From NCBI GenBank assembly GCA_002709075.1, contig PAPV01000014.1, positions 479 to 64,478 of the forward strand: DNA of 64,000 bases, written 5' to 3'. Of the stretch, positions 1 to 64,000 are shown piece by piece. Position numbers and translations under genes: made by a program. This DNA comes from Rhodospirillaceae bacterium (GTDB lineage: Bacteria > Pseudomonadota > Alphaproteobacteria > MPNO01 > UBA2964). The stretch's first letter is position 1. Each line of letters opens with the position of its first letter. The notes below the pieces were generated by a model. That model made no database searches, was not told the origin of the DNA, and saw only the letters and a program-made list of their open reading frames with translations.

Positions 1-1
1 C

Positions 2-502
2 GTGGATATACCGATTGTGATATATAATATACCAAGTCGATCAGTTATTGATATGTCGGTGGATACAATGGAGCGTTTGGCTAAACTTGAAAACATTTTA
101 GGAGTAAAGGACGCTACAAATGACGTATCCCGGGCAACTCGGCAGAAAATGGTAGTTAGCAAAGATTTTTCTATTCTCTCAGGAGAAGATGGAACTCAAC
201 TCGGTTTCCTTGCTCAAGGCGGTCATGGATGTATTTCAGTTACTGCAAATGTAGCCCCGGGATTAATGGCAAGATTTCACAGTGCATGGATTGATGGTGA
301 CGTGGACGTTGCTCAATCTATCAATGAACAGTTGATGCCGCTTCATAAAGATTTATTTTGTGAGACCAATCCTGCGCCTGTAAAATATGCTTTGAGTCTT
401 TTAGGCAAATGCACTGATAACGTTCGTTTGCCGATAGTGCCAGTTTCAAAAGAAAATCGTTCAAAAATTAAAGTTGCAATGCGAGCAGCAAGTTTAATTT
501 AA
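2..502 (+). CDS. dapA: 4-hydroxy-tetrahydrodipicolinate synthase, 3' part (5' end outside window)
   Basis: ORF open to left edge; [32 protein letters not shown] motifs of DapA-type class I aldolases. Confidence 0.85.
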
Positions 503-515
503 AAAGGATTCTTTC

Positions 516-983
516 GTGACACGTTCAATTATCTCAAAAGCCGCTGCAGTGAATCGTAAGGCTAGGCATAACTTTTTTATAGAAGATACGTTCGAAACTG
601 GACTTGTTTTGACTGGAAGTGAAGTAAAATCACTAAGGTCTGGAAGGGCTAACATTGCGGAATCCTACGCTAATGAAGAAAAAAGTGAAATTTGGTTAAT
701 AAATTCATACATTCCTGAATATGAGCAAGCCGGGCTAAGAAATCATGAAGCGCGTCGACCTAGAAAGTTGTTGCTTCACAGGCGGCAAATCGAACGTTTG
801 GGAGGATTAGTGAGTAGGCAGGGAATGGCTCTTGTTCCTTTAAAGCTATATTTCAATGTTCGTGGTATTGCAAAACTTGAGCTAGGCTTAGCAAAAGGAA
901 AACGTCAGTATGACAAACGCGAGACCGAAAAAAAACGCGATTGGGAAAGAGAGAAAGCCAGGCTTATGCGTGATAAAGGATAG
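516..983 (+). CDS. smpB: SsrA-binding protein SmpB
   Basis: 155 aa, GTG start 7 nt after AGGA; [35 protein letters not shown] are SmpB signatures. Confidence 0.9.
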
Positions 984-1051
984 ATTGTGTAAAATTCTGT
1001 TTAGTTATAAGTAACCCTTGGTTTAATTTTTTACGGTATCTGATCACACAT

Positions 1052-1753
1052 TCACAATAGTTTTTTAATTTTTGAAAAGATTTCTTTAAACATTTCCTCA
1101 GTTAGCCGACCCGTGTTGGTGTTGTAACGAGAGCAGTGGTAACTATTGACTAGCAAAATGTTATGATTTAGCTCATGGATGGCACCATGACTAAATTTAT
1201 AACAAGATTTTTTTAAACCCATTGTGGCAAGAGTGGCGCCATGTGCAAGAACGCCAAGCGCAAGAATACAGCGAAGATTTCTCATCGCAGAGATTTCTTC
1301 AAATAAAAAATTGCGACAGGCAGCGACTTCCGATCCAACAGGTTTGTTTTGTGGGGGAACACACCTAACTGCATTACAAATCCGGCAATTCACAAGACTC
1401 AGACTATCACCCCCATTTTCGGCATAAGTGCCATGAGTAAAGCCAAAATCATCGAGGGTTGCGTAAAGCAGGTTTCCGGCGTAGTCGCCTGTAAAAGGGC
1501 GTCCTGTTGAGTTCGCCCCCCGTAGGCCTGGAGCAAGCCCAACAATAAGCAATTCTGCATTCAGGGAACCGAAAGAGGGCACTGGTGCGTTAAACCAATT
1601 GGGTTCAAGCATTCGCCAAGACTCCCGAAATTTCACAAGCCTAGGGCATAGAGTACAATTTGGTTCGGGGTCGGAAAAACAAGGGTTGTTCAATGCGGGC
1701 TCGTTAGTTTTTTTCCAAGGTTTCTTCTGAGGACGAGGCCGGAACCTCGACAT
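1052..1753 (-). CDS. uracil-DNA glycosylase superfamily protein (family 4/5-like)
   Basis: GLAPGLRGANSTGRPFTGDYAG motif plus CTLCPRL and HCSRYN; start trimmed to ATG at 1753 (ORF track 1840) to reduce overlap with upstream gene. Confidence 0.7.
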   Translation of the reverse strand: MSRFRPRPQKKPWKKTNEPALNNPCFSDPEPNCTLCPRLVKFRESWRMLEPNWFNAPVPSFGSLNAELLIVGLAPGLRGANSTGRPFTGDYAGNLLYATLDDFGFTHGTYAENGGDSLSLVNCRICNAVRCVPPQNKPVGSEVAACRNFLFEEISAMRNLRCILALGVLAHGATLATMGLKKSCYKFSHGAIHELNHNILLVNSYHCSRYNTNTGRLTEEMFKEIFSKIKKLL

Positions 1754-2369
1754 CAATCGCTTGGCTATCTTCAACGTACCCAGTATGTTGGTTATCCTCA
1801 ATGTGCCCCGCAGGTTGTCCTCCCTCACTATTGGAGTCACGCGCTACTAGATTTGTTAAATCACCAAGTTCTATAAAATTGTCAGCTTGACGCCTTAGTT
1901 CATCTGCGACCATTGGAGGGGACGTGCGAAACGTGCTCACAACCGTGACACGACAACCGCGTTTTTGCACTGCATCTACCAAACGCTTAAAATCCCCATC
2001 GCCGGAAAACAAAACAATATGATCAATATGCTCAGCCATTTCCAGAACATCGATGGCTAGTTCCATATCCATATTTCCCTTGATTTTTTTTCTACCGGTA
2101 GAGTCCGTAAATTCTTTGGTAGGCTTTGTTACCATCGTGTAGCCATTATAATCTAGCCAATCTACAAGTGGTCGAATTGGTAAATAGTCTTGCTCCTCCA
2201 TAAGGGCCGTGTAGTAATAAGCGCGAATCAAACGGCCAGATGAAGAAAAAATTTCTAGTAGATTTTTATAATCTATATCAAAGTCTAAAGCACGAGCTGC
2301 AGCGTAAAGATTTGATCCATCTATAAATAGACCAATCCGCTCTTCGGGGTAAAATTTTACATTTTTCAT
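1704..2369 (-). CDS. NYN-domain (LabA-like) protein
   Basis: RIGLFIDGSNLY, GNMDMELAID, LFSGDGDFKRLV motifs of NYN/LabA family; ATG 2369 preferred, GTG 2399 and ATG 2387 also possible. Confidence 0.7.
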   Translation of the reverse strand: MKNVKFYPEERIGLFIDGSNLYAAARALDFDIDYKNLLEIFSSSGRLIRAYYYTALMEEQDYLPIRPLVDWLDYNGYTMVTKPTKEFTDSTGRKKIKGNMDMELAIDVLEMAEHIDHIVLFSGDGDFKRLVDAVQKRGCRVTVVSTFRTSPPMVADELRRQADNFIELGDLTNLVARDSNSEGGQPAGHIEDNQHTGYVEDSQAIDVEVPASSSEETLEKN

Positions 2370-2495
2370 CGGTATACCTGAATCCATTAAAAATGGCACA
2401 ATAACTAATTAGAAGAAATAAAAATGTTCAGTTTCGTTTAAATTTTATTCTTAGATGTGTTTTTACAATAACTGGCGGTAACAAAAAAGGCGTTT

Positions 2496-3002
2496 TTGAT
2501 GATATTTATAGGACTTGGTGCTAATTTGCCTCATCCTCTTTATGGCAAGCCACAGGCAACTATTAAAGCTGCGGTTGCTGCATTGACTTCTTCAGTTACA
2601 AAAGTTTTAGCTTGTTCACCACTTTACATTAGTAGTCCTGTTCCAATTTCAGATGATCCCTTATTTATTAACGCAGTAGCACTCATGGATACAGATTTGG
2701 CGCCTTCCGATTTGATGAGTTTCATGCATTCTGTTGAGGAACTATTTGGTCGTATCAGAACTACTACCAATGCAGCTCGTGTTTTAGACTTGGATCTTAT
2801 TGCATATAAAGATTTCGTGTCAGTTCCTGATGAGATACCAATTTTACCCCATCCAAGAATGAGCGAAAGAGGTTTTGTTTTGCTACCGTTGGCGGACCTG
2901 GTTCCAACTTGGAAGCACTGCAAGACTGGGATCAGCGTTAGAGAGTTAATTGCGGCATTACCACCTGAACAAAATTGTGTTCGGTTGCCTGATGACTTTT
3001 AA
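2496..3002 (+). CDS. folK: 2-amino-4-hydroxy-6-hydroxymethyldihydropterin diphosphokinase
   Basis: IGLGANL, PLYISSPV, RVLDLDLI, LPHPRMSERGFVLLPL are HPPK signatures. Confidence 0.85.
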   Translation: MMIFIGLGANLPHPLYGKPQATIKAAVAALTSSVTKVLACSPLYISSPVPISDDPLFINAVALMDTDLAPSDLMSFMHSVEELFGRIRTTTNAARVLDLDLIAYKDFVSVPDEIPILPHPRMSERGFVLLPLADLVPTWKHCKTGISVRELIAALPPEQNCVRLPDDF

Positions 3003-3096
3003 AAGAATGTGGCAGACAGGATAGCACATTAGCTTGCATTTTAATGTTAGTTGCTACTATAGTCAGAGATTATATTTATCGAAGGAATTATACAAA

Positions 3097-3510
3097 ATGG
3101 CACGGGTAACAGTGGAAGATTGTGTTGAAAAGGTAAGCAATCGTTTTGAGTTAGTTCTCCTAGCAGCACAACGTGCGAGAGATCTCTCTGTTGGTGCAGA
3201 AATGCAAGTTGAAAAAGACAATGATAAAAATCCGGTTGTAGCACTTAGGGAGATTGCAGAAGACAAAGTTGATCATGATGCGCTTCAAGAAGAAGTTGTA
3301 AGGGGTATGCAGAGGCATATTGAGCGTGATGATCCGGAGGACGATGAAGATGATATTGAAGCACTGGAGGCAGAAATGGCTGCTACTGCCGAAATCGAGG
3401 CCATGATTGAAGCTGCTGGGATTGACTCAACGTTAGCTGATACTAAACCACCGGGTAACGACCTCACGAACTCTTTATCGACGGGTGTAACCAACGGTGG
3501 AAAGAGTTAA
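3097..3510 (+). CDS. rpoZ: DNA-directed RNA polymerase subunit omega
   Basis: [31 protein letters not shown]-terminus; start set to ATG 3097 inside longer track ORF; acidic C-terminal tail. Confidence 0.9.
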
Positions 3511-3566
3511 ATGCGCGTATTTACTTTCGCATGATGTTCAAACAATACTGAAAATTAGGATACAGT

Positions 3567-5699
3567 TTGCTTCGTCAGTATGAGCTAGTAGATCGCGTTA
3601 AAGCCTATGATGCTAATGCAAATGAGGACGCATTGAATAGGGCTTACGTTTTTTCGATGGTAGCGCATGGTTCTCAAGTTCGGGCCTCTGGAGATCCCTA
3701 TTTCTCTCATCCCGTCGAGGTTGCCGGTATTCTCAGCGATTTAAAACTCGACAGTGACACCATTGTCACAGGATTATTGCACGACACAGTTGAGGACACT
3801 GTTGCCACAATCACTGAAATAGAATCTCTTTTTGGAAAATCGGTTGCAAGTCTCGTTGATGGTGTTACTAAACTCTCAAAGTTGGAACTTCAATCTGATG
3901 ACAAACGTCAGGTTGAAAACTTTCGTAAACTTCTCCTTGCAACCTCAAGGGATATTCGCGTTCTCTTAGTTAAATTAGCTGATAGACAGCATAACATGCA
4001 GACGCTTCACCATATAAAAAGCTCAGGAAAAAGATCGCGTATCGCTCGAGAAACCCTTGAGATATTTGCACCTCTTGCTGAAAGAATAGGCATGCATCAG
4101 CTTAAAGATAATCTTGAAGATTTAGCGTTTTCTGAATTGCACACTGATGCCCGGTCTACTATCGTAGCGCGTCTATCTTTTTTGCGTGAGGAAGCTGTTG
4201 AACAGGATATAATAGGCCAAATAGGTGATGAACTTACTAACGTGCTCAAAAGCGCAGGAATAAAAGCTAGCATATCGGGACGAGAAAAAAGTCCTTATTC
4301 GATATGGCGTAAGATGCAACAAAAAAACGTAGAATTTGAGCGTCTTTCAGATATCATGGCATTTCGGGTAGTGGTGGATAATATCGGTGACTGTTATAAA
4401 GCTCTAGGTATTGTTCATAAAGAATATCGTTGTGTGCCGGGACGTTTTAAAGACTATATTTCAACTCCGAAGCGTAATGGTTATCGTTCCATACACACGG
4501 GGGTAATAGGCCCTTTGCGTCTCCGTCTGGAAATTCAGTTTCGAACGCAAGAAATGTGCGACGTTGCAGAATTCGGGGTAGCAGCACATTGGCGATATAA
4601 AGAAAGTTCAGATCCAATTGAAACCGTAGAGTATGGGTGGGTGAAGGAATTACTTGAGATACTTGATGATGTAGCAGATCAGGAGGAATTTTTTGAACGC
4701 ACAAGGTTGGATTTGTACAAGGACCGGGTTTTTTGTTTTACCCCTAAGGGTGAATTAATTGCCCTCCCACAGGGAGCAACCCCTGTAGATTTTGCTTACG
4801 AGGTGCACTCTGAAGTTGGTGATAGTTGCGTCAGCGCAAAAATAAACGGACGAACCATACCCCTGAAAACAAAATTGCAGAACGGAGATCAGGTTCAAAT
4901 CATTACTTCTAAGGCAGGAACGCCCGAACCAGAATGGGAACAGTATGTTGTGACTGGAAAGGCCAGATCTCGTATCCGTAGTTTTATTCGAAGCCAGCGT
5001 AGGAATGAATGTATAAAGCTTGGAGCAGCTATTTTAGACAAATCCATAGCTTCTAGGGGGATAAAAATTTCAGATAAGCTTTTAGAGGATGCTCTGCCTC
5101 GATTAGATGCAAACGATATTGATGCGCTTTTTTTGCAAGTTGGTGAGGGTGATCTCAACGCTGATTTAATAACCGATATAATAGTTGGCACCAAGCAAAT
5201 CCCTCAAACGGTTGGCAAAATAAAAAATTTCAAAAAAAATGGAGGTCATGCCATATCTCTGCAAGGGCTTAAAGCCGGTTTGATGGTTCATTATTCTAAC
5301 TGCTGCCATCCCCTTCCCGGAGATCGAATTGTGGGTATAAGAGCCCCGGGGAAGGGAGTAGCAATTCATACCATAGACTGTATAAGCCTTGAGAGTTTTT
5401 ACGATATGCCAGAACGATGGATGGATGTATCTTGGGATTATCCATCGGCAAAAAAAACTACCCACGTTGGAAGATTAACTCTGCAGGTTGAAAACCAGAG
5501 GGGAACACTTGCGGCTTTGGCGGCAGGCGTAGCCAACAATGATGGAAATATTATCAATCTTAAAATAATAAATCGCGAACCATCTTGGTTTGAACTGGCT
5601 CTTGATATAGAGGTTAGAGATGCCAGGCATTTAAACGAAATCATAGCATCATTGCGTAGTTTGTCTGTGGTCGGTACTGTTGATCGGGAGGTGCTTTAA
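3567..5699 (+). CDS. spoT: bifunctional (p)ppGpp synthetase/hydrolase (RSH family)
   Basis: 710 aa; HD hydrolase (SHPVEVA, HDTVEDT), RelA/SpoT synthetase (YRSIHT), TGS and C-terminal ACT-like regions; TTG start after AGGA; follows rpoZ. Confidence 0.9.
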   Translation: MLRQYELVDRVKAYDANANEDALNRAYVFSMVAHGSQVRASGDPYFSHPVEVAGILSDLKLDSDTIVTGLLHDTVEDTVATITEIESLFGKSVASLVDGVTKLSKLELQSDDKRQVENFRKLLLATSRDIRVLLVKLADRQHNMQTLHHIKSSGKRSRIARETLEIFAPLAERIGMHQLKDNLEDLAFSELHTDARSTIVARLSFLREEAVEQDIIGQIGDELTNVLKSAGIKASISGREKSPYSIWRKMQQKNVEFERLSDIMAFRVVVDNIGDCYKALGIVHKEYRCVPGRFKDYISTPKRNGYRSIHTGVIGPLRLRLEIQFRTQEMCDVAEFGVAAHWRYKESSDPIETVEYGWVKELLEILDDVADQEEFFERTRLDLYKDRVFCFTPKGELIALPQGATPVDFAYEVHSEVGDSCVSAKINGRTIPLKTKLQNGDQVQIITSKAGTPEPEWEQYVVTGKARSRIRSFIRSQRRNECIKLGAAILDKSIASRGIKISDKLLEDALPRLDANDIDALFLQVGEGDLNADLITDIIVGTKQIPQTVGKIKNFKKNGGHAISLQGLKAGLMVHYSNCCHPLPGDRIVGIRAPGKGVAIHTIDCISLESFYDMPERWMDVSWDYPSAKKTTHVGRLTLQVENQRGTLAALAAGVANNDGNIINLKIINREPSWFELALDIEVRDARHLNEIIASLRSLSVVGTVDREVL

Positions 5700-5869
5700 C
5701 CATTCAAATTATTTTTTTGTATCAATTTCCAGTTTATTATTCGGATACTCATGCCATTTCGTGCATTTTGTTTGAAATAGTGAACGAATTATTTATCTTT
5801 GATATATAGGTCAAATCGTTTTAAAATTTGGTTAAATAAGTGTTTCAAGAAAGCGACTAACTGAGTCTA

Positions 5870-6622
5870 ATGAGTAATTTTCTTCGTTTGGGTGTTAATA
5901 TTGATCACGTTGCTACTATACGAAATACTCGAGGGGGGAGTCATCCAGACCCGGTGCGCGCAGCTCAGTTAGCTGCTGAGGCAGGGGCTAACAGCATCAC
6001 AGCACACCTCCGTGAAGATCGGCGTCACATACTTGATAACGATATCACTCGAATAAATTTGGAAGTTGACCTACCTCTAAACTTAGAAATGGCACCAACT
6101 GAAGAAATGTTAAAAATTGCTCTTGAACATAAGCCTTTCGCAGTTTGTATGGTTCCGGAAAAACGTAGAGAGAGGACAACTGAAGGTGGGTTAGATGTAG
6201 TCGGGGGAAGGGGTTTTTTAAAAGATTATGTTGCCCAACTGGCTGATGCAGGAATTCGGGTATCCTTGTTTGTTGAACCAGAGCTAGATCAAATTTCTAC
6301 AGCAGCAGAAATCGGTGCTGCAGTGGTCGAATTACACACAGGAAAATATTGTGACGCTGTACCTGACGCTGGATCAAGGGAAAAAGAGCTTTTGAGCATT
6401 TCAAAAGCAGCAGATTTTGCACAAAATATTGGAATAGAATGCCATGCTGGGCATGGATTGGGATTTGATACAGTGAAACCTATAGCTGCTATAGGGGTAA
6501 TAAAGGAATTAAATGTAGGGCATTTTCTTATTGGTGAAGCTGTTTTTTTGGGTTTGGGTAATGCAATAAAACACTTTCGGACCTTGATGAATGAAGCCCG
6601 TGAAAACATTCCAGAGAGATAA
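5870..6622 (+). CDS. pdxJ: pyridoxine 5'-phosphate synthase
   Basis: LGVNIDHVATIRN, ITAHLREDRRHI, ELHTG signatures. Confidence 0.9.
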   Translation: MSNFLRLGVNIDHVATIRNTRGGSHPDPVRAAQLAAEAGANSITAHLREDRRHILDNDITRINLEVDLPLNLEMAPTEEMLKIALEHKPFAVCMVPEKRRERTTEGGLDVVGGRGFLKDYVAQLADAGIRVSLFVEPELDQISTAAEIGAAVVELHTGKYCDAVPDAGSREKELLSISKAADFAQNIGIECHAGHGLGFDTVKPIAAIGVIKELNVGHFLIGEAVFLGLGNAIKHFRTLMNEARENIPER

Positions 6623-6634
6623 AGGCGAAAGCTA

Positions 6635-7033
6635 ATGATTATCGGGATCGGAAGTGACATAATTAATATAAATCGAATTGAAAGAGTTTTAGAACGTTAT
6701 GGAGATAGGTTCATTAAACGGATTTTTACGCCGGTAGAGAAAGAGAAGTCTGAACAGCGTATCAGTCGGGTTGAGAGTTACGCAAAGCGTTTTGCGGCTA
6801 AAGAGGCGTGTGCGAAAGCACTCGGAACTGGGTTCAGGAAAGGCATTTTTTGGCGAGACATGGGCGTAGTAAATCTTACAAGTGGGCAACCAACCATGCA
6901 ATTAACTGGAAATGCAGAAAAAAGATTGATTGAAATAACTCCTGATGGAGCGCAATCTAAAATTGACATAAGTTTGACCGATGAACCACCTTTCGCTCAG
7001 GCAGTCGTTGTTATTACAGCTGTGGCATCGTAA
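6635..7033 (+). CDS. acpS: holo-[acyl-carrier-protein] synthase
   Basis: [22 protein letters not shown] signatures, 132 aa. Confidence 0.9.
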
Positions 7034-7122
7034 TGATATGAAAATAAAGCAAGGTGAAAGTTAAGGACGCCAATGGAATCATCAGTCGCGTTTGATTACT
7101 GTAAAGTTTTAATGAGAAAATA

Positions 7123-7884
7123 ATGGCAAATAACGTAGATAAACAAAATGTTACGAGAGGTGGCGTATGGGAAACTGCTAAGACCATTGTATATGCCATA
7201 CTGCTTGCAATTGTAATTCGAAGTCTAGCATTTGAACCATTTAATATTCCATCAGGTTCGATGATACCTAATCTTTTAGTAGGCGACTATCTCTTTGTGT
7301 CTAAGTATTCTTATGGTTACAGCAAACATTCGTTGCCTTTTAGTCCACCATTATTTTCCGATAGGTTTATGGGTAAAGCTCCCGAGCGGGGAGATGTCGC
7401 GGTTTTTAAATTACCAAGAGATAATGATACCGATTATATCAAACGGGTTGTTGGAATGCCTGGTGATAGGGTGCAGATGGTTAAGGGGCGGGTAAAAATT
7501 AATGGCACTATAGTGCAACGGAAAAGAATTGAAAATTTTATAGATTTTCGGGTAGGAAAGAGCTGGCCTCAATATGTAGAACAACTGCCAAACGGACGTG
7601 AATACCGCATCATCGAACAATTTGGTGATTTTTCTCCTCTTGACAATACGGGTGTCTACGTTGTTCCAAAAGGTCATTATTTTATGATGGGCGATAACCG
7701 TGATAATTCTGCTGACAGCAGAGTTCAGCGTGGAACTGACCGGGTGGGTTTTGTTCCACTTGAAAACTTTGTGGGACGCGCAGAAGTTATTTTCTTTTCT
7801 ACCGACGGAAGTTCCAGTATTTGGGAAATCTGGAAATGGATCCCAGCTATAAGGTTTGGTCGTTTCTTCAGGATAATCCAGTAG
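7123..7884 (+). CDS. lepB: signal peptidase I
   Basis: N-terminal TM helix, SGSMIPNLLVGD (catalytic Ser box), YIKRVVGMPGD, GDNRDNSADSR boxes. Confidence 0.9.
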   Translation: MANNVDKQNVTRGGVWETAKTIVYAILLAIVIRSLAFEPFNIPSGSMIPNLLVGDYLFVSKYSYGYSKHSLPFSPPLFSDRFMGKAPERGDVAVFKLPRDNDTDYIKRVVGMPGDRVQMVKGRVKINGTIVQRKRIENFIDFRVGKSWPQYVEQLPNGREYRIIEQFGDFSPLDNTGVYVVPKGHYFMMGDNRDNSADSRVQRGTDRVGFVPLENFVGRAEVIFFSTDGSSSIWEIWKWIPAIRFGRFFRIIQ

Positions 7885-8576
7885 TGCTTGATAGAAACAC
7901 TGCCCATACATCGCTTGCCGAATTTATTGGATACAATTTCATACGCCCTGAACTGTTGGAATGTGCATTGACACATTCTAGTTTTTCTTGCCATCCTTGT
8001 AAGTCCAATGAGAGACTCGAGTTTTTGGGCGATCGAGTTCTTGGATTAGTTGTTGCTGAAATTTTACTAAAATACTTTCCGTACGAGAACGAAGGACAAA
8101 TTGCCCGTCGTCTTGCGGCCGTAGTAGACAGAAAAACTCTTGTACATATTGCGCGCTTAATTAAGCTTGGTGATTATCTGCGAGTGTCAAACGGAAACAG
8201 TAAAACTGATTTGTTAGTGGGGCAGGATGCGGTTCTTGCCGATGCGGTGGAAGCTATTTTGGGCGCGATTTATCTTGATGCAGGATTGCCTGCAGTTCAA
8301 TCAGTAATAGAACGATTGTGGGAGCCTCTTATTAATGCCGATACCGTGCCACCGATAGATGCGAAAACCAAATTACAAGAGTGGCTTCAAAAGCGGCACA
8401 AGGGCCTACCCAATTACATAGTTCAAGAGCGAACCGGCCCTGATCATGCGCCAGCATTTACGGTTAAAGCAGCTTTGGAAGACGGTCGTTTTAGTATTGG
8501 CGTAGGAAAATCAAAAAGACTGGCAGAACAAAATGCAGCGGTTAAACTCTTAGTAAAAATAGAAAATAAGAAATGA
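7821..8576 (+). CDS. rnc: ribonuclease III
   Basis: ALTHSS, ERLEFLGDRVL, dsRBD at C-terminus. Start ambiguous: TTG 7821, ATG 7836, or GTG 7884 (overlaps lepB stop by 1 nt and gives the usual ~13-aa lead before IGYNF). Confidence 0.9.
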   Translation: MGNLEMDPSYKVWSFLQDNPVVLDRNTAHTSLAEFIGYNFIRPELLECALTHSSFSCHPCKSNERLEFLGDRVLGLVVAEILLKYFPYENEGQIARRLAAVVDRKTLVHIARLIKLGDYLRVSNGNSKTDLLVGQDAVLADAVEAILGAIYLDAGLPAVQSVIERLWEPLINADTVPPIDAKTKLQEWLQKRHKGLPNYIVQERTGPDHAPAFTVKAALEDGRFSIGVGKSKRLAEQNAAVKLLVKIENKK

Positions 8577-9475
8577 ACGACACTTTTGAAAGGTGTGGAT
8601 ACGTAGTCCTTTTGGGTGCCCCGAACGCAGGAAAATCAACCTTACTTAATCGATTAACGGGAGCAAAGATTTCTATTGTTACTCATAAAACTCAGACTAC
8701 TCGTACGAGAGTAATAGGTATGTTTGTCCGCGGGTCGTCTCAGATTTTGCTTGTGGATACACCCGGCATATTCGAGCCCAAAAGGCGTTTTGAGCGGGCG
8801 ATGGTCTCCGCTGCGTGGAGTGGAGTAACCGACGCGGATGTAAAATTACTAATTGTTGATGCAAGTAATCCTGATTTTACCAATGTGAACCTTATCATTG
8901 ATGAACTCTCCCGAGCAGGTCACACGGCAGTTCTTGCGATAAATAAAATTGATAAACTCAAACGGTCGAAACTTTTGTCTATCGTCGCCAAAATCAATGC
9001 TAACAAAACATTTTCTAAAACATTTTTGATTTCAGGTCTTAATGGTGATGGTGTGGACGATTTAGTAGCTTTTTTAGGAGATTCCGTTCCCCATGGAAAG
9101 TGGTTATATCCATCAGATCAAATTTCAGATATGAATGACAGGCTGTTTGCAGCTGAAATAACGCGGGAAAAACTGTTCCTACAGTTACATCAGGAACTTC
9201 CGTATTCGTTGACAGTTGAGACAGTATCTTGGCAAGAACGTAAGGATGGAAGCGTCAGGATTGAACAAGTTGTTTATGTGACTCGGCCCGGTCATAAAGG
9301 TATTTTGCTCGGTAAAGGTGGCCAACAAGTTAAACGTATAGGTGCTGCGGCTCGAAGGGAGTTGGAATTAACATTAAATAAACGGGTCCATTTATTGATT
9401 TTTGTGAAGGTAAGTAAAAAATGGCACGATGATGCAGAAAGATACAGTGCAATTGGCCTGAAGTTTTATCAATAA
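8573..9475 (+). CDS. era: GTPase Era
   Basis: GAPNAGKSTLLN (G1), DTPG (G3), NKID (G4), KH domain; ATGA overlap with rnc. Confidence 0.9.
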   Translation: MNDTFERCGYVVLLGAPNAGKSTLLNRLTGAKISIVTHKTQTTRTRVIGMFVRGSSQILLVDTPGIFEPKRRFERAMVSAAWSGVTDADVKLLIVDASNPDFTNVNLIIDELSRAGHTAVLAINKIDKLKRSKLLSIVAKINANKTFSKTFLISGLNGDGVDDLVAFLGDSVPHGKWLYPSDQISDMNDRLFAAEITREKLFLQLHQELPYSLTVETVSWQERKDGSVRIEQVVYVTRPGHKGILLGKGGQQVKRIGAAARRELELTLNKRVHLLIFVKVSKKWHDDAERYSAIGLKFYQ

Positions 9476-9626
9476 ATTCATAAGAATTTCTTTTATTGAC
9501 TAATTTTTTGGTGTTACACTTTGGCATGCCAGTTAGGTGCAAATTAGTTCATGTATAATTAAGATTTACGGAATGGTTGGTATCAGATCAAGTTGCGACC
9601 AAATTTTACGAAGTACATATATTATT

Positions 9627-10340
9627 ATGGAATGGATTGACAAGGGTTACGTTCTAACCACCCGTTATCATGGTGAAAATTCTCTTATAGTATCGCTGCT
9701 TACTGAAAAAAATGGTAAAAGCTCTGGTCTAGTGCATGGCGGCGGTTCTTCAAAGAGGCGTGGAATTTATCAACCTGGTAATTTTCTCGATATAATATGG
9801 AAGGCACGTTTGCCAGACCACCTTGGCACATACAGATGTGAACTCATACGTTCGCATGCCGCCAATTTTCTTGATGCACCTCTTCCACTTTTAGCGCTGA
9901 GTTCGGCAGTAATAATACTTGAGCGCGCGCTACCAGAACGTGAACCAGACCGAGAATTATTCAAAAAATTCGGCTTATTGTTAAAAGTTTTAAGAGAGGT
10001 TGATTGGGCACCTTCATATGTCAGATGGGAGTTGGATCTGTTGACAAATTTAGGGTTTGGACTTGATTTGTCCAAATGTGCAGTAACTGGTTGTGCTGAA
10101 GAGTTAACACATGTTTCACCAAAGACTGGAAAAGCGGTCTCAGAGGAGATTGCTCGCCCTTATGCTGATAAGCTTTTGGTTCTGCCGAGATTCTTACTTA
10201 AAAGTGGATTTGACGAGGATCTAAGAGATTTGATAAATGGTTTTGCACTTACTGGATATTTTCTTCAACGCCATGTGTTTGGGGGTAAGCCAGATGCCTT
10301 GCCAATTCAGAGGGAAAGAATGATTGCAGCTCTAACCTGA
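9627..10340 (+). CDS. recO: DNA repair protein RecO
   Basis: MEWIDKGYVL...YHGENSLIVSLLT N-terminal OB region typical of RecO; position after era; start trimmed to ATG 9627. Confidence 0.8.
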   Translation: MEWIDKGYVLTTRYHGENSLIVSLLTEKNGKSSGLVHGGGSSKRRGIYQPGNFLDIIWKARLPDHLGTYRCELIRSHAANFLDAPLPLLALSSAVIILERALPEREPDRELFKKFGLLLKVLREVDWAPSYVRWELDLLTNLGFGLDLSKCAVTGCAEELTHVSPKTGKAVSEEIARPYADKLLVLPRFLLKSGFDEDLRDLINGFALTGYFLQRHVFGGKPDALPIQRERMIAALT

Positions 10341-10383
10341 TTCGTATCATGAATATATAAAGGGGATTTTTAAGAGCTGAATA

Positions 10384-12600
10384 ATGGATATAAATTCAAA
10401 AAACATTGATATGGCAGATGCACTTGGCGAACGCTATCTTGCCTATGCATTGTCCACTATTACCTCTCGTTCTCTACCAGATGCTAGAGATGGGTTAAAG
10501 CCGGTTCATAGGCGGCTGCTTTTTGCTATGCGGCAATTAAGACTAAATCCAGATCAAGGTTTTAAAAAATGTGCCCGGGTAGTTGGAGACGTTATTGGGA
10601 AGTATCATCCACATGGTGATACTGCGGTCTATGATGCCATGGTTCGGCTTGCCCAGGAGTTTTCAGTTAGGTACCCTTTAGTTGAAGGGCAAGGTAATTT
10701 TGGCAATGTTGATGGTGATAGTGCAGCAGCCATGCGTTATACCGAGGCGCGGCTCACTGAATATGCACTTGCGATGTTGGAAGGAATTGATGAAGACGCT
10801 GTTGATTTTCGAGAAAATTATGATGGAACAGAGCAAGAACCGGTTTTGCTACCATGCTCTGTGCCCAATCTTTTGGCTAACGGGGCTGCAGGTATCGCAG
10901 TTGGAATGGCAACTTCTATTCCTCCGCACAATTTGGATGAGGTGTGTTCCGCTCTTTTACATTTAATAAAACATCCCAATGCGAGTATTGAAAAGTTAAT
11001 TCAAATAATACCAGGTCCAGACTTTCCAACTGGTGGGGTCTTAGTAGAGACCGGAGATAACATCAAAACTGCTTATTCTTCTGGCCGAGGTGGATTCAGA
11101 TTGCGTGCGCGCTGGGAAGAAGAAAAATTACAACGTGGCAAGTGGCAAATAGTTGTAAAGGAGATACCATATCAGGTTCAAAAAAGCAGATTGATAGAAA
11201 AAATTGCAGAACTCATGTATGAACGAAAGTTACCAATGCTGGAAGATATTCGTGATGAGTCAACTGCTGATATTAGATTAATCTTAACTCCTCGTTCGCG
11301 TTCCATAGAACCAAAAACTTTTATGGAGGCGATTTTCCAGTATACAGATTTAGAAACACGAATTGGTTTAAACATGAATGTCCTTGATGCGGGTACGGTT
11401 CCTCGTGTGCTCAATTTACGAGAAATTCTACAGAGTTTTCTAAACCATCGCCACGATGTCCTCGTTCGCCGTTCCAATTTTCGTCTAATAAAAATAGAGG
11501 ATAGATTACAGAAGTTAGCCGGCTACATGATTGTGTTTTTGAATCTAGAGGCAATTATTGCCATCATTAGAGAAGAGGATAATCCCAAACCACAGTTAAT
11601 GGAGCGCTGGAAATTGTCCGAAGTTCAGGCTGAGGCGATTCTTAATATGAGGTTGCGAAGTTTACGACGCCTGGAGGAAATAACTATTCGGGATGAAATT
11701 GCAAAATTAAAGCTTGAACAAAATCTTATTGAAGAAATCTTGGAAAATGAAAGTTTACGTTGGAAAAGGGTTGGAGAAGAAATTAGGAAGGTCAGAGAAA
11801 GTTTCGGAAAGAAAACAGATTTGGGGAAAAGGCGTACTAGCATTAGTGAAGCTCCAATTGCATCTTGTTTGAACTTTACGCCAATGATTGAATGCGAACC
11901 AATTACGGTGATATTTTCCCAGAAAGGCTGGATCCGTTCCTCGAAAGGACACCAAAATGATTTCTCCAATGTGAGATTCAAGGATGGTGATAATGGAAGG
12001 TTTATATTAAATGCGCATACTACAGATAAATTATTATTGCTTGGAACAAATGGTCGGTTCTACACGATCACTTGTGATAAGCTTTCAAGTGGTCGTGGGC
12101 ATGGTGAACCGCTCAAATTAATGATTGATCTTGGAAATGAGCATGACATAGTAGCAGCTTTAGTATTTGAGCCTGACTCAAAATTGGTAGTGGCTTCTAG
12201 TGATGGTCGCGGTTTTATCGTTGCACAGTCGGACACAATCGCCCAGACGCGAAATGGAAAGCAGGTTCTTAACATTACCGGTACAGTCGAGGCACAAGCT
12301 TGCAGTATTGTTCAGGGTGATACATTGGCTGTTGTAGGTGACAATCATAAACTTATTGTGTTTCCAATTTCTGAATTGCCGGAGATGTCGCGTGGGCGAG
12401 GAGTAAAGTTGCAAAGTTATAAAAATGGAGGGCTCTCTGATATACAGGTTTTCTCTCGGGAAAAAGGCATCAGATGGAAATCCGGTGAACGGACTCGGAC
12501 TGAGTCTGACTTAAGACTTTATTTTGGTAAACGGGCACAAGCAGGAAGGATTGCGCCGCGAGGATTCCCACGCTCCAATAAATTCGGGAGACTGGACTAA
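10384..12600 (+). CDS. parC: DNA topoisomerase IV subunit A
   Basis: 738 aa; [32 protein letters not shown] (catalytic Tyr); length and context fit alphaproteobacterial ParC rather than GyrA. Confidence 0.8.
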
Positions 12601-12763
12601 TATTAGAAACACGAGAGCCATCAATATATTGGTGATTGTAAAAAAAAATTGAGAGCGCTTAATCTTGGGATTGTGATGCAAAAATCTTTTTGCTTATGCC
12701 AGCAATTTCTTAGAAATCTAGAGCATAAAGTTTTTCAGTATCAATCAGCCTTTTGTATGCTGG

Positions 12764-13492
12764 TTATAGGTTGATTATTTCCCATCCTTTTGGACCAAGT
12801 CCTTCAAGTGGCTTGAACCGCGTTTTGTATGCCATTTTAGGACTTTTTTCTACCCAATACCCCAAGTAAACAAACTTCTTATTGAGAAATTTGGCTAATT
12901 TAACGGTCCACAAGACCATGTAAGTTCCTAAGCTTCGTTCACTATTTGTGATATCATAAAAAGAATACACCGCCGAAACCGAGTCTGACTGGTAGTCCGC
13001 CAGTAATACTGCAACTAATTTTTGATTATGTTTTTGTCTAAACTCAATAGTATGTGTTTCTATCGGACTTTGTTCGATCATTGCCTTGTAATCTATGTAA
13101 CGCATATTTTCCATTTCTCCACCGCTGTGCCGTGATTGCTGATAGGTTTGAAACAGATGATACTGTTCTAGCGTTGCACGCGCTTCCAAATTCATAGAAA
13201 AAAGATCGTTGTTTCGTTTTAATGTTCTCTTGAAGCTTTTAGTCCAGAAAAAATTATTGACCTCAATGCGGACTGGAACACAAGCATTGCAATCAGGACA
13301 AGCGGGACGATAGGCAACATTATGACTGCGGCGAAAGCCAGCAATTGATAAACTATCGTACAATTCTTCTGCGTCTGGCTCACACAGTTCTGTTATAACT
13401 TTGCGTTCTATTTTTCCATCGAGGTAAGGGCATGAAAACTCCTTGGTTCCATGGAATATTTGTGTCGTCTTAACTGGTATAGACCTGCTCAT
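12764..13492 (-). CDS. bpt: arginyl/leucyl-tRNA-protein transferase family (Bpt-type aspartate/glutamate leucyltransferase)
   Basis: CPYL, GFRRSHN, YRPACPDCNACVPVRI (ATE_N) and C-terminal acyltransferase part; start trimmed to ATG 13492. Confidence 0.75.
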   Translation of the reverse strand: MSRSIPVKTTQIFHGTKEFSCPYLDGKIERKVITELCEPDAEELYDSLSIAGFRRSHNVAYRPACPDCNACVPVRIEVNNFFWTKSFKRTLKRNNDLFSMNLEARATLEQYHLFQTYQQSRHSGGEMENMRYIDYKAMIEQSPIETHTIEFRQKHNQKLVAVLLADYQSDSVSAVYSFYDITNSERSLGTYMVLWTVKLAKFLNKKFVYLGYWVEKSPKMAYKTRFKPLEGLGPKGWEIINL

Positions 13493-13822
13493 ATGTAAAT
13501 AATTATCTGAAAAAAGAAGTAACGACAGTACTATGGTTTTCCGAAAGCTGTTACGCAAGTAGTTTACGGTTTTTTTTTAATAAGGCGCGTTGAAGTTTGG
13601 GCAAAATATGAACCTATTTTCACTGATTTATTTAATTCATTAAATTAAATATTTAACCGACCATTCCATCATAAGTTTTTTTCTGCATGGCTGGAAGCAA
13701 GATGAAATTTACCTCAGCAGAATAGGTGTTTAACTACTAAAATAATGAGTTTTGGGAGAGACTGCTCTTGACGCAGTTCTTGTCGGGGGACAATTTAACG
13801 TCAGAAAAAAAGGGAGAGAAAC

Positions 13823-14245
13823 ATGACGGAAAACATTGTAGATCAGGAAAAGCTTCAGGAACGACTTGTTGCGAACAAATTTAATGCTTGGATGGGTTTA
13901 AAGATTACTAAGCTCGATGACCATTCCATAGAAATCACTATGAACTGGAGGGAAGAGATGATTTCAAATCCCAAGGCACGTTGGACACATGGTGGGATCT
14001 TGGGCGCGCTAGTAGACGTTACTGCAGACTTTATGATAGCTGCAAAAGTAGGTGCTCCAGCTCCAACTGTTGACTTAAGAACTGATTATCATCGTGCAGC
14101 CACGCCAGGAAACTTGAGGGCGGTTGGGAAAATCATTAAAATTGGTGGCACATTTTCCACCGCAGAGGCAGAGGTTTTTGATGCAGAAGGAAAGTTGGTC
14201 GCTAGCGGAAGGGGTGTATATTTTACTGCTTCAATTAAAAAATAG
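13823..14245 (+). CDS. PaaI-family hotdog-fold thioesterase
   Basis: 140 aa; HGGILGALVDVTADF motif and size. Confidence 0.7.
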   Translation: MTENIVDQEKLQERLVANKFNAWMGLKITKLDDHSIEITMNWREEMISNPKARWTHGGILGALVDVTADFMIAAKVGAPAPTVDLRTDYHRAATPGNLRAVGKIIKIGGTFSTAEAEVFDAEGKLVASGRGVYFTASIKK

Positions 14246-14312
14246 TTGGGTTTAAGATATTTTGTCCTTTATTTTCATCTTATAAAAATTTCTAGGTAGA
14301 GTAGATAAATCA

Positions 14313-14792
14313 ATGTCAATAAACCCCAAAGATTTTCGCAACACGGTCGGATTATTTGCGACAGGAATTACAGTCATCACCACAGTTGATGAGAATGGTA
14401 AAGCAATCGGGTTGACGGCGAATTCCTTTACATCAGTTTCTTTGAATCCGCCGATTATTTTGGTTTGCATTGACCGTGCAGTAACAAGCTTTTCTGCATT
14501 TCAAACTGCAGGAGAGTTTGCGGTAAATATACTTGGTTCCGAACAAACTGAATTATCAAACAAGTTCGCAACAAGTGGTGATGAGAAATGGTTGGGTGTA
14601 GAGTTTGAAACTTGGACGGGCAGAGCACCTATTCTTTTGAATTGCTTAGCCAATATAGAATGTCAAACCCGCGAAATACACGAATCAGGCGATCACATAA
14701 TTATTACAGGTGAAGTCAAAAGCTTAGCTTCAAAAGATGGTAATCCATTGCTTTATTGGCGAGGCCAATATGCACAATTAAAGTCGACATAG
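14313..14792 (+). CDS. flavin reductase family protein
   Basis: FRNTVGLFATGITVITT, GLTANSFTSVSLNPP signatures of Flavin_Reduct domain. Confidence 0.75.
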   Translation: MSINPKDFRNTVGLFATGITVITTVDENGKAIGLTANSFTSVSLNPPIILVCIDRAVTSFSAFQTAGEFAVNILGSEQTELSNKFATSGDEKWLGVEFETWTGRAPILLNCLANIECQTREIHESGDHIIITGEVKSLASKDGNPLLYWRGQYAQLKST

Positions 14793-14846
14793 AAATAGCT
14801 AGCCTGCAAACTAAGATACTTAAATTATTTTACCGCTTTACCAGAG

Positions 14847-15872
14847 TTATATTGCCTTGTGAGATTTTATTATTCGTGCAATTTCAATTGCTGCATATGT
14901 AAGAATTCCATCAGCACCTGCTCTTTTGTAGGACTTTAGTGATTCCAACATCAGTTGATTTTTCTGTGCCCAATCTTGTCTTTCAGCAAATTTAATCATC
15001 GCATATTCACCGCTCACCTGATAAGCAAATGTCGGCATGGCAAATTGGTCTTTAATCAACCTTAAAATATCAAGGTAGAAGACTCCAGGTTTAACCATCA
15101 GCATGTCTGCGCCCTCAGAAATATCCAGAGCAGCTTCTCTCAAGGCCTCATCACTATTTGCTGGGTCCATTTGGTAAGTTTTTTTATCTCCAGCAGCAAG
15201 ATTGAGATTGGAGCCTAGAGCATCACGGAACGGGCCATATAATGCAGATGCATATTTAACAGCGTATGATAAAATACGGACGTTTTGGAAATTTTCCTTC
15301 TCAAGAGACTGTCTTATGATTCCAACCCGGCCGTCCATCATATCTGAAGGTGCAATAATATCGCAGCCTGCTTTTGCTTGCACCAGAGCTTGCTTGCACA
15401 GGACTTCTAAAGTTTCGTCGTTCGTTACATAGCCATTTTTTACAAGTCCGTCATGACCATGACTGGTAAATGGATCGAGAGCGACATCACACATAATCCC
15501 AAGATCAGGATATTCCTTCTTAAGTGCTCTTACTGAACGACAAACAATGTTTTCTGGGTTCAGAGCTTCTTCTGCTTCTTCGGTCTTAAGTGATTTACCA
15601 ATTACTGGAAATATCGCGACCATTGGTATGCCGAGTTCGACCGCTTCTGCAACATCGTTTAAAAGAGAATTTATAGATAGACGATTTACTCCAGTGAGCG
15701 ATGGTATTTCTTCCCGATCAACATCCGAGTCTTGAACAAAGATCGGCCAGATTAAATCATCAATCGTTATATTGTTTTCCGCGATCAAACGTCTACACCA
15801 TGGGTCAGCGCGATTGCGTCTCATTCGAAGTTTTGGGAATGCGGGTGCAGTTTGAATATGATTTTTTATCAT
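14847..15872 (-). CDS. hemB: porphobilinogen synthase (delta-aminolevulinate dehydratase)
   Basis: RMRRNR, LIWPIFV, MVKPG (Schiff-base Lys), YQVSGEY signatures. Confidence 0.9.
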   Translation of the reverse strand: MIKNHIQTAPAFPKLRMRRNRADPWCRRLIAENNITIDDLIWPIFVQDSDVDREEIPSLTGVNRLSINSLLNDVAEAVELGIPMVAIFPVIGKSLKTEEAEEALNPENIVCRSVRALKKEYPDLGIMCDVALDPFTSHGHDGLVKNGYVTNDETLEVLCKQALVQAKAGCDIIAPSDMMDGRVGIIRQSLEKENFQNVRILSYAVKYASALYGPFRDALGSNLNLAAGDKKTYQMDPANSDEALREAALDISEGADMLMVKPGVFYLDILRLIKDQFAMPTFAYQVSGEYAMIKFAERQDWAQKNQLMLESLKSYKRAGADGILTYAAIEIARIIKSHKAI

Positions 15873-15884
15873 AATACCTGTAAT

Positions 15885-17171
15885 TCAAATTGATTTTAGA
15901 GCTTGATCTAGGTCTGAAATAATATCATCAATATGCTCTATCCCAATTGATAGACGAACATAACCTGGGGTAACACCGGCTTGTAACTGCTCGTCCGGAT
16001 TTAATTGTTGATGTGTTGTGGATGCGGGATGAATCGCCAGACTACGCGTATCACCAATATTTGCTACATGATAAAGCAGCTTTAGGGAGTCAATAAATTT
16101 GCTACCCGCTTCCTTACCACCAGCGAGCTCAAAACCAATAAGCGCTCCAAGTCCGCCATTTAAGTGTTCTTTCGCTCTTCTCTTTGCTTCGCCTGTCATC
16201 AGGCTAGGATGAATTACTTTTGTAACATCTTTATGTCCGTTTAAATATTTGGCTACTTTTTCTGCATTTTCACAATGGGCTCGAATTCGTAAAGGTAGTG
16301 TCTCCATACCTTGAATAAACATAAACGCATTAAATGGGCTCATTGCTGTTCCCATATCCCTCAACTGAGTAACCCTTGCCTTTATAATGTAGGCAATTGG
16401 ACCCAGTGGCTTGACTGCATCAGTCCAGACGGCACCGTGGTAACTAGGGTCCGGTTGGGTCAACATCGGAAAACGTTCACCATGTTTTTCCCAGTCAAAA
16501 TTCCCACCATCTATTATAATACCTCCAATAGACGTTCCATGTCCCCCAATATATTTTGTTGTGGAATGAACTACAATTGCTGCACCATGTTCAATTGGTT
16601 TGCAGATTATAGGTGCAGCAGTGTTATCAACAATCAGAGGAACTCCTAGCGACCTTCCAATTTCTGCGACTTCTTTAATAGGAAATACCTCAAGTTTTGG
16701 ATTTGGAAGTGTTTCTGCGAAATAACATCTTGTTCGTTCATCTGTTGCTTCGCGAAATGCCTCAGGATTATCTGGGTTAACATACCGGACCTCTATTCCA
16801 AAAGTGCTTAAGGTATTCTGAAACATATTCCATGTGCCACCGTAAAGATTAGTGGAACTAACGAAATTATCCCCTGCATGGCAAATGTTAGTAATTGCTA
16901 CAAGTTCTGCCGCTTGCCCAGAGCTCATTGCAAGTCCGGCAACTCCTCCTTCAAGAGCGGCAAGTCTCTCTTCAAGAACTGCGGTGGTCGGATTCATTAT
17001 CCGAGTATAAATATTACCAAAATCCGATAAAGAGAACAAATTGGCAGCATGCTCCGTACTGTCAAACTCGTACGATGTAGTTTGGTGAATTGGAACAACT
17101 ACAGAATTTTGTGTGGCATCTTTTCTCCATCCGGCGTGTAATGCGATAGTCTCAGGATGTTTGCTCTTCAT
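15885..17171 (-). CDS. metY: O-acetylhomoserine aminocarboxypropyltransferase (sulfhydrylase), PLP-dependent
   Basis: 428 aa; ETIALHAG, HQTTSYEF, STTKYIGGHG (PLP Lys) signatures. Confidence 0.8.
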   Translation of the reverse strand: MKSKHPETIALHAGWRKDATQNSVVVPIHQTTSYEFDSTEHAANLFSLSDFGNIYTRIMNPTTAVLEERLAALEGGVAGLAMSSGQAAELVAITNICHAGDNFVSSTNLYGGTWNMFQNTLSTFGIEVRYVNPDNPEAFREATDERTRCYFAETLPNPKLEVFPIKEVAEIGRSLGVPLIVDNTAAPIICKPIEHGAAIVVHSTTKYIGGHGTSIGGIIIDGGNFDWEKHGERFPMLTQPDPSYHGAVWTDAVKPLGPIAYIIKARVTQLRDMGTAMSPFNAFMFIQGMETLPLRIRAHCENAEKVAKYLNGHKDVTKVIHPSLMTGEAKRRAKEHLNGGLGALIGFELAGGKEAGSKFIDSLKLLYHVANIGDTRSLAIHPASTTHQQLNPDEQLQAGVTPGYVRLSIGIEHIDDIISDLDQALKSI

Positions 17172-17251
17172 TTAATTCTCCATGCGCTATGGTTCCTAAT
17201 AAAAACATACATTATGTTTTTTCATGATTTTGTTTTTCTGCCAACGATATT

Positions 17252-18505
17252 TTACTTTAAATTTTTCTTAATTTCTTTTGAACGACCCGCTAAAATAGCT
17301 GTTATTCCCGCTCCGGCAATGAAAATTAGGGCTACGGTGTAAAATCCTTCTCCGATATTCCCTCCTGCGATATCAATTATAAACCCGGCAAGAAACGGAA
17401 TTAAACAAGCACTGAAGCGATTAGCAGTTGTTCGTAACCCAACACTGAGGCCAAACTGTGGTGTTGGCACACTTTGTGAAAGTAATGATAAGATGTATGC
17501 CATACCGAGACCAACGCCGGCTCCAAATATTACAGTCGAGAATATCAATCCGCTTATACTTTCAACCATATTAACTATCCCGTTGCCGATTGCTGATAGT
17601 AAAATCATCAGTAAAACAATCCATTGGGGTTTAAAAAACCTACGTGCTTGCTCTGTGGGTAGAGCAGTTACACCCGCTACAAGGAAGGCAAAGCCAGTTA
17701 CGAAACCGATTACAGTACCCTCATATCCTATTGTTTCCATGTAAACAGAGAGAAAGTTCATACGAAGTTGAATAAGTCCGTTCATTAAGAAAGAACAGGT
17801 TACTACGAAAGCAACAGATGGCATAAGTAGCAGTTGAAGCGCTTTATTGTAATCTTTAAACTTTGGCAAAACATCATTTATTTTTGGCTGATGCATAGGA
17901 GTTTTTATCCCCATAGCGATTGGCATTGACGCAATAGAAAACCATAATGCCATATTCCATGCTGCAACTGCACCAAAAGCTAACCAAGCACCCCCTATTG
18001 ATGAGCTTTGTCCGAAGTCCCAACACCAGCCAGCAACAAGAGGGGTAATAAAATTTGAAAAATTTGAAACAGACACAAAACGGCCCATGTGCTTGGGTGA
18101 ACCTTGGGTAAGTTGTCCGATTTGGGTTTGTGCGCCTATCCAACCGATAGTGTGAAGGAACCCACTTACCAACTGCAACATAATAAGCAGTAAAAACTGA
18201 ATCTGGTTAGAGTCTGTAACAATTGGAACACTTGGATATAAAAGCATTAAAAATATATTTGTTGCGGCGCATAAAGTTCCGACTTTTTTTACGCCTAAAC
18301 GGTCTAGAAGTGCACCACTATGAATCGAAAAAAAAGTTGCTAAGAAAGCCCGAGCCCCCGCAATAAGACCGATTTGTGTAGCAGGCATGTTTAATTCTAC
18401 AACACACCAGAGTGGAACTAACATTTGCACCATAGGTAACATCCCAATGCTAATAAATGCAGTGGAATAGGCGGAGAGTTCAGACCTTAAAGAAAGTTTT
18501 TTCAT
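17252..18505 (-). CDS. MFS transporter
   Basis: 417 aa, about 12 hydrophobic segments, GALLDRLGVKK loop 2-3 motif. Confidence 0.7.
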   Translation of the reverse strand: MKKLSLRSELSAYSTAFISIGMLPMVQMLVPLWCVVELNMPATQIGLIAGARAFLATFFSIHSGALLDRLGVKKVGTLCAATNIFLMLLYPSVPIVTDSNQIQFLLLIMLQLVSGFLHTIGWIGAQTQIGQLTQGSPKHMGRFVSVSNFSNFITPLVAGWCWDFGQSSSIGGAWLAFGAVAAWNMALWFSIASMPIAMGIKTPMHQPKINDVLPKFKDYNKALQLLLMPSVAFVVTCSFLMNGLIQLRMNFLSVYMETIGYEGTVIGFVTGFAFLVAGVTALPTEQARRFFKPQWIVLLMILLSAIGNGIVNMVESISGLIFSTVIFGAGVGLGMAYILSLLSQSVPTPQFGLSVGLRTTANRFSACLIPFLAGFIIDIAGGNIGEGFYTVALIFIAGAGITAILAGRSKEIKKNLK

Positions 18506-18837
18506 GGATGGAAAAATAGTTTCCGATCTCTTGATTTTTCCGGTGTGTTCATTTTCAATAATGTTTTAAATAAAGTTATATAAGAAAATGACCTATAATC
18601 TATGGTTTCTTACCAAAATTAGTGAACTCAGCTTCGATTAGGTTTAATAGTTAAGACTATGTAAATAGATCGGATTAAAGGGGTTTTAACTAATACACTT
18701 TTATGAATCTGTTACTTTTGCGTGTTAAAAAATGCAGAAAAGGAAATTTTTTTCATGAAATTTGAAGTGGAAAGAGATTTCTTTGTGGTCTAAAAACACA
18801 AGAAGGTAACAAAAACTTTGATTGAGGAATAGTTTTT

Positions 18838-19656
18838 ATGCCAAAAATCTTGTCAACCAATCAACTGGCTACTTATCGTCGTGATGGATTTATAGCACCC
18901 ATAGATTGCATTTCACCGGAACAGGCTAGAAGTTACCTAAAAATATGTGAGAAATTTGAGGAAGAATCTGGAGAAAATGTCACTGATAGGTTGCGTGTAC
19001 GTGCAGTGCTTGGTTTAAAATGGTTACTCGATCTTGCTAGAGGCCCGGTAATCTCCGGCGTTTTGGAAGATACTATTGGGTCAAATGTCATACTATTTTT
19101 GTCGGCATTTTGGTCCAAGTCACCCCACACTGGTAAATTTGTGTCATGGCATCAAGATGGAGCGTATAATCCGTTTGATAGAAATTTGGGTGCTACAGTA
19201 TGGCTGGCTCTCACTGATGCAACTGAGGAAATGGGCTGTATGCATTTTATTCCTGGCAGCCAAGTTAATCCAAACATTGTTCATAAGGAGACGTTCGCAG
19301 AGGATAATCTTCTTTCACGCGGACAAACAGTTTTAGATGTTGATGAGAGTGACAGTATTGCAGCACCAGTAATGGCAGGACAACTTTCCGTTCATCACGA
19401 GATGGTGGTGCACGGATCTGGTCCCAATAAGTCCAATAAACGTCGCTTAGGAATATCTTTATCCTGTGTACCATCGGAAGCAGTTCCTTTATCAGGCTTA
19501 AAAACTGGAGTTTTAATTTCTGGAAATCCTCTTAATTGGAAACTTAACAAAGAACCTGCGTTCGATTTTGATCCTGAGGGCATGGCGGAATTATTGAGAG
19601 TGCAAAAGGCCTATCGTAATCCTCAATCCACTATTCTGGCTCAGGATGTAATATAA
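18838..19656 (+). CDS. phytanoyl-CoA dioxygenase (PhyH) family Fe(II)/2-oxoglutarate oxygenase
   Basis: YRRDGF, WHQDG (HxD), HHEMVVHGSGPN (distal His) motifs. Confidence 0.7.
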   Translation: MPKILSTNQLATYRRDGFIAPIDCISPEQARSYLKICEKFEEESGENVTDRLRVRAVLGLKWLLDLARGPVISGVLEDTIGSNVILFLSAFWSKSPHTGKFVSWHQDGAYNPFDRNLGATVWLALTDATEEMGCMHFIPGSQVNPNIVHKETFAEDNLLSRGQTVLDVDESDSIAAPVMAGQLSVHHEMVVHGSGPNKSNKRRLGISLSCVPSEAVPLSGLKTGVLISGNPLNWKLNKEPAFDFDPEGMAELLRVQKAYRNPQSTILAQDVI

Positions 19657-19964
19657 AATCCATTTTTTATAAAAAGTTTAATTTTCTCACTGTGGCTAAT
19701 TTTTTGGATTTTGGCCAAACCATGGCATATTTCGGGGTAAAATAATATTTCTGTATTTAATAATTTACCTGAATGTTTAACTATATATTACAAGTTAGTA
19801 ACTTTTGGCGCCAAAATGTTGGACGCCCAGTTTTGGTTTGGTAGAGCTTTTGTTACTTTTATTACTAAGATAACTTGAATTAAGTTTATCCTTTTTGTAT
19901 TTTGATATTTAATTTTGGGTGTCAGCTATTTTGTACATCCGACAAAAGAAACCGGAGGAAAGTT

Positions 19965-21089
19965 GTGGACACTACTGCAGACGAATTTAGATCAAAAGTA
20001 GATGATAGGCCTTTTTTGTCAGACCCCTATCTCGATTGGGCGGAGGCACAAAATATCGAAATTGTCGAGGATTTTGGTATTCATTTGCCTGATGTACCTG
20101 TGAAACCTTGGGATCACTTCGAATGTAATGGTGGATTAGCCCATTTAAAGGGTCGTGGAGATTGGTTGGCTGTTTTCGTTCTGGAATTACCGCCTGGCGG
20201 CAACACACGACCTCGCAATCATATGTTTGAAGAAGTATATTACGTGTTGTCCGGTACCGGTTCGACTCAGGTAGAGTTGTCGGATGGTTCAAAGCACAGC
20301 TTTGAATGGAATCAGGGTAGTATGTTTGCTGTTCCGTTAAATGCTAAGTACCAACATTTTAATGGTTCAGGCCAAGAACCAGCTCGTTTATCATCGACTA
20401 ATAATTCGCCTATGATCATGAATGTGTATCATGACCATGAATTTGTGTTTTCCAATGATTATAAATTTAAGAGTAGAGAGGGAACTGATAATTATTTCTC
20501 TGGAGAAGGTACTTTTTTACCAAAGCGACCTGGACGTCACATGTGGGAAACGAATTTTGTCCCTGATTTGAGAAGCTTTGAGCTTCAAAAATGGAATGCT
20601 CGAGGTGCTGGTGGTTCTAACATGATGTTTTGTTTGGCAGATGGTGCGATGCATGCGCACATATCTGAAATGCCGGTCGGCACTTACAAGAAGGGCCATC
20701 GTCACGGTGCTGACTTCCATGTAATGTGTGTAACAGGTCATGGTTATTCTCTTTTATGGTATCAGGGTGATGAGGAGCCAACAAAGGTTAATTGGGCACA
20801 TGGAACAGTTTTTGCGCCGCCAGATATGATGTTCCATCAGCATTTTAACGCTGCACCTAATCCCTCCAGATATTTAGCAATTGCATGCGGAGGCCTGCGG
20901 TATCCACTCATGGAAGAAAAACGTAGAATTTTTATGGGAATGGATGTGGATGTAAATAAAGGAGGAGCACAAATTGAATACGAGAACCAAAACCCACGGA
21001 TCCATCAAATCTTTCTCGAAGCCATGAAAAAAGCGGGGGCAAAGTCTAAGATGGGTGAATTTATCGACGAATCACAGTACAAAATTTAA
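19965..21089 (+). CDS. bicupin protein, C-terminal cupin with metal-binding His residues
   Basis: GHRHGADFHVMCVTGHG and PPDMMFHQHFN cupin motifs; start moved to GTG 19965, 5 nt after GGAGGA (19954-19959). Confidence 0.6.
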   Translation: MDTTADEFRSKVDDRPFLSDPYLDWAEAQNIEIVEDFGIHLPDVPVKPWDHFECNGGLAHLKGRGDWLAVFVLELPPGGNTRPRNHMFEEVYYVLSGTGSTQVELSDGSKHSFEWNQGSMFAVPLNAKYQHFNGSGQEPARLSSTNNSPMIMNVYHDHEFVFSNDYKFKSREGTDNYFSGEGTFLPKRPGRHMWETNFVPDLRSFELQKWNARGAGGSNMMFCLADGAMHAHISEMPVGTYKKGHRHGADFHVMCVTGHGYSLLWYQGDEEPTKVNWAHGTVFAPPDMMFHQHFNAAPNPSRYLAIACGGLRYPLMEEKRRIFMGMDVDVNKGGAQIEYENQNPRIHQIFLEAMKKAGAKSKMGEFIDESQYKI

Positions 21090-21149
21090 TTTCTTTTTTT
21101 TGAAATAAAAATGCACTAAAAGCTACGAGTTGCTGCAGAATATATGCAG

Positions 21150-21740
21150 TTACGCTATCCAATGTAGATTGGCTTTTTCAATGTTAAACCACGCTCCATG
21201 AAGCGACAATTTTGAATTCAAAATAGCTTTTTCAACGAAAGGGTACACTTTTAAGTTGTTTAAAGACTGTTGGATACTAATCTTCTCCAATTTGGTTTGG
21301 GATGCATCTACATCAACGACGGTTTTACACGCCGGTTTCAAGTTATCTACCCATTTTACAATATTTTCTTCAATATTTTGTCCCTTCCCTATAGCTAACG
21401 CTGCGGCCACGCCGCCACAATTGCTGTGTCCCAGAACTAAAATTCTTCTCACGTGAAGAATTTTGACGGCGTATTCTAACGCTGCCAAAGTACAGTGTGA
21501 AGATGCGCAAGAAATTTCATAGGATGGTATTATATTTGCAACGTTACGAATTACAAATAATTCGCCCGGTGCTGCGTTAAATATCAAATTCGGGTCAATT
21601 CGTGAGTCAGCACAAGTAATAACCATAGTTTCAGGCGATTGTATGTCTGATAAACTTTCAAATAATTCCATATCTTTTTCTAAAAGTTTGGATCGGAATC
21701 GTTGATAACCGGAATTCAATGAGTCAGGTGGCCGCGTCAT
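21150..21740 (-). CDS. beta-class carbonic anhydrase
   Basis: CADSRIDP, FVIRNVAN, LGHSNCGGV zinc-ligand motifs; ATGA overlap with upstream gene. Confidence 0.85.
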   Translation of the reverse strand: MTRPPDSLNSGYQRFRSKLLEKDMELFESLSDIQSPETMVITCADSRIDPNLIFNAAPGELFVIRNVANIIPSYEISCASSHCTLAALEYAVKILHVRRILVLGHSNCGGVAAALAIGKGQNIEENIVKWVDNLKPACKTVVDVDASQTKLEKISIQQSLNNLKVYPFVEKAILNSKLSLHGAWFNIEKANLHWIA

Positions 21741-22744
21741 GATTCTTTCTCCAAATTCATTGCTCCTTGATATGAGAGCCCCGATTTTTTTATGGCAATT
21801 CGAATGGTGTAAAGTTCAGATTGTGATAATTTTACCAGTGGCGGACGGACAATGGCTCTCGGAAGGCGACCTAGCATAACAAGCGCCTCCTTCATCCGAT
21901 TGTGCATGTCAGTAGTTGGTAAACCGTAAAAGCATTTTGCGGTTGGATAAATTCTATCATTTATTTTCTGAGCCTTTGGAAGATTTCCACTTTTGACCGC
22001 TTGAAATAAGGCAACTTGCAAATCAGCGATCACACTTCCAGAACCGGATAAGACGCCTTTTGCACCCATTGTTAGAGAACCCATAAGCCATCCTGAATTT
22101 GTGGATAAGACGGTAAATTTGCGCGCTACGTCTTGAAGCTCTCTCACATGGGCTTCATGAACTTGTCCCATATTCCAATCTTTTATTGCAATTAGTGTTG
22201 GGATTTCATCAATCATTCGATGCAGTGTGTTCATTTGGTAAGCATAATTTTCGGGATATTGGAATGCAATAAGTGGCAAATTGGTAGCATCTGCAATGGT
22301 TTTAAAATGCGAAATTGCCATTTCCGGTTTGAATTGACCTTGCATCATCATGATTGGTTGTGGGGGAAAGATTAGTAAAGCCGAAGCACCAGCTCGTTCT
22401 GCCCATTTTGCTATCTTCGCGGCCTGATGGCTGCCGTCAGCCCAAACGCCCGTAATCAATGGAAGCCTGTCTCCCACTTCATTTAAGGCGAGATCGAGAA
22501 TATATCGTTGTTCATCATCCGAACAAGCATGGACTTCAGATGCATGTCCATTGACAGTTATAGAAGAAATATTTTCTACAGCAGCAACATGGCGAATGTG
22601 AGCCCGAGTAGCTGCTTCATCGATAGAAAAGTCATTCTTAAATGCAAGTAATGTTGCTGGGATAACTCCTTGTGGATGAAAGTTTTTAAATGGCCACATG
22701 TTTAGACTTTCAATAAAACCATAATGGATTTTTTTACTTTTCAT
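21737..22744 (-). CDS. dihydrodipicolinate synthase/N-acetylneuraminate lyase family aldolase
   Basis: GVIPATLLAF, TVNGHASE, IAIKDW (Schiff-base Lys region) pattern of DHDPS family; not the housekeeping dapA, which is at the left edge. Confidence 0.7.
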   Translation of the reverse strand: MKSKKIHYGFIESLNMWPFKNFHPQGVIPATLLAFKNDFSIDEAATRAHIRHVAAVENISSITVNGHASEVHACSDDEQRYILDLALNEVGDRLPLITGVWADGSHQAAKIAKWAERAGASALLIFPPQPIMMMQGQFKPEMAISHFKTIADATNLPLIAFQYPENYAYQMNTLHRMIDEIPTLIAIKDWNMGQVHEAHVRELQDVARKFTVLSTNSGWLMGSLTMGAKGVLSGSGSVIADLQVALFQAVKSGNLPKAQKINDRIYPTAKCFYGLPTTDMHNRMKEALVMLGRLPRAIVRPPLVKLSQSELYTIRIAIKKSGLSYQGAMNLEKES

Positions 22745-22825
22745 AAAATTACAGAAAATACTTTGACGTACAATATCTTAATGACAAGAATGGGGATCAA
22801 TAGTTTTCGAGGAGATAAAAAATAA

Positions 22826-23821
22826 ATGTCTAATGAAAAACTTAAACTGACATTTGCAACAAGTGACTACGATCATGTTCGTGATTTAACATCAGGTAGA
22901 GTGCAAGTCGAAGGCGTTGAATTAAATTGCCTAACTATGCAAATAGAGGAGATGTTTTACCGTTTCATTAATTTTGAAGAATTTGACGTTTCGGAAATAT
23001 CCAGTGGAAAGTATACCTCAATGATCAGTCAGGGGATTGATAAATTTGTTGGATTACCTGTTTTCCCCTCGCGTGTATCCCGACAATCATCATGTTATAT
23101 AAGAACCGATGGCCCGGTAAAAACTCCAAAAGATTTGTCAGGAAAGACTATTGGAATACCAGAATGGGGACAATCTGCATCTGTCTATTCTCGCGGTTGG
23201 ATACAGCATGATTTGGGTATTTCACTATCTGATATCAACTGGGTACAGGCGGGTGTGAATCAACCCGGACGGAAGGAAAAGGTTTCCTTAAATTTACCGG
23301 ATGGAATCAAACTCAGTCCTCGATCGGACAAATCTTTAACCGAATTACTCATTGATGGAGAAATTGATGCTATTTTAACCGCACATCCACCAGAAATTTT
23401 CGAAAATAAAGACCCAAGAATTGACCGTCTTTTTAATAACTATGCAGAAGTAGAAAAGGAATATTACAGCCGCACTGGTATTTGGCCCATAATGCATTTG
23501 TATGCGATGAGGAGAGAAATATTTGAGGAACATCCCTGGGTTGCAATGAATCTCGTTAAAGCTCTCACAACGGCAAAAAACTTGTCTCTACAACGCATGT
23601 TAGACATAACAGCCTGTCGGGCACCGGTTGGCTGGATCTTTCATGCGGCGGAAGAAATGAGGAATATGATGGGCGATGATTTTTATCCGTATGGTATCGA
23701 GCCCAATCGTAAAACACTTGAGGCCTTTTTGATTTATGGTTTTGAGCAGGGGCTCTTCCATCGTAAATTGGAGGTTGAGGACATGTTTCCGAAAGAAGTG
23801 CTTAGTGAATTTAAAGTTTGA
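22826..23821 (+). CDS. 4,5-dihydroxyphthalate decarboxylase-like protein (periplasmic-binding-protein fold, cytoplasmic)
   Basis: 331 aa, no signal peptide; LPVFPSR..YIRTD, GKTIGIPEW, WPIMH, C-terminal SEFKV resemble Pht5/PhtD-type decarboxylases (recalled from memory). Confidence 0.55.
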   Translation: MSNEKLKLTFATSDYDHVRDLTSGRVQVEGVELNCLTMQIEEMFYRFINFEEFDVSEISSGKYTSMISQGIDKFVGLPVFPSRVSRQSSCYIRTDGPVKTPKDLSGKTIGIPEWGQSASVYSRGWIQHDLGISLSDINWVQAGVNQPGRKEKVSLNLPDGIKLSPRSDKSLTELLIDGEIDAILTAHPPEIFENKDPRIDRLFNNYAEVEKEYYSRTGIWPIMHLYAMRREIFEEHPWVAMNLVKALTTAKNLSLQRMLDITACRAPVGWIFHAAEEMRNMMGDDFYPYGIEPNRKTLEAFLIYGFEQGLFHRKLEVEDMFPKEVLSEFKV

Positions 23822-23832
23822 GGAAAAGCGAG

Positions 23833-24933
23833 ATGCTTTTTATTCATAATGATGTAGTTCAGAAACTTTTAAATATGAAAGATTGTATTGAAGTCCAAGA
23901 ACAAGCATTTCGTGATTTAGCCGAAGGAAAAGCCGCGCATAGGCCACGCTCGGACATTTATGCTCCTTGTGAACTTGAGGATGGCTATTATCGCTGGGGT
24001 ACCATGGAAGGATACTCAGGTGGCTATCTTGCCATCAGAATGAAGTCTGATGTGATGCGTTGGCCGGTTTCCGAAAATGGGTCTTGGACCGAAGAAAAAT
24101 ATTGCGTGAAGATGGGAACCTATTGTGGATTGATAATGCTTTTTTCTTCTACCAATGGTATTCCACTAGCTTTCATAAATGATGGTATTTTGCAGCATAT
24201 GCGAGTTGGTGGTGCGGGTGGTCTTGGTGCAAAATACCTTGCAAGAGAAGATGCCTCAACTGTTGGCATGCTTGGATCTGGAGGAATGGCTCGTTCTTAT
24301 TTGCAAGCATATTGCGCGGTGAGAAGTATAAGGCGTGCAAAGGTGTTTTCTCCAACAAAGACCAACCGAGAGTCTTTTGCAGAAGAAATGAGCTCTCTTC
24401 TTAATATAACGGTTGAACCTGTTAATTCCGCAGAAGAAGCCGTGCGTGGAATGGATATTGTCTCTAGCTGCACTGACTCAATGTCTCCGACATTTGACTC
24501 AGATTGGTTGTCAAAAGGACAGCATGTAACAATGTTGGGGCCAATGGAGGTTTCCAAACAGGCGATAAGAAAATTTGATGTGTGTATAACGCAAGGAAAA
24601 AGTGGGTTAAATGCTTCCGAAAATAGCATGCAAGAGGGCATAGGGCATAGCCCTGTAGCTTGGATTGCCGGGTCCGAGGCTGAAAGAAGTCGTTTACCAA
24701 AAAAGCAACTCAAAACTTCTGGATTTGCTGTGGATTTTCCAGATTTCAGTGATTTAGTTTCAGATCCAATGATTGGTCGCACAGACAATGATCAAATCAC
24801 ATATTACCACAACATAGGCAACCAGGGTTTGCAATTTTCCTCTGTAGGTGGGTTAGTTTATGAAAAGGCTAGAGAAAGAGAGTTGGGACGTGAGATTCCT
24901 ACTGAATGGTTTTTGCAAGACATAAGGGATTGA
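23833..24933 (+). CDS. ornithine cyclodeaminase/mu-crystallin family protein
   Basis: N-terminal MKDCIEVQEQAFRDLAEGKA, Rossmann GSGGMARSY; ATG 23833 after AGGAAAAG preferred to TTG 23818. Confidence 0.7.
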   Translation: MLFIHNDVVQKLLNMKDCIEVQEQAFRDLAEGKAAHRPRSDIYAPCELEDGYYRWGTMEGYSGGYLAIRMKSDVMRWPVSENGSWTEEKYCVKMGTYCGLIMLFSSTNGIPLAFINDGILQHMRVGGAGGLGAKYLAREDASTVGMLGSGGMARSYLQAYCAVRSIRRAKVFSPTKTNRESFAEEMSSLLNITVEPVNSAEEAVRGMDIVSSCTDSMSPTFDSDWLSKGQHVTMLGPMEVSKQAIRKFDVCITQGKSGLNASENSMQEGIGHSPVAWIAGSEAERSRLPKKQLKTSGFAVDFPDFSDLVSDPMIGRTDNDQITYYHNIGNQGLQFSSVGGLVYEKARERELGREIPTEWFLQDIRD

Positions 24934-24941
24934 TCATAAAA

Positions 24942-25211
24942 ATGTGTGCATTTGTCTACATAATCGGGACTGAAACCCCAAAGGGTTGGAAAACCTATGT
25001 TGGTTGGACTAACGATCTGGATAAGAGGCTCTTAATGCACAATCAGGGAAAGGGTGCAAAATTTACCCGTGGGCTTAGATGGAAATTACTTTACGCCGAG
25101 AAATATCTGGACCGGTCATCTGCAATGAGCCGAGAATTCTATATAAAAAGAGACACGAAGTTACGAAAATCGGTTTTGCCAACAGAGGCTAAAACGCATC
25201 ATACAAAATAA
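24942..25211 (+). CDS. GIY-YIG nuclease superfamily protein (UPF0213-like)
   Basis: 89 aa; VYIIG...YVGWTNDLDKRLLMHN...GAKFTR pattern; start trimmed to ATG 24942. Confidence 0.7.
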   Translation: MCAFVYIIGTETPKGWKTYVGWTNDLDKRLLMHNQGKGAKFTRGLRWKLLYAEKYLDRSSAMSREFYIKRDTKLRKSVLPTEAKTHHTK

Positions 25212-25936
25212 GATTAATCATAAATGCCGTCAATAAATAATTGATAAAGCCTGCGGGTTGCTAAATAAAATTTAGTAAGAACTATACTGTTAATTTATTT
25301 TTTCCTTTAAAAACAAAGTCACAAAGTCAACTGGCGAAGGACACTTATGCCTCGCATAACAATTGATTTTCGAAAATATCCGATGCATTACTTAGTGTTA
25401 GCATTTAAAAGATTAATATGTCCGGAGGTGGTTTCTAAAACAAAATGCCTGCGAATGTTTGATATGGACAAAGAACTCGAATTTTTTTAAGACACGATTA
25501 CTTTGACGATTGCATTACCTGCTTACTAGAAGATTTTGTTGTCTTTTGTCGGATGCCGTAGAATTTTCTTCGGAGATGATGATGAAACGCCATTATTTTC
25601 TTCTGCTTTTAATGACTCAGCACTTCTTAGCTATAAAATGATTGTGGACGGTATTGTGTATTTTGGTATTTGAGAGGTTTTATAAAGCTGTTGGACGAAA
25701 CAGAGGCGAATATTCAAAGGGAACCAATTACGGGACCCGCGCAACAATTTACCGCATAGCCAAAAAAAATTAATTTGTTTTTTAAAATGAAGACATTGAC
25801 ATTGTTTACTAGTTTATTGATAAACGATATAAGTATATCGGTTTGGAGAGCTACCGATTTGGCGTGTATCTGTCTTCAAGGCAATAGAAAACTCCAATGC
25901 AATCCAGTTTAGTTTTTATGTAATTTTTTTTGACAA

Positions 25937-26464
25937 TTAGATTCCAAAGAATTGATCTTTGAAGATTACCTCTTCTTTTTTGTTTTCTTTAGAATCGCCC
26001 TTCATTTCATTACCCTGTTGGTTCACCCGATTTGGAGATTTCATATTTTTGTGTGCCGGATTACCAACTCGGATCATAACCAGTGGTTCATCGGATGTCG
26101 CAAAAAACTTGTATAAGTTCCCTTTTGGCAACATTATGCCCTGAAACTGGCTCAATTCTATTTCTTCATTTTCTGGTCCAAAAAATTTTGCTGATCCTTG
26201 CAGGATCATAAAACTGTGATCCTCATAAGGATGTGCATGTAATTCATTTTCCCCCCCTGAAGCGTACACTTTTAACCGTACTGTAAGATTTTCTGTTGCA
26301 GCTAACACAGAGTCCGTTCGTCCTTGCGCTAGCATTTGCCCTCTTAACGCAAAAACAGTAGGTTTTGTGTTTAATATCAATTCGCTCTCACGAGCGGCCA
26401 TTTCATCTCCGGTAAAGGACGGTGGTGTCATTTGAGGTTGATCTGGCATAGATTTTTTCTCCAA
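25937..26464 (-). CDS. cupin domain protein
   Basis: GGENELHAHPYEDHSFMILQGSA cupin motif 1 and LPKGNLYKF motif 2 region. Confidence 0.6.
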   Translation of the reverse strand: MEKKSMPDQPQMTPPSFTGDEMAARESELILNTKPTVFALRGQMLAQGRTDSVLAATENLTVRLKVYASGGENELHAHPYEDHSFMILQGSAKFFGPENEEIELSQFQGIMLPKGNLYKFFATSDEPLVMIRVGNPAHKNMKSPNRVNQQGNEMKGDSKENKKEEVIFKDQFFGI

Positions 26465-26541
26465 TATTATTTATATAGGTTCATTATTTATCGAAAATAC
26501 TACACCATTTTTTATAGAATACACCCTTCCCACAGATCGTC

Positions 26542-26554
26542 TGTACACATACAA
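26542..26554 (+). promoter_or_regulatory. related box TGTACACATACAA upstream of UbiD-1
   Basis: 12/13 match to the kor/44739 box, same orientation relative to the gene, 39 nt upstream of ATG 26594. Confidence 0.4.
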
Positions 26555-26593
26555 TCAGGGTGAGTTGAGGTTAATATCCAGAAGGAGCGAAGC

Positions 26594-28159
26594 ATGGCAG
26601 ACCGTATGGCTGTTAAATTGGAGGGAAAAGGCGCGAACGGCATGATTAGGGAGGAGGCGCTTGTAGATTTGCGTTCTACCCTAGATTGGTTGGGAGATGA
26701 TGTGCATTACATTAAAGCGCCAGTGGATCCGCATGTAGAAATGTGCACCATTACCAAAGCGTTTGATAATTCAAAGGTGATAGTCGCTAATAATATTAAA
26801 CGTTATCCAGGGGTCCGGATGATATCCAATCTTTATTCCCGTAAGGAACGCGTTTGTAAATTTCATAATTGTGAGGATTTTCGTGATATCAAGCTACAAC
26901 TTCTCTCTCAAAACTCAAATCCAATTCCTCCTAGGATTGTTAAGGATGCTCCAGTTCAAGAAGAAACGCTTATTCCTGGAAAAGATTTTGATCATATTGA
27001 AGAAATATTTCCGATTGCACAGCACACTTTTACAGATGGTGGAAGAATTTTTGGATCGGGATCACATTTATTTATGGGAGAACCCTTTGTTCCGGGCGGT
27101 GGTAGCCAAATATCTATGTATCGTATGTCGTTCCGGCCAGGGCAAAAGTATGCATCCATTAATATGGTGCCCGGTGGTGCGGGAGATGTAATTTGCTCCA
27201 GACACCCCGGGAAGAAGATACCGTGTACAGTCAATGTGTGTCCTCCTGTAGGGGCGGAGTTGGTTTCAGTGTCAACGCTTAACCCGGCTCTATTTCCTGG
27301 GCAAACCGATAAATTGGGATTTGCGGGGGCAATTCAAGGATTTCCGGTTGATGTCGTAAGGGCACAAACCGTTGACTCGTACGCTATTGCAAATTCTGAA
27401 TGGGTCTTAGAGGGATACGTTGTTGAGGGCGAACGTGTATGGGAGACCCAAGAGGCCGAGGACCTCGGTCGACAAGGTGTTGCTCTACTTCATCCAGAAT
27501 GGGCGCGGTCGATGGGACATGCCTACCGGACTCCAAGAGCATTTGAGCTTACAGCTATAACGCGGCGCAAACATAACCCTATTGTTTATACTCCTCACTT
27601 TGGAGCATTTTGGTATGAAGCACCATTTATGTGCGCATCAGTTTATGAACTTTGCGATCGTATGGCTCCTGGTTTTGTAAAAGATGTTGCAAGCTGGCTG
27701 GGATTAACTTTATGGGGTGGTTTAGTTGTACAAGTGAAAAAAAGGCGCCGCTCTGATGAGGGAATGCAGCGGAATTTGTTAACTGCCATAATGGGTTTAT
27801 TCCGTGGAATGCGACTGGTAGTGATGGTTGATGAGGATATTGACCCATGGCAACCCGAGGATGTTATGTGGGCAATACAATCCCGTGCCTCTGCTCAAAA
27901 GGATTATGTTGTTTATAACGAGTATGGGCGGGGGCAAGCTTTTCAGCCATCGGAACTAAAAATAGGTAATATTTCGGTGTCTGATGGTGGTATGGGGATT
28001 GATGCGACTGCCCCACTTGGTGAGCAGGTGTATGAACGATCGTACTATCCCGTGAAAGAAATGGACTTTTCACAATGGTTCTCTGAAGATGAAATAGAAA
28101 ATCTTAAGAATCTTCAAGATCCATATTTTCGTTGGTTAGGAGAAACTGGTCACGGGTAG
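26594..28159 (+). CDS. UbiD-family decarboxylase, divergent paralog (UbiD-1)
   Basis: 521 aa; ISMYRMSF, SEWVLEGYV, VMVDEDIDPWQPEDVMWAIQSR align to UbiD family; the EGPFGE acid-base loop is replaced by a longer EGERVWETQEAEDLGRQGVALLHPEW segment. Confidence 0.7.
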   Translation: MADRMAVKLEGKGANGMIREEALVDLRSTLDWLGDDVHYIKAPVDPHVEMCTITKAFDNSKVIVANNIKRYPGVRMISNLYSRKERVCKFHNCEDFRDIKLQLLSQNSNPIPPRIVKDAPVQEETLIPGKDFDHIEEIFPIAQHTFTDGGRIFGSGSHLFMGEPFVPGGGSQISMYRMSFRPGQKYASINMVPGGAGDVICSRHPGKKIPCTVNVCPPVGAELVSVSTLNPALFPGQTDKLGFAGAIQGFPVDVVRAQTVDSYAIANSEWVLEGYVVEGERVWETQEAEDLGRQGVALLHPEWARSMGHAYRTPRAFELTAITRRKHNPIVYTPHFGAFWYEAPFMCASVYELCDRMAPGFVKDVASWLGLTLWGGLVVQVKKRRRSDEGMQRNLLTAIMGLFRGMRLVVMVDEDIDPWQPEDVMWAIQSRASAQKDYVVYNEYGRGQAFQPSELKIGNISVSDGGMGIDATAPLGEQVYERSYYPVKEMDFSQWFSEDEIENLKNLQDPYFRWLGETGHG

Positions 28160-28202
28160 TGCCAGTTTTCCTCACCATATTTTAACCACACTAATTTAAA
28201 AA

Positions 28203-28943
28203 CTAGCTACCAAAATTTGAGCCACCGTTTATGTGCATATTTTCTCCTGTCATAAAACTGGCAGCGTCAGATATAAGGAAAAGTGCGCCTTCGGCAATTT
28301 CTTTTGGTTCCGCAAACCGTCCTAGAGGAAAGCGTTCTTTCATAGTCTGTTTTTTTTCTTCTGTGTAATGAGCAATCATGGGGGTGTTGGTAATACCAGG
28401 GCTCACGGCATTGACGCGAATGCCTTTTGGCCCAAGCGACCGAGCTAGACATCGGGTAAGTGCTAACACTCCTCCTTTAGAGCTTGCATAGGCCGGTCCA
28501 CCCTGTCCGTTACCGCCAGTTACCCCGAATAAAATGGATGCCGAAGTTGTGAGAACAATTGAACCTTTTTCAGATTTTGTCATTTCATTTGCTGCCGCGC
28601 GAGCGATTTGAAATGTTCCCGTTACATTGATGTTCAGAATTCGGTTCATTTCTTCGGGTTCTAATTCGTTCCAGCGGAGACTTGAGTGTGCTGCCCCGCA
28701 GTGAATAAGTCCATCTAAAGATCCGAAGTGGGTTGTGGTATGATGAATAACATCAATGCAATCATTTTCCGAGGTCACATCACCTTTGTATTTTGAAATA
28801 TTATCTGATGAAGGAATATTTTGATTTAACTTTTCAAATTGTGGATCAAACGCAACAACTTTTGCTCCTCGTTCATGTAATAGTTTTGTGCAGGCTAAGC
28901 CTATCCCGCTTGCTGCACCGGTAACAATTACTGTCTTTCTCAT
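28203..28943 (-). CDS. SDR family oxidoreductase
   Basis: TGAASGIGLA, NxAG region, YASSKGG catalytic motif; start trimmed to ATG 28943. Confidence 0.85.
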   Translation of the reverse strand: MRKTVIVTGAASGIGLACTKLLHERGAKVVAFDPQFEKLNQNIPSSDNISKYKGDVTSENDCIDVIHHTTTHFGSLDGLIHCGAAHSSLRWNELEPEEMNRILNINVTGTFQIARAAANEMTKSEKGSIVLTTSASILFGVTGGNGQGGPAYASSKGGVLALTRCLARSLGPKGIRVNAVSPGITNTPMIAHYTEEKKQTMKERFPLGRFAEPKEIAEGALFLISDAASFMTGENMHINGGSNFGS

Positions 28944-29018
28944 TTTTTGTCCCATTTTTTTTTTGTGAAGAATGAAGACCGTATTGCCGGTCATCTTTTC
29001 AAATGGTACATCACTTTT

Positions 29019-30566
29019 ATGATTTCGAAAAAAGATGAAAAATTACGGTCTTTCCATGACATTGTGTCGGAAAATGCTCGCCACCGGCCGGAAGCATTAT
29101 ACGCTTACTCCATAGATCAAGATAAAAGATTATCCTACGGTGAGCTTAATTCTGTCGGCAATCGCGCAGCACATTTTTTTAAAGAAATAGGTGTTGGCCG
29201 TAACCAGCGTGTTCTTTTGTTATCCGAAAACTCAATTGAAAGTCTAATAGTATTTATTTCAACCTTACGATATGGAGCAACACTTGCCACAGTGCATGTT
29301 GATATGAATGAAGCACACCTGAAGGAAATTATCAGTGCTATCAATCCCGTTGTAACTATCTATCAGGGTGGATTAAATCTAGAACGTTTTGCCGATAGAG
29401 AGTCTTCGTTATGGATTGAACTTGGTAAATGGCGACCTGATGAGAAGTCTATAAATAGCGGATTTTTTAAAAAAATAGAAAACTTTTCCAATTCAGATTC
29501 TATACCCTCAATCGCAAAACCTGAAGATCAGGGAGTTATTTTTTATACCTCTGGAACTGTTGCAAAACCAAAGGGTGTTATTCAGACCCATGCAACGGCG
29601 TATTACAACTACGATGCCACCGCGGATTATCTTGGTTTAGGCCCAGGGGTAAGGACTTTGGATTGTCGATCGTTCAGTTGGCTTTCTGCTCAACACATGA
29701 GTCTCGGTGCTCCATTAGTGGCAGGTGCTACGTCTGTTTTTGCAAATCACTTTTCTCGGACAAATTATTTTTCATGGATTATTGATTACGATATCAACAT
29801 TGGTTTTGTAGTGCCTACAATGATAAATATGTTAATAAATCGTCCGATAAAGATTTCTAGGGGAGACCTGCGTAATCTGTCCTTCTTAACTTCCTCTAGT
29901 GCACCGTTGTTGGAAGAACAATGGAGAACCTTTGAAAAGATGTATGGAATCATATTAGCGCAGAGTTGTGGTTCTAGTGAGGGAGGAAATACAGCAGCTC
30001 ACAGGGGGGCGGAACGCAAGATTGGCACGATTGGATTAACACAAAAATACCAAAGAATTCGTATAGTAAACACCAGTGGGGAAGACCTTGAAACAGGAGA
30101 AATTGGTGAAATTATTGTTGGTGGTGGAAAGCAGCAAGCTCTTGGTTATCTAAACTCAAAAGGCGATATTGAAACTCTTCCGAAAGATGGCCATCACACA
30201 GGAGATCTGGGTTATTTCGATAAAGATGGACATCTACACATTACGGGAAGGGCGAAAGAATTAATAATTCGCGGTGGAATTAATATATCGCCAGTGGAAG
30301 TTGACTCTGTATTGGTTAGTCATCCACATATTGCTGAGGCGGGAAGTTTTGGAGTGCCCCACAAAATATATGGAGAGGAAGTGGCTGCCTTTGTCGTGAA
30401 GAGAGAAGGGGTGAAACTAGATGAAATCGATGTATTAGATCATTGCTGCAAAAGTCTACCTGATGCTAAACAGCCTAAAAATATTATGTTCATATCTGAA
30501 TTACCAAAAAATTCACGTGGAAAGCTTGATCGCGGTGCTTTGTTAAAAATATGGAAAAATAGGTAA
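29019..30566 (+). CDS. AMP-dependent acyl-CoA synthetase/ligase (class I adenylate-forming enzyme)
   Basis: FYTSGTVAKPKGV, YHTGDLGYFDKDGHLHITGRAKELIIRGGINISP, C-terminal GKLDR; start trimmed to ATG 29019. Confidence 0.8.
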   Translation: MISKKDEKLRSFHDIVSENARHRPEALYAYSIDQDKRLSYGELNSVGNRAAHFFKEIGVGRNQRVLLLSENSIESLIVFISTLRYGATLATVHVDMNEAHLKEIISAINPVVTIYQGGLNLERFADRESSLWIELGKWRPDEKSINSGFFKKIENFSNSDSIPSIAKPEDQGVIFYTSGTVAKPKGVIQTHATAYYNYDATADYLGLGPGVRTLDCRSFSWLSAQHMSLGAPLVAGATSVFANHFSRTNYFSWIIDYDINIGFVVPTMINMLINRPIKISRGDLRNLSFLTSSSAPLLEEQWRTFEKMYGIILAQSCGSSEGGNTAAHRGAERKIGTIGLTQKYQRIRIVNTSGEDLETGEIGEIIVGGGKQQALGYLNSKGDIETLPKDGHHTGDLGYFDKDGHLHITGRAKELIIRGGINISPVEVDSVLVSHPHIAEAGSFGVPHKIYGEEVAAFVVKREGVKLDEIDVLDHCCKSLPDAKQPKNIMFISELPKNSRGKLDRGALLKIWKNR

Positions 30567-30744
30567 AAAGGGGTAGTTTGTCTTAGCAATAAAGAATCGC
30601 ACATTTAGAAGGACAAGAACTTACCCGTAGACAAAAACAGAGTTCAATTTAAAAATATGTAGCATAAACAATATTTTTTGAAAAAAATAGCATTAGGATT
30701 AACCAATGGTCAAAACATCGTACTTAATACTTCAAGGGAATCCA

Positions 30745-31182
30745 TCACTGTTTTTTTCTGTCTTTAATAGCTGGCCTTACATCCTTAACTGCGCCACCCC
30801 AACCAAGGTCAGTGATATCTAGGATCACTCCATTTGGATCTTTGTATTTTTCTTCATAGAAAGTATTTTTTATATCACCTTCATTATTTTCGGGCCTTCC
30901 CATAAGATAGGTTCCACCTGCTGATTCAACTTGTTTTTCTGCTGCCCGAATATCATTAACCCAAAATCCTATGTGGTGAATACCCACATAATCTCTGTCA
31001 CCTTGGTCATCATTTTTAAATTTCAACAGAGCTACTGTTATGGTTCCATCGGAGACGTAAACGCCCTCTGCTATTGGTGAGTTAGTCTTTCCTACACGCT
31101 TCATGTCGAAGGCTTTCTGATAAAACTCTGCTGTTTTTTCCGGATCAGGCACTGACATAGCTACATGCCGCAATTTTGCCAT
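30745..31182 (-). CDS. VOC (glyoxalase/bleomycin resistance/dioxygenase) family protein
   Basis: 145 aa; LRHVAMSVPD, HHIGFWV motifs; AGGAG RBS. Confidence 0.75.
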   Translation of the reverse strand: MAKLRHVAMSVPDPEKTAEFYQKAFDMKRVGKTNSPIAEGVYVSDGTITVALLKFKNDDQGDRDYVGIHHIGFWVNDIRAAEKQVESAGGTYLMGRPENNEGDIKNTFYEEKYKDPNGVILDITDLGWGGAVKDVRPAIKDRKKQ

Positions 31183-31194
31183 GGGTTTCTCCTA

Positions 31195-31232
31195 TGTAAA
31201 ACAGAATTTATATTGTAAAACAGAATTTATAT
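31195..31232. repeat. perfect 19-bp tandem direct repeat x2 (TGTAAAACAGAATTTATAT)
   Basis: 31195-31213 and 31214-31232 are identical; immediately upstream of the RBS of the VOC gene in the divergent VOC/UbiD-2 intergenic region. Confidence 0.9.
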
Positions 31233-31448
31233 CATAATATGTTAAATGAAAAAATCTAAGCTTTAAACTCAAAATTAAGAATTAAAAGCTCTTAATTATA
31301 GTTAATGGTTGTTTTAAGCACTTATATGGATGAAATTTCAAGTTGTGATTTGTTATTTTCCAAGGTCAGCGTTAGTATGACATAGAAATGGGCTAAGGGT
31401 TAATGACTTAGGTCAAGTGGAGCAGTTTTTATTTGAGGAGACTAAATA

Positions 31449-32942
31449 ATGGTAGATAAAGCTGAAGCGACAGAGGCTATAGCAGGGTCAAATATTGGTG
31501 CTCAGATGTCCTATGAAGATATGCGCGGCTGGCTCATTGAGGCCGAACGACTCGGGGAATTAAGGGTTGCAGAAGGACTTAACTGGGAAACTGATATTGG
31601 AGAGGTTGCAGAAGTTGTGCTTCATAATGAGAACGCACCCGCTATTCTCTTTGATAATGTGCAGGGATGTCCGCCTGGTTTTCGCTTATTAATAAACTTT
31701 TTTGCTGGAAAAAGACGTAACATGACGATGGGCTTCCCAACTGATTGGGATAAACTTGAGCTTACAGATGGTATTCAGAAACACATGAAATCAGTGGAAC
31801 CCATACCTCACAAAATTGTCAAATCCGGACCGGTTTGTGAAAATATTCTTGAGGGTGACAAAATTGATGTTGAGAAGTTTCCAACACCAATGTGGCACGA
31901 GCAAGATGGTGGTCGCTATATTGGGACTGGTTCATACAATATAACACGTGACCCAGAGACAGGTTGGATAAATATCGGGACTTACCGGGTAATGATACAA
32001 AGCAAAAATGAGGTAGGGTTTTATATTTCTCCTGGTAAACATGGTCGCATTCATAGGGATAAATATGAGGCCAATGGTGAAGCAATGCCAGCTTGTATTG
32101 TATTAGGTGGTGACTTGATGGCGTTTCTGATGGGATGCACAGAAATGCCGCCTAATGACAACGAATTAGATATTTTGGGAGGGTATCGTGGGCATGCCAT
32201 TGAATGTATTGAGGGTAAACATACTGGGTTACCCTTTCCAGCAAACGCGGAGGTGGTATTGGAAGGATTCATTCACCCAGAAACGCGTAAATTAGAGGGT
32301 CCATTTGGTGAGTGGACAGGATATTACGGATCGGATGTTCGTCCGGAGCCTGTGATGGAGATCAAGGCTATTTATCATCGAAATGACCCTGTAATTTTGG
32401 GTTGCCCCCCTCTCCGTCCCCCTGATGAATTGGCCAGATATCGTGCGGTGACGCGGTCAGCAGCACTCAAAGAAAATATCCAAAAAGCGGGCATACCTGA
32501 CGTAACTGGTGTTTGGGCTCACGAGTGTGGAACAGCAAGAATGTTGTTAGGTATTTCTATTAAGCAGCGATATCCCGGCCATGCTATGCAGACTGGTCAT
32601 GTTGCGGCGATGTGTCATCTTGGGGCTTACGCAGGCAAGTACGTTGTAGTAGTTGATGAAGATATTGATGTTTCCAACCTGGAGGAGTTAATGTGGGCGA
32701 TGATAACACGCTCAGATCCCGCTAGCTCAATTGATATAATTCATAACTGTTGGTCTACCCCTCTTGATCCTAGAATTCCACCGGAAGAAAAAGAAAAGGG
32801 TAATCTGACTAACAGTCGCGCTATTATTGATGCGTGTAGGCCTTTTCATTGGAAAGATAAGTTTCCGGCAGTCAATGCTCCACCGCCGGATGTTGTAAGA
32901 GAGTTACAACAGAAATGGGCACATTTGGCTGAGAAGCCCTAA
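31449..32942 (+). CDS. UbiD-family decarboxylase (UbiD-2)
   Basis: 497 aa; GGRYIGTG, NIGTYRVMI, AEVVLEGFI, EGPFGEWTGYYG, VVVDEDIDVSN canonical UbiD motifs. Confidence 0.85.
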   Translation: MVDKAEATEAIAGSNIGAQMSYEDMRGWLIEAERLGELRVAEGLNWETDIGEVAEVVLHNENAPAILFDNVQGCPPGFRLLINFFAGKRRNMTMGFPTDWDKLELTDGIQKHMKSVEPIPHKIVKSGPVCENILEGDKIDVEKFPTPMWHEQDGGRYIGTGSYNITRDPETGWINIGTYRVMIQSKNEVGFYISPGKHGRIHRDKYEANGEAMPACIVLGGDLMAFLMGCTEMPPNDNELDILGGYRGHAIECIEGKHTGLPFPANAEVVLEGFIHPETRKLEGPFGEWTGYYGSDVRPEPVMEIKAIYHRNDPVILGCPPLRPPDELARYRAVTRSAALKENIQKAGIPDVTGVWAHECGTARMLLGISIKQRYPGHAMQTGHVAAMCHLGAYAGKYVVVVDEDIDVSNLEELMWAMITRSDPASSIDIIHNCWSTPLDPRIPPEEKEKGNLTNSRAIIDACRPFHWKDKFPAVNAPPPDVVRELQQKWAHLAEKP

Positions 32943-33016
32943 GTGTTGGAACTAATACGGCCGACAATTTTTTTGTTGATGGCTGTCTAGTTTATACAGG
33001 TTGGTATTTGTAATTA

Positions 33017-34504
33017 ATGAGTGCATTAGAAAAGAAAAATCCTGCTAAAAAAGGCACAAATACTAGGTGCTCATTGGAATATTTTGACTTACGGGATTGG
33101 CTCTCAATTGTTGAAAATTCTGGTGATCTAAGGATTGTCAAAGGTGCAAATTGGAAGACTGATATTGGTCAAGTGGTAGAGGTAATGTGCCATGACGAGG
33201 GGACTCCTTCGGTAATTTTTGACGACGTTGAAGGGTGCTTTGAGGGCTTTCGTTTGTTGGTGAATTGGTTTACCGGAACACGAAAAAATTTAACGCTTGG
33301 ATTTCCAGACCATTTAAATAAACTAGAACTAAGCCAAGCTTATAATCAGCACACCCGTACGATAGAACCTATTCCGCATAGAATTGTAGATTCTGGTCCC
33401 ATTTTGGAAAATGTTCTTGAGGAAGAGGCTATTGATGTAACAAAGTTTCCAGCCCCCATTTGGAATCCTGATGATGGTGGGCGATACATAGGCACGGGTT
33501 GTTACAACATTACGCAGGATCCAGATACTGGGTGGATCAATTGCGGCACTTATCGTGTAATGATTCATGATTCCAAGCGTGTAGGCCTTTATATCTCTCC
33601 AGGAAAACATGGGCGTATCCATCGTGATAAATATCTGGCAAAGGGTAAATCAATGCCAGTGTGCATTGTGGTAGGTTCTGATCCTCTATCATTCCTTACT
33701 TCATCCACTGAAGTACCAGAGGGTACAAGTGAACTAGATATGATGGGAGCTTATAGAGGTAAAGCTATAGAGTGTGTGATAGGTAAACACACTGGGCTTC
33801 CGTTTCCTGCAAGCTCCGAAGTTGTAATTGAAGGGTTTATTCATCCTGGAAATACGAAGCGCGAGGGTCCGTTTGGTGAATGGTTAGGATATCAAGGAGC
33901 TGCAATGCCGTCGGAACCGTGGGTGGATATATCAGCAGTTTATCATCGCGACAACCCAATTATCCTTGGTGCAGCTCATATCAGAATGCCGTACGAGTAT
34001 GCAAGATATCGCGCTATAAGTCGTTCAGCTGTCTTGAAGGAGAACATTGCAAAAGCAGGTGTGCCTGATGTCACCGAAGTTTGGGCTCATGAAGTGGGTG
34101 GCTCGCGGCTATTTTTAGCGGTAGCGATTAATCAGCGCTATCCCGGTCATTCAACTCAGGCAGGTCAAATTGCGGCGACTTGCCACGCAGGGGCGTATTT
34201 GGGTCGGTTAGTTGTGGTTGTTGATGAAGATGTTGATGTCTCTAATTTAGAGGAGGTTATTTGGGCGGTTTGCACTCGATGTGATCCCGCAACAAATATT
34301 GATGTAATAAAAAATATGTGGTCCTCTGCGCTTGACCCGATAATTTCACCAGACGATCGTGCTTCTGGGAAATTGTATAACAGTAGGGCGGTAATTGATG
34401 CTTGTCGGCCATTTCATTGGAAAAAAGATTTTCAAAAAGTTAATGCACTTGGTTCTAAGGCGAGGAAAGAAGCTTGGTCGCGTTGGGGGCATCTAAGAGA
34501 TTAA
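33017..34504 (+). CDS. UbiD-family decarboxylase (UbiD-3), tandem paralog of UbiD-2
   Basis: 495 aa; colinear with UbiD-2 over the full length with many identical blocks (GGRYIGTG, GTYRVMI, ISPGKHGRIHRDKY, EGPFGEW, VVVVDEDVDVSNLEE, IDACRPFHWK). Confidence 0.85.
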   Translation: MSALEKKNPAKKGTNTRCSLEYFDLRDWLSIVENSGDLRIVKGANWKTDIGQVVEVMCHDEGTPSVIFDDVEGCFEGFRLLVNWFTGTRKNLTLGFPDHLNKLELSQAYNQHTRTIEPIPHRIVDSGPILENVLEEEAIDVTKFPAPIWNPDDGGRYIGTGCYNITQDPDTGWINCGTYRVMIHDSKRVGLYISPGKHGRIHRDKYLAKGKSMPVCIVVGSDPLSFLTSSTEVPEGTSELDMMGAYRGKAIECVIGKHTGLPFPASSEVVIEGFIHPGNTKREGPFGEWLGYQGAAMPSEPWVDISAVYHRDNPIILGAAHIRMPYEYARYRAISRSAVLKENIAKAGVPDVTEVWAHEVGGSRLFLAVAINQRYPGHSTQAGQIAATCHAGAYLGRLVVVVDEDVDVSNLEEVIWAVCTRCDPATNIDVIKNMWSSALDPIISPDDRASGKLYNSRAVIDACRPFHWKKDFQKVNALGSKARKEAWSRWGHLRD

Positions 34505-34649
34505 ACATCTGCATGTTTAATATGTTTGTATTACTGGTTGAGTGCAGGAATGAATAATGGTTCTTGTTCTTAATCGTATTGAAATCCACAAAAAGCCCTA
34601 GCAGTTATGCGCTTGCCTTAGAGTTTTTTGGTAGAGAAAAACCCTCTTT

Positions 34650-35591
34650 CTATAATTCGTTTAGTGTAAGAGTGGTTGGCTCGATAATATCTTCTATTTG
34701 AAATTGCTTTTTGGTTATGTGTTGGAGTTGCGCTTGCCGACATAGAGTTTCTAGTGCTTGACGGTTTCTTTCAACGCCATAGGGAAAGGGGTCACCGTTT
34801 ATCCCATCGCGCAAACTGGCGGTAAGTTTATCTTCTTTTGAAGCTTCTATGTTCTCACCAAGGTTTTCGATATAATCTTTTTTTGAAAGTGAGAGCGCTT
34901 GAAAGAGTTGTCTTGGTAATTCGGGATATTTTGAAATTGTATCCAAATGCATAACAACGATGTGGTTGATAGGGTATAGTCCCGTCTTTTTAAATGACTC
35001 AAAACCCATTTTTTCAGGGTTTGCGATAAGCGGTTTTACATAATCAGGTGGGTTTACGAGTGAACCAACAGCACCAACTATTTCTTCATTTTCAAACATT
35101 GAATTCAGGTCACGACCACGGTAGCTAGGGTCAACATTCTTTGGAAGTTCAAATTCAGCGACGTGTTCGTCATCAGTGACGGCCCAATTAATGGTGTCAA
35201 GTTCTACATCATATTCTTCGGATAGAATTGACCGAGCCCAGACCCCGGTAGTAACAGTATAACCACGCACGACACCTATCGTTTTTCCTTCAAAATCTTT
35301 TGGATTGGTAATGCCAGTACGCGTATCGACATGTATTGCTTGATGATGAAAATTACGTGTTATGGGAGTTGGTAGTGCAATAATGGGTTTTCCGTATGCT
35401 TTAGCGGCGATGTAGGTTGTTGTTGGCATTTCACAAATATCAAATACCCCCTCACGTACCATTTGCCGTGCGGCGACCAAAATATTGTTAAAATGCGGAA
35501 ATTCGATCATACAGTTATTTGCTAATTCCGTGCCGCGCTTCATCTGGCGAAGTAAACCGTAATTACGAACTGGAAATGTAAGTTTTGGCAT
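34650..35591 (-). CDS. 4,5-dihydroxyphthalate decarboxylase-like / PBP-fold protein, second paralog
   Basis: 313 aa, no signal peptide; same architecture as 22826..23821 (GKTIG, INW, YPINH). Confidence 0.5.
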   Translation of the reverse strand: MPKLTFPVRNYGLLRQMKRGTELANNCMIEFPHFNNILVAARQMVREGVFDICEMPTTTYIAAKAYGKPIIALPTPITRNFHHQAIHVDTRTGITNPKDFEGKTIGVVRGYTVTTGVWARSILSEEYDVELDTINWAVTDDEHVAEFELPKNVDPSYRGRDLNSMFENEEIVGAVGSLVNPPDYVKPLIANPEKMGFESFKKTGLYPINHIVVMHLDTISKYPELPRQLFQALSLSKKDYIENLGENIEASKEDKLTASLRDGINGDPFPYGVERNRQALETLCRQAQLQHITKKQFQIEDIIEPTTLTLNEL

Positions 35592-35799
35592 AAGCTATCT
35601 CGTTAGTAATATGATTATTAATTTTATTTCAAAATTCCTTGAAAAAGCACATCTTAGAATTTTTCTATTCTGCATGTTAAATTCAATTGTAAAAATGTCA
35701 GGGATTATTGCATATCATAGCTCTTCATAATCAAGAATACGGTCTGTATAATTGCACCTTATCATCTCTGGATGGAAAATAAATAATTACAAAAAGTTT

Positions 35800-36228
35800 T
35801 TAATTAGAATTTTCATTTCGACTCATTTGACGTAACATTTCAAGGCGGTCGCCCAAAACCCAACAATGGCTGATTAACCCGTCTGCAAAAATAAAAATTC
35901 CAGTTCCCACGTAGTTTATTTGCTTTCCAGTTGAAGGAATACCAAATAGTTCACCTTCGTGGGTTCCAGAGTATGAAAGACATGCCGCTAGTTTACTATT
36001 TTCGGAAATCATCTCTTCAAGTGTTATAGTAAAATCGGGAAAAGCATGAAACACTATTTCGGCATAGCGCTTAACACCTGTATGTCCATTCATATCTGCT
36101 CCTAGTGAGCCTCTGAAGATAACATCCTCCTTCATTAAATCGTGGATTGCTTCAAAATTACGCTTATTCCAAAATTCTTCGTAAAATCGCCTTACTATGG
36201 CCTTTTGACCCTTTATTAATTGGTCCAT
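35800..36228 (-). CDS. SnoaL-like ester cyclase family protein
   Basis: 142 aa; FYEEFWNKRNFEAI, FPDFTITLEEMI, YSGTHEGELFGIPSTGK pattern of ester cyclase/SnoaL fold. Confidence 0.7.
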   Translation of the reverse strand: MDQLIKGQKAIVRRFYEEFWNKRNFEAIHDLMKEDVIFRGSLGADMNGHTGVKRYAEIVFHAFPDFTITLEEMISENSKLAACLSYSGTHEGELFGIPSTGKQINYVGTGIFIFADGLISHCWVLGDRLEMLRQMSRNENSN

Positions 36229-36343
36229 TTTTTAATTGCTTCCTTCCTTTGTTGTTTAAACCATTACATCGAGTAACATAGAATAAAGCCCTACTAAAAA
36301 GGGAATAAAGCCTACCACAAAGGCATATATTGGAGATTATATA

Positions 36344-37560
36344 ATGGACAGCGGATTTGAAAAAACACAAGACCTACCTAATCAGCAAATAACCACAGAT
36401 ACAGATACTCGAGATATTTTGAGACGGGAGGCAAAGTATCAAAAAATAAATGGTCTCTTTAAATGGCCGATCGTTGACATTGATGGCCACCATTCTGAAA
36501 TGACTTCATGGAAGGAAGTAATTGAATATATTGATGATCCGATCTTGCTACATCAAGCGCAAGAGTTTCAGTCGCGCACAGGCGGCGCGCCTGGATTATC
36601 CAATCATACTCCAGGTTTACGTTATCAAGATGTAGGCGGTCGAATTCCCCATCAACAACAACTTGGGGAAAGAATTAGAGACAAAACTGTTCATCGTGAT
36701 GTGACGCTTGTGCGGCGCAGCATGGATGCTCTGGGGCTAGATTATCAGGTTTTATTTCCGGGAAATTTATTGCAATTGGGTACGCACCCACAACCAAGGG
36801 TTGAAGCACAGCTTGCACTCGCCTATAACCGGTGGCTTTGCGATAACATACTTCCATTTGATAATAGAATAAAAACTCTGCTCTATCTTCCTCTGGGGGA
36901 ACCAGAAATGTGTCATCAAATTATTGATGAATTTTCTAATAGGGATGGGGTGGTAGGATTTATGGTTACCTCTGTGCGTTTCAAGCCAGTCCATCACAAC
37001 TCGTATATACCAATCTATCGGAAGTTAGAGGAACGAAAATTACCTTTAGCATTCCATGCAGGACTGAATTGGACAGATGAATGGACCAGGCAGACCGATT
37101 TATTCATTTCCATGCATGCCATTTCATTTGTTTTGTGTAACATCGTTCATATGACCAACTGGATTATCCACGGATTGCCGGAGCGTTTTCCAAATTTGAA
37201 AACTATATGGATTGAATCTGGGCTTGCTTGGCTTCCTTTCATGATGCAGCGTTTAGACTCAGAATATCAGATGAGACCTTCTGAAGCACCACTTCTCAAG
37301 AAACTTCCGTCGGACTATATACTCGATATGTATTTTTCGTCTCAACCTATTGAGACTTCAAATATTAAGCTTGCGGAGGCTACCTTTAATGCCATTAACG
37401 CTAGCACTCAATTAATGTATTGTCTGACTAGCCCCATTGGGATTTTAATCCGCCAAGCACCATTTATGAGCTTAAGTTTTTGAAAGAAATAGAGAAGCGG
37501 AATATACTAGGCGAAAATGCTTTGAGATTATTTAATCTTAAACGACCAATGGGAAAATAA
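36344..37560 (+). pseudogene. amidohydrolase-2 (ACMSD/LigW-type decarboxylase/hydrolase) family gene with disrupted 3' end
   Basis: Track ORF ends 37483 with an unrelated tail, but another frame (37432..37560) encodes the canonical family C-terminus PHWDF...ILGENALRLFNL; joining needs a 1-nt frameshift near 37405-37422 and read-through of TAG 37429-37431. Confidence 0.6.
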
Positions 37561-37584
37561 CCCGTGTGATGGAGACAAAAGATA

Positions 37585-37950
37585 ATGAATAAAATATTTG
37601 TTGGAGTGGAGAGTGATTTTGAAGATCGCGGGCGAAGGGTGATCGAATATAACGACCTTGAAATTGGTATATTTTTTGTGGGCGGTGATTTTTATGCCTA
37701 TGAAAATAACTGTGTCCATCAAGGCGGCCCTATTTGTCAAGGAAGAATACTTAATAGAGTGGTTGAGTTGTTGGCAGATGATAAAACAAGCCAGGGGCTA
37801 GCTTGGGATGAACACGATGTACATATCATTTGCCCGTGGCATGGGTATGAGTTCAATATAAGAACTGGAGTTCATCCTGGAAATAAGCACGCACGATTGC
37901 GCAGTTTCGATGTTAGTGTCGAGAAAGGTGAAGTTTATGTCCACATCTGA
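37585..37950 (+). CDS. small Rieske [2Fe-2S] domain protein (NirD-like)
   Basis: 121 aa; CVHQGGP and CPWHGYEF Rieske ligand boxes. Confidence 0.8.
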   Translation: MNKIFVGVESDFEDRGRRVIEYNDLEIGIFFVGGDFYAYENNCVHQGGPICQGRILNRVVELLADDKTSQGLAWDEHDVHIICPWHGYEFNIRTGVHPGNKHARLRSFDVSVEKGEVYVHI

Positions 37951-38233
37951 TACTGATATAGCGATTCAACACGCATTTGAGTTATCTATGAGAGCTTTAA
38001 AAAGAGACGGGGACCTCGACATATCAGATAAATCAGTTCAAATGCTGCTCACTATCGGTGCAAAAGCATTTTCTCGAAAATTTACCGATGAGGACAGGTT
38101 CTTTTCTCCGTTTGTTGAAGAGGAAATTGTTACCGCTACCGAGGCAATAGTTTCAATTTCTGAGTTTATGCACGCGGCAGATTTGAACACATTTGATTTA
38201 GGAATGTGGATGTCTCGTCCACGACCAAAATAA
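37937..38233 (+). CDS. hypothetical small acidic protein (98 aa)
   Basis: ATG 37937 preceded by AAAGGTG, overlaps Rieske gene by 14 nt; no family recognised. Confidence 0.4.
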   Translation: MSTSDTDIAIQHAFELSMRALKRDGDLDISDKSVQMLLTIGAKAFSRKFTDEDRFFSPFVEEEIVTATEAIVSISEFMHAADLNTFDLGMWMSRPRPK

Positions 38234-38332
38234 AAAATATAAGAAATTTAAATAAATTTGCTTCATGGGTTAGATTATACGTTTTTTTTTCGTATTATAT
38301 TATGAAACTTACAAACTGGAGAAGAAAAAGAC

Positions 38333-39553
38333 ATGGATGATGTACGTGTCGACGTCGACGGTCCTCGTGTTAAGAAATGGGCGAGCTTTAATTGGGAAGA
38401 CCCATTTCTGCTAGAAAATCAACTTTCTGAGGAAGAAAAACTGGTTCGTGATTCTGCTAGGGCATACGCAGATGAAAAGCTAATGCCTGGCATACAAAAA
38501 GCCAACCGGAATGAAACCTTCGATCCTAACATAATTAGAGAAATGGGAGCCTTAGGTTTTTTAGGTTCCACCTTGCCAGAAGAATATGGTTGTGCGGGAG
38601 CATCCTATGTAATTTATGGGTTAATTGCGCGAGAAGTTGAAAGGGTAGATAGTGCCTATCGGTCAACTTTGTCGGTGCAATCCAGTTTGGTCATGTGGCC
38701 AATTTATTCTTACGGCACCGAAATGCATAGAAAGAAATATCTTCCAAAGTTAGCTACTGGAGAGCTGATAGGCTGTTTTGGTTTGACCGAGCCGGATCAT
38801 GGATCAGATCCTAGCAGTATGATCACACGAGCGAAAAGTGTTGATGGAGGATTTTTAGTCAGTGGGTCTAAGATGTGGATAAGTAACGCACCAATTGCAG
38901 ATGTTTTTATTATCTGGGCTAAGGACGACGAGGGTGCTATCGGCGGATTTATTCTCGAAAAAGGTATGAAGGGCCTATCAGTGAATAAGGTTGAAGGAAA
39001 ATTTTCTTTACGGGCCTCGCTGACTGGCGAGGTGGTGATGGATGAGGTCTTCGTACCTGATGAAAATCGATTGCCGGGAGCTAATGGTTTAGGAGGCCCT
39101 TTTGGCTGCCTTAATAATGCGCGCTTTGGTATTGCATGGGGCGTGATGGGTGCTGCAGAGTTTTGCTGGCACTCAGCTCGAAATTACACCATGGAGCGCT
39201 CCCAGTTTGGTAGACCATTGGCCTCAAACCAGTTGGTTCAAAAAAAACTGGCTGACATCCAAACTGATATTACAATTGGTTTGCAATCATGTCTTCGCCT
39301 TGGTCGTATGATGGATGATGGAACTTGTTCTCCGGAGACGATTTCTTTGATGAAGCGCCACACTACTGGTAAAGCCCTTGAAATTGCGCGTGTTGCTCGA
39401 GACATGCACGGTGGCAACGGTATAGTTGATGAATACCATATTATTCGTCACGTAATGAATCTTGAGACAGTAATCACCTACGAAGGTACACACGATATAC
39501 ATGCTCTTATACTTGGTAGAGCTCAGACCGGCCTTCAGGCATTTTCTGGATAG
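38333..39553 (+). CDS. gcdH: glutaryl-CoA dehydrogenase
   Basis: 406 aa; [32 protein letters not shown] acyl-CoA dehydrogenase motifs with GCDH-type N-terminus. Confidence 0.8.
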
Positions 39554-39568
39554 TTAAGAAAATATTTT

Positions 39569-40792
39569 ATGTTTAGGCCGCTTTCGCATATTCGTGTTTT
39601 AGATATGAGTAGGATTCTTGCTGGACCATGGGCTGCGCAGACACTCGCTGATTTGGGGGCTGAAGTGATAAAAATTGAAAGGCCCGGTCCTGGGGATGAT
39701 ACTCGAAGCTGGGGACCACCGTTCGTAGCGAACAACACTGGTTCATCAAAAGAGTCTGCTTATTTCATGTCTGCTAATCGTGGAAAAAAATCTGTAGCGC
39801 TTGATATTTCGAAGCCACAAGGGCAAAAGATTTTGAAAAGTCTGGTTTCGAAAGCAGATATTCTAATTGAAAATTACAAGGTTGGTGGTCTCTCACGTTA
39901 TGGTTTAGGGTACGAGGACCTCAAAAAAGTGAATCCTGGTTTAATCTACTGTTCAATAACTGGATTTGGTCAGTCCGGTCCTCTTTCCAACCGGGCAGGC
40001 TATGATTTTTTAGTGCAAGCAATGGGTGGGTTAATGAGCGTGACTGGCGAAGCCGATGGGAAGGCCGGCGCCGGACCGCAAAAGATTGGTGTAGCTTTAA
40101 CGGATATTTTGACAGGGCTTTACACAGGAATTGCGGCCTTGTCCGCATTGTCAAATAGAGAAAAATCCAGCGAAGGTTGCCACATTGATATGGCACTTCT
40201 TGATGTCACCGCTGCTTGTATGGCTAATCAAGCAATGAATTTTTTAGTGACTGGAAAATCCCCAGTTCGTATGGGAAATGCACATCCAAATATTGTGCCA
40301 TATGAAGCATTTGCAACTGCTGACCAATATGTAATTATTGCGGTTGGAAATGACGCTCAGTTCAAACGATTTGCTTCTGTGGTTGACATGACGGAATTAT
40401 CTGAAGATCCAAAATTTAAAACAAATTCCGCGCGAGTTGAAAATAGGGATGAATTAATTCCGCTTATTCAAAAATCCTTAAAAAAACGCACTGCAGAAGA
40501 ATGGATTAACGCGTTTGAAGAGGTTGGAGTTCCTTGTGGTCCGATAAATAATATGGAACAGGTATTTGTCAACGAGCAGATGCAACATCGCGGTGTAAAG
40601 ATCGATATGGAGCATAAAACCCTAGGAAAGATACCGCAGGTGGCAAGCCCTATAAAGTTCGCGGGTAAGAACCTTGCTTATGAACGCGCCCCTCCCGCAC
40701 TTGGTCAGGACACGAAGGAGGTTCTTTTCGAAATCGCAGATATTTCCGATGCAGAGATGGCCGATCTTTTTGATAAAAAAATTATTGCCTGA
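39569..40792 (+). CDS. family III (CaiB/BaiF) CoA-transferase
   Basis: IRVLDMSRILAGPWAAQTLADLGAEVIKIE, GDDTRSWGPP, catalytic Asp region GYDFLVQAMGG. Confidence 0.85.
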   Translation: MFRPLSHIRVLDMSRILAGPWAAQTLADLGAEVIKIERPGPGDDTRSWGPPFVANNTGSSKESAYFMSANRGKKSVALDISKPQGQKILKSLVSKADILIENYKVGGLSRYGLGYEDLKKVNPGLIYCSITGFGQSGPLSNRAGYDFLVQAMGGLMSVTGEADGKAGAGPQKIGVALTDILTGLYTGIAALSALSNREKSSEGCHIDMALLDVTAACMANQAMNFLVTGKSPVRMGNAHPNIVPYEAFATADQYVIIAVGNDAQFKRFASVVDMTELSEDPKFKTNSARVENRDELIPLIQKSLKKRTAEEWINAFEEVGVPCGPINNMEQVFVNEQMQHRGVKIDMEHKTLGKIPQVASPIKFAGKNLAYERAPPALGQDTKEVLFEIADISDAEMADLFDKKIIA

Positions 40793-40848
40793 CTAAACCG
40801 CTACAAAAGATTTACATCACCGAAATTAGTCTAACTTTAAATGATAGT

Positions 40849-41337
40849 TTGGCACTTAAGAAAAAAGTAAATGTTATTAACTGCGAAGATAAGAAGTTGA
40901 GTGACTCCTCCAAAAATTCTAATAAATACATTTTGGAAAAACAAGTGGGACATTTACTTCGTCGTGCCCATCAGCGTCATACTTGGATTTTCCAGAAAAG
41001 AATTGGCGACAGGAGTTTGACACCGGTTCAATTCGCTGCTTTGGTGAAACTCAATGTTTTGGGGGAAGTGTCTCAAAATCAACTTGGCCGAAACACCGCT
41101 ATGGATGCATCGACAATGCAAGGTGTTATTAAACGTCTTGCATCACGTGGGTTAATAGAGAGAAAAGCTGACCCTAACGATCGTCGTAGATTACTTTTGA
41201 GTCTGAGTGAGGAGGGTAAAAAAGTTCTGGAATTGGCAATTCCGTCAGGCCGAATCATAACAAATTCTACTCTCTCGCCTCTTTCTGACGATGAGCAAAA
41301 AACACTTATAGCATTGTTAAAAAAAATCTCATATTAA
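40849..41337 (+). CDS. MarR family transcriptional regulator
   Basis: 162 aa; LTPVQFAALVKL, winged-helix RLASRGLIERKADPNDRR; TTG start (another in-frame TTG lies ~45 nt downstream). Confidence 0.8.
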   Translation: MALKKKVNVINCEDKKLSDSSKNSNKYILEKQVGHLLRRAHQRHTWIFQKRIGDRSLTPVQFAALVKLNVLGEVSQNQLGRNTAMDASTMQGVIKRLASRGLIERKADPNDRRRLLLSLSEEGKKVLELAIPSGRIITNSTLSPLSDDEQKTLIALLKKISY

Positions 41338-41592
41338 GTTTGTCTTCAGCGTTAATTTTAAAACCAAATATAGTTGTTTAGATATTCCATGTTTCAATCA
41401 TGTTATTTCTTATGGTTAAAAATATAAGCAAAATTAAAAATGACAATCGATGTTTTTGTTGTGAGGTAGTTTGAAAAAAAATTTAAACGAGCAACTATTA
41501 GGGAAGTAAATTTTTTCAATCATAAATATACTTAAACCGAAGAACTTAGTCGCATATGAAGGTTATTTGACCAATGTTTAAACTTTTTTCTA

Positions 41593-42618
41593 TTAGATAA
41601 TTGTCCAAGTTCTACCATTGTGCATAAGGTTAGTTACGGTCATTGGGGAAGTTTGTTTTGTTGCTTCCTGAATTTGCAGATGAACAGCTTCTTCATAGGT
41701 TTTGTTCGGATTAGCATATATTACACCCATTGCCACAGGCCATTTCGGCGCTTGCATTTTCGCTAGCATAGAAGCGAGGACGCGATTTGTTCTGTCGTGA
41801 ACTAAAATATCTGTTTTTTTAACACCCTTGGGTCCAATAGTTACTATTTCAAGCTCGAGTTTTTCTTTATTAAGACGAAGTCCCTTTTCAGCGTCCTTTC
41901 CAAAAATAAGTGGTTTTCCGTGTTCGCAGAAAATTTGACCATCACTGCTGTTATTTTTTTCTGTGAAGGAAGAAAACACACCATCATTATAAACAATACA
42001 ATTTTGTAAAATTTCAACTAATGCAGCACCTTTGTGAGCTTTCGCCTCTGCTAATATATTTGGCAGGAGTTTTTGATCGGTATCGACACCACGAGCAACA
42101 AAAGTTGCATTGCAACCCATAGCAAATTGACAAGCAGATACTGGTGAGTCAATAGATCCTGTCGGTGTAGATGGCGATTTGGTGCCAATATCAGAGGTTG
42201 GGGAATATTGTCCTTTAGTTAGGCCGTATATCGAATTGTTGAATAAAAGAATTTGTAGGTCAATATTTCGTCGCAGTGCATGCAAAGTATGGTTGCCGCC
42301 AATAGATAGCATATCTCCGTCTCCACCGATTACCCAGACGTCGAGGTCAGGATTGCTTAATTTCACACCAGTCGCTACCGCAGGTGCTCTTCCGTGGATT
42401 GTATGAAAACCATATGTCTCCATGTAATAAGGAAATCGCGCAGCGCAGCCGATGCCAGAGATAAAGACGGTTTTAGCAGGGTCAGCTCCGTTATCTGAAA
42501 GTGCGCGCTGAACTCCCTTTAGAATGGCATAATCGCCGCAACCTGGACACCAACGAACTTCTTGATCGGAAGCAAAATCATTCGGTTTGAGTTCTTTATG
42601 TGGACTTTCATTTTTCAC
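41593..42618 (-). CDS. korB: 2-oxoglutarate/2-oxoacid:ferredoxin oxidoreductase beta subunit (TPP-binding)
   Basis: WCPGCGDYAIL, GGDGD, IYGLTKGQ motifs; ATGA-type 4-nt overlap with korA. Confidence 0.85.
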   Translation of the reverse strand: MKNESPHKELKPNDFASDQEVRWCPGCGDYAILKGVQRALSDNGADPAKTVFISGIGCAARFPYYMETYGFHTIHGRAPAVATGVKLSNPDLDVWVIGGDGDMLSIGGNHTLHALRRNIDLQILLFNNSIYGLTKGQYSPTSDIGTKSPSTPTGSIDSPVSACQFAMGCNATFVARGVDTDQKLLPNILAEAKAHKGAALVEILQNCIVYNDGVFSSFTEKNNSSDGQIFCEHGKPLIFGKDAEKGLRLNKEKLELEIVTIGPKGVKKTDILVHDRTNRVLASMLAKMQAPKWPVAMGVIYANPNKTYEEAVHLQIQEATKQTSPMTVTNLMHNGRTWTII

Positions 42619-44489
42619 TTTAAATTCTCCAATCGAGTCCTAATTTGGGCTTCAAGATCTGCTACTTTAAAAGGTTTACCATTAATTTGTGTAAATGACT
42701 CTGCTGCGATTAAATATTCAGCTTTTAAAAGTTTTACAAGTTGTCCATTATTTATTTCAGGGACTAGAATTTTTTCAAAATTTGAAAGCAGTTTGAATAT
42801 ATTTTTCGGCATGGGCCATATATGCCGGATATGCAATTGTGATACTTGTAACCCATCAGAACGACAACGGCGAACAGCTTGTTCGATCGCACCAAACGTT
42901 GACCCCCAACCCACAACAAGTAATTTTCCGGACTCCGCACCATTTGCGATTTCTTGATCGGGTATGTCATTGCTTATATTATTGATTTTTGCCGCACGAA
43001 CTTTTGTCATCTTGTGATGATTATCAGCATCGTAAGAAATATTTCCAGAATCATAATCTTTTTCAATTCCGCCTATGCGGTGCTCTAAACCCGGGGTTCC
43101 GGGCACCACCCACGGACGAGCAAGTGTTTGTTCATTACGATTATAAGGCTGAAAATCTGTTTTTTCGGTGTGAAAACTTACCGGAAACTCTTTAATATTC
43201 TCAACGTCTGGAATGCGCCACGGCTCGGCCGCATTCGCAAGATATCCTTCGTTTAAAAACATTACAGGTGTCATGTATTTAGTGGCTAATCGAACCGCCT
43301 CGACTGCGCACTCAAAGCAGTCTGATGGTGTAGATGCAGAAATAACCGGCATTGGTGTATCGCCGTTTCGTCCCCAAACGGCTTGTAGTAGATCAGACTG
43401 CTCCGTCTTGGTAGGCATACCTGTGGATGGCCCTGCTCTTTGAAAATTTATTATAACAAGTGGGAGTTCTGTCGAAACCGCTAGTCCCATAGCTTCCGTC
43501 TTAAGTGCAATACCGGGCCCGGAACTTGATGTAATACCCAAGCATCCGGAGAAGGATGCTCCAATAGCTGCGCAAATCGCAGATATTTCATCCTCTGCCT
43601 GAAATGTAATTACTCCATGTTCGCGCAGATTGCTGAGTGAATGTAAAAGGGGAGAGGCAGGGGTTATAGGGTATGAACCAAAAAATAATTTTAAACCAGT
43701 TTTTTCGGCGCCGGCAAGCAGGCCCCATGTTGTTGTTTCTATTCCTGTTACGGCGCGATAAATTCCAGGTTTTTTTTCTGCTTTTGGAACAATAAAGGTG
43801 GCTAAATCAGCTGAAATTTCAGCCGTTTCTCCATAAGAATGGCCTGCATTTAGAGCTGCTACATTTGCTTTAGCAATATTAGGACGGTCAGAAAAACGCG
43901 ACTCAAGCCATTCTAAAGTAGACTGCCTCTCTCGACCATACATCCAACACATTAAACCTAGTGTCCAGATATTTTTACAGCGAAGAGCATCGCGTTTGCT
44001 AAGGCCGAGGCCTTCCACGGAAGCAAGAGTAAGTTTTGATATATCAATTTTTATAGAACGAAAAAACTCAAGTGTATTATCTTCCAAAGGGTCTGTATCG
44101 TAACCGGCTTTTTTAATATTTCGCGGATTAAATGTACCCGTATTAACAATTACTAATCCGCTTGATGCTAAATCTGAGAGATGCACTTTTAATGCTGCTG
44201 GGTTCATAGCAACCAAAACATCAGGCCTGTCACCTGGGGTTTTAATACTATGCGAGGCAAAGTTTATTTGAAATGCTGAAACACCAAAAGTTGTTCCGAC
44301 CGGGGCACGTATTTCTGCTGGAAAATCCGGAAAAGTTGAAAGGTCATTACCCATCAGTGCTGTTGATTGCGTGAATTGAGTTCCCGTTAACTGCATACCA
44401 TCGCCGGAATCACCCGCAAAACGTATCACTACAGAGTCTAGAATCTCTCTTCCTTTGAAATTCGTGTCCAATTTTGTTGCCATTTTCAT
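42615..44489 (-). CDS. korA: 2-oxoglutarate/2-oxoacid:ferredoxin oxidoreductase alpha subunit (fused gamma-alpha)
   Basis: 624 aa; FAGDSGDGMQLTG, FPAEIRAP N-terminal gamma-type domain then pyruvate:flavodoxin OR core domains. Confidence 0.85.
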   Translation of the reverse strand: MKMATKLDTNFKGREILDSVVIRFAGDSGDGMQLTGTQFTQSTALMGNDLSTFPDFPAEIRAPVGTTFGVSAFQINFASHSIKTPGDRPDVLVAMNPAALKVHLSDLASSGLVIVNTGTFNPRNIKKAGYDTDPLEDNTLEFFRSIKIDISKLTLASVEGLGLSKRDALRCKNIWTLGLMCWMYGRERQSTLEWLESRFSDRPNIAKANVAALNAGHSYGETAEISADLATFIVPKAEKKPGIYRAVTGIETTTWGLLAGAEKTGLKLFFGSYPITPASPLLHSLSNLREHGVITFQAEDEISAICAAIGASFSGCLGITSSSGPGIALKTEAMGLAVSTELPLVIINFQRAGPSTGMPTKTEQSDLLQAVWGRNGDTPMPVISASTPSDCFECAVEAVRLATKYMTPVMFLNEGYLANAAEPWRIPDVENIKEFPVSFHTEKTDFQPYNRNEQTLARPWVVPGTPGLEHRIGGIEKDYDSGNISYDADNHHKMTKVRAAKINNISNDIPDQEIANGAESGKLLVVGWGSTFGAIEQAVRRCRSDGLQVSQLHIRHIWPMPKNIFKLLSNFEKILVPEINNGQLVKLLKAEYLIAAESFTQINGKPFKVADLEAQIRTRLENLK

Positions 44490-44535
44490 CCCTTATCTCC
44501 GATCTTTTTTGTGAATGGTCTCACTGATCAGTAGA

Positions 44536-44558
44536 TTGTTTGTGTACATACAATTATT
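44536..44558 (-). promoter_or_regulatory. 23-bp promoter/operator block upstream of korA (minus-strand reading AATAATTGTATGTACACAAACAA)
   Basis: 22/23 identical to 44670..44692 read on the plus strand; box ends 46 nt upstream of korA ATG; AATAAT is a plausible -10. Confidence 0.6.
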
Positions 44559-44646
44559 CAAATTTCTGATTTTCAATCCAACCTGTCAAGTCTGCTTGGA
44601 ATCAATATTTAAAAAAATGATACATATGTGTTTTTACCTCCTTTGC

Positions 44647-44675
44647 TTGACAGTATTCGCTGCTGATTGAATATT
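44647..44675 (+). promoter_or_regulatory. sigma70-like promoter for the 44739..48320 operon
   Basis: TTGACA (44647-44652), 17-nt spacer, AATATT (44670-44675). Confidence 0.5.
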
Positions 44676-44713
44676 TGTATGTACACAAACAAAAATTATA
44701 TGTACACAAACAA
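44670..44713 (+). promoter_or_regulatory. two direct TGTACACAAACAA boxes (44680-44692, 44701-44713), 21-bp phasing, putative operator
   Basis: Exact 13-mer repeated twice right after the putative -10 and 25 nt upstream of ATG 44739. Confidence 0.6.
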
Positions 44714-44738
44714 ATTGTACCGGGAATTTGGAGGCACC

Positions 44739-46226
44739 ATGGCGCAAATGAGAGAAAATAAAGATGATGGTTTGATACGATGCGATGCTTGTCCAGTGTT
44801 GTGCAGAATTCGTCCTGAAAAGACCGGTGCCTGCAATCGATACGGAAATTTTGAGGGCAAACTTACAAGAGTGGATCCAGTAGTAGTTGTACAAAAAGCG
44901 CTGGATGAAGATTGTGAACTTGTTCCATTTGCGAGAGCATCGGAGGAGTGGGACGGATCTCTGATAAGTCAAGCACCAACATTTTTGACTGGCATTGGAT
45001 CTACTACAACTTATCCTGACTATAAGCCTGCTCCTTTTATTGTGTCGAGCGATCAAGATGGTGTTGATATGGTTACTGTCGTCAGTGAGGGAGTTTTTTC
45101 ATATTGTGGTGTTAAGGTTAAAATCGATACTGATGCTTACATCGGTCCAGAGCCTGCTCCAATTAGAGTAAAAGGCGAGCAGGTTGGTCATGTAACCACC
45201 GCTGAATATGGCAGTCAAATGTTGGCAATTGGCGGTGTACGGCACTTGACCGGAGGAAGTAAAAAAGAAGGTATGGTGACCTGTAACACTATGATGCGAC
45301 TTTGCAATAAAGAACCAGTTGAAATGACTATTGATGGTGGTGCGAATATAATAGTTCAGGGAGGAGAGCCTCCAATTATTAATGGGTTTAAAGAAGAACG
45401 TATGCGGGTAGGGTGTGGCTCAGCAACAGTTGGAATATTTGCACCTCAATGGAAAGACCATGTGGATGAGGTAATAGTCGTAGATGATCATATTACGGCA
45501 GTTTTATCCGAGCATCAGGCGGGACAATTTCTTGATATGCCTCTAGCTGGAATCAGAGTAAGAGGACGTCGTTCTACGCTTGGTCGTTATTTTCAAGTTG
45601 CAGATCATGGGGCAGGTTGGGGAGGAACCGATGTTGAAGATCCATTAGATATAATAGAGAAGATTGATGAAGATATTGCTTGGCCAGGCCTACGATTGTT
45701 GATGGTATCCACAACTGGTCAGGATTCTGCTTGGTATGTTTTAGATGATAATCTCGCACCTCAACCGACTAAAATGCCCCAGGAGGTAAAACTAGTTGTT
45801 GATCGTATTGGTGAAAATTGCGAGCCAGCGTTGTGTACTGTGATGTTCATGGCAGGCGCAGGTGGCTCTTTAAGGGCTGGTGTAACTATTAATCCTGTGC
45901 ACTTAACCCGAAGTGTTCGTGCTTCAGAGACACAAGTAACATGCGGCGGAGCACCTGTATTTGTGTGGCCGGGTGGTGGTATTACTCTTTTGGTGGATGT
46001 GAACCAAATGCCAGATAATTCCTTCGGGTGGGTTCCCACGCCTGCATTAGTTGCTCCCATAGAGTTCACCGTGCGTCGTGATCTTTATGAACGAATTGGA
46101 GGTTATTCTGATAAGGTAAAAAATATTCATGATGTTATTTCTGAACTAGGAAATATTCGATCTGTTCCATGGCGGGAAAATCACCCATGGCCGCCAGAGG
46201 GCATGGCTCGCAAAGATAAGGTGTAA
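44739..46226 (+). CDS. Cys-rich protein of the family commonly auto-annotated as 6-hydroxynicotinate reductase
   Basis: 495 aa from ATG 44739 (GGAGG 4 nt upstream); N-terminal CDACPVLCRIRPEKTGAC cluster motif; family assignment is from memory and unverified. Confidence 0.55.
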   Translation: MAQMRENKDDGLIRCDACPVLCRIRPEKTGACNRYGNFEGKLTRVDPVVVVQKALDEDCELVPFARASEEWDGSLISQAPTFLTGIGSTTTYPDYKPAPFIVSSDQDGVDMVTVVSEGVFSYCGVKVKIDTDAYIGPEPAPIRVKGEQVGHVTTAEYGSQMLAIGGVRHLTGGSKKEGMVTCNTMMRLCNKEPVEMTIDGGANIIVQGGEPPIINGFKEERMRVGCGSATVGIFAPQWKDHVDEVIVVDDHITAVLSEHQAGQFLDMPLAGIRVRGRRSTLGRYFQVADHGAGWGGTDVEDPLDIIEKIDEDIAWPGLRLLMVSTTGQDSAWYVLDDNLAPQPTKMPQEVKLVVDRIGENCEPALCTVMFMAGAGGSLRAGVTINPVHLTRSVRASETQVTCGGAPVFVWPGGGITLLVDVNQMPDNSFGWVPTPALVAPIEFTVRRDLYERIGGYSDKVKNIHDVISELGNIRSVPWRENHPWPPEGMARKDKV

Positions 46227-46231
46227 GAAAA

Positions 46232-47101
46232 ATGTTTGATGGTGCTCAAGTATGCATGCTTCCTGATGGCAAGCGGCTTCATTTGTGCGAAGGACCCATT
46301 GATATCATTCTTGAGGCTTTTGGTCCTCCGAGCGAAATAACTGCAGCCTATAAACGTGCAGAGGTTTGTTTCCTTGATATTCTCTCTACACTAGTTGGTG
46401 AGTTATCTGATTTACGAAAACAGATAGGTGACCCAGAATGCTATCCCGTTGGTCCCGTTGCTAGAAGAATGTTTAACGCTTGTTGGCCTCATCGCAAATG
46501 TTTTGTAACTCCTATGGCAGCTGTAGCAGGTTCTGTGGCAGATGAAGTTTTGACATCATTATCTGCTTCAAAATGTCTTTCAAAAGCATATATCAATAAT
46601 GGGGGTGATATTGCATTTTACTTGGCGAAAGGGGAAAGTTTAACCGCCGGGATTGTAGGTGATTATCATCTTCCCCAGATTAACGCTACGTGTGCTTTTA
46701 CTTCGGATTCGCCTGTCCGTGGGATCGCAACTAGTGGTTGGAAGGGGCGTTCTTTTTCGTTGGGAATCGCGGATACCGTTTCTGTGCTTGCGGAAAATGC
46801 TGCGAAAGCAGATGTGGCAGCTACATTGATAGCTAATGCTGTTGATGTTGATCATCCATCGGTATCTCGTGTTTGTGCTCGTGAATTGGACCCCGATAGT
46901 GATTTAGAGAATCGTGCAGTGACGACAGGGGTAGGAAAACTTGAACCAGAGGTGGTAGAGGAGGCACTTAATCAGGGAGTAAAAACAGCAAAAATTATGC
47001 TTGCATCTGGACTAATTCACGCAGCAGTGTTGATATTAAACAATAAATATAAAATGGTCGGTGATATGCCGGCTGGTTTGTTGGCGGGAGAAAAACAATG
47101 A
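46232..47101 (+). CDS. UPF0280 family protein (ApbE superfamily fold)
   Basis: 289 aa; NNGGDI, GIATSG, ADVAATLIANAV resemble ApbE-fold signatures; 5 nt after upstream stop. Confidence 0.55.
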   Translation: MFDGAQVCMLPDGKRLHLCEGPIDIILEAFGPPSEITAAYKRAEVCFLDILSTLVGELSDLRKQIGDPECYPVGPVARRMFNACWPHRKCFVTPMAAVAGSVADEVLTSLSASKCLSKAYINNGGDIAFYLAKGESLTAGIVGDYHLPQINATCAFTSDSPVRGIATSGWKGRSFSLGIADTVSVLAENAAKADVAATLIANAVDVDHPSVSRVCARELDPDSDLENRAVTTGVGKLEPEVVEEALNQGVKTAKIMLASGLIHAAVLILNNKYKMVGDMPAGLLAGEKQ

Positions 47102-47733
47102 AAAATGTACGGAATATCAAAGATATACAAGTGCCACCTGCTGGTGATTTTGGAGAATTAGTAAAAATTCGCAAATATGTTTTGCATACAGAAGAAGTAC
47201 TACATGAGTTTGGACCGCCCGCTAACCCTCCGCAGTTGCGAGGCTTCATTGCGGCGGTAGCGGCTAATCCTTATGCTGGCGAGTATATTGAAGATCTTAT
47301 ACCTCTGATGGAAGCACTTAAACCATTGGGTTTGCTGATGGCAAAGCGGCTAGCGGACAGTCTTGGTGGAGCGGACAAGATTGTTGCCTATGGAAAATCG
47401 GCGCTGGTAGGTGAAGATGGAGAGCTTGAACATGCAGCACTGTGGCATGAACCAGGAGGCTACGGCATGCGTGAACTGATTAAACCATCAAAAGCCATTG
47501 TGCCATCTACAAAAAAGGTTGCGGGGCCGGGTCGGCCTTTAGATGTCCCTCTTGCTCATGTGAACGCAGCATATGTGCGTAGCCATTTTGATTGTGTAGA
47601 ATGTTGTATCGCTGATGCACCACGTCGTGACGAGGTTGTTTGGGTCCAGGCGATGGCAACTGGTCCTCGAATTTATGATCGGTCTGGTGGTCTATCGGCG
47701 GATGAAATAAAAGGAGAGGATGGATTACGCTAA
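47098..47733 (+). CDS. 'amino acid synthesis' family protein (PF06684/DUF1185), paralog 1
   Basis: 211 aa; YGKSALVGEDGELEHAA, DVPLAHVNAAYVRSHFD, DAPRRDE; ATGA overlap with upstream gene. Confidence 0.7.
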   Translation: MKNVRNIKDIQVPPAGDFGELVKIRKYVLHTEEVLHEFGPPANPPQLRGFIAAVAANPYAGEYIEDLIPLMEALKPLGLLMAKRLADSLGGADKIVAYGKSALVGEDGELEHAALWHEPGGYGMRELIKPSKAIVPSTKKVAGPGRPLDVPLAHVNAAYVRSHFDCVECCIADAPRRDEVVWVQAMATGPRIYDRSGGLSADEIKGEDGLR

Positions 47734-47735
47734 TA

Positions 47736-48320
47736 ATGAGGGTATCTCCTCGTAAAACTCATGTTTCCTGTGAGACCACTTATGTTGATGGAGGGAAAAA
47801 AGCAGAAATTCCCTCACGAAAGGCCGTTGCAATTGCTGTAATTGAAAACCCTTTTGCTAATAAATTTCATAAAAGACTTACTCAACTCGAAAATATTGGT
47901 GAATGGCTTGGGAAATACTTAGGGGAGTTGGCGGTAAATGCAATGAATGCGGCACCAAGTGAAATAGAGAGTTTTGGCAAGGCTGCTATTGTTGGAGAGA
48001 ATGGTGAGTTGGAGCATGCTGCTGCCATTTTGCACCCAAAATTGGGGCAACCTCTCCGTGAGGTGATGGGTGGTGGTCGAGCCCTTGTGCCTTCTGCAAA
48101 AAAATTGGGTGGACCTGGAATTCGTATCGATGTACCACTTGGTCATAAGAACGCAGCCTACGTTCGCAGCCATTTTGACTCAATTGAAGCTGGTTTGCCA
48201 GATGCGCCGCGCGCAAATGAAATTCTCGTGTGCGTAGCAGTGGCGGACTTCGGCAGACCTCATGCCCGGGTTGGCGGATTGAAAAAAGAGGATGTGGTTG
48301 GAAAAGACGGCTTAAAATGA
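47736..48320 (+). CDS. 'amino acid synthesis' family protein (PF06684/DUF1185), paralog 2
   Basis: 194 aa; FGKAAIVGENGELEHAAAILHPKLG, DVPLGHKNAAYVRSHFD, DAPRANE; 2 nt after upstream stop. Confidence 0.75.
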   Translation: MRVSPRKTHVSCETTYVDGGKKAEIPSRKAVAIAVIENPFANKFHKRLTQLENIGEWLGKYLGELAVNAMNAAPSEIESFGKAAIVGENGELEHAAAILHPKLGQPLREVMGGGRALVPSAKKLGGPGIRIDVPLGHKNAAYVRSHFDSIEAGLPDAPRANEILVCVAVADFGRPHARVGGLKKEDVVGKDGLK

Positions 48321-48954
48321 GTTTTTTGTAAATTAACCTGTTCATGTTTTTCTGCTAAAGTAAAAAAATTCAACGTTGAATACAAAAAATCTCTCACGTG
48401 AGTAAAATGCTATTATTGGATTGATAAATTCTTTCCGTGAATGATATGTCATGAGGCCGTTTATCCGACACAACTTAATTCAGTGTGTTATTTAAAAAAG
48501 GTCAATCTATGGTTCAAATGCGCATCGTTTCTTCGTCTGATTTCATTTTTGTATTCCAAGAAAAATTTCGATATTACGTTGATATTCAACGATGAGAGTA
48601 TTGATGTGTTTGCTTCTCTACCCAAAGAGAGTTATTAACAGAACTCCAACAGCGTCATATTGGTTTTAGTGTTTGCCGTGAGATAACTAAGACTCTGGTG
48701 TGTGACCGTCACCATATAAGCAGTGGGTGTGGTGCCTGGAACAGAAACCTCAAAAACATCATATTTGGTTCTTTGATTGAGATGGGCATTTCAAAAAAGT
48801 TTAGTTTAAACATCATTGAAGCCACGGATTTGATACCATCGGAGCTACTTTTTTACAAAAACAATTTCTGCATCATTTTATAACGTCAACTCAAATTATA
48901 AGTTCGACAACTTATTCCACAATATTTAAATGCAAAATACAATATTTTAGATGT

Positions 48955-51291
48955 TTAGTTTTTTGCAGCTTGGATGGCTTCCCAGACGCGAGCTGGAGTA
49001 GCGGGTGCGTCAAGCTTTGTAACACCAACAGGGGCCAGTGCGTGCAGTATAGCGCACATTGATGCTGCCATAGATCCACCATTTCCCGCTTCCCCACAAC
49101 CTTTTACTCCTAAAGGGTTGGTGGTAGAGGGTACGTTGCGAGTTGAAAACGCTATATTGCAAAGATCATCGGCTCGAGGCATGCAGTAGTCCATGTAAGA
49201 CCCAGTAACAAGTTGTCCATTTTCATCATAGACAGTATTCTCAAGCAAAACTTGCCCAATACCTTGCATTATTCCTCCTTGTACTTGGCCCTCGACAACC
49301 AGAGGGTTAATTACTAACCCGAAGTCATCTACAACAGTATACCGGACAATTTCTGTAACTCCGGTTTCGGGATCAATTTCTACCTCACATATGTGACAAC
49401 CATTTGGGAATGATGAAGGACTGGTATCGTGAACTGCTTTGTCGTCTAGTGTGTCTGGAACATCTTTTGGCAAATTAATTTCAGATTGTAATCTTTTTGA
49501 TAGCTCTATTATACCGATTGATCGATCTGTTCCGGCTACAATAAAGTCACCTGCGGCAAATTCAATATCCTCTGCTGCAGCCTCAAGAAAATGTGCGGCA
49601 GCAATTTTTCCTTTTTCTGCAATCTTTGTGGCGCAGTCATTAATGGCATTTCCTGCCCCCAAAAGTGTTTTGGAGCCCCCAGATCCGCTGGCGCCCTTAC
49701 TCATAAGTTCTGAGTCATTTTGGATAACACGTATTTTTTCATATGGAACGCCCAGTTTGTCAGACAAAATCTGCGCAAAGGGGGTGCGATGACTTGTTCC
49801 CATGTCTTTTGCTCCAGTAATCAGTGCTACCGTGCCATCATCATGAAATCGAACATCACAAAGCTCTCCAGCGGCGCCCGTGTTTTCAAGATAAGGGGTT
49901 AGAGCAATACCGCATAATTTTCCACGTTGAGCAGCTTTTGCTCTTCGCTCTTCAAAACCAGCCCAATCCGCTTGTTTTAAACATTCATCCATCAACGCTT
50001 CAAATTCACCAGAATCATACTCTTGCCCGTTAGGAGTTTTCCAAGGGAATGACCCAGCTGGGATTAGATTTTTTCTTCGGATTTCAACCCTATCAAAGCC
50101 CATTTCGCTGGCTGCTTTATCAATTAGTTGCTCCAAAATATATTTGGATTCTGGACGCCCTGCACCGCGGTATGGTCCCGTAGGAACCGTGTTTGAAAAC
50201 ACGGCTTTTGTTCCGTAGGCAAAAGCGGGCGTTTTATACACACTGACCAAATTTCGGGAGATTACACCAGTGACTGGACCAGGACCCATAGCGGTTGAAT
50301 AAGCCCCCAAATTCCCAACACCCCCGCATCTGAGCGCCAAAAAATTTCCATCTTTATCCAAAGCCAATTCTGCACTTATAAGACTGTCACGACCCTGTTG
50401 GTCTGAGAGAAAACTCTCGGTCCTACTGGCTGTCCATTTTACTGTTCGGTTCAGCTTCCGGGAAGCATACATAACAGCGATAGGCTCTGCTAGACACGCA
50501 CCTTTCATGCCAAAAGAACCGCCCACATCATTGGAAAGAATACGAATTTTTTCATCTTTCATTTTGAAAATTGCTTTAGCTAACTGCGATCTCATTCCAA
50601 CGACACCTTGCGTTGGCAGAGTTACAGTGAATTTGTCCAAGTGCGAGTCGTATTCGGCTATAACAGCTCGTGGTTCCATTGCATTTACCACCATACGGGT
50701 AGATAAAACACGAATACTGCTTACATGGTCGGCTTCCTCAAATGCCTGGTCGCAGGCTTTCTGATCTCCAGTAAAATAGTCAAGGCAAATGTTATTTTCT
50801 GCTTCGTCCCATAGTTGAACAGCACCATCTTGAAGCGCATCCCACGCCTCAACAGTTACTTTTTCTGGCAGAATATCTACTGCTACTAATTCAGCTGCTT
50901 CTTCTGCAAGCGCTGCAGTTTCTGCAATAACAACTGCTATTATTTCACCAACGTGTCGAACCCGACCTTCAGCCATCCCACAACGAGGAGGTACAAAGTA
51001 GGGGGATCCGTCCCGATTTTTGATTGGCATGTTTGATGGAATGTCTCCCACGCTATCGGCTCGCAAATCCTCCGCAGTATAAATTGCCAACACACCAGGC
51101 ATTTCCAAAGCTGTACATATCTTTATTGATTTAATTATCCCGTGGGCAACCTGACTGCGAACAAAACGCGCATAGAGTTGCCCGTCCGCGGAATAATCAT
51201 CCGTGTATTCCCCGCCACCAGTCAGAAGTCGAGGATCCTCTGATCGATAAACAGGTTGCCCAATACCAAAATTTAGCGGTATCCTACTCAT
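48955..51291 (-). CDS. xanthine dehydrogenase/aldehyde oxidase family molybdopterin-binding large subunit (CoxL-like, non-CO-dehydrogenase type)
   Basis: 778 aa; GQPVYRSEDPRLLTG N-terminus, GSFGMKG, GPYRGAGRPE active-site loop; 8-nt overlap with hyuB. Confidence 0.85.
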   Translation of the reverse strand: MSRIPLNFGIGQPVYRSEDPRLLTGGGEYTDDYSADGQLYARFVRSQVAHGIIKSIKICTALEMPGVLAIYTAEDLRADSVGDIPSNMPIKNRDGSPYFVPPRCGMAEGRVRHVGEIIAVVIAETAALAEEAAELVAVDILPEKVTVEAWDALQDGAVQLWDEAENNICLDYFTGDQKACDQAFEEADHVSSIRVLSTRMVVNAMEPRAVIAEYDSHLDKFTVTLPTQGVVGMRSQLAKAIFKMKDEKIRILSNDVGGSFGMKGACLAEPIAVMYASRKLNRTVKWTASRTESFLSDQQGRDSLISAELALDKDGNFLALRCGGVGNLGAYSTAMGPGPVTGVISRNLVSVYKTPAFAYGTKAVFSNTVPTGPYRGAGRPESKYILEQLIDKAASEMGFDRVEIRRKNLIPAGSFPWKTPNGQEYDSGEFEALMDECLKQADWAGFEERRAKAAQRGKLCGIALTPYLENTGAAGELCDVRFHDDGTVALITGAKDMGTSHRTPFAQILSDKLGVPYEKIRVIQNDSELMSKGASGSGGSKTLLGAGNAINDCATKIAEKGKIAAAHFLEAAAEDIEFAAGDFIVAGTDRSIGIIELSKRLQSEINLPKDVPDTLDDKAVHDTSPSSFPNGCHICEVEIDPETGVTEIVRYTVVDDFGLVINPLVVEGQVQGGIMQGIGQVLLENTVYDENGQLVTGSYMDYCMPRADDLCNIAFSTRNVPSTTNPLGVKGCGEAGNGGSMAASMCAILHALAPVGVTKLDAPATPARVWEAIQAAKN

Positions 51292-53041
51292 CCCGGGGTT
51301 TCTCCAAATTTTCTATCAAGATTTTGCGTTTTTTATTAGTTTTAACTATATTTGCTTTGCCGCTTTTATCTATACAGACGCCAAAAAGTTCTTCTGCTTG
51401 CAGTTCCGTGTAGTAACCCCGTTTCACATCACTTTGTACCAGACTTATATCTCGTTCGCATGGATTACCATAGCCACCACCACCAGGAGTTGAAACTCTA
51501 ACAGTATCATTCTGATTTACCTCGATATCTTGGTCTTTTGATAGATGTGGCGGTATGTAATCTACACCATTTTGGCTGATCACAACCCTGTTAACGCCGC
51601 CATTCGCTCCACCAAGTACCCCTAACGGTCCTGTTCGCCCATGATCCATAACCATCGAAGCTCTTGCCTCACCTCTCTGGAGTCTAATTTTGTAGTTTAC
51701 TCCAAATCCTCCTCGATATTTTCCGGCTCCTCCGGACCCTTCATGAAGTGAAAATTCTTCAAAAATAACTGGGTAATATTGTTCCATAACCTCTATGGGA
51801 GTTGTTTTTGATATTCCAATTGTTGAGCAACCATTCGAGATACCATCCCCAAAATTACTTCCACCATAACCACCACCAGATATGACATACATTACGTAGG
51901 GTCGATCTTTTTCTGGATCAACACCACCAAGACAGAAATTCCCACTTGTACCTGCAGGCGCGGCAAAAAGTTTGTTGGGTATAGCTTCCACTAATGCTAC
52001 GAATACGGCCTCTGCGATGCGTTGACTAACTTCTGCAGCACAACCAGAAACTGGACGTGGATATTCTGCATATAGAAAAGTTCCCTTTGGATCATGAATA
52101 TGAAGTGGGTCAAATGTGCCTGCATTTATTGGTACATCAGGAAAAATGTGTTTCATAGCCAAATATATTGAAGATCTCGTGGTAGCAATCACAGAATTCA
52201 TTGGTCCAAGGCAAGGTGGACTGGAGTCCGACATATCAAAATATAATTCAGTTCCCTCGCAACGAATCTTCATTTTAATTTCCAGAGGTTTGTCCACTAC
52301 ACCATCGGAGTCAACAAATGCACTTCCATTGTATTCACCATCAGGGATATCATTAATGCATGCTCTCATTTGCTGTGCTGCCCGTTCGCGCAGTTCCTCA
52401 ATTGCTTGTTTAACTGTTTGTACGCCGTACCGTTCCAGCAATACCTCGAAGCGTTTTTCTCCAACAGTCAGAGCTGCAGCCTGTGCCTTTATATCTCCTA
52501 TACGTTGATCAGCGATCCTTATGTTTGAAAGCACTATTGAGAGTATTTCTTTATCTATAACGCCCTCTTTATATAGTTTAACTGGCGGCAACCTCAATCC
52601 TTCCTGCTCGACCTCAGTCGCACTTGCAGAAAAACCACCAGGTACAGATCCACCTGTGTCTGGCCAATGACCAGTGTTGGCCAACCATGCGAAAAGTTCT
52701 CCCTGATAAAAAAATGGTTTTACGAAGCGTACATCCATTAGATGTGTTCCGCCCAGATATGGGTCATTTACAATATAAACATCACCAGCTTTAGCATTTT
52801 TCGCTCTTTCGATTACACATTTAGTGCCAAACTGCATTGTTCCTACAAACACCGGCAAACCTAATTCCCCTTGGGAAATTAAATCTCCGTTTTCTGGATG
52901 ATAAATGCCATCTGACCTATCCAAAGCCTCTGAAATTACTGGACTAAATGCAGACCTTACAAACGCGAGATCCATCTCATTGCAAACCTGCTGAAGACCC
53001 GATTGAATAACGGCTAATGTAACGGGGTCTAGCGAACTCAT
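51284..53041 (-). CDS. hyuB: hydantoinase B/oxoprolinase family protein
   Basis: 585 aa; DPVTLAVIQSGL, NDPYLGGTHLMD, GGGYG motifs. Confidence 0.8.
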   Translation of the reverse strand: MSSLDPVTLAVIQSGLQQVCNEMDLAFVRSAFSPVISEALDRSDGIYHPENGDLISQGELGLPVFVGTMQFGTKCVIERAKNAKAGDVYIVNDPYLGGTHLMDVRFVKPFFYQGELFAWLANTGHWPDTGGSVPGGFSASATEVEQEGLRLPPVKLYKEGVIDKEILSIVLSNIRIADQRIGDIKAQAAALTVGEKRFEVLLERYGVQTVKQAIEELRERAAQQMRACINDIPDGEYNGSAFVDSDGVVDKPLEIKMKIRCEGTELYFDMSDSSPPCLGPMNSVIATTRSSIYLAMKHIFPDVPINAGTFDPLHIHDPKGTFLYAEYPRPVSGCAAEVSQRIAEAVFVALVEAIPNKLFAAPAGTSGNFCLGGVDPEKDRPYVMYVISGGGYGGSNFGDGISNGCSTIGISKTTPIEVMEQYYPVIFEEFSLHEGSGGAGKYRGGFGVNYKIRLQRGEARASMVMDHGRTGPLGVLGGANGGVNRVVISQNGVDYIPPHLSKDQDIEVNQNDTVRVSTPGGGGYGNPCERDISLVQSDVKRGYYTELQAEELFGVCIDKSGKANIVKTNKKRKILIENLEKPRDE

Positions 53042-55083
53042 TTGGTAATCTCCGTATCAATATTCATTATAATATTGCCAAAAATATCAGTGTACATATT
53101 ATCTTTGGGTTCCATAATTACGGTTGTATCGCTTTGTTCAAGGATAGCAGGGCCTTGCAAAGTTGTTTCTAGTGGCATTGCCTCTCTATTGTAAATAGGT
53201 GTTTCTGTGCGGCCACCTTCAAACCAAACCAGGCGGGCCCCGGTTTGCGCTTTTTCAATTCTGTTTGTTCGCATTTTAATATCCATGAGATTAGAAAGTT
53301 CGACCTGTTTGCGCTTTCCAATTACCGCAGTGTGCAAATTTACAACGACCGGTCGGATCTCATCGAGTTCAACGGCAAATCTGTTCCAATATGCTGATGC
53401 AAAAGCATCATGGAGTTTCCGCTTCGTAATGTTTTTATTTACGGAAACGGTAAGAATATGTGTTTGTCCTTGAAATTGCATATCGATATCGTGAAAAATA
53501 ATGATATCTTCCACCTCTATACCTTCTGCATTAATCGTCTCTTGGCCACGCGTTTCTTGTTCTGTGAAAATCGCTGAAATTTCTTCCATGTTTGCTTCGA
53601 CCAAAGATTTATTAATCGTATTAACGTAGTCATGTCGAACATCGGCCACTACACAACCCACTGCATTTGTAATGCCTGGTCTTGCCGGAACTAGAACTTT
53701 TGGAATACCCAGTTCACGAGCGAGTGCGGCTGCGTGCAGAGGACCAGCTCCACCAAAGGGAAATAAAGCAAAGTCTCTTGGATCATGTCCTCTAGCAAGG
53801 GAGACAATTCTGAGAGCACCGGCCATTTTTGTATTGGCAATTTGTATTATCGCAGCAGCCGCTTCCTCAGGAGAATTTAAACCCAGAGGTTCACTGATTT
53901 TTTTTGTAAATATATCAATTATTTTATCAAGTCCAATATCAGAATTTGCCATAATTTCTGGATTTAGCCGTCCCAGTAGCATATTCGCATCTGTTATCGT
54001 CGGCTGCACACCACCGCGGCCATAACAAATAGGTCCTGGCACTGCACCGGCACTCTCTGGGCCCACTTCCAACAGGCCAGCAGGGGTTATAGCCGCGATT
54101 GACCCGCCACCAGCACCAATTGTTCGCACATCGACCATAGGAACGTGAATGGGCATCGCATACTCGATTTCTAATTCTGAGGAAACTTGGGGTATGCCGT
54201 TTTTGATAAGCGCCACATCACAACTTGTTCCACCCATATCACAGGTAATAACATTATCATATCCAGCGCTTTTTGCTGTGTAGGCGGCGGCCATCACGCC
54301 TGAGGCTGGTCCAGACATAACGGTGTTAACAGCGGTTTCGGAAATTAATTTGGATGATACCGTACCACCATTGCCCTGCATTACTAGCAAATCATGGACA
54401 TAGCCTCGGTCTTTTAGTTCATTCCTAAGCTTCTTTATATAATTGTCCAAAACCGGTTGGATCGCTGCATTTATCATCGCCGTAGTTCCACGTTCATATT
54501 CGCGAAATTCAGACATTACAGCGCTTCCACGAGTAATAAAGTCGTTCGGCCAAATCTCTCTCACAACCTGTTCTGCATGTTTTTCATTAGTATCATTGAC
54601 ATATGAATGAAGAAAGTGAATCACGATGGAGTCAACTCCCATATCGAGCAATCTTTGTGCTGCTTTTCGGACATCATTCTCATCCAAGGCTGTTATGATT
54701 TGCCCGTTTGCGCCAATTCGTTCTGACGCCTCCAAACGCCTTTCTCGCGGTATCAAGCATTCAAAACTGCCTGTGAGTCCGTATGGGTTCGGTCTTGTTC
54801 GACGACCAAGTTCAAGCGAGTCCCGAAAACCTAGGGTTGTTATGAGTCCACATTTTGCGATTTTTCGTTCTAAAAGGGCATTAGTAGTAACCGTTGTTCC
54901 ATGCACTATGGTGTGAATAGAAGCTGGTTGAACACCTCCTTCAGTTATTGCTGACAGAACTCCAAATGCCTGATTTTCCGGAGTTGAAGGCACTTTAGCA
55001 ATTTTTACTGTGCCCGTCTCGTCATCTAGAATTATTAAATCGGTAAAAGTACCACCTACATCCACTCCTACAATTCGGCTCAT
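53038..55083 (-). CDS. hyuA: hydantoinase A/oxoprolinase family protein (ATP-binding, ASKHA fold)
   Basis: 681 aa; GVDVGGTFTD, DMGGTSCD, GAGGGSIA motifs; 4-nt overlap with hyuB. Confidence 0.8.
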   Translation of the reverse strand: MSRIVGVDVGGTFTDLIILDDETGTVKIAKVPSTPENQAFGVLSAITEGGVQPASIHTIVHGTTVTTNALLERKIAKCGLITTLGFRDSLELGRRTRPNPYGLTGSFECLIPRERRLEASERIGANGQIITALDENDVRKAAQRLLDMGVDSIVIHFLHSYVNDTNEKHAEQVVREIWPNDFITRGSAVMSEFREYERGTTAMINAAIQPVLDNYIKKLRNELKDRGYVHDLLVMQGNGGTVSSKLISETAVNTVMSGPASGVMAAAYTAKSAGYDNVITCDMGGTSCDVALIKNGIPQVSSELEIEYAMPIHVPMVDVRTIGAGGGSIAAITPAGLLEVGPESAGAVPGPICYGRGGVQPTITDANMLLGRLNPEIMANSDIGLDKIIDIFTKKISEPLGLNSPEEAAAAIIQIANTKMAGALRIVSLARGHDPRDFALFPFGGAGPLHAAALARELGIPKVLVPARPGITNAVGCVVADVRHDYVNTINKSLVEANMEEISAIFTEQETRGQETINAEGIEVEDIIIFHDIDMQFQGQTHILTVSVNKNITKRKLHDAFASAYWNRFAVELDEIRPVVVNLHTAVIGKRKQVELSNLMDIKMRTNRIEKAQTGARLVWFEGGRTETPIYNREAMPLETTLQGPAILEQSDTTVIMEPKDNMYTDIFGNIIMNIDTEITK

Positions 55084-55106
55084 AATTTACCTTCCTGCGC
55101 AAAGAT

Positions 55107-55125
55107 TCATTCGTGTACATATAAT
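55107..55125 (-). promoter_or_regulatory. related box upstream of hyuA (minus-strand reading ATTATATGTACACGAATGA)
   Basis: ATTATATGTACAC is 13/13 identical to 44695..44707; lies 23-41 nt upstream of hyuA ATG (55083). Confidence 0.45.
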
Positions 55126-55423
55126 AATGTATGGATGAAATAAAGGCAGCAATGCTATCTGATTATTTTCTGAGCCGAAAATGAAAGAAGTGCATTTTTA
55201 AAATAAAGTGGTTGTCAGTAAAAATGTTATTGTAGGTGCTATTCAATATTTAATGATATTTTGAGTTTGTTCTGGATATAAAATTATTTTAAAAGCTGTC
55301 CCAGCAGCTTGTTATCCCAAACTTAATCTTGTTGTTTCTGGATTGTAGTTTTTGCAATGATTTTATACATTCAAAGAAAAGGCTAGTCGTGTATAATGTA
55401 GTTTTTTAACATTTGTTCGCTCG

Positions 55424-55921
55424 GTGTTATTTGTGAAAAATCCAGTACTTACTTTTTCATTATGTTTTCTCATGGGCTTTATGGGTTTAAGATTGTACTT
55501 CGGGGGTACAGAGAACCCATTAATTTTAATTCCTGAGGAAGGTTTAGATGAAATACAAACCGGGTTTTTGCGCGAAAAAATTGTTGAGGTGACCAAGGGA
55601 AAAGTCGATCGTGGTAAAGTAAAGGATCTGACTAATTTTGAATGGGATCAGGTTTGTGTTTTTTTAAATGAAAAAAATTCAAATATAGTTTCCATTCGGG
55701 AGAGGCGCTTGAAAAATGCACCTCCAAAAAACCAAAAAGATTATGTTTATTTAGTTTTCAAGAAAACAGGTATTCGGCAAATGACAGTGAAGTTAAAGAT
55801 CACTGATCAATTTGGTTATTATCAAATCGGTCCATACAGTACGAAATGTTTTCCTGCGACAGCAATCTTTTATACAAAGCAGAAAAGTAAAAGTGTTCGA
55901 CGTTTGTTAGTATTGAATTAG
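55424..55921 (+). CDS. hypothetical protein with N-terminal hydrophobic helix
   Basis: GTG-start ORF, 165 aa, PVLTFSLCFLMGFMGLRLYF segment; no family recognised; start uncertain. Confidence 0.35.
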   Translation: MLFVKNPVLTFSLCFLMGFMGLRLYFGGTENPLILIPEEGLDEIQTGFLREKIVEVTKGKVDRGKVKDLTNFEWDQVCVFLNEKNSNIVSIRERRLKNAPPKNQKDYVYLVFKKTGIRQMTVKLKITDQFGYYQIGPYSTKCFPATAIFYTKQKSKSVRRLLVLN

Positions 55922-55925
55922 AAAT

Positions 55926-56654
55926 TCATTTTGTTTTCAATTTGTTATGGTGGGTTTTTTTACCCCCATTATGTAGTTTCGAAATAATATCATCAGTAAG
56001 CATTACGTCGGCAAAATGAGTATACATAGAGTTTATTGAGGCTTCATGTGCTTTTGGGTTGGATGCAGCGCAAGAATCCTCTGCGACAAGCACATCATAA
56101 TTTAACATCATCGCATCTCTTACTGTTGACTCAACACAGACATTTGTGACAATTCCGCAAATGATTAAGAGCTCAATCCCGTGTTCCCCTAGAACCTTCT
56201 CAATATTGGAAGACCCTTTAGCGAAAGCAGAAAACCGTGATTTATTTATTTTTCGATCACTGCTTCGAATATCTAAATGATCAAACAATTTGAAACCTAA
56301 GCCATCCTTTGAAAGTTCAGTTCTGCGGTAGTTCAAACGTTCTTGTGTTAGATGTCCATAGAAAGCAGACCAATCTTTTACATCCTTATTAGTAAAAATA
56401 TTGCGAAGCCAAATTACTGGAGCGCCAATGTTCCGAAATGTTCCTGCAAGCCGGTTAATATTAGGCACAATTTCCAAAGCAAACGGGCAGAAATTTGTTG
56501 ACCCATCGAGTAAATAAAAGTTTTGCATATCCACAATAACAAGCGCTGTTTCAGTCGGTTTTATTTCGGTTAGACGACCTGACAGACCAAATTGTTTTTG
56601 GTTTCTCTGGATGCTTTCTTGCCAAAGCACGCTCTGATTGACAGGGCTTTTCAA
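55926..56654 (-). CDS. isochorismatase-like cysteine hydrolase
   Basis: TALVIVDMQNFY, SRFSAF, GIVTNVCVESTVRDA (catalytic Cys) motifs. Confidence 0.8.
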   Translation of the reverse strand: MKSPVNQSVLWQESIQRNQKQFGLSGRLTEIKPTETALVIVDMQNFYLLDGSTNFCPFALEIVPNINRLAGTFRNIGAPVIWLRNIFTNKDVKDWSAFYGHLTQERLNYRRTELSKDGLGFKLFDHLDIRSSDRKINKSRFSAFAKGSSNIEKVLGEHGIELLIICGIVTNVCVESTVRDAMMLNYDVLVAEDSCAASNPKAHEASINSMYTHFADVMLTDDIISKLHNGGKKTHHNKLKTK

Positions 56655-56697
56655 AAAATAGCTCCCAAAATTTTTACAAACAAGTATTAATCAACGT

Positions 56698-57399
56698 TTA
56701 TACTGCGGCAGCAACTATTGTGCATTCATTTAAGAGTGTTAACACTTGTTGTGTGTCCTGAACATCCCCAAATTGCAGGTAAAATTGGTTTAATGTTGCG
56801 TTGTGCAGGCTATCATCAGGCGCAGCATTTGCATCGGAAATCATCATTGTTCTGAAATTTAGCATCATGGCATCACGAGCAGTTGACTCGCAGCAGGTGC
56901 AGGTGGAGACTCCTGTTATAAGTACAGTATCGATTTCCCGTCTCCGCAGTTCTTCCTCTAATTTTGATGGGGAAGGAATGAATGCTGAATATCGAGTTTT
57001 CGGAATTATGGGATCTTCTTCTTTAACATCTAAACCTGGCCAAAGATCAAAACCGGATCCGCCAGGTTTCATGCCCTCAACACGTTTTTTGGTGCCTTCG
57101 TCGGTCATTCTTTCATAATATGCAGACCAATGTTCGACGGAGTCTGGGCCTGAATGAGTTTGTATCCATATCACCGAGCCCCCTGCACGTCGGGTAGCAG
57201 CTGCTAAGAGATTAATATTTGGGACTATATCCCTTGCAACCGGGCATTCCGAGGGTTGCCCTGCTTCGACAAAATAAAGTTGCATGTCTACAACTATAAG
57301 TGCGGTTTTTGGTCCCTCCAGTGAAGTCACAGTGTGTTTTCGACCAGAGCGACGTTTAACACGCTCAATATATTCCGGTTTTATGGAAACTTTATGCAT
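56698..57399 (-). CDS. isochorismatase-like cysteine hydrolase, tandem paralog
   Basis: TALIVVDMQLYF, TRYSAF, GVSTCTCCESTARDA motifs. Confidence 0.8.
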   Translation of the reverse strand: MHKVSIKPEYIERVKRRSGRKHTVTSLEGPKTALIVVDMQLYFVEAGQPSECPVARDIVPNINLLAAATRRAGGSVIWIQTHSGPDSVEHWSAYYERMTDEGTKKRVEGMKPGGSGFDLWPGLDVKEEDPIIPKTRYSAFIPSPSKLEEELRRREIDTVLITGVSTCTCCESTARDAMMLNFRTMMISDANAAPDDSLHNATLNQFYLQFGDVQDTQQVLTLLNECTIVAAAV

Positions 57400-57456
57400 T
57401 CATTCCTCCATCATTAATTTTCTTTTAACATTAAGCGGCAGATTAGTCATTACATG

Positions 57457-58194
57457 CTATACACTACCCCCTCCACTTACGCTTATAACCTCTCCTGTTA
57501 CGAAACGCGCTGCGTCGGAAATTAAAAATTTTGCTACTTCTGCAACGTCATCCGGTTCTGCTATCCTTCCCAGCATAGAGCGATTTGCTGCAGCCTCACG
57601 GGCTGAGTTGCTATATTCAGCAATCATTGGTGTTGAGGTCGCTCCGGGACTCACTGTATTAACACGTATTTTATGGGGGCCTAAGGCTCGGGCAAGAGAT
57701 CGATTTAAACCATATATTGCCGCTTTTGAAGTTACATAGGCGGGCCCACCGCGTCCGGAACCTCCACCGACACCGCTTGCTTGTACCGAACCGGATGACG
57801 TAAGCACTATAGAACCGCCACCATTAGATTTCATATATTCGCCTGCAGCTTTAGCAATATGAAAAGAACCCAAAACATTTATCTCATGGACTTTCAAAAA
57901 TTTTTCAGATGAAATTTCTTCCCATGTGTCTGTGGAGTGAATTGCGGCGAAATGGCACACAGAATCTACCGATCCGAAAAACTCTGCTGTTCGGGTTACG
58001 GCACTCCGGCATGCATCAAGGTCAGACACATCTATAGTTAGAGGTAAACAGGAATTAGTGTATTGGGTGAGTGTTTCTGGGATAGGGTATATGTCGACTG
58101 CAGTGACGTTAAAGCCATCCCGTAGTAGTGAGGCAGAACAGGCATGTCCAATTCCTCTGCGTGCTCCGGTAACTATAATAGTTTTAGTTGGCAT
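57457..58194 (-). CDS. SDR family oxidoreductase
   Basis: TGARRGIGHA, YVTSKAA catalytic motif, 245 aa. Confidence 0.85.
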   Translation of the reverse strand: MPTKTIIVTGARRGIGHACSASLLRDGFNVTAVDIYPIPETLTQYTNSCLPLTIDVSDLDACRSAVTRTAEFFGSVDSVCHFAAIHSTDTWEEISSEKFLKVHEINVLGSFHIAKAAGEYMKSNGGGSIVLTSSGSVQASGVGGGSGRGGPAYVTSKAAIYGLNRSLARALGPHKIRVNTVSPGATSTPMIAEYSNSAREAAANRSMLGRIAEPDDVAEVAKFLISDAARFVTGEVISVSGGGSV

Positions 58195-58792
58195 GGTAAT
58201 TTCTCAATACTTTGTGATACATATTAATGTCTCCATTTGCTTCGGCCCTCGAAATTGCATGCAGCGCATTGTAACTATGTAAAGCCGGAATAGAATCTTT
58301 CATATCCATGTTAATTTATATATTTTCTTAATCCATCGATTACCTCCCGGCTTTTTACTCATGGCGGGTTTTTGAATTCTTTTTCCTGTGGATTGGTTTG
58401 ACGAAGTTTCCAAATCCAATACAAAACCTTTTAAAGTTTAGATAGTTACCATGCAGATGTATTGACTCAATCTTAAATAAATTCGCATTTAAGTTAAAAA
58501 TAAAGATAAAAAAATTAAAGTAATTACAATTTTTTTGTTTATCTCCTTGACATCGATGACATCATGTTATCCCATCCCGATAATAAGAGATAGTTTGAGT
58601 TCGTAAAATGTTTGGTTCGGAATTTTAAACAGCGAAGTAGTCTTGAATGGGCTTTCCCGTGATTGTAAATACATTTGATTCGGTGGATAGATTCGCTTTC
58701 TACATGAGTGTATATTGTTTATAATAAAGTTTGAAATATTTGCGCAGATGACTACTCGTTAGACTAGTTTAACCAGAAAGCAGGCGAAGATT

Positions 58793-60946
58793 ATGGAAAC
58801 CGCTGTTCTTCCTGATATTTCATTGGCCGCAGCCGCTTGGGATGCTCTTGGTATTTTATTCTCCTGGGAGAGAATGGGATTCTTAGTTCTAGGTGTTTTG
58901 ATCGGTCTGATTGTGGGTGTTATTCCTGGGTTAGGTGGGCTTGTGGGGCTATCGCTTCTACTCCCATTCACCTTCGATATGAACCCTTACACCGCATTAG
59001 CCTTTCTTATGGGACTTCAGGCGGTGACGGTGACATCCGATACAATTCCTGCAGTAATGTTTGGAGTGCCAGGTACAGTTGGGTCAGCCGCAACTATACT
59101 TGACGGCTACCCAATGTCGCGAAAAGGAGAATCTGGACGTGCATACGGAGCAGCCTTCTCTGCATCCGTTATCGGAGGTTTGTGGGGGGCATTGTTATTA
59201 GGCGTGAGTATTCCAATTTTGCGTCCTGTTATGTTGCATATTGGTTCACCCGAACTTTTATCGTTTTGTATATTTGGGTTGTCTCTTGCCTCCGTTTTAT
59301 CGGGAGGTTCTTTGTTAAAGGGCTTGGCCGGTGCATGTTTGGGAATTTTAGTGAAAACAGCTGGCGATGATCCACAAACGGGCACACTGAGATGGACCTT
59401 TGACTCACTCTACTTATGGGATGGCCTGCCTGTCGTGCCGCTTGCTCTGGGACTTTTTGCTATCCCTGAATTGGCAGATTTAGCCATACAGCAAAAATCC
59501 ATAGCGGACGATGACCAAATAAAAGAGGGACAAAAGTCGGGTTCGCAGTCTGGTCATCGAAAGGAGCAGCTGGTAGGCGTTGGTGATGTTTTCAAAAATT
59601 GGTGGTTGGTGATCAGGTGTGGGACGATCGGTGCTGGCCTCGGTGCAGTGCCTGGCATAGGGGCATCTGTTGTCGATTGGATTGCTTATGGTCATGCTGC
59701 GCGTACTGAAAAGGGAGCGGCTCAGTCCTTCGGAAAGGGTGATGTCCGTGGGGTTATTGCATCTGAGAGTTCTAATAATGCTAAAGAAGGGGGTGCATTG
59801 GTTCCAACGATCGCTTTTGGAGTTCCGGGATCGGCCTCCATGGCACTGATTCTTGGTGCGTTCCTCATACATGGTCTTGTGCCTGGGCCTGAAATGGTAA
59901 CTAAGAAACTTGATGTAACGTATACAATGGTATGGTCAGTGGCGTTTGCAAATATAATTGGTGCAGGCATTTGTTTTACATTTGCCGATCAATTGGCAAA
60001 GCTTGCTTTAATCCGGCCAGGTTTGCTTGTTCCCATAGTTCTGGCGGTAGTTTTTGTTGGTGCGTTTCAGGGTTCACGTCAATGGGGCGACATTTACGCG
60101 CTTTTGGGTTTTGGTTTGCTAGGGTTCATAATGAAGCGCTTGCGTTGGCCACGCCCTCCTCTTGTTTTAGGATTTGTTTTGGGAGGCCTTATTGAGCGGT
60201 ATATGTTTATCTCAGTTGAACGCTACGGTGCCCAATGGGCGTATGACATAACTGAATTTCCTGTTGTGGTCATTATGTTTGTAATTACTATTTACGGTAT
60301 CGCATTCCCTCTAATAAGGGATATCCGGGAACGTCGTAAAGCAGTTCGTGAGGGCAATGCTGAGATAGTTACAAAGAAATACGGCTTTAGGCGGGAGGGG
60401 CTCGACTACGACCTAGCCTTCACTGTCGGTTTGATGATCTTGTTTGTTGTCGAGCTTTATATAGCTTCCACATGGGAATTTGGAGCGCGATTGGTTCCTC
60501 AAGTAATGGGATATACAGCACTTTTGGTATTATCGGGTATTTGTTTTACCAAATTGTTTGTAAGTCGTGAAGTAAAGGTTCCAGATCATATTGACCCTGC
60601 CGAAATAGAAGCGAAGACAGATGTGCATTTTGATATAGTGGTAGATTTTGGGGATTTACCGATACCGACTATATGGAAACGTGCTTTTGCTTATTTTGCG
60701 TTTTGCGGAGGGTTTTTTCTTGGTGCATCAATCATCGGTTTACTCCCGGCTATGTTTTTCTTTCTGGTTATTTATATGAAAACCTGGGGCAAAGCGAGTT
60801 GGGCAGTGACACTGGGGATAGCTATTCCTCTTTGGGCATTTTGTTATGGATTATTCCACCACATCTTGATCATTCCCTGGCCGCAAACCGTTGTTGGAGA
60901 TGCATTCCCAATATTAAGGACGATGAATAATATTAACTTATTCTGA
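58793..60946 (+). CDS. tripartite tricarboxylate transporter large permease TctA with C-terminal TctB-like extension (fusion)
   Basis: 717 aa versus about 500 for TctA; GLIVGVIPGLGGLVGLSLLLPFTF TctA signature; last ~200 aa add about 4 TM helices resembling TctB. Confidence 0.7.
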   Translation: METAVLPDISLAAAAWDALGILFSWERMGFLVLGVLIGLIVGVIPGLGGLVGLSLLLPFTFDMNPYTALAFLMGLQAVTVTSDTIPAVMFGVPGTVGSAATILDGYPMSRKGESGRAYGAAFSASVIGGLWGALLLGVSIPILRPVMLHIGSPELLSFCIFGLSLASVLSGGSLLKGLAGACLGILVKTAGDDPQTGTLRWTFDSLYLWDGLPVVPLALGLFAIPELADLAIQQKSIADDDQIKEGQKSGSQSGHRKEQLVGVGDVFKNWWLVIRCGTIGAGLGAVPGIGASVVDWIAYGHAARTEKGAAQSFGKGDVRGVIASESSNNAKEGGALVPTIAFGVPGSASMALILGAFLIHGLVPGPEMVTKKLDVTYTMVWSVAFANIIGAGICFTFADQLAKLALIRPGLLVPIVLAVVFVGAFQGSRQWGDIYALLGFGLLGFIMKRLRWPRPPLVLGFVLGGLIERYMFISVERYGAQWAYDITEFPVVVIMFVITIYGIAFPLIRDIRERRKAVREGNAEIVTKKYGFRREGLDYDLAFTVGLMILFVVELYIASTWEFGARLVPQVMGYTALLVLSGICFTKLFVSREVKVPDHIDPAEIEAKTDVHFDIVVDFGDLPIPTIWKRAFAYFAFCGGFFLGASIIGLLPAMFFFLVIYMKTWGKASWAVTLGIAIPLWAFCYGLFHHILIIPWPQTVVGDAFPILRTMNNINLF

Positions 60947-60962
60947 ATTTTTCCTAATGATA

Positions 60963-60998
60963 AAAGAGCACTGGTTCTCATAAGAACTAATGCTCTTT
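60963..60998 (+). terminator. putative intrinsic terminator after tctA fusion gene
   Basis: AAAGAGCA (60963-60970) pairs with TGCTCTTT (60991-60998), inner GTTCT/AGAAC pairing; T-rich tract follows after a short gap. Confidence 0.4.
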
Positions 60999-61094
60999 AT
61001 TGGTCTTTTTACTGCACGTAGATACGTTTAATCGCAATTTAATTATAACAAATTATTGATTTTTGCGTGTTGAAGTATTTTTCAGGGGTGTCGA

Positions 61095-62627
61095 ATGATT
61101 GTTAACGAATCCCACGTTTACGAAGTAGAATATGATGTTGTTGTTGTTGGTTTTGGATTTGCAGGTGGAGTAGCAGCCATTGAGGCTCATGATGCCGGAG
61201 CAAAGGTTTTGTTGGTAGAAAAAATGCCTGATCCTGGCGGCATTTCAATTTGTTCTCACGGTGCTATTTGCTCCACTAGAAATTCGGCCGGGGCATTTGA
61301 ATATTTAAAAGCAACAAATGGAGGACGAACCGATGAGAATGTTTTGCGGGCATTAGCAGATGGAATGATGAACAATGAGGCACATGCTCGTAAGCTCGCT
61401 GAACTGACTGGTGGAGAATTTATGATTCGTGAGAGGGGCGGCAATTACCCTTTTCCCGGTGAAGACAGTTTTTATTACACACAAGTTACAAAAATTCCTA
61501 ATTTTGAAGCTGATCAAATTTATCCTCAGGTTAAAGGACGTCCTGGCGGTCCAATGGTATTCTATATGATTCAACGAAATGTAGAAGAACGGGATATCGA
61601 TGTGTGGTTAGACTCACCTGTGCAGGATTTGATTACTGATGCAGATATGAAAGTCTCTGGAGTGTGTGTTAAAACTTCTCAGGGGAAGTGTACGGTTAAA
61701 GTAAAACGTGGTGTTATTTTGGCTTCTGGTGGGTTTGAAGCGAATGAGGAGATGAAAAAACAATTTTGGCAAATTACTCCTGTAACCACAGCAGCAAATA
61801 AGGGTAACACGGGTGATGGAATCAGAATGGCTCAGTCGCTCGGAGCTGACCTATGGCATATGTGGCATTTTCATGGATCATATGGGTTTCTTCATCCAGA
61901 TAAAGAAAAGTTTCCATATGGTATACGAGTAAAACGTTTTCCCGACTGGGTTCCAGGTAAGGAAAGCAGAGCGGTAGTGCAAGCACCGTGGATAATATTG
62001 GATCAGGATGGAAAAAGATTCATGAATGAATTTCCACCATATGTGCAAGACACTGGCTGGCGCGATCTAGAACATTATGATCCAAGTAGGCAGTGTTTTC
62101 CGCGAATTCCGGCGTTATTGATTTATGACGAACTTGGTCGCCGACGTTTCCCAATGGGAGATCCAGCATATAACGAGCGCGAAATGAATTATGAATGGAG
62201 TAGAGATAATTTAAAAGAGATTGATGAGGGAATTATCAAGAAAGCTGATACAGTTGGTGAATTAGCGGCAGCATTTGGGTTTGACTCTCATGTTGCAGAG
62301 ACTTCTATCGGACGCTGGAACGAGCTTTGTGTTCAGAAAAAAGATCAAGATTTTGGTAGACCATCTGGCACTATGATGAAAATACAAAGGCCACCTTTTT
62401 ATGGTGGTTTAATTTGGCCAATTTTGAATAACACCCAGGGTGGTCCTGTTCATGATGAGAAGCAGAGAATTATTAATGTAAATGGTGAGCCAATTTCGGG
62501 ACTTTTTGCGGCTGGAGAAATGGGCAGTTCATTCGGTCACCTGTATCTTGCGGGTGGAAATATAGCAGAATGTTTTGTAACCGGTCGTATCGCTGGAAAA
62601 GAGGCAGCAATGATTACAAATTGTTGA
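61095..62627 (+). CDS. FAD-dependent oxidoreductase (FAD_binding_2; fumarate reductase/KstD/TcuA-like flavoprotein)
   Basis: YDVVVVGFGFAGGVAAIEAHDAGAKVLLVEK dinucleotide fold, C-terminal GLFAAGE motif. Confidence 0.8.
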   Translation: MIVNESHVYEVEYDVVVVGFGFAGGVAAIEAHDAGAKVLLVEKMPDPGGISICSHGAICSTRNSAGAFEYLKATNGGRTDENVLRALADGMMNNEAHARKLAELTGGEFMIRERGGNYPFPGEDSFYYTQVTKIPNFEADQIYPQVKGRPGGPMVFYMIQRNVEERDIDVWLDSPVQDLITDADMKVSGVCVKTSQGKCTVKVKRGVILASGGFEANEEMKKQFWQITPVTTAANKGNTGDGIRMAQSLGADLWHMWHFHGSYGFLHPDKEKFPYGIRVKRFPDWVPGKESRAVVQAPWIILDQDGKRFMNEFPPYVQDTGWRDLEHYDPSRQCFPRIPALLIYDELGRRRFPMGDPAYNEREMNYEWSRDNLKEIDEGIIKKADTVGELAAAFGFDSHVAETSIGRWNELCVQKKDQDFGRPSGTMMKIQRPPFYGGLIWPILNNTQGGPVHDEKQRIINVNGEPISGLFAAGEMGSSFGHLYLAGGNIAECFVTGRIAGKEAAMITNC

Positions 62628-62776
62628 ATACAGTTATCGTTGGTATACCAAAGCACAAAAAGAAAAAAACAGTTATTTTGTCAAATCTTTAATATATAGA
62701 TTTTCTTGGGACTTGTATCCATCGGCAGACTATCATAAAAAAACTGTGTCAGATGCAAATTGAAAAGGTAGTTCAA

Positions 62777-64000
62777 ATGTCTAAGGATAGGGAGTACCCG
62801 GATTTTCAAGATCATCTTAAAACGCTAGAAAATCGTGGTCTCTTGCAACAGATCTCAGAGCCAATAAATAAAGACACGGAAATGCATCCGCTGGTTCGTT
62901 GGCAGTTTCGTGGCGGTATTCCCGAGCCGGAACGCAAAGCTTTTATTTTTGATAACATTACGTGTTCACGCGGGAGGTCATACAATTTGCCAGTTGTGGT
63001 CGGAGCTTTGTCATCAAATCGCGAGATTTATTCGATTGGAATTGGCGCGCCAATCAATGAAATAGGCAGTATATGGTCTAACGCTATCGCAAACCCGATT
63101 GAACCTCGTGAGATTTCTAATGCTTCGTGTCATGAAGTAATCATTGAAGGAAATGATTTGCAAGGAGAAGGTAATGGTTTAGATGCTTTGCCGGTTCCGA
63201 TCTCTACTCCTGGGTTCGATTGTGCTCCTTATTTTACTGCGACTGGATGTATAAGTCAGGATCCAGAAACAGGTATCCAAAATATGGGAACTTATCGAGC
63301 CGGATTGAAGTCTTCAACTAGGATGGCGCTGCGGATGTCATCAAGGTCTGGCGGGGCAGAAGGACATGAACATTGGAAGAAGTATCGGGATCGTAAAGAA
63401 AAAATGCCTATGGCTATTATTCTTGGGGGGCCCCCGGCACTTTGTTATTGTGCACCACAGAAACTTAGAATGGGAGTAAATGAATTATCCGTCGCCGGAG
63501 GATTAGTTGGATCACCAATAAATGTTGTCAAAGGGCATACAGTAGACCTTTTGATCCCCGCAGAAGCCGAGGTGGTGATCGAGGGTTTTGTCGATACGGA
63601 AAATTTAGAACCGGAAGCTCCATTCGGTGAGAGTCATGGTCACATTGCTTTGGAAGACTATAACAACATTATGGAAGTCACTGCTATAACCCATCGAAAA
63701 AATGCAGTTTTGGCATCCATTATCAGTCAGGTTACACCCTCGGAGTCGAGCGTGATAAAGCGCGTTGCGTATGAGCCAATTTGGTACGATCATCTAACAA
63801 ATGGGTTGGGCATTAAGGGCTTAAAACGAGTTTCCATGCATGAACCACTCACAAATATACGGAGAGTGCTGTTTCTCGTATTCGAGCGAGGCGTTGCTAA
63901 CACCGAGATTTGGCGCGCGCTGTATGGTGCTTCAATATTAAATGCTTCAGTAGGCAAGTATATTATTGCTATAAATGAGGATATTGATCCTAACAATGGT
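62777..64000 (+). CDS. UbiD-family decarboxylase (UbiD-4), 5' part; runs off right edge
   Basis: Absent from ORF track because no stop is reached; manual translation from ATG 62777 gives 408 open codons: MSKDREYPDFQDHLKTLENRGLL, NMGTYRAGL, AEVVIEGFV, EAPFGESHGH, IAINEDIDP. Confidence 0.8.
   Translation, partial: MSKDREYPDFQDHLKTLENRGLLQQISEPINKDTEMHPLVRWQFRGGIPEPERKAFIFDNITCSRGRSYNLPVVVGALSSNREIYSIGIGAPINEIGSIWSNAIANPIEPREISNASCHEVIIEGNDLQGEGNGLDALPVPISTPGFDCAPYFTATGCISQDPETGIQNMGTYRAGLKSSTRMALRMSSRSGGAEGHEHWKKYRDRKEKMPMAIILGGPPALCYCAPQKLRMGVNELSVAGGLVGSPINVVKGHTVDLLIPAEAEVVIEGFVDTENLEPEAPFGESHGHIALEDYNNIMEVTAITHRKNAVLASIISQVTPSESSVIKRVAYEPIWYDHLTNGLGIKGLKRVSMHEPLTNIRRVLFLVFERGVANTEIWRALYGASILNASVGKYIIAINEDIDPNNG

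Follow-up and report, generated by a model that had tools for sequence, protein, structure and literature searches.

The window, that is, the whole 64,000-nucleotide stretch of Rhodospirillaceae DNA that was analysed, contains four transcription units preceded by copies of a short palindromic sequence, hereafter the box. These comprise the monocistronic gene of UbiD-1, a Pfam-assigned UbiD-family (prFMN-type) decarboxylase (26594..28159, plus strand); the korA-korB operon for a 2-oxoacid:ferredoxin oxidoreductase alpha/beta (41593..44489, minus strand; Pfam and NCBIfam TIGR03710); a four-gene module (44739..48320, plus strand) encoding a 6-hydroxynicotinate reductase homologue (495 aa), a UPF0280/AbpE_bact protein (289 aa) and two AA_synth proteins (PF06684); and the hyuA-hyuB-Mo-hydroxylase operon (48955..55083, minus strand; Pfam), whose genes overlap at their stop and start codons. 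The module begins with hnr, which has no Pfam or NCBIfam match and whose homologues at 69-82% identity carry the NCBI name 6-hydroxynicotinate reductase. The best NCBIfam match of HyuA, caprolactamase alpha, is below the cut-off of that model. The Mo-hydroxylase is represented by its 778-aa Mo-binding subunit only, with no Fer2 or FAD_binding_5 partner among the annotated ORFs of the window; FAD plus Fer2-Mo forms are found in the related loci L055-L057, L060 and L061. A cupin-domain gene (25937..26464, minus strand; Pfam) is a conserved divergent partner of UbiD-1, with homologues of 61-83% identity in the same arrangement in about 20 loci, and possibly shares the UbiD-1 operator. The only transcription factor found in the window is a MarR-family regulator (40849..41337, plus strand; PF01047, 2.2e-13; PF12802, 3e-11), the true start of which may instead be the ATG at 40871.

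A palindromic box recurs in front of four transcription units

The box is an 18-bp imperfect palindrome with the consensus TTGTAnGTnnACnTACAA, or TYRTWYGYRYRCRWAYRA in a broader form; the window copies are self-complementary at 14 of these 18 positions, and the box of L060 is a perfect palindrome, TTGTTTGTATACAAACAA. Five sites were found in the window, all of them intergenic. The UbiD-1 site (26537..26554, TCGTCTGTACACATACAA) lies in the divergent cupin/UbiD-1 intergenic region, is slightly degenerate relative to the clade consensus TTGTTTGTACACATACAA, and begins 57 nt upstream of the ATG, a position matching that of the conserved box in orthologues. The korA-proximal site (44536..44553, TTGTTTGTGTACATACAA) corresponds to TTGTATGTACACAAACAA on the minus strand, and the same 18-mer, TTGTATGTACACAAACAA, forms the module-proximal site O1 (44675..44692), both with a position weight matrix (PWM) score of 26.9. 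A second module site, O2 (44696..44713, TTATATGTACACAAACAA), follows 21 bp after O1. The hyuA site (55107..55124, minus strand, TTATATGTACACGAATGA) is degenerate in its right half. The GAATGA half-site recurs in genuine korA boxes, namely those of L004 and L060.

A sequence-only reading of the window had noticed shorter strings within these sites, namely TGTACACATACAA at 26542-26554, 39 nt upstream of the UbiD-1 ATG (26594), TGTACACAAACAA at 44536-48 (minus), 44680-92 (plus) and 44701-13 (plus), and ATTATATGTACACGAATGA at 55107-25 (minus), 23 nt before the hyuA ATG at 55083 and identical in its first 13 nt to 44695-44707. All were recovered, and the remark that the island holds no further clear copy agrees with the symmetric consensus, which matches the same five window sites and no others.

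For the UbiD-1 site and the three kor/module sites, chance expectation is far exceeded. Four exact matches to TGTACACAWACAA occur in the window, against roughly 0.004 expected by our own estimate, and TTGTATGTACACAAACAA with at most three mismatches finds four sites, against 0.05 expected in shuffles; the UbiD-1 site scores 19.1 by PWM, which is also the highest score among 100 shuffled windows. The hyuA site, with 4/18 mismatches to the 18-mer and a PWM score of 14.3, is not significant window-wide (1.1 such matches are expected by mismatch count, and 0.86 at a PWM score of at least 12); being at chance level by itself, it was accepted because it is conserved in orthologous hyuA promoters. 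Mismatch and PWM scans revealed no comparable copy in coding DNA or in the remaining intergenic regions of the window, and none on the rest of the island, including UbiD-2/3, the AMP-ligase, the amidohydrolase-to-MarR operon, the isochorismatases and TctA. In 533 kb, the symmetric consensus has 39 exact matches, against 0 in shuffles, an excess that is partly circular because the consensus was built from these sites. In 400 kb of related loci, all 38 matches with a PWM score of at least 15 fall in hnr-module, korA, marR, UbiD-1 or hyuA promoters (38/38) and none in genuine coding DNA; an equal frequency in coding DNA, which the sequence-only reading had named as evidence against the motif, was thus seen neither there nor in the window.

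The box is conserved at orthologous promoters

Conservation upstream of orthologues, on which the proposal of a shared regulon also depended, is extensive. The box is present at the hnr-module and korA promoters of 12 of the 15 hnr loci examined, the three that lack it being the most distant of the chromosomal loci; upstream of 15 of 19 close UbiD-1 orthologues (83-98% identity), where its start lies 43-81 nt upstream of the ATG and frequently 11 nt past TTGACG; and in all four orthologous hyuA loci (4/4), where it is fused to a CATAAT/CATTAT -10 element, with PWM scores of 26.9, 23.6 and 16.8 at the matching place. Across many diverged marine genomes and metagenomes, orthologous hnr, korA, UbiD-1 and hyuA promoters keep the box at or just after the -10 element. 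In alignments of the kor/hnr intergenic region (A1 and A2), conservation is confined to the boxes, the -10 and both -35 blocks, whereas the flanking DNA has diverged. O1 is identical in sequence in L001-L008. O2 is a tandem duplication specific to the window lineage, absent from every relative in the intergenic alignments and found unchanged in three independent marine runs. The box is therefore a real, evolutionarily conserved 18-bp palindromic element, and the suggestion that a shared cis-element co-regulates UbiD-1, korAB, the four-gene module and hyuA-hyuB-Mo-hydroxylase is supported by this conservation and by the absence of the element from coding DNA.

The promoters discussed here are consensus predictions. 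The predicted sigma-70-type promoter of the hnr module (44647..44675, plus strand; TTGACA-N17-AATATT) has both hexamers preserved in A1 and A2, and the first T of O1 is the last T of its -10 hexamer. The hyuA box likewise begins at the last T, the final base, of a -10-like CATTAT (55129-55124, minus strand), with a -35-like TTGCTG at 55152-55147. For korAB, the inferred promoter (44561..44589, minus strand) consists of TTGACA at 44589-44584, N17 and GAAATT at 44566-44561; the -35 block TTGTCAAG does not vary in either A1 or A2, the weak -10 received no call in the promoter scan, and the box lies about 7 nt downstream of this -10. The -10 element of UbiD-1 is also weak or unclear. Since the hyuA and UbiD-1 sites of the window are degenerate, they may be bound weakly.

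Two features to which the sequence-only reading had attached meaning did not hold up. The common orientation of the copies is not a conserved property, because the korA-proximal box, while positionally kept in L001-L007, L059 and L060, is inverted in L001-L003, L059 and L060. Similar spacing from the start codon is not conserved either: the box lies anywhere between 43 and 99 nt from the ATG but at a fixed distance from the -10/-35 hexamers.

The adjoining MarR protein is the candidate regulator

The MarR protein falls below every curated NCBIfam equivalog cut-off and resembles the BpsR/NicR-type regulators. Its highest similarity to any solved structure is to 2NNN, an uncharacterised MarR of P. 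aeruginosa (1.5e-35, 51% identity), and it also matches BpsR (6pcp, 8e-27, 42% identity over the aligned core) and many other MarR structures. Its Y27, H35, R38 and H44 align with the four residues of BpsR that contact 6-hydroxynicotinate (6-HNA), Tyr15, His23, Arg26 and His32, and all four are identical; in 2NNN, in contrast, F and Y replace the two His of this tetrad. The tetrad is also complete in the MarR proteins of L001, L003, L004 and L005 and only partly kept in those of L057 and L058. The Rhodobacterales homologues retain only part of it, and members of the family may therefore respond to different ligands.

The sequence-only reading had listed the local MarR among candidate regulators, a proposal that is now well supported. 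The protein shares 68% identity, and synteny, with the MarR beside korAB in relatives; in the window as well as in L001-L005 and L059, the marR gene adjoins korAB and the hnr module, and no other transcription factor adjoins the kor/hnr genes in L001-L005 and L059. In L001-L004 and L059, the box overlaps the marR promoter itself. No box lies upstream of marR in the window, where the gene is apparently the last of a box-less operon, and autoregulation is therefore not evident there. On two Rhodobacterales plasmids, a MarR of 46-49% identity adjoins hnr, and a related palindrome occurs at TTGACA-N17 promoters. Box and MarR are jointly absent from L055, L056 and L061; L060 has boxes and no MarR within the 21 kb examined, the expected position of the gene being just past the edge of the locus. 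The boxes suggest MarR control of nicotinate-type genes, and the predicted repressor-binding site would most likely be recognized by this adjoining BpsR/NicR-like protein.

Gene neighbourhoods lend independent support to the idea that the boxed units probably serve one pathway, as had been proposed from the shared box. In L055, a UbiD-1 orthologue (65% identical) is clustered co-directionally with the hnr module, the same gene order is found in L061, and plasmid pLA6_008 carries hyuAB in divergent orientation to hnr...nicR. When the Amidohydro_1 proteins from L059 and L060 served as tblastn queries, no enamidase-type Amidohydro_1 was found in the window, and comparison with L059 places HyuAB in the operon slot of the enamidase.

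Comparison with known nicotinate regulons

The reductive nicotinate clusters of Eubacterium barkeri and of Azorhizobium caulinodans/Bradyrhizobiaceae encode nicotinate dehydrogenase, 6-hydroxynicotinate reductase (Hnr) and enamidase. Compared with them, the window lacks an enamidase-type Amidohydro_1 and has HyuAB in its place, possesses a dedicated KorAB divergent from hnr, and includes a UbiD decarboxylase and a cupin gene in the putative regulon. In the circuit of P. putida, a second, TetR-type repressor, NicS, acts on nicAB; no NicS-type gene is present in the window. BpsR of Bordetella bronchiseptica/pertussis is a MarR-family repressor of the nic nicotinate-degradation locus that is released by 6-hydroxynicotinate (PDB 6PCP/6PCO; PMC6837509), and its precise recognition sequence was called unclear in the 2019 structure paper (PMC6837509). 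The window protein shares with BpsR the MarR wHTH, the four ligand-contacting residues and, putatively, promoter-proximal sites at nicotinate-type catabolic genes. BpsR acts on aerobic maleamate-type nic genes (nicC, nicE) and biofilm genes, whereas the predicted targets in the window, which belongs to an uncultured marine alphaproteobacterium, represent a reductive 6-HNA reductase route together with KorAB, HyuAB and UbiD. [quoted passage not shown] P. putida NicR does not conserve the 6-HNA residues of BpsR (PMC6837509), unlike the window MarR.

Alternative explanations

The box could be a genuine operator for a factor encoded outside the window, such as a GntR/FadR-type or a TetR/NicS-like protein binding TTGT...ACAA palindromes, with the local MarR controlling, for example, its own amidohydrolase-Rieske-ACAD-CoA-transferase operon. 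Palindromes of the T.GT...AC.A type are classically tied to GntR-family proteins, and both the box-less marR operon of the window and the boxes of L060 are compatible with such a factor; but there is no second candidate in the window or beside the kor/hnr genes of L001-L005 and L059, the only locus with a nearby GntR gene, L056, has no box, the marR promoter is boxed in five relatives, and box and MarR disappear together in three loci and are linked with hnr again on the Rhodobacterales plasmids. An outside factor is accordingly considered unlikely.

Far less probable still is an action of the box at the RNA level, as a 5'-UTR hairpin or protein-binding site, or as an element of an alternative-sigma promoter. 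All window copies do read alike toward the downstream gene, 36-59 nt from the ATG, and the korA copy is probably transcribed. However, the reversed polarity at orthologous korA sites and the variable distance to the ATG beside a fixed distance to the -10/-35 elements speak against it, as do the ordinary TTGACA-N17 -35/-10 elements next to the box and the lack of any Rfam match at the gathering threshold in the window. Moreover, the predicted transcription start lies inside the box at the module and hyuA, and therefore the full palindrome would not be transcribed there. Only slightly better placed, and also improbable, is a version in which MarR and operator are paired correctly and the protein activates or counteracts repression at some sites, or answers to another ligand (nicotinate, pyridine-dicarboxylate or the UbiD-1 substrate). 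The unusual geometry of the UbiD-1 box, which in many orthologues follows the -35-like TTGACG at a distance of only 11 nt, the incomplete tetrad of the Rhodobacterales homologues and the two tetrad residues missing from the closest PDB relative point in this direction; against it, the promoters that are best defined have the box over -10/+1, the window clade keeps the full BpsR tetrad throughout, and BpsR and NicR are both repressors released by 6-HNA (PMC6837509, PMC10269826).

A proposed regulon for reductive nicotinate metabolism

The reading we favour, and regard as probable, is that the box is the operator of a dimeric, 6-hydroxynicotinate-responsive MarR repressor (40849-41337) that controls a reductive nicotinate-type regulon in an uncultured marine alphaproteobacterium. 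The sites with their excess, symmetry and conserved promoter position, the linkage of box and MarR genes and the conserved ligand residues are observed; that the protein binds, that it represses and does not activate, which compound induces and what the enzymes do are inferred. Without inducer, the MarR dimer would occupy the operators and block RNA polymerase; it would cover -10/+1 at the hyuA promoter and that of the hnr module, the first transcribed stretch of korAB, and the promoter region between UbiD-1 and the cupin gene. The inducer, either 6-hydroxynicotinate or a closely similar pyridine, would bind between the alpha-1 helices, as in BpsR, open the dimer and free the DNA, so that four to five transcription units would be induced jointly: the 6-hydroxynicotinate reductase module with KorAB as its low-potential electron supply, the Mo-hydroxylase with an ATP-dependent lactam-opening HyuAB pair, and the UbiD decarboxylase, possibly along with the divergent cupin gene.

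A broader and more tentative proposal, which taken as a whole we hold possible though somewhat against the odds, is that aerobic marine Alphaproteobacteria use an undescribed variant of reductive nicotinate degradation, in which HyuAB, as an ATP-dependent lactamase of the hydantoinase/oxoprolinase type, replaces enamidase for ring opening of tetrahydro-6-oxonicotinate, KorAB feeds electrons to 6-hydroxynicotinate reductase and UbiD with the cupin protein feeds in a carboxylated pyridine, and that the palindrome is the first defined operator of the BpsR subfamily, in which case it could guide the search for BpsR targets in Bordetella.

The type of system is a textbook one, a ligand-released repressor with palindromic operators before catabolic operons, and the regulon is sound but of a fairly ordinary kind. 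A repeat noticed by eye has nevertheless become a well-supported regulon with a testable operator model for a BpsR/NicR-like MarR. Shared regulation and neighbourhood connect a set of vaguely annotated genes, those of UbiD-1, the cupin protein, KorAB, HyuAB, UPF0280 and the two AA_synth proteins, with the metabolism of 6-hydroxynicotinate in marine bacteria that are abundant and uncultured, and the exchange of enamidase for HyuAB offers a concrete, assayable hypothesis of non-orthologous replacement in pyridine-ring catabolism.

Box sites in the window

All sequences quoted in the sequence-only reading were found in place: TGTACACATACAA at 26542-26554, 39 nt upstream of the UbiD-1 ATG at 26594; three copies of TGTACACAAACAA in the divergent intergenic region between korA and the four-gene hnr module, at 44536-44548 (minus strand), 44680-44692 (plus) and 44701-44713 (plus); and ATTATATGTACACGAATGA at 55107-55125 on the minus strand, 23 nt upstream of the hyuA ATG at 55083. 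Four exact matches to the pattern TGTACACAWACAA occur in the window. Alignment of the copies with their flanks defines a conserved unit of 18 bp, TTGTATGTACACAAACAA, from which the three korA/module copies differ by 0, 0 and 1 mismatches; larger differences are seen at UbiD-1 (3) and at hyuA (4). By chance, block shuffles yield 0.05 matches at up to 3 mismatches and 1.1 at up to 4, so the four sites other than hyuA are far beyond chance; by mismatches, the hyuA site taken alone is at chance level, and a position weight matrix (PWM) agrees, the site scoring 14.3 where 0.86 matches of at least 12 are expected per shuffled window. Each of the five sites is intergenic, and TGTACA alone is not over-represented in the window. 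The symmetric degenerate consensus TYRTWYGYRYRCRWAYRA matches exactly the five sites in the window and has 39 exact matches in 533 kb vs 0 in shuffles, a comparison that is partly circular because the consensus was derived from the sites.

A candidate sixth site before hyuB (TAATATGTACACTGATAT, 53084-53101, inside hyuA) was rejected as being at chance level (PWM score 6.1, 6 of 18 positions mismatched), and a match at 55357-55374 (PWM score 6.7, departing from the degenerate consensus at 4 positions) was likewise taken as chance. The latter precedes a 165-aa ORF (55424-55921, plus strand) divergent from hyuA, which has no Pfam match and an N-terminus of hydrophobic appearance, and which is a real conserved gene with a 46% identical homologue beside the hyuA orthologue of locus L051.

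Conservation of the box at orthologous promoters

Across 54 related loci (400 kb in all), the PWM gives 38 matches scoring at least 15, all of them in hnr module, korA, marR, UbiD-1 or hyuA promoters; the two flagged as lying in an ORF represent the UbiD-1 upstream position on short contigs. Strong matches are thus confined to promoters rather than being equally frequent in coding DNA, and the expected conservation upstream of orthologous operons is upheld for the module, korA, UbiD-1 and hyuA. Of the 15 hnr loci examined, 12 have module/korA boxes (L001-L008, L059, L060 and, in a variant form, the Rhodobacterales plasmid loci L057 and L058), and the module-proximal copy is identical in sequence across L001-L008. 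From the three more distant hnr loci (L055, L056 and L061; 69-71% identity), the box and the MarR gene are jointly absent, which is read here as the phylogenetic limit of the transcription factor and operator pair and not as counter-evidence. Comparison with relatives in the korA/module alignments shows the second module box, at 44696-44713, to be an insertion or duplication confined to the lineage of the window; it is unchanged in independent marine samples.

The metagenome scan for UbiD-1 yielded 42 loci, with 19 orthologues at 83-98% identity for which upstream sequence was available. In 15 of these 19 a box, typically TTGTTTGTACACATACAA, reaches a score of at least 15, starting 43-81 nt upstream of the ATG (57 nt in the window) and often exactly 11 nt downstream of a TTGACG hexamer. 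Two further UbiD-1 loci retain degenerate box remnants, and homologues at 60-74% identity have no box. The UbiD-1 box of the window, TCGTCTGTACACATACAA, is a slightly decayed copy. Boxes also precede the hyuA orthologues (73-75% identity), as TTGTATGTACACAAACAA in L051, TTGTTCGTACACAAACAA in L052 and TCATACGTATACAAACAA in L053 and L054, in every case starting at the last T of a CATAAT/CATTAT element located 17 nt downstream of a TTGNNN -35-like element. This layout recurs in the window (TTGCTG-N17-CATTAT, then the box), and the variant right half of its hyuA site, GAATGA, is also seen in the korA boxes of L004 and L060, which are conserved in position; on these grounds the hyuA site is considered orthologous and real, though degenerate.

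The boxes are invariant in the natural population sampled by marine DNA runs; among RNA runs, none was found to contain the sequence. Among four such runs in which the hyuA box does not vary, three carry variants nearby, namely 55130 T>C, directly preceding the -10-like hexamer of hyuA, and an insertion of TT after 55286.

Symmetry of the box and promoter geometry

In three MAG genomes (L001-L003), the 495-aa protein encoded by the first gene of the module is 79-82% identical to that of the window. Alignment of the four korA/module intergenic regions reveals DNA that is poorly conserved except for the two boxes, a -10-like GATATT/AATATT and a TTGACA -35 element in each of the two divergent promoters. 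On the plus strand, the korA-proximal box of L001-L003 reads TTGTATGTACAC(G/T)TACAA, with polarity opposite to that in the window, and both polarities are seen at the orthologous korA site among further relatives. The conserved positions form the palindrome TTGTAnGTnnACnTACAA, which is perfect in L060 (TTGTTTGTATACAAACAA); the box has the symmetry expected of a dimer-binding site.

The predicted module promoter is TTGACA(44647)-N17-AATATT(44670-44675) and the box begins at 44675, therefore covering the end of the -10 element and the expected start site; the geometry at the predicted hyuA promoter is the same. The korA box starts about 7 nt downstream of an inferred weak -10 element (GAAATT), the -35 element of this promoter being invariant in relatives. 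The UbiD-1 box falls in the spacer/-10 region of the predicted TTGACG promoters of relatives, the -35 element in the window itself being unclear. From these positions, a bound protein would probably repress by occlusion or as a roadblock.

Within the window the boxes do share one orientation relative to the downstream genes, as the sequence-only reading had it, and on that view they might be taken for an RNA element, an oriented box or an alternative-sigma promoter element. The shared orientation does not hold as a conserved property, because the polarity of the korA site flips in relatives. Furthermore, the distance of the box to the promoter hexamers is fixed and its distance to the ATG is variable, all of which disfavors an RNA element, and the window has no Rfam match. 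On these observations the three readings were rejected.

A candidate regulator of the MarR family

The MarR gene at 40849-41337 encodes the sole transcription factor detected by Pfam among all window ORFs of at least 90 aa. Five lines of evidence tie it to the box: the joint absence of the two from L055, L056 and L061 noted above, synteny with korAB, boxes at marR promoters of relatives, the plasmid loci and similarity to BpsR. Its product is 68% identical to the MarR protein encoded next to korAB in L001, and the MarR-korAB synteny extends to L002-L005 and L059. In L001-L003, L004 and L059, the box overlaps the -10 element of the marR promoter (in L001, TTGACA-N17-GATTAT with the box TTATTCGTACACAAACAA), which indicates probable autoregulation of marR in these genomes; window marR has no box upstream. 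On the Rhodobacterales plasmids, a 46-49% identical MarR gene, annotated as nicR on one of them, adjoins hnr, and a related palindrome, e.g. TCATTTGCATACAAATGA, is found at TTGACA-N17 promoters of the hnr operon, of the amidohydrolase/ferredoxin-reductase region and of the hyuA/hnr intergenic region.

The MarR sequence matches PDB entry 2NNN (1.5e-35) and the Bordetella repressor BpsR (6PCP/6PCO, 8e-27). In the BpsR structure, 6-hydroxynicotinate (6-HNA) is contacted by Tyr15, His23, Arg26 and His32, and the precise recognition sequence of BpsR has been called unclear (PMC6837509). The corresponding residues, Y27, H35, R38 and H44, are identical in the window MarR and in its orthologues in L001, L003, L004 and L005. 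From these four residues and the nature of the target genes, we infer that 6-HNA is the probable inducer. No NCBIfam match reaches the cut-off for the MarR, hnr or AA_synth proteins. The proposal that the operons are co-regulated is supported and can be sharpened: the evidence supports a putative BpsR/NicR-like MarR repressor acting on an 18-bp palindromic operator. The single regulon envisaged across 29 kb comprises part of that span and not all of it, because other operons of the island lack the box, namely UbiD-2/3, the AMP-ligase, the amidohydrolase-to-MarR operon, the isochorismatases and TctA.

Genes of the proposed regulon and their neighborhoods

The family of the first module gene is highly conserved and is named 6-hydroxynicotinate reductase by NCBI; behind this gene come those for a UPF0280/AbpE_bact protein and two AA_synth proteins. 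KorAB, a 2-oxoacid:ferredoxin oxidoreductase, could plausibly supply the reductase with reduced ferredoxin. The genes for HyuA, HyuB and the Mo-hydroxylase are arranged as an operon in which stop and start codons overlap. The regulon members are linked independently by gene neighborhood: in L055 a 65% identical UbiD-1 orthologue, an AMP-ligase, a Mo-hydroxylase and the hnr module form one co-directional cluster, the gene order is the same in L061, and in pLA6_008 hyuBA is divergent from hnr...nicR. A cupin gene (25937-26464, minus strand) adjoins UbiD-1 divergently, an arrangement conserved across about 20 metagenomic loci (cupin identity 61-83%), which places the predicted UbiD-1 operator in a control region common to both genes; the cupin gene may share this operator and so also belong to the regulon.

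Several other features of the locus were observed. The Mo-hydroxylase (48955-51291, minus strand) consists of a 778-aa molybdopterin subunit that stands alone, genes for Fe-S or FAD subunits being absent next to it; in the distant hnr clusters L055-L057, L060 and L061, genes for FAD_binding_5 and a fused Fer2-MoCoBD protein (~915 aa) lie directly upstream of hnr. The box-free genes at 31449-34504 and 28947-30566 encode two more UbiD paralogues and an AMP-dependent ligase, the latter 46% identical to the ligase that follows the UbiD-1 orthologue in L055; an inserted minus-strand SDR gene (28203-28994) may have separated it from UbiD-1 in the window. The island boundary may lie just upstream of cupin/UbiD-1, in the segment 24906-25937, where a small GIY-YIG domain ORF (101 aa) is followed by ~730 bp free of ORFs of 90 aa or more. 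In L001, a complete MAG chromosome (OX638326.1), a DDE transposase (DUF772/DDE_Tnp_1, 13727-15181) is inserted directly after the hnr module, and hyuAB lies upstream of marR instead of following the module; the cluster has thus undergone rearrangement between relatives.

L004, L005 and L059 carry two genes missing from the window, encoding a Pyr_redox_2 protein (440 aa) and a flavin reductase (238 aa). The corresponding gaps, at 41338-41592 between marR and korB and at 48321-48954 between the module and the Mo-hydroxylase, are AT-rich non-coding DNA, and no remnants of either gene were detected in the window by tblastn.

Possible replacement of an enamidase by HyuAB

The reductive route from 6-HNA to tetrahydro-6-oxonicotinate has been described in Eubacterium barkeri, Azorhizobium and Bradyrhizobiaceae (PMC3511419). 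No Amidohydro_1 protein of the enamidase type is encoded in the window. In L059, where the gene order is that of the window, an Amidohydro_1 gene (18114-19274) fills the slot occupied by hyuA-hyuB in the window (51284-55083), L004 and L005; the genomes are otherwise syntenic, and the slot is flanked by the isochorismatase genes on one side and the Mo-hydroxylase gene on the other. The Amidohydro_1 gene of L060 is preceded by a box at a distance of 22 nt. The best NCBIfam match of HyuA is caprolactamase alpha, below the cut-off. The lack of Amidohydro_1 in the window, the shared slot and the placement of the L060 box suggest that HyuAB, of the ATP-dependent lactamase type, may replace the enamidase in a non-orthologous swap of the ring-opening step. 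The locus is of interest chiefly for the operator model that it offers for the BpsR subfamily and for the pathway variant outlined by the proposed regulon.

Follow-up and report, generated by a model that had tools for sequence, protein, structure and literature searches.

A 2-oxoacid:ferredoxin oxidoreductase encoded back to back with a 6-hydroxynicotinate reductase-like protein suggests an electron supply for nicotinate ring reduction in a marine alphaproteobacterium

INTRODUCTION

How does an aerobe get electrons of very low potential to break the ring of vitamin B3? A locus in a marine alphaproteobacterium, where genes for a 2-oxoacid:ferredoxin oxidoreductase (korAB) lie back to back with a gene of the 6-hydroxynicotinate reductase (Hnr) family, suggests an answer. 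Hnr (EC 1.3.7.1) is ferredoxin-dependent. Neither the pathway itself nor an electron supply of this kind is new. The nicotinate cluster that Azorhizobium, Bradyrhizobium, and Rhodopseudomonas have in common encodes a protein 42% identical to its homologue, the Eubacterium barkeri reductase, and the route via 6-oxo-1,4,5,6-tetrahydronicotinate (THON) and glutarate has been described in an aerobe (PMC3511419), with Thauera KorAB, which feeds a ring reductase, as the precedent for the donor (cited in PMC9973337).

Here, we analyzed the whole 64-kb stretch of DNA around this locus (the window), for which an initial annotation had proposed KorAB as the dedicated electron donor of the adjacent module. 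We consider it probable (~0.68) that korAB has, in this lineage, come under the control of a THON-type cluster (as in Azorhizobium and Eubacterium) for reductive breakdown of nicotinate/6-hydroxynicotinate and donates electrons to Hnr.

RESULTS AND DISCUSSION

Identity of the korAB products and the hnr operon

41593-42618, minus strand: korB (341 aa, GTG start), beta subunit of a two-subunit 2-oxoacid:ferredoxin oxidoreductase (TPP, single [4Fe-4S] cluster)
42615-44489, minus strand: korA (624 aa), alpha subunit with fused gamma domain
44739-46226, plus strand: Hnr-family protein (495 aa; NCBI records call it 6-hydroxynicotinate reductase); N-terminal motif Cx2Cx3Cx9C, invariant
46232-47101, plus strand: UPF0280/ApbE-like protein (NF003322, 355 bits; cut-off, 290)
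47098-47733, plus strand: AA_synth (DUF1185) protein 1 (PF06684, 3.9e-64)
47736-48320, plus strand: AA_synth (DUF1185) protein 2 (PF06684, 7.6e-65)

The coordinates given for korA, korB, the spacer, and the operon starting at 44739 all held, including the 4-nt overlap (GTGA) in which the korA stop codon and the korB start codon share bases. KorA carries the Pfam domains POR, POR_N, and PFOR_II, with no Fer4 (delta) domain found by Pfam, and scores 633.5 bits against TIGR03710 (cut-off, 482.75). KorB carries TPP_enzyme_C and a GGDGD motif; its score against TIGR02177 (255.2 bits) falls slightly below the cut-off of 261.9, which we counted against our main explanation. The best solved-structure relative of both subunits is the 2-oxoglutarate:ferredoxin oxidoreductase of Magnetococcus (6N2N_A, E = 1e-70 for KorA; 6N2N_B, E = 5e-56 for KorB), all four cluster cysteines of which are kept (KorB C24, C27, C58, and C207). 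Judged by sequence, korAB encodes the two subunits of a 2-oxoacid:ferredoxin oxidoreductase that depends on TPP and [4Fe-4S], with 2-oxoglutarate as its most likely substrate.

The most likely start of hnr is the ATG at 44739, with GGAGG 7 nt upstream and homologues starting at the same position. Homologues bearing the 6-hydroxynicotinate reductase name are 57-87% identical to the product, and the family is strongly conserved (>8000 homologues in the search), with C15, C18, C22, and C32 invariant throughout. No match to Hnr was found in Pfam, NCBIfam, or PDB sequences, and a Foldseek search with a predicted model of moderate quality (pLDDT 64.9) returned no fold match. The UPF0280 gene is present in 73 of 80 related loci; precomputed annotation places PF27030 (AbpE_bact) on its orthologues and on a 289-aa product at the identical position in locus L094. 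UPF0280 may be a flavin transferase or maturation factor for Hnr, a role that we infer, as we do any role of the AA_synth pair. AA_synth protein 1, whose gene occurs in 52 of the 80 loci, matches 3BYQ and 2QTP, both uncharacterised PDB deposits.

A shared operator in the divergent spacer

44536-44553, minus strand: operator copy O1 (TTGTATGTACACAAACAA on this strand), lying after an AATAAT and 47 bp upstream of korA (PWM, 31.1 bits)
44647-44675, plus strand: sigma-70-like promoter of the hnr operon (TTGACA-17-AATATT)
44675-44692 and 44696-44713, plus strand: tandem operator copies O2 and O3, immediately past the -10 element (PWM, 31.1 and 29.6 bits)
55107-55124, minus strand: operator-like site TTATATGTACACGAATGA, 24 bp upstream of the hydA start, a fourth and weaker copy (PWM, 22.4 bits)
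40849-41337, plus strand: MarR-family (NicR-like) regulator (Pfam MarR/MarR_2), convergent with korB

The 249-bp spacer between korA and the hnr operon (44490-44738) was said to hold mirrored control elements, and it does: an inverted repeat with 26-nt arms (44536-44561 and 44667-44692; 96% complementary) is accompanied by a tandem 21-nt unit (44670-44690 and 44691-44711). The 18-bp near-palindrome TTGTATGTACACAAACAA, arranged as this inverted repeat, is present in the spacer in three copies with no more than one mismatch each, compared with a chance expectation of 0.12 matches (≤3 mismatches) across the whole window. The sigma-70-like promoter, which abuts one copy of the 18-mer, is a consensus match only (1 site versus 1.6 expected in shuffles). 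The operator is kept at equivalent promoters of most related loci. Equivalent operator-like sites precede hydA in L002 and L006. In L091, an IS66 element has come between korA and the other cluster genes, and korA still has a copy 49 bp upstream.

The MarR gene occupies the same position across the directly divergent loci (62-74% identity), and operator-like sites lie upstream of it in L003-L005, L009, L010, L012, and L016. The regulator is the probable repressor of the 18-bp operator, and korAB and the hnr operon are probably under this one repressor. If MarR binds at both divergent promoters and before hydA, then korAB, hnr-UPF0280-AA_synth-AA_synth, and the hydAB-Mo-hydroxylase operon would be induced together, as we propose.

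Other cluster genes and the substrate of Hnr

38333-39553, plus strand: acyl-CoA dehydrogenase (Pfam; glutaryl-CoA dehydrogenase Acd is the second-best NCBIfam match, 226 bits; cut-off, 470)
39569-40792, plus strand: family III CoA-transferase (Pfam; best NCBIfam match succinate--glutarate CoA-transferase, 511 bits; cut-off, 750)
48955-51291, minus strand: molybdenum-hydroxylase large subunit (CoxL-like), last gene of the hydA-hydB operon
51284-53041 (hydB) and 53038-55083 (hydA), minus strand: ATP-dependent hydantoinase/oxoprolinase-type lactamase (Pfam Hydantoinase_B and Hydantoinase_A)

The acyl-CoA dehydrogenase and CoA-transferase genes are syntenic in relatives and probably represent the glutarate branch of the pathway. 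The best NCBIfam matches of HydAB are caprolactamase subunits, under the cut-off. HydAB and enamidase-like genes proved mutually exclusive (16 versus 20 of 55 loci, with both in none), and HydAB probably stands in for enamidase. The CoxL-like protein has an orthologue (>50% identity) in 13 of 18 directly divergent loci.

Nicotinate clusters typically encode enamidase and a pair made up of CoxM and a fused Mo-hydroxylase, all of which are missing from the window and from all 18 directly divergent loci; thus, the true substrate could differ. An orphan CoxL-type large subunit and HydAB are present instead, and no small or medium Mo-hydroxylase subunit was found anywhere in the 64 kb. The donor logic would then be right, with the Hnr module here reducing another pyridone or N-heterocyclic carboxylate. 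Three UbiD-type decarboxylases, a CoA ligase, a Rieske protein, and an Amidohydro_2 protein in the neighbourhood fit this alternative, as does an operator-like site that the PWM scan placed before one UbiD gene. However, Hnr is 66-86% identical to orthologues that do lie beside CoxM, the fused Mo-hydroxylase, and enamidase, and the window shares its glutarate-branch genes, isochorismatase-family genes, and MarR/operator system with canonical clusters. We regard a different substrate as unlikely and retain 6-hydroxynicotinate or a close analogue.

Linkage of korAB and hnr across genomes

Co-localisation of korAB with the hnr module in other genomes, proposed earlier as a check, was found widely. 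Counting KorA as linked when encoded no more than 10 kb upstream of the Hnr gene, we observed linkage in 51 of the 80 related loci; when only the 64 loci whose upstream sequence reaches 8 kb or more are considered, the count is 46. The linked loci show three architectures, i.e., directly divergent (n = 18), divergent with an inserted Mo-hydroxylase pair (n = 26), and co-directional (n = 7), and the identity of KorA to its window counterpart tracks that of Hnr from locus to locus (r = 0.89). The same gene order occurs in independent marine assemblies, a TARA Oceans scaffold among them. An adrenodoxin-reductase/FprA-like gene follows korB in 37 of the 51 korAB-containing loci and is absent from the window, which leaves a trimmed donor unit here and counts against our main explanation.

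Could KorAB instead belong to central metabolism as a general-purpose enzyme (TCA-cycle variant or general ferredoxin reducer), with its place beside hnr an inherited accident of this alphaproteobacterial clade and no specific electron hand-off? KorA homologues are abundant (at least 8000 candidates in the search), and 29 of the 80 hnr loci have neither korAB nor ferredoxin-NADP reductase within 10 kb (11 of these 29 have <8 kb of upstream sequence). Because our sampling spans little phylogenetic breadth (Hnr 66-86% identical), some of the shared gene order may be plain inheritance. Furthermore, L089, L090, and L092 carry orthologous korAB (81-89% identical to linked copies) with neither hnr within 9 kb nor an operator, and in L093 operator-less korAB lies ~7 kb from the nearest cluster genes. 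The enzyme is thus not intrinsically tied to the pathway, and because of the three genomes with unlinked korAB, "dedicated" was too strong a word in general and applies to some lineages only. On the other hand, the linkage outlasts all three architectures while KorA falls to 59-80% identity, korA has the operator at its promoter both in the window and in relatives, including the locus split by an IS element, the korAB slot is filled in other lineages by another enzyme that reduces ferredoxin, and fusion proteins show the Hnr domain recruiting electron-input modules (see below). Against this evidence, a general-purpose KorAB appears improbable.

Alternative electron inputs

A ferredoxin-NADP reductase gene takes the korAB position in five loci from three other orders (Sulfitobacter, Sagittula, Neorhizobium, a Comamonadaceae plasmid, and Variovorax), with an identical hnr-UPF0280-AA_synth-AA_synth module. 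Roseobacters, Rhizobiaceae, and Comamonadaceae have this gene beside the hnr module, whereas the window has korAB there. The replacement handles no carbon, which argues that the slot serves to supply electrons. Alternative ferredoxin reducers are known to replace each other within one cluster (PMC9973337). Distant Hnr homologues carry a fused N-terminal 2x[4Fe-4S] domain, and two proteins of ~970 aa have Fer4, Fer4_20, and Pyr_redox_2 (an NAD(P)H-flavoprotein module) fused to the Hnr domain; the window Hnr, unlike these distant relatives, has neither fusion. Gene displacement, the shared operator, and the domain fusions are three independent lines that, together with the linkage, support the role of electron donor proposed in the initial annotation.

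It is very unlikely that KorAB serves carbon catabolism, decarboxylating a pathway-derived 2-oxoacid (e.g., 2-oxoglutarate, or 2-oxoadipate from the opened ring) with reduced ferredoxin as a by-product: the cluster does end in dicarboxylate/CoA chemistry, and the succinyl-CoA formed could be the CoA donor for the transferase, but the published THON route runs via 2-formylglutarate and glutarate with no 2-oxoacid intermediate (PMC3511419), ferredoxin-NADP reductase replaces korAB in otherwise equivalent clusters, and the annotated window genes include no recognisable glutarate hydroxylase or 2-hydroxyglutarate oxidase.

Under the preferred reading, in which KorAB is the electron donor for Hnr, KorAB would convert 2-oxoacid and CoA to acyl-CoA and CO2, and the low-potential electrons would pass to Hnr, which would reduce 6-hydroxynicotinate (or a close analogue) at its pyridone ring, giving THON. 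The lactam would then be opened by ATP-dependent HydAB rather than by enamidase, and the carbon would be channelled out through glutarate with the help of the CoA-transferase and the acyl-CoA dehydrogenase. The electrons may travel by a ferredoxin encoded elsewhere or straight to the invariant N-terminal Cys4 iron-sulfur site of Hnr. The latter recalls the suggestion of a carrier built into the Cys-rich protein, of which the Cys4 site was borne out and a whole built-in ferredoxin domain was not. No ferredoxin ORF was found in any of the 85 loci scanned. The earlier remark that the window lacks a ferredoxin gene is correct for classical 4Fe-4S ferredoxins (CxxCxxCxxxC motif scan and Pfam scans of annotated ORFs); a Rieske-type ferredoxin-like gene is present at 37585-37950. 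In Sagittula, an operator-like site lies between the ferredoxin-NADP reductase gene and coxM.

Predicted electron route from KorAB to Hnr

The korB and korA genes, encoding a 2-oxoacid:ferredoxin oxidoreductase, are divergent from an operon that starts with hnr, a gene of the 6-hydroxynicotinate reductase family. The features concerned are as follows.

40849–41337: MarR gene, candidate repressor, with a Pfam match
41593–42618, minus strand: korB, 341 aa, GTG start
42615–44489, minus strand: korA, 624 aa
44490–44738: korA-hnr spacer, 249 bp
44739–46226, plus strand: hnr, 495 aa, ATG at 44739 with GGAGG upstream
46232–47101, plus strand: UPF0280 (ApbE-like) gene, NCBIfam NF003322
47098–47733, plus strand: first AA_synth/DUF1185 protein (Pfam)
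47736–48320, plus strand: second AA_synth/DUF1185 protein (Pfam)
Downstream of the hnr operon, minus strand: CoxL-type molybdenum-hydroxylase large subunit gene (48955–51291, 778 aa) and hydA and hydB (51284–55083)

We propose that KorAB would oxidize a 2-oxoacid, probably 2-oxoglutarate, with CoA and deliver the electrons to the Cys4 site of Hnr, either straight or by way of a host ferredoxin, and that Hnr would then reduce the pyridone ring. HydAB would open the resulting lactam with expenditure of ATP, and the carbon would leave by glutarate, CoA-transferase, and acyl-CoA dehydrogenase. We put the probability of this whole mechanism, from KorAB through Hnr and HydAB to the glutarate branch, at about two in three.

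KorAB resembles two-subunit 2-oxoglutarate:ferredoxin oxidoreductases

The 4-nt overlap of korA and korB reported in the initial annotation is present as GTGA, bases of which serve both the start codon of korB and the stop codon of korA. KorA contains POR, POR_N, and PFOR_II domains (Pfam; 2.8e-25, 1e-52, and 2.1e-08, respectively), the gamma (POR) domain being fused to alpha, and scored 633.5 bits against the NCBIfam subfamily model TIGR03710, exceeding the cut-off of 482.75. In KorB, a TPP-binding domain was found; TIGR02177 (PorB_KorB) gave 255.2 bits against a cut-off of 261.9, matching only positions 2–192 of 286. KorB strongly resembles 6N2N_B (5e-56) and 5B48_B. Among solved structures, the two subunits come closest to the chains of the Magnetococcus marinus 2-oxoglutarate:ferredoxin oxidoreductase (1e-70 for KorA and 5e-56 for KorB). 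C24, C27, C58, and C207 of KorB align with cysteines of 6N2N_B, giving four ligands for a single [4Fe-4S] cluster, and its GGDGD sequence conserves the GDG TPP/Mg motif. Pfam revealed no Fer4 or ferredoxin-like (delta, 2×[4Fe-4S]) domain in either subunit.

Like the Magnetococcus enzyme (PDB 6N2N/6N2O), the window enzyme is built of two subunits (alpha-beta) and has one [4Fe-4S] cluster and the TPP motif. In contrast, KorB carries a C-terminal extension of ~50 residues relative to the Magnetococcus beta chain (341 versus 292 aa), and the Magnetococcus enzyme works in the reductive TCA cycle. The window KorAB would act on a 2-oxoacid, probably 2-oxoglutarate. A three-subunit 2-oxoglutarate:NADP+ oxidoreductase exists in Azoarcus.

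Hnr retains one probable iron-sulfur site and lacks a ferredoxin domain

The ATG at 44739 is the most plausible start of hnr, and homologues begin at the same place. The window protein is 57–87% identical over 93–100% of the length to proteins named 6-hydroxynicotinate reductase by NCBI. At least 8,000 homologues were scored, the best 120 showing 68–100% identity. When representatives of 50%-identity clusters were searched exhaustively, 1,209 clusters matched at E ≤ 0.001, of which 272 reached E ≤ 1e-30. The window protein itself matches no Pfam or NCBIfam model, and a profile search of PDB sequences gave no match at E ≤ 10. An AlphaFold2 model from a 30-sequence alignment reached a pTM of 0.57, with the N-terminal 120 residues poorly modeled; used as a query of only moderate quality (pLDDT 64.9), it gave no Foldseek match in the PDB at E ≤ 0.001.

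An N-terminal Cx2Cx3Cx9C motif (C15, C18, C22, and C32) was invariant in 18 of 18 Hnr-family sequences, at identities down to 30%, indicating that the catalytic core keeps one probable iron-sulfur site everywhere. Comparison across the family (proteins P0365–P0449, with P0366 and P0373) revealed that distant full-length members (36–44% identical, ~510 aa) possess an additional N-terminal 2×[4Fe-4S] dicluster domain, found as Fer4 in P0365, P0369, and P0418. This dicluster is absent from the window Hnr and from the other proteobacterial Hnr proteins compared. In two proteins of ~970 aa, Fer4, Fer4_20, and Pyr_redox_2 (a GltD-like NAD(P)H flavoprotein module) are joined with the Hnr domain in one chain. 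The electron-input module of Hnr may be fused, encoded next door, or exchanged. As for a carrier built into the Cys-rich protein, one of the two options raised initially, the Cys4 site is there, but a whole ferredoxin domain is not.

The E. barkeri Hnr contains covalently bound flavin. A GCGSAT stretch in Hnr was dropped as a canonical ApbE flavinylation motif, its Thr not being conserved in distant members.

For UPF0280, precomputed Pfam assignments to PF27030 (AbpE_bact) are available for orthologues and for a 289-aa product at the identical position in a second assembly. The solved relatives of the AA_synth proteins, 3BYQ and 2QTP, were deposited as uncharacterized. A tandem AA_synth pair follows the ApbE-like gene in 52 of 80 related loci and in Roseobacter, Rhizobiaceae, and Comamonadaceae clusters; only one or none occurs in Pleomorphomonas and in loci where korA-korB is co-directional with hnr.

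Neighboring genes fit a THON/glutarate pathway

Upstream of the MarR gene and korAB lie a family III CoA-transferase gene, whose best model is succinate–glutarate CoA-transferase, and an acyl-CoA dehydrogenase gene. The neighboring genes fit the reductive route through 6-oxo-1,4,5,6-tetrahydronicotinate (THON) and glutarate. The CoxL-type large subunit, co-transcribed with hydAB, has glyceraldehyde dehydrogenase alpha as its best NCBIfam model, below the cut-off; its orthologue is inverted between the two AA_synth genes in several relatives. Neither a small (2Fe-2S) nor a medium (FAD) Mo-hydroxylase subunit was detected in the 64 kb, where gene-like ORFs of at least 110 aa were annotated. Queries with CoxM, the fused Mo-hydroxylase, NicA/NicB, and enamidase-like proteins found no match in the window, and such genes are present in many related loci. 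The pair of CoxM and fused-hydroxylase genes is missing from the window and from all 18 loci in which korBA is directly divergent from hnr. Without this pair and an enamidase, steps 1 and 3 of the route are either encoded elsewhere, performed via the orphan CoxL-type protein and HydAB, or needless because the substrate is another one.

The last option amounts to an Hnr module that acts on a different substrate, which overlaps with our main model. The missing hydroxylase and enamidase genes speak for it, and the identity of Hnr (66–86%) to orthologues whose loci do hold these genes speaks against it; we consider it unlikely. Turning to the ring-opening step, we compared the 55 loci of L001–L080 (the fetched hnr loci of relatives) that have at least 8 kb of downstream sequence. 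HydAB lay beside hnr in 16 of them versus an enamidase-like amidohydrolase in 20, and both were found together in none (0/55). This pattern suggests that an ATP-dependent hydantoinase/oxoprolinase-type lactamase takes the place of the enamidase in THON ring opening.

korAB is linked to hnr in many related genomes

Hnr relatives were found in 495 species (one genome per species), and the 80 best loci were fetched with 10-kb flanks and queried by tblastn with the window proteins. Their Hnr proteins are 66–86% identical to that of the window, and almost all are from alphaproteobacterial MAGs. Co-localization of korAB with the hnr module, set beforehand as a check on the initial annotation, was borne out: KorA was present in 51 of the 80 loci and KorB in 48, and KorA was found in 46 of the 64 loci having at least 8 kb of upstream sequence. 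The loci fall into the following architectures.

Arrangement of korAB and hnr in the 80 loci
korBA directly divergent from hnr (as in the window): 18 loci
korBA divergent, with CoxM-like and fused small-large Mo-hydroxylase genes inserted before hnr: 26 loci
korA-korB co-directional, upstream of the hydroxylase and hnr: 7 loci
No korAB within 10 kb of hnr: 29 loci

Across loci, the identities of KorA and Hnr to the window proteins co-vary (r = 0.89).

In the reciprocal test, starting from KorA, the best 120 homologues were 66–100% identical, and six on long contigs were examined along with the window KorA. Two of these (P0264 and that of locus L091) are linked to hnr. In a third (L093), hydroxylase genes lie ~7 kb from korA, with a 654-aa multi-Fer4 protein and Fe-S assembly genes in between. 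In the remaining three (L089, L090, and L092), hnr was not found within 9 kb of korA. Even so, the KorA proteins of L089 and L090 group as orthologues within the set of linked ones (81–89% identical to loci of the second architecture), and KorA of L090 and L093 are 99.7% identical. The operator described below was not found near korA in any of L089, L090, L092, and L093. Such unlinked, operator-less orthologues indicate that KorAB is a ferredoxin-reducing unit tied to the pathway in many lineages, that of the window included, and not in every genome. The initial view of KorAB as dedicated to the module therefore needs restricting to some lineages: L089, L090, and L092 carry korAB with neither hnr within 9 kb nor the operator near korA.

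The 654-aa protein with several Fer4 domains is divergent from korA in both L093 (6490–8454) and L090 (1462–3426), where it neighbors a Mrp/ParA-type Fe-S assembly gene, a lipoate-ligase-like gene, DUF6494, and DUF6505. This protein is a possible further partner of this KorAB lineage in electron transfer.

A predicted common operator lies in the korA-hnr spacer

The mirrored control elements noted initially in the spacer correspond to a 26-nt inverted repeat (44536–44561 and 44667–44692; 96% complementary). A 21-nt unit is present in tandem (44670–44690 and 44691–44711), and the core 18-mer, TTGTATGTACACAAACAA, occurs in three copies in the spacer with no more than one mismatch each. Shuffles give an expectation of 0.12 matches over all 64 kb when up to three mismatches are allowed. 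A promoter-like TTGACA-17-AATATT ends exactly where one copy starts, so that the operator abuts the −10 element, and on the korA side AATAAT immediately precedes the 18-mer. The 18-bp site is a near-palindrome that becomes perfect in relatives as TTGTTTGTATACAAACAA. A search against Rfam returned no matches for 40700–49000 at E ≤ 1.

Most related loci have the operator in their korA-hnr or korA-coxM spacer; it also precedes the MarR gene in several loci, and hydA or the enamidase gene in some others. Locus L091 contains an IS66 element that parts korA from the rest of the cluster; the operator is kept 49 bp upstream of korA, with another beside coxM. An operator-like site is also found in Sagittula, between coxM and a ferredoxin-NADP reductase gene, and none was detected in the Sulfitobacter, Comamonadaceae, and Variovorax loci. 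In the window, a weight-matrix scan uncovered an extra site 24 bp upstream of hydA (55107–55124; 22.4 bits) and an operator-like TCGTCTGTACACATACAA (26537–26554; 23.0 bits) ~40 bp upstream of a UbiD-like gene (26594–28159). The latter site hints that part of the UbiD region may belong to the same regulon as korAB and hnr. This region (25.9–34.5 kb) contains three UbiD paralogues, an AMP-ligase, an SDR, a glyoxalase-family protein, and a cupin protein.

The product of the MarR gene at 40849–41337 is the obvious candidate repressor and would bind the 18-bp operator. Position and common operator together support co-regulation of korAB and hnr, which would then be co-expressed. Regulation through this MarR-type operator is predicted mainly for the KorAB-bearing clade and Sagittula. 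A merely inherited neighborhood of korAB and hnr, which the korAB orthologues found apart from hnr would suit, is rather improbable in view of the operator retained upstream of korA even where IS66 has separated it from the cluster.

Ferredoxin-reducing enzymes replace one another beside hnr

Next, we considered clusters outside the clade. The same four-gene hnr module occurs in Sulfitobacter, Sagittula, Neorhizobium, a Comamonadaceae plasmid, and Variovorax. All five clusters lack korAB and contain a ferredoxin-NADP reductase gene. This gene directly precedes hnr in Sagittula, the Comamonadaceae plasmid, and Variovorax; in Neorhizobium the distance is a few kb, as it is in Sulfitobacter, where hydroxylase genes intervene. 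In comparison, none of the 80 close loci (L001–L080) carries ferredoxin-NADP reductase, and a Pleomorphomonas plasmid has neither this gene nor korAB within 14 kb. A purely carbon-catabolic role for KorAB is very improbable beside this replacement by ferredoxin-NADP reductase.

The absence of a ferredoxin gene from the window, as first annotated, was confirmed by a six-frame regex scan that gave only spurious out-of-frame matches, and the same scan of 85 related loci likewise found no ferredoxin ORF (0/85; only spurious out-of-frame matches). Given that Hnr itself offers only the Cys4 site, the ferredoxin is either encoded elsewhere in the genome or dispensed with.

A gene for a ~440-aa adrenodoxin-reductase/FprA-like protein (Pyr_redox_2; GSGPGG…GGVAPDH) follows korB in 37 of the 51 korAB loci (L001–L018, at ~5300–6700, L020–L053, and L056–L072), including every directly divergent locus that reaches far enough to show the 3′ side of korB. 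The window has none, and the korB-MarR gap (41338–41592) consists of 255 bp of AT-rich DNA. Independent assemblies, among them a TARA Oceans scaffold, show the same gap, which is therefore no assembly artifact; the organism is marine.

An extended form of the proposed mechanism, which we consider unlikely, concerns aerobic marine Alphaproteobacteria. Here, Hnr would have lost its built-in ferredoxin domain, and a co-regulated KorAB would pass electrons straight to Hnr and its ApbE-like and DUF1185 partners. Dearomatization of a pyridone, possibly not 6-hydroxynicotinate, would thereby be driven by 2-oxoglutarate and need no ferredoxin, with KorAB, KorAB plus the adrenodoxin-reductase-like protein, and ferredoxin-NADP reductase as interchangeable plug-in donors across lineages.

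Comparison with known systems

The 6-hydroxynicotinate reductase of Eubacterium barkeri (EC 1.3.7.1) is ferredoxin-dependent. It belongs to the same protein family as the window Hnr, for which ferredoxin-dependent conversion of 6-hydroxynicotinate to THON is predicted. The E. barkeri enzyme and nicotinate fermentation cluster were reportedly described by Alhapel et al. in 2006. Unlike distant members, among which we infer the Firmicutes type to be, the window Hnr has no N-terminal 2×[4Fe-4S] domain. Downstream, E. barkeri uses 2-methyleneglutarate mutase, whereas a glutarate/CoA route is predicted in the window, and HydAB apparently stands in place of the enamidase of the E. barkeri cluster.

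The THON route needs electrons of ferredoxin potential and has been known in aerobic Proteobacteria for decades; in the searchable literature, we found no paper naming their source in these organisms. A Bradyrhizobiaceae Hnr homologue is 42% identical to the E. barkeri reductase, a nicotinate cluster with an Hnr homologue is conserved in Azorhizobium, Bradyrhizobium, and Rhodopseudomonas, and the aerobe Azorhizobium caulinodans operates the reductive route via THON and glutarate (PMC3511419). The clusters of A. caulinodans, Bradyrhizobium, R. palustris HaA2, and strain SG-6C (PMC3511419) share a MarR-type regulator, a transporter, and the glutarate end with the window. They differ in that their description (PMC3511419) leaves korAB unmentioned and that proteobacterial THON clusters contain nicotinate dehydrogenase and enamidase genes, both missing from the window cluster; plasmid-borne relatives carry ferredoxin-NADP reductase rather than korAB.

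As relayed in the secondary account of PMC9973337, KorAB feeds benzoyl-CoA reductase in Thauera aromatica (Doerner & Boll 2002). Thauera and the window are alike in having a two-subunit 2-oxoglutarate:ferredoxin oxidoreductase within a catabolic cluster that supplies, as predicted for the window, low-potential electrons for ring reduction. The acceptor differs, being the ATP-dependent benzoyl-CoA reductase in Thauera and an Hnr-family pyridone reductase in the window. Moreover, the window cluster has no dedicated ferredoxin gene, its host is an apparently aerobic marine alphaproteobacterium, and most of its relatives carry the extra adrenodoxin-reductase-like gene after korB. Replacement of ferredoxin reducers also has a parallel: KorAB and AadN replace each other between strains in Rhodopseudomonas palustris benzoate clusters (PMC9973337), as do KorAB and ferredoxin-NADP reductase in hnr clusters.

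Neither the pathway nor the enzyme families are new, and a role of KorAB in supplying electrons for ring reduction is likewise known. Within the literature searched, a systematic pairing between the Hnr module of Proteobacteria and ferredoxin reducers that can replace one another appears to be new, as do the loss of the built-in ferredoxin domain from Hnr and the common operator. A reductase operon paired with a lineage-varying donor (KorAB, KorAB with the adrenodoxin-reductase-like protein, or ferredoxin-NADP reductase) would be a concrete answer to the question of the electron source. For biochemistry, we flag Hnr as a large, very conserved family without a Pfam model or a solved or recognizable fold, its conserved ApbE-like and DUF1185 partners, and the apparent swap of the enamidase for an ATP-dependent lactamase. 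If the assignment is true, the cluster would bear on vitamin B3 turnover in the sea.

Additional genes in the window

The first 13 kb of the window consist of housekeeping genes, which places the locus on a chromosome. At 36344–38233, genes for an Amidohydro_2 protein and a Rieske-type ferredoxin-like protein (121 aa) and an overlapping ORF of ~100 aa without a family match precede the acyl-CoA dehydrogenase and CoA-transferase genes; all are syntenic with the cluster in six related loci (L001, L007, L009, L013, L014, and L018) and also in independent assemblies. At 55926–58194, two tandem isochorismatase-family hydrolases and an SDR are encoded, which recur downstream in ~20 related loci. The best models of the hydrolases are RutB-like, with weak similarity to nicotinamidase, and they could turn nicotinamide or another amide into the pathway substrate.

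Follow-up and report, generated by a model that had tools for sequence, protein, structure and literature searches.

The stretch of DNA analysed here (the window) is 64,000 nucleotides of contig PAPV01000014.1 from a Rhodospirillaceae bacterium, and all of the gene families named by an initial annotation at positions 41593–58194 were confirmed by open reading frames, Pfam and NCBIfam (Table 1). The korA and korB genes overlap by 4 bp, and the Mo-hydroxylase L gene, the last of a hyuA–hyuB–L operon, overlaps hyuB by 8 bp; the SDR gene is the first of an SDR–Iso2–Iso1 string, and the ATG start of hnr is preceded by GGAGG. The co-occurrence of these families is by itself weak evidence because the genome is rich in them: tblastn searches of the 2.52 Mb returned 22 Mo-hydroxylase L matches, 27–29 matches per UbiD query and five HyuAB pairs. 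The question of what the locus is was settled by synteny and not by family content, using 20 related genomes (± 20 kb around Hnr) and a set of 80 named Hnr loci, 44 of which have full flanks.

Table 1. Genes and predicted regulatory sites of the window.
Feature	Position	Strand	Basis or remark
Operator site; UbiD-family decarboxylase UbiD1	26537–26554; 26594–28159	+	
UbiD genes in the flanks	starts at 26594, 31449, 33017, 62753		Pfam
Glutaryl-CoA dehydrogenase (GcdH)	38333–39553	+	three acyl-CoA dehydrogenase domains, Pfam
Family-III CoA-transferase	39569–40792	+	CoA_transf_3, 439 bits
MarR-family regulator	40849–41337	+	MarR Pfam
korB	41593–42618	-	TIGR02177, 255 bits (cut-off 262)
korA	42615–44489	-	TIGR03710, 633 bits (cut-off 483)
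Operator, three copies, 18-bp near-palindrome TTGTATGTACACAAACAA	44536–44713		divergent kor/hnr spacer
Hnr homolog, 495 aa	44739–46226	+	homologs named '6-hydroxynicotinate reductase' by NCBI
UPF0280	46232–47101	+	NF003322, 355 bits (cut-off 290)
AAs1, DUF1185 ('AA_synth', PF06684)	47098–47733	+	Pfam
AAs2, DUF1185 ('AA_synth', PF06684)	47736–48320	+	Pfam
Mo-hydroxylase L subunit (orphan)	48955–51291	-	Pfam
hyuB	51284–53041	-	Pfam (hydantoinase/oxoprolinase-type)
hyuA	53038–55083	-	Pfam (hydantoinase/oxoprolinase-type)
Weak operator-like site, TTATATGTACAC + 6 nt	55107–55124	-	24 bp upstream of hyuA start
Iso1, isochorismatase-like cysteine hydrolase	55926–56654	-	Pfam
Iso2, isochorismatase-like cysteine hydrolase	56698–57399	-	Pfam
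SDR oxidoreductase	57457–58194	-	Pfam

The region is built around Hnr, and what had been described as a reductase-like module is a homolog of the Eubacterium barkeri-type 6-hydroxynicotinate reductase followed by UPF0280 and two DUF1185 proteins. The protein has more than 8000 homologs, all of those with names being called '6-hydroxynicotinate reductase', and shares 61–64% identity with the Hnr of B. japonicum, B. rifense, R. palustris and Xanthobacter; searches of Pfam and the PDB returned no family and no structure for it. Cys15, Cys18, Cys22 and Cys32 are invariant in the Hnr alignment. The anaerobe-type enzyme carries an N-terminal 2x[4Fe-4S] domain, found only in Hnr relatives of 36–44% identity, whereas the window Hnr lacks this domain and must therefore take low-potential electrons from outside. 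Hnr is present as a single copy in 54 of 61 relatives of the order (68–86% identical) and absent from one whole genus (0/4 genomes); such a near-universal and very conserved distribution would not usually be expected of an accessory catabolic gene and counts against a nicotinate locus.

The partners of Hnr were counted over the 80 named loci, where UPF0280 is found in 72 (in each case immediately 3' of Hnr), a fused S/L hydroxylase in 60, DUF1185 in 51 and a MarR homolog in 40. An AlphaFold model of UPF0280 (pLDDT 93.6) was matched by Foldseek to DVU1097/DUF375 (E = 3.5e-12) and to the ApbE, Ftp and FmnB flavin transferases (E = 4e-6 to 4e-4), and on the basis of this predicted ApbE-like fold we propose that it may serve as a maturation (flavin-transfer) factor for Hnr. 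The two DUF1185 proteins (Pfam scores of 216 and 218 bits) match 3BYQ and 2QTP in the PDB, the function of both being unknown, and the AAs2 type accompanies enamidase in 15/15 loci and HyuAB in 1/23.

HyuA and HyuB match their Pfam families (537 and 299 bits), and the best curated families for the pair are caprolactamase models, which they match with 338 and 527 bits against a cut-off of 1000; with scores so far below it, family membership does not tell their substrate, a point against the nicotinate locus. Where the window has HyuAB, with the L subunit on one side and Iso1 on the other, sister genera have a true enamidase; the gene in this slot in one genome (G010) matches the E. barkeri enamidase (PDB 2VUN) over its full length with E = 1.6e-107. 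Among the 20 relatives, HyuAB was found in four, enamidase in ten and neither in six; the corresponding counts were 30, 19 and 31 for the 80 named loci and 23, 15 and 6 for the 44 with full flanks, and no locus in any of these sets had both. Many named genomes have hyuAB with the hydroxylase and hnr as its immediate neighbours, or place it right after UPF0280. Eight HyuAB/enamidase switches are needed on the Hnr tree, at least five of them on well-supported branches, and in the HyuB tree the window protein and all 16 of the Hnr-linked HyuBs sampled form a clade with 100% support which excludes the four paralogs of the genome. The swap from enamidase to HyuAB happened several times in bacteria. 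Gene order shows the displacement here, and the ATP-dependent HyuAB would be the ring-opener, its chemistry being inferred.

The L subunit is closest among solved chains to CoxL (8UEM), 6-hydroxypseudooxynicotine dehydrogenase (7DQX) and quinoline 2-oxidoreductase (1T3Q). Its sequence contains a PYRGAGR loop and a KGCGEAG motif whose Glu aligns with that of the corresponding G-E motif in all three. An ortholog (≥55% identity) occurs in 16/20 relatives. The window contig encodes no 2Fe-2S or FAD (S or M) subunit of a Mo hydroxylase, all eight Fer2_2 matches in the genome being elsewhere. In other families of the order, Hnr is preceded by a different FAD subunit and a fused 2Fe-2S/Mo subunit, and orthologs of these Hnr-adjacent proteins are encoded on contig C12 (50% and 61% identity, scoring 1158 bits where the next match reaches 245). 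The suggestion that the local L subunit acts first is therefore unlikely to be right, and it is probably not the first-step hydroxylase.

KorAB is a 2-oxoacid:ferredoxin oxidoreductase encoded once in the genome, and KorBA lies 2–8 kb upstream of Hnr in 20/20 relatives. KorA is a single-copy protein in 59/61 relatives of the order (KorA and Hnr orthologs being 65–86% identical across the relatives). KorAB is kept by all four genomes of the genus that lacks Hnr, and it adjoins Hnr in only six of the 80 loci outside close relatives, both of which speak against a nicotinate locus. It belongs to the core gene set of the order and is not a dedicated pathway part; the pairing of a ferredoxin-generating KorAB with the reductase holds insofar as the enzyme is present and may feed Hnr, but not as a dedicated partnership.

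One of the three operator copies in the kor/hnr spacer abuts a TTGACA-17-AATATT promoter, and the spacer operator is conserved in 8/13 family relatives inspected. Only two or three sites were found per genome in five relatives, and a reversed-pattern control gave none. The weak site upstream of hyuA has three mismatches to the 18-mer and shares its first 12 nt with the third hnr-promoter site. In each of the five relatives the only site outside the kor/hnr spacer lies some 40 bp upstream of a UbiD1 ortholog (87–88% identity), which is 48–60 kb from hnr in the three where both are on one contig. We predict that the distant UbiD1 belongs to the same regulon as korAB and hnr, and the MarR protein, which has 52% identity to that of the B. 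japonicum cluster, is the likely repressor.

Iso1 and Iso2 (Pfam scores of 129 and 132 bits) keep the Asp42/Lys138/Cys173 triad that is invariant across six aligned isochorismatase-like sequences, and neither reached a curated cut-off (the RutB, biuret hydrolase and nicotinamidase models are all below). The comparison with NicF made in the initial annotation is tentative. Iso2 orthologs occur in 14/20 relatives and are syntenic with the SDR in the family of the window. The best PDB matches of GcdH are glutaryl-CoA dehydrogenases (3GNC, 597 bits; human 1SIR, 577 bits), and it is the only copy, the next match in the genome being 28% identical. The CoA-transferase is closest to succinate–glutarate CoA-transferase (NF052585 SucGlutTfsCaiB, its best-scoring family at 511 bits, though under the cut-off of 750). 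The pair is syntenic in 16/20 relatives and fits the role first suggested for it, the further conversion of a C5-dicarboxylate product.

We consider it reasonably probable (about 0.68) that these genes form the core of a locus for reductive breakdown of nicotinate (vitamin B3) or 6-hydroxynicotinate, of the E. barkeri/Azorhizobium type, with HyuAB in place of enamidase. The C12 hydroxylase (FAD subunit and fused 2Fe-2S/Mo subunit) would act on nicotinate to give 6-hydroxynicotinate, and this, judging from homology and the conserved cluster, would be reduced to 6-oxo-1,4,5,6-tetrahydronicotinate (THON) by Hnr, with the ApbE-like UPF0280 putatively attaching the flavin and the adjacent, co-regulated KorAB a candidate electron source. 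HyuAB would open the lactam ring with ATP, and the ring-opened enamine would lose ammonia to give 2-formylglutarate. The decarboxylation and oxidation to glutarate could fall to the orphan L subunit, the SDR, Iso1, Iso2 or the co-regulated UbiD1, and the CoA-transferase and GcdH, as their family assignments indicate, would take glutarate to crotonyl-CoA. The MarR repressor would control korAB, the hnr operon and ubiD1 through the 18-bp operator. Two further observations weigh against a nicotinate locus: the first-step hydroxylase lies outside the Hnr locus in the family of the window, and an enamidase paralog (39–42% identity) is present in another Mo-hydroxylase cluster of the genome, on C5.

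The absence of the usual hydroxylase from the locus could also mean that the same enzyme logic serves another N-heteroaromatic acid, such as a pyridine dicarboxylate or another hydroxypyridine carboxylate, with the prFMN-type UbiD1, the orphan L subunit or both making the substrate of Hnr. This is unlikely, yet it would account for the locus operator found at UbiD1 in the window and in the five relatives, and for the presence of an additional L subunit, which belongs to the N-heterocycle-hydroxylase/CoxL-II type, retains the catalytic Glu and is translationally coupled to hyuB. UbiD1 is also more conserved than Hnr (73–96% identity in 22/24 family genomes, and 84–96% in 21 of these) and largely limited to the family, with orthologs in 3/15 and 1/14 genomes of other Hnr-bearing families. 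However, clusters assigned to nicotinate contain orthologs of Hnr, UPF0280, DUF1185 and MarR, the C12 hydroxylase is of the nicotinate type, and sequence identified no dicarboxylate substrate, UbiD1 matching no curated UbiD subfamily.

A separate route for a lactam or amide (e.g. from a valerolactam-like compound to glutarate), formed by hyuA–hyuB–L and SDR–Iso2–Iso1 and sharing only its glutarate end with the Hnr cassette, is improbable. Hnr lies within 10 kb in only 27 of 80 HyuB-ortholog loci (17 of the 41 with full flanks, with none in the other 24), and in Reyranella-type genomes a lone HyuB adjoins an L-subunit ortholog with no Hnr nearby; both findings also count against a nicotinate locus, and any route ending in glutarate could use GcdH and the CoA-transferase. 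Such independence is hard to reconcile with the mutual exclusion of HyuAB and enamidase over 100 loci, their common slot in sister genera, a swap that recurred at least five to eight times on the Hnr tree and the placement of hyuAB beside hnr or UPF0280 in many named genomes, and Iso2 and the L subunit are also found with enamidase-type loci. Least credible of all is that Hnr, UPF0280, DUF1185 and KorAB form a non-catabolic redox module of the order, as the near-universal, single-copy Hnr and KorA and the 'amino acid synthesis' hint of the Pfam name might suggest. A passage in PMC2954203 tentatively ties DUF1185 to amino-acid metabolism from neighbouring branched-chain-type ABC transporter genes, but the same kind of transporter lies inside the B. 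japonicum nicotinate cluster; moreover, across phyla the cassette is accompanied by Mo hydroxylases and by enamidase or HyuAB, and one entire genus of the order lacks it.

Our literature search turned up no experiment with this organism or with a HyuAB-type cluster, and the nicotinate reading is compared with the Bradyrhizobium/Rhodopseudomonas-type cluster, which PMC3511419 assigns to nicotinate degradation via THON, reporting that strain SG-6C grows on nicotinate and 6-hydroxynicotinate and that its Hnr is 42% identical to the E. barkeri enzyme. The window shares with this cluster the Hnr–UPF0280–DUF1185 cassette, the order in B. japonicum being hydroxylase, divergent from Hnr–UPF0280–DUF1185–ABC transporter–MarR, with enamidase further along. 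Ferredoxin-fused Hnr proteins from 13 anaerobe loci (Clostridia and Desulfobacterota) are accompanied by enamidase in 12, by UPF0280 in eight (directly after Hnr) and by DUF1185 in five. On this comparison of sequences the locus is a widespread variant of the proteobacterial (Azorhizobium/Bradyrhizobium-type) nicotinate cluster, and the substrate, which the initial annotation held could not be deduced, is therefore narrowed to nicotinate or 6-hydroxynicotinate as the leading candidate. The 'hybrid route' proposed there retains its logic of reductase, ring-opener and C5 product but is not a one-off, the HyuAB form being a widespread variant of the cluster already described in PMC3511419. The published pathway needs no orphan L subunit, two amidases, SDR or co-regulated UbiD, whereas the window cluster has all of these, which also counts against a nicotinate locus; the Azorhizobium route, which PMC3511419 cites as passing through glutarate, is matched by the GcdH and glutarate CoA-transferase of the window.

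We read this locus as one that would degrade nicotinate or 6-hydroxynicotinate with HyuAB as the ring-opener, and we put the probability of this at about two in three. ORF calls together with Pfam and NCBIfam scans recovered from the flagged stretch all of the gene families listed in the initial annotation, which had proposed a hybrid route for a pyridine or related N-heterocyclic carboxylate; this was right in kind, although the locus is better described as a variant of the known reductive nicotinate route to glutaryl-CoA. All functional assignments made here are comparative and should be taken as predicted. The genes form four blocks, korA–korB, the hnr operon (Hnr being the 6-hydroxynicotinate reductase homolog), hyuA–hyuB–L (L being the Mo-binding subunit of a Mo hydroxylase) and SDR–Iso2–Iso1 (Iso1 and Iso2 being isochorismatase-like cysteine hydrolases), with four UbiD genes recognised by Pfam farther out. 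The run of genes from pdxJ to recO is of alphaproteobacterial type, in keeping with an uncultured Rhodospirillales-like source.

Features of the nicotinate-type locus and its surroundings in the window
Feature	Position	Strand	Remarks
pdxJ-acpS-lepB-rnc-era-recO	5.8-10.3 kb		Gene order, alphaproteobacterial
Operator site	26537-26554		Before UbiD1
UbiD1	26594-28159	+	UbiD-family gene
GcdH, family-III CoA-transferase, MarR	38333-41337		Upstream of korB
korB	41593-42618	-	2-oxoacid:ferredoxin oxidoreductase beta
korA	42615-44489	-	4-bp overlap with korB
Operator sites	44536-44553, 44675-44692, 44696-44713		kor/hnr spacer; both divergent promoters
hnr	44739-46226	+	495 aa; GGAGG ahead of ATG; operon start, divergent from korA-korB
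UPF0280 gene	46232-47101	+	Second in hnr operon
Two DUF1185 ('AA_synth') genes	47098-47733, 47736-48320	+	hnr operon
L subunit gene	48955-51291	-	Last of hyuA-hyuB-L operon
hyuB	51284-53041	-	8-bp overlap with L gene
hyuA	53038-55083	-	First of hyuA-hyuB-L operon; 4-bp overlap with hyuB
Weak operator-like site	55107-55124		24 bp upstream of hyuA; first 12 nt as in third hnr site
ORF, 165 aa	55424-55921	+	Between Iso1 and hyuA
Iso1	55926-56654	-	SDR-Iso2-Iso1 string
Iso2	56698-57399	-	SDR-Iso2-Iso1 string
SDR	57457-58194	-	First of SDR-Iso2-Iso1 string
TctA-family transporter	58793-60946		717 aa

Because copies of the Mo-binding L subunit, UbiD and HyuAB are so numerous in this genome (the assembly is 2.52 Mb and 99.9% complete, and tblastn gave 22 matches for the L subunit, 27–29 for UbiD queries and five HyuAB pairs), family content is uninformative and we therefore tested the conservation of the arrangement. 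Hnr was found in 54 of 61 related genomes, and we compared the ±20 kb around it in 20 relatives. KorBA lies 2–8 kb upstream of Hnr in all 20, an ortholog of the L subunit (at least 55% identity) is present in 16, the exceptions being one early-ending contig and three genomes of another family, and Iso2 is near Hnr in 14. In the window's own family the synteny runs SnoaL–amidohydrolase_2–Rieske–GcdH–CoA-transferase–MarR–KorBA<>Hnr–UPF0280–DUF1185 and continues with L–(ring-opener)–Iso1–Iso2–SDR<>TctA–flavoprotein–UbiD. We note that the TctA-family gene, whose synteny with the locus is kept within the family, extends some 250 aa beyond the length of the Pfam domain and has no adjacent TctC-type binding-protein gene, and that the minus-strand string is broken between Iso1 and hyuA by a small ORF whose product has a hydrophobic N-terminus, matches no family and is conserved to just 38–40% in two relatives.

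Hnr itself matched no Pfam family and a PDB sequence search gave nothing at E ≤ 1. With a threshold of E ≤ 0.001, a wide homolog search yielded 1209 clusters; there are more than 8000 homologs, and those with names are called 6-hydroxynicotinate reductase. When 17 full-length members were aligned, Cys15, Cys18, Cys22 and Cys32 proved invariant, and the N-terminal 2x[4Fe-4S] domain present in relatives of 36–44% identity is absent from the window protein. The window Hnr resembles proteins of the reductive nicotinate cluster, with 64% identity to those of B. japonicum and B. rifense and 61–62% to those of R. palustris and Rhodopseudomonas sp. (61–64% for Bradyrhizobium/Rhodopseudomonas overall), and 60–61% to those of Xanthobacter.

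A search of genome contigs with the window Hnr alone gave three loci, and a closer Hnr alignment was used to gather 80 loci from named genomes. UPF0280 accompanies Hnr in 72 of these, a DUF1185 gene in 51 and MarR in 40, with a FAD subunit in 51 and a fused 2Fe-2S/Mo subunit in 60. At the B. japonicum locus a 2Fe-2S subunit and a Mo/cytochrome c subunit are divergent from Hnr–UPF0280–DUF1185–ABC transporter–MarR, with an enamidase nearby. The sections of PMC3511419 consulted describe a nicotinate cluster in A. caulinodans, B. japonicum, R. palustris and strain SG-6C, report growth of SG-6C on nicotinate and 6-hydroxynicotinate, and give 42% identity between its Hnr and the E. barkeri enzyme; our annotation of the B. 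japonicum locus indicates that the two 'unknown' proteins of that cluster are very probably UPF0280 and DUF1185. As a stand-in for E. barkeri we turned to anaerobes of the Desulfobacterota, Clostridiaceae and Peptoniphilaceae, where 13 loci encoding an Hnr fused to a ferredoxin domain were compared, and found enamidase in 12, hydroxylase in 11, UPF0280 in eight and DUF1185 in five, while HyuAB and KorA were found in none of the 13. As the same set encircles the ferredoxin-fused Hnr of anaerobes, the cassette is old and spans phyla.

No enamidase was found in the window by Pfam, and HyuAB fills its slot next to the Hnr locus. In one relative (G010) the position of the window's hyuBA, flanked by the L subunit and Iso1, is taken by a gene for an amidohydrolase which matches the E. 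barkeri enamidase (PDB 2VUN) over its full length (E = 1.6e-107). The two ring-openers were never found together: within ±20 kb in the 20 relatives there were four loci with HyuAB, ten with enamidase and six with neither (two at contig ends), and the 80 named loci divided into 30 with HyuAB (at least 50% identity), 19 with enamidase and 31 with neither, though 25 of these 31 lack full flanks. When only the 44 loci with full ±10 kb flanks were considered, 23 had HyuAB, 15 enamidase and six neither. When the ring-opener was mapped onto a 53-row Hnr tree, in which 44 rows had a label and nine had none, eight changes were required, at least five of them forced by well-supported branches, compared with a mean of 13.7 when the labels were shuffled (0 of 500 shuffles were as low as eight), and the number was still eight after two more labels were included.

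The HyuB tree (29 rows) places the window protein in a clade with 100% support and a long stem which holds all 16 of the Hnr-linked HyuBs sampled, and the four HyuB paralogs of the same genome (28–33% identity) fall outside it. The reciprocal test is weaker, with Hnr found within 10 kb in 27 of 80 loci of HyuB orthologs (70–83% identity) and in 17 of the 41 having full flanks, although several more have UPF0280 at the extreme edge of the flank; enamidase was found in none of the 80. Taken together, these data show that a dedicated HyuAB clade has displaced enamidase non-orthologously at the genomic level, and members of this clade would be expected to hydrolyse 6-oxo-1,4,5,6-tetrahydronicotinate (THON) with ATP. 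The window pair has full-length Hydantoinase_A (N and C regions) and Hydantoinase_B domains (Pfam, 299, 175, 36 and 537 bits), and although its highest scores among curated NCBIfam families are with the caprolactamase models, it falls below the cut-offs of the curated subfamilies (caprolactamase CapAB and acetophenone carboxylase; 527 and 338 bits compared with 1000). A literature search of main articles gave no paper on HyuAB in nicotinate clusters, the opening parts of the abstracts on enamidase make no mention of HyuAB or of an alternative ring-opener, and we found no description of THON as a substrate of the HyuA/HyuB family in the literature.

Two further observations concern these families elsewhere. 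In Reyranella-type loci (L178–L213, e.g. L193:7585–11698) a lone HyuB, 72–73% identical to that of the window, is divergent from an ortholog of the window L subunit (about 50% identity), with no HyuA or Hnr nearby. The sole enamidase-like gene in the window's genome is a 39–42% paralog on another contig (C5:156001–176000, locus L053), in a second N-heterocycle-type cluster that also includes two complete M–S–L Mo hydroxylases (FAD, 2Fe-2S and Mo-binding subunits), an isochorismatase-like gene, an SDR, a UbiD and an MFS transporter.

The second DUF1185 paralog (AAs2) appears to follow the ring-opener. Among the full-flank loci it accompanies enamidase in 15 of 15 cases and HyuAB in one of 23, and after adding rows from the window's own family there are 19 enamidase loci with AAs2 and none lacking it, compared with three HyuAB loci with AAs2 and 24 lacking it. 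It should be noted that these counts, striking as they are, reduce to only five independent contrasts (sign test, p = 0.125–0.25) and fall short of significance, so we do not consider the link established. Three HyuAB loci still carry an AAs2-type gene, the window among them, which may point to a recent swap here. The 'amino acid synthesis' name of DUF1185 stems from adjoining branched-chain-type ABC transporter genes, according to the portion of PMC2954203 consulted, and such a transporter is also found inside the B. japonicum nicotinate cluster; the name looks misleading.

The UPF0280 product was not placed in any Pfam family at E ≤ 0.001, and hence not in Pfam ApbE by sequence. Its predicted model (pLDDT 93.6) has DVU1097/DUF375 as the best Foldseek match (E = 3.5e-12) and an ApbE-like fold, matching the ApbE, Ftp and FmnB flavin transferases at E values of 4e-6 to 4e-4, with modest TM-scores of 0.33–0.48 against these chains and up to 0.53 for 4XDT (Ftp). 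The Hnr of E. barkeri has a covalently bound flavin, and on the basis of this and the predicted fold it is reasonable to suggest that UPF0280 attaches flavin to Hnr.

As the window Hnr has no ferredoxin domain it should require an external low-potential donor, and KorAB, which adjoins Hnr in 20 of 20 relatives and has the same operator, is the candidate. We rejected the view that KorAB is a dedicated part of the Hnr module since KorA is present in 59 of the 61 genomes, including all four of a genus lacking Hnr. KorA is found beside Hnr in only six of the 80 named loci, and from these distributions KorAB is better seen as a core enzyme, perhaps co-opted for Hnr. The alpha subunit scores above the curated subfamily cut-off (633 compared with 483) and the beta subunit just below it (255 compared with 262). 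In 19 of 20 relatives a 441-aa Pyr_redox_2 flavoprotein lies between MarR and korB (e.g. L003:5325–6650); in the window it is absent from 41337–41593, and tblastn gave no match for it in the genome.

An 18-bp near-palindromic operator-like motif, TTGTATGTACACAAACAA, occurs in three copies in the kor/hnr spacer, one of which abuts a TTGACA-17-AATATT promoter. This was the only promoter retained from a promoter and terminator scan which was no richer for the window than for shuffled sequence (46 compared with 43.3, and 20 compared with 17.5, respectively). The core 13-mer of the motif has exactly four occurrences in the genome. In 13 relatives from the family the spacer motif is conserved in eight, altered in three and absent from two (G002 and G003). 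We note that these two, which belong to the same genus as the window, keep the Hnr/HyuAB locus (L012–L015) and have no detectable MarR gene beside korB, and that by Hnr identity (86%) another genome, G004, is nearer to the window than they are.

In five relatives the operator pattern, allowing up to one mismatch, has 2–3 matches per genome and the reversed control has none. Outside of the spacer it is found about 40 bp upstream of the UbiD1 ortholog (87–88% identity) in all five, at a distance of 48–60 kb from hnr in the three where both are on one contig. UbiD1 is present at 73–96% identity in 22 of 24 family genomes (84–96% in 21 of them) and is patchy in other Hnr-bearing families; one ortholog (G019:C4:358979–360326) is split and has two in-frame TGA codons, the result of either gene decay or faulty assembly. 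The fourth exact operator site of the window's genome, on a different contig (C2:72468–72485, or L214:5468–5485), is a perfect palindrome some 60 bp before etfB–etfA–hbd, the last of these encoding a 3-hydroxyacyl-CoA dehydrogenase. This would fit with the GcdH branch, but we do not regard it as a conserved part of the regulon because the sites of the five relatives lie only in the spacer or beside ubiD1, and no ETF genes were found in the ubiD1-side loci.

The remaining enzymes are consistent with a route to glutaryl-CoA. GcdH is single-copy in the genome and scores 577–597 bits against solved glutaryl-CoA dehydrogenases, and the CoA-transferase is nearest to succinate--glutarate CoA-transferase (511 bits, cut-off 750). 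The two are near Hnr and syntenic in 16 of 20 relatives, and both fit the glutarate branch of the Azorhizobium route. In that organism ring hydrolysis with ammonia release is reportedly followed by decarboxylation and oxidation to glutarate, and CoA is said to be transferred from succinyl-CoA before glutaryl-CoA is converted to crotonyl-CoA. Of these steps, the sections of PMC3511419 consulted bear out only that the route runs via THON to glutarate.

The first-step hydroxylase was not found in the window locus. In other families of the order a FAD subunit and a fused 2Fe-2S/Mo subunit lie directly upstream of Hnr, and their orthologs in the window's genome (C12:81902–85482; 50% and 61% identity) are the candidate nicotinate hydroxylase, with a match of 1158 bits compared with 245 for the next. 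The window L subunit is distinct from this hydroxylase and the two coexist in some genomes (e.g. G027). It has MoCo-binding domains (Pfam) and a PYRGAGR loop, and the closest solved chains are a CoxL (8UEM), 6-hydroxypseudooxynicotine dehydrogenase (7DQX) and quinoline 2-oxidoreductase (1T3Q); the Glu of its KGCGEAG motif aligns with the G-E motif Glu of all three, which we take to be the catalytic residue. No cognate S or M subunit was found on the window's contig, which has none of the genome's eight matches for the 2Fe-2S small subunit, and the orphan L might oxidise an aldehyde intermediate, hydroxylate the ring a second time, or have some other role. L-subunit matches (about 22) outnumber S-subunit matches in the genome, leaving many L subunits as orphans. 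Iso1 and Iso2 each have an Isochorismatase domain with an intact Asp–Lys–Cys triad and accompany enamidase-type loci too. Both are below the curated cut-offs for RutB (87 and 69 bits compared with 378) and nicotinamidase (41 and 26 compared with 174), and no NicF family was among their NCBIfam matches.

To our knowledge, bacterial nicotinate (vitamin B3) turnover is known from few model organisms, and for the reductive route we know of biochemistry only from E. barkeri and of physiology from Azorhizobium. We found three features without a match in the literature: the recurrent swap of HyuAB for enamidase, the ApbE-like companion of Hnr, and a predicted MarR-type regulon of korAB, hnr and UbiD. 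A broader reading would join these. ATP-driven hydrolysis of THON by the dedicated HyuAB clade would have taken over from enamidase on five or more occasions among aerobic Proteobacteria, as a rule accompanied by loss of the DUF1185 paralog that goes with enamidase, and in the window's family a MarR-controlled regulon would comprise a ferredoxin-domain-less Hnr, flavinylated by UPF0280 and powered in an aerobe by 2-oxoglutarate:ferredoxin oxidoreductase, with a prFMN UbiD and the orphan Mo L subunit undertaking decarboxylation and oxidation toward glutarate. Taken whole, this reading is rather unlikely, though if true it would provide the first functions for UPF0280 and DUF1185. HyuAB is commoner than enamidase in the full-flank proteobacterial loci, a distribution from which the HyuAB family is predicted to have a new substrate, and the reason for the swap might be that ATP hydrolysis would render ring opening irreversible. 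The locus also offers a testable context for two widespread uncharacterised families, UPF0280/DUF375 and DUF1185, as well as a defined operator and regulon, and it is a warning that family names alone do not assign the many orphan Mo L and UbiD genes found in such small genomes as these.

Amongst known systems, the nicotinate fermentation of E. barkeri, for which the genes reportedly include Ndh, Hnr and enamidase, shares the logic of its first three steps with the predicted window route, and anaerobe-type loci from Clostridiaceae, Peptoniphilaceae and Desulfobacterota have the set hydroxylase–enamidase–Hnr–UPF0280–DUF1185. In contrast to this type, the window has an Hnr devoid of the N-terminal 2x[4Fe-4S] domain, HyuAB is the putative ring-opener, and the later steps would lead to glutaryl-CoA instead of the 2-methyleneglutarate mutase branch, genes for which were not seen in the window. 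The nic pathway of P. putida also degrades nicotinate via 6-hydroxynicotinate and has a MarR-type regulator and an isochorismatase-like amidase, but unlike the window route it is oxidative, passing through 2,5-dihydroxypyridine and maleamate. The cluster (NicAB, NicC, NicX, NicD and NicF) is cited in PMC13510662, and Pfam found no NicC-type monooxygenase or NicX-type dioxygenase in the flagged region. With the ATP-dependent HyuA/HyuB hydrolases (caprolactamase, 5-oxoprolinase and N-methylhydantoinase) the window pair shares full-length architecture, though its scores amount to between a third and a half of the curated cut-offs and it belongs to its own Hnr-tied clade.

The closest likeness is to the cluster of A. 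caulinodans ORS571, B. japonicum (blr3818–3830) and SG-6C, which has orthologous Hnr, UPF0280, DUF1185 and MarR in the same order, and the glutarate CoA-transferase and GcdH of the window fit the Azorhizobium-type route (Kitts et al. 1992, as cited in PMC3511419). HyuAB stands in the window where enamidase stands in the B. japonicum-type cluster, and the window locus has neither an ABC transporter nor a hydroxylase, whereas B. japonicum has a NicAB-like 2Fe-2S subunit with a Mo/cytochrome c subunit and most other Hnr loci have a FAD subunit and a fused S/L subunit. In turn, the window has KorAB, an orphan L subunit, two cysteine hydrolases, an SDR and a co-regulated UbiD in addition to what is found in the B. 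japonicum-type cluster.
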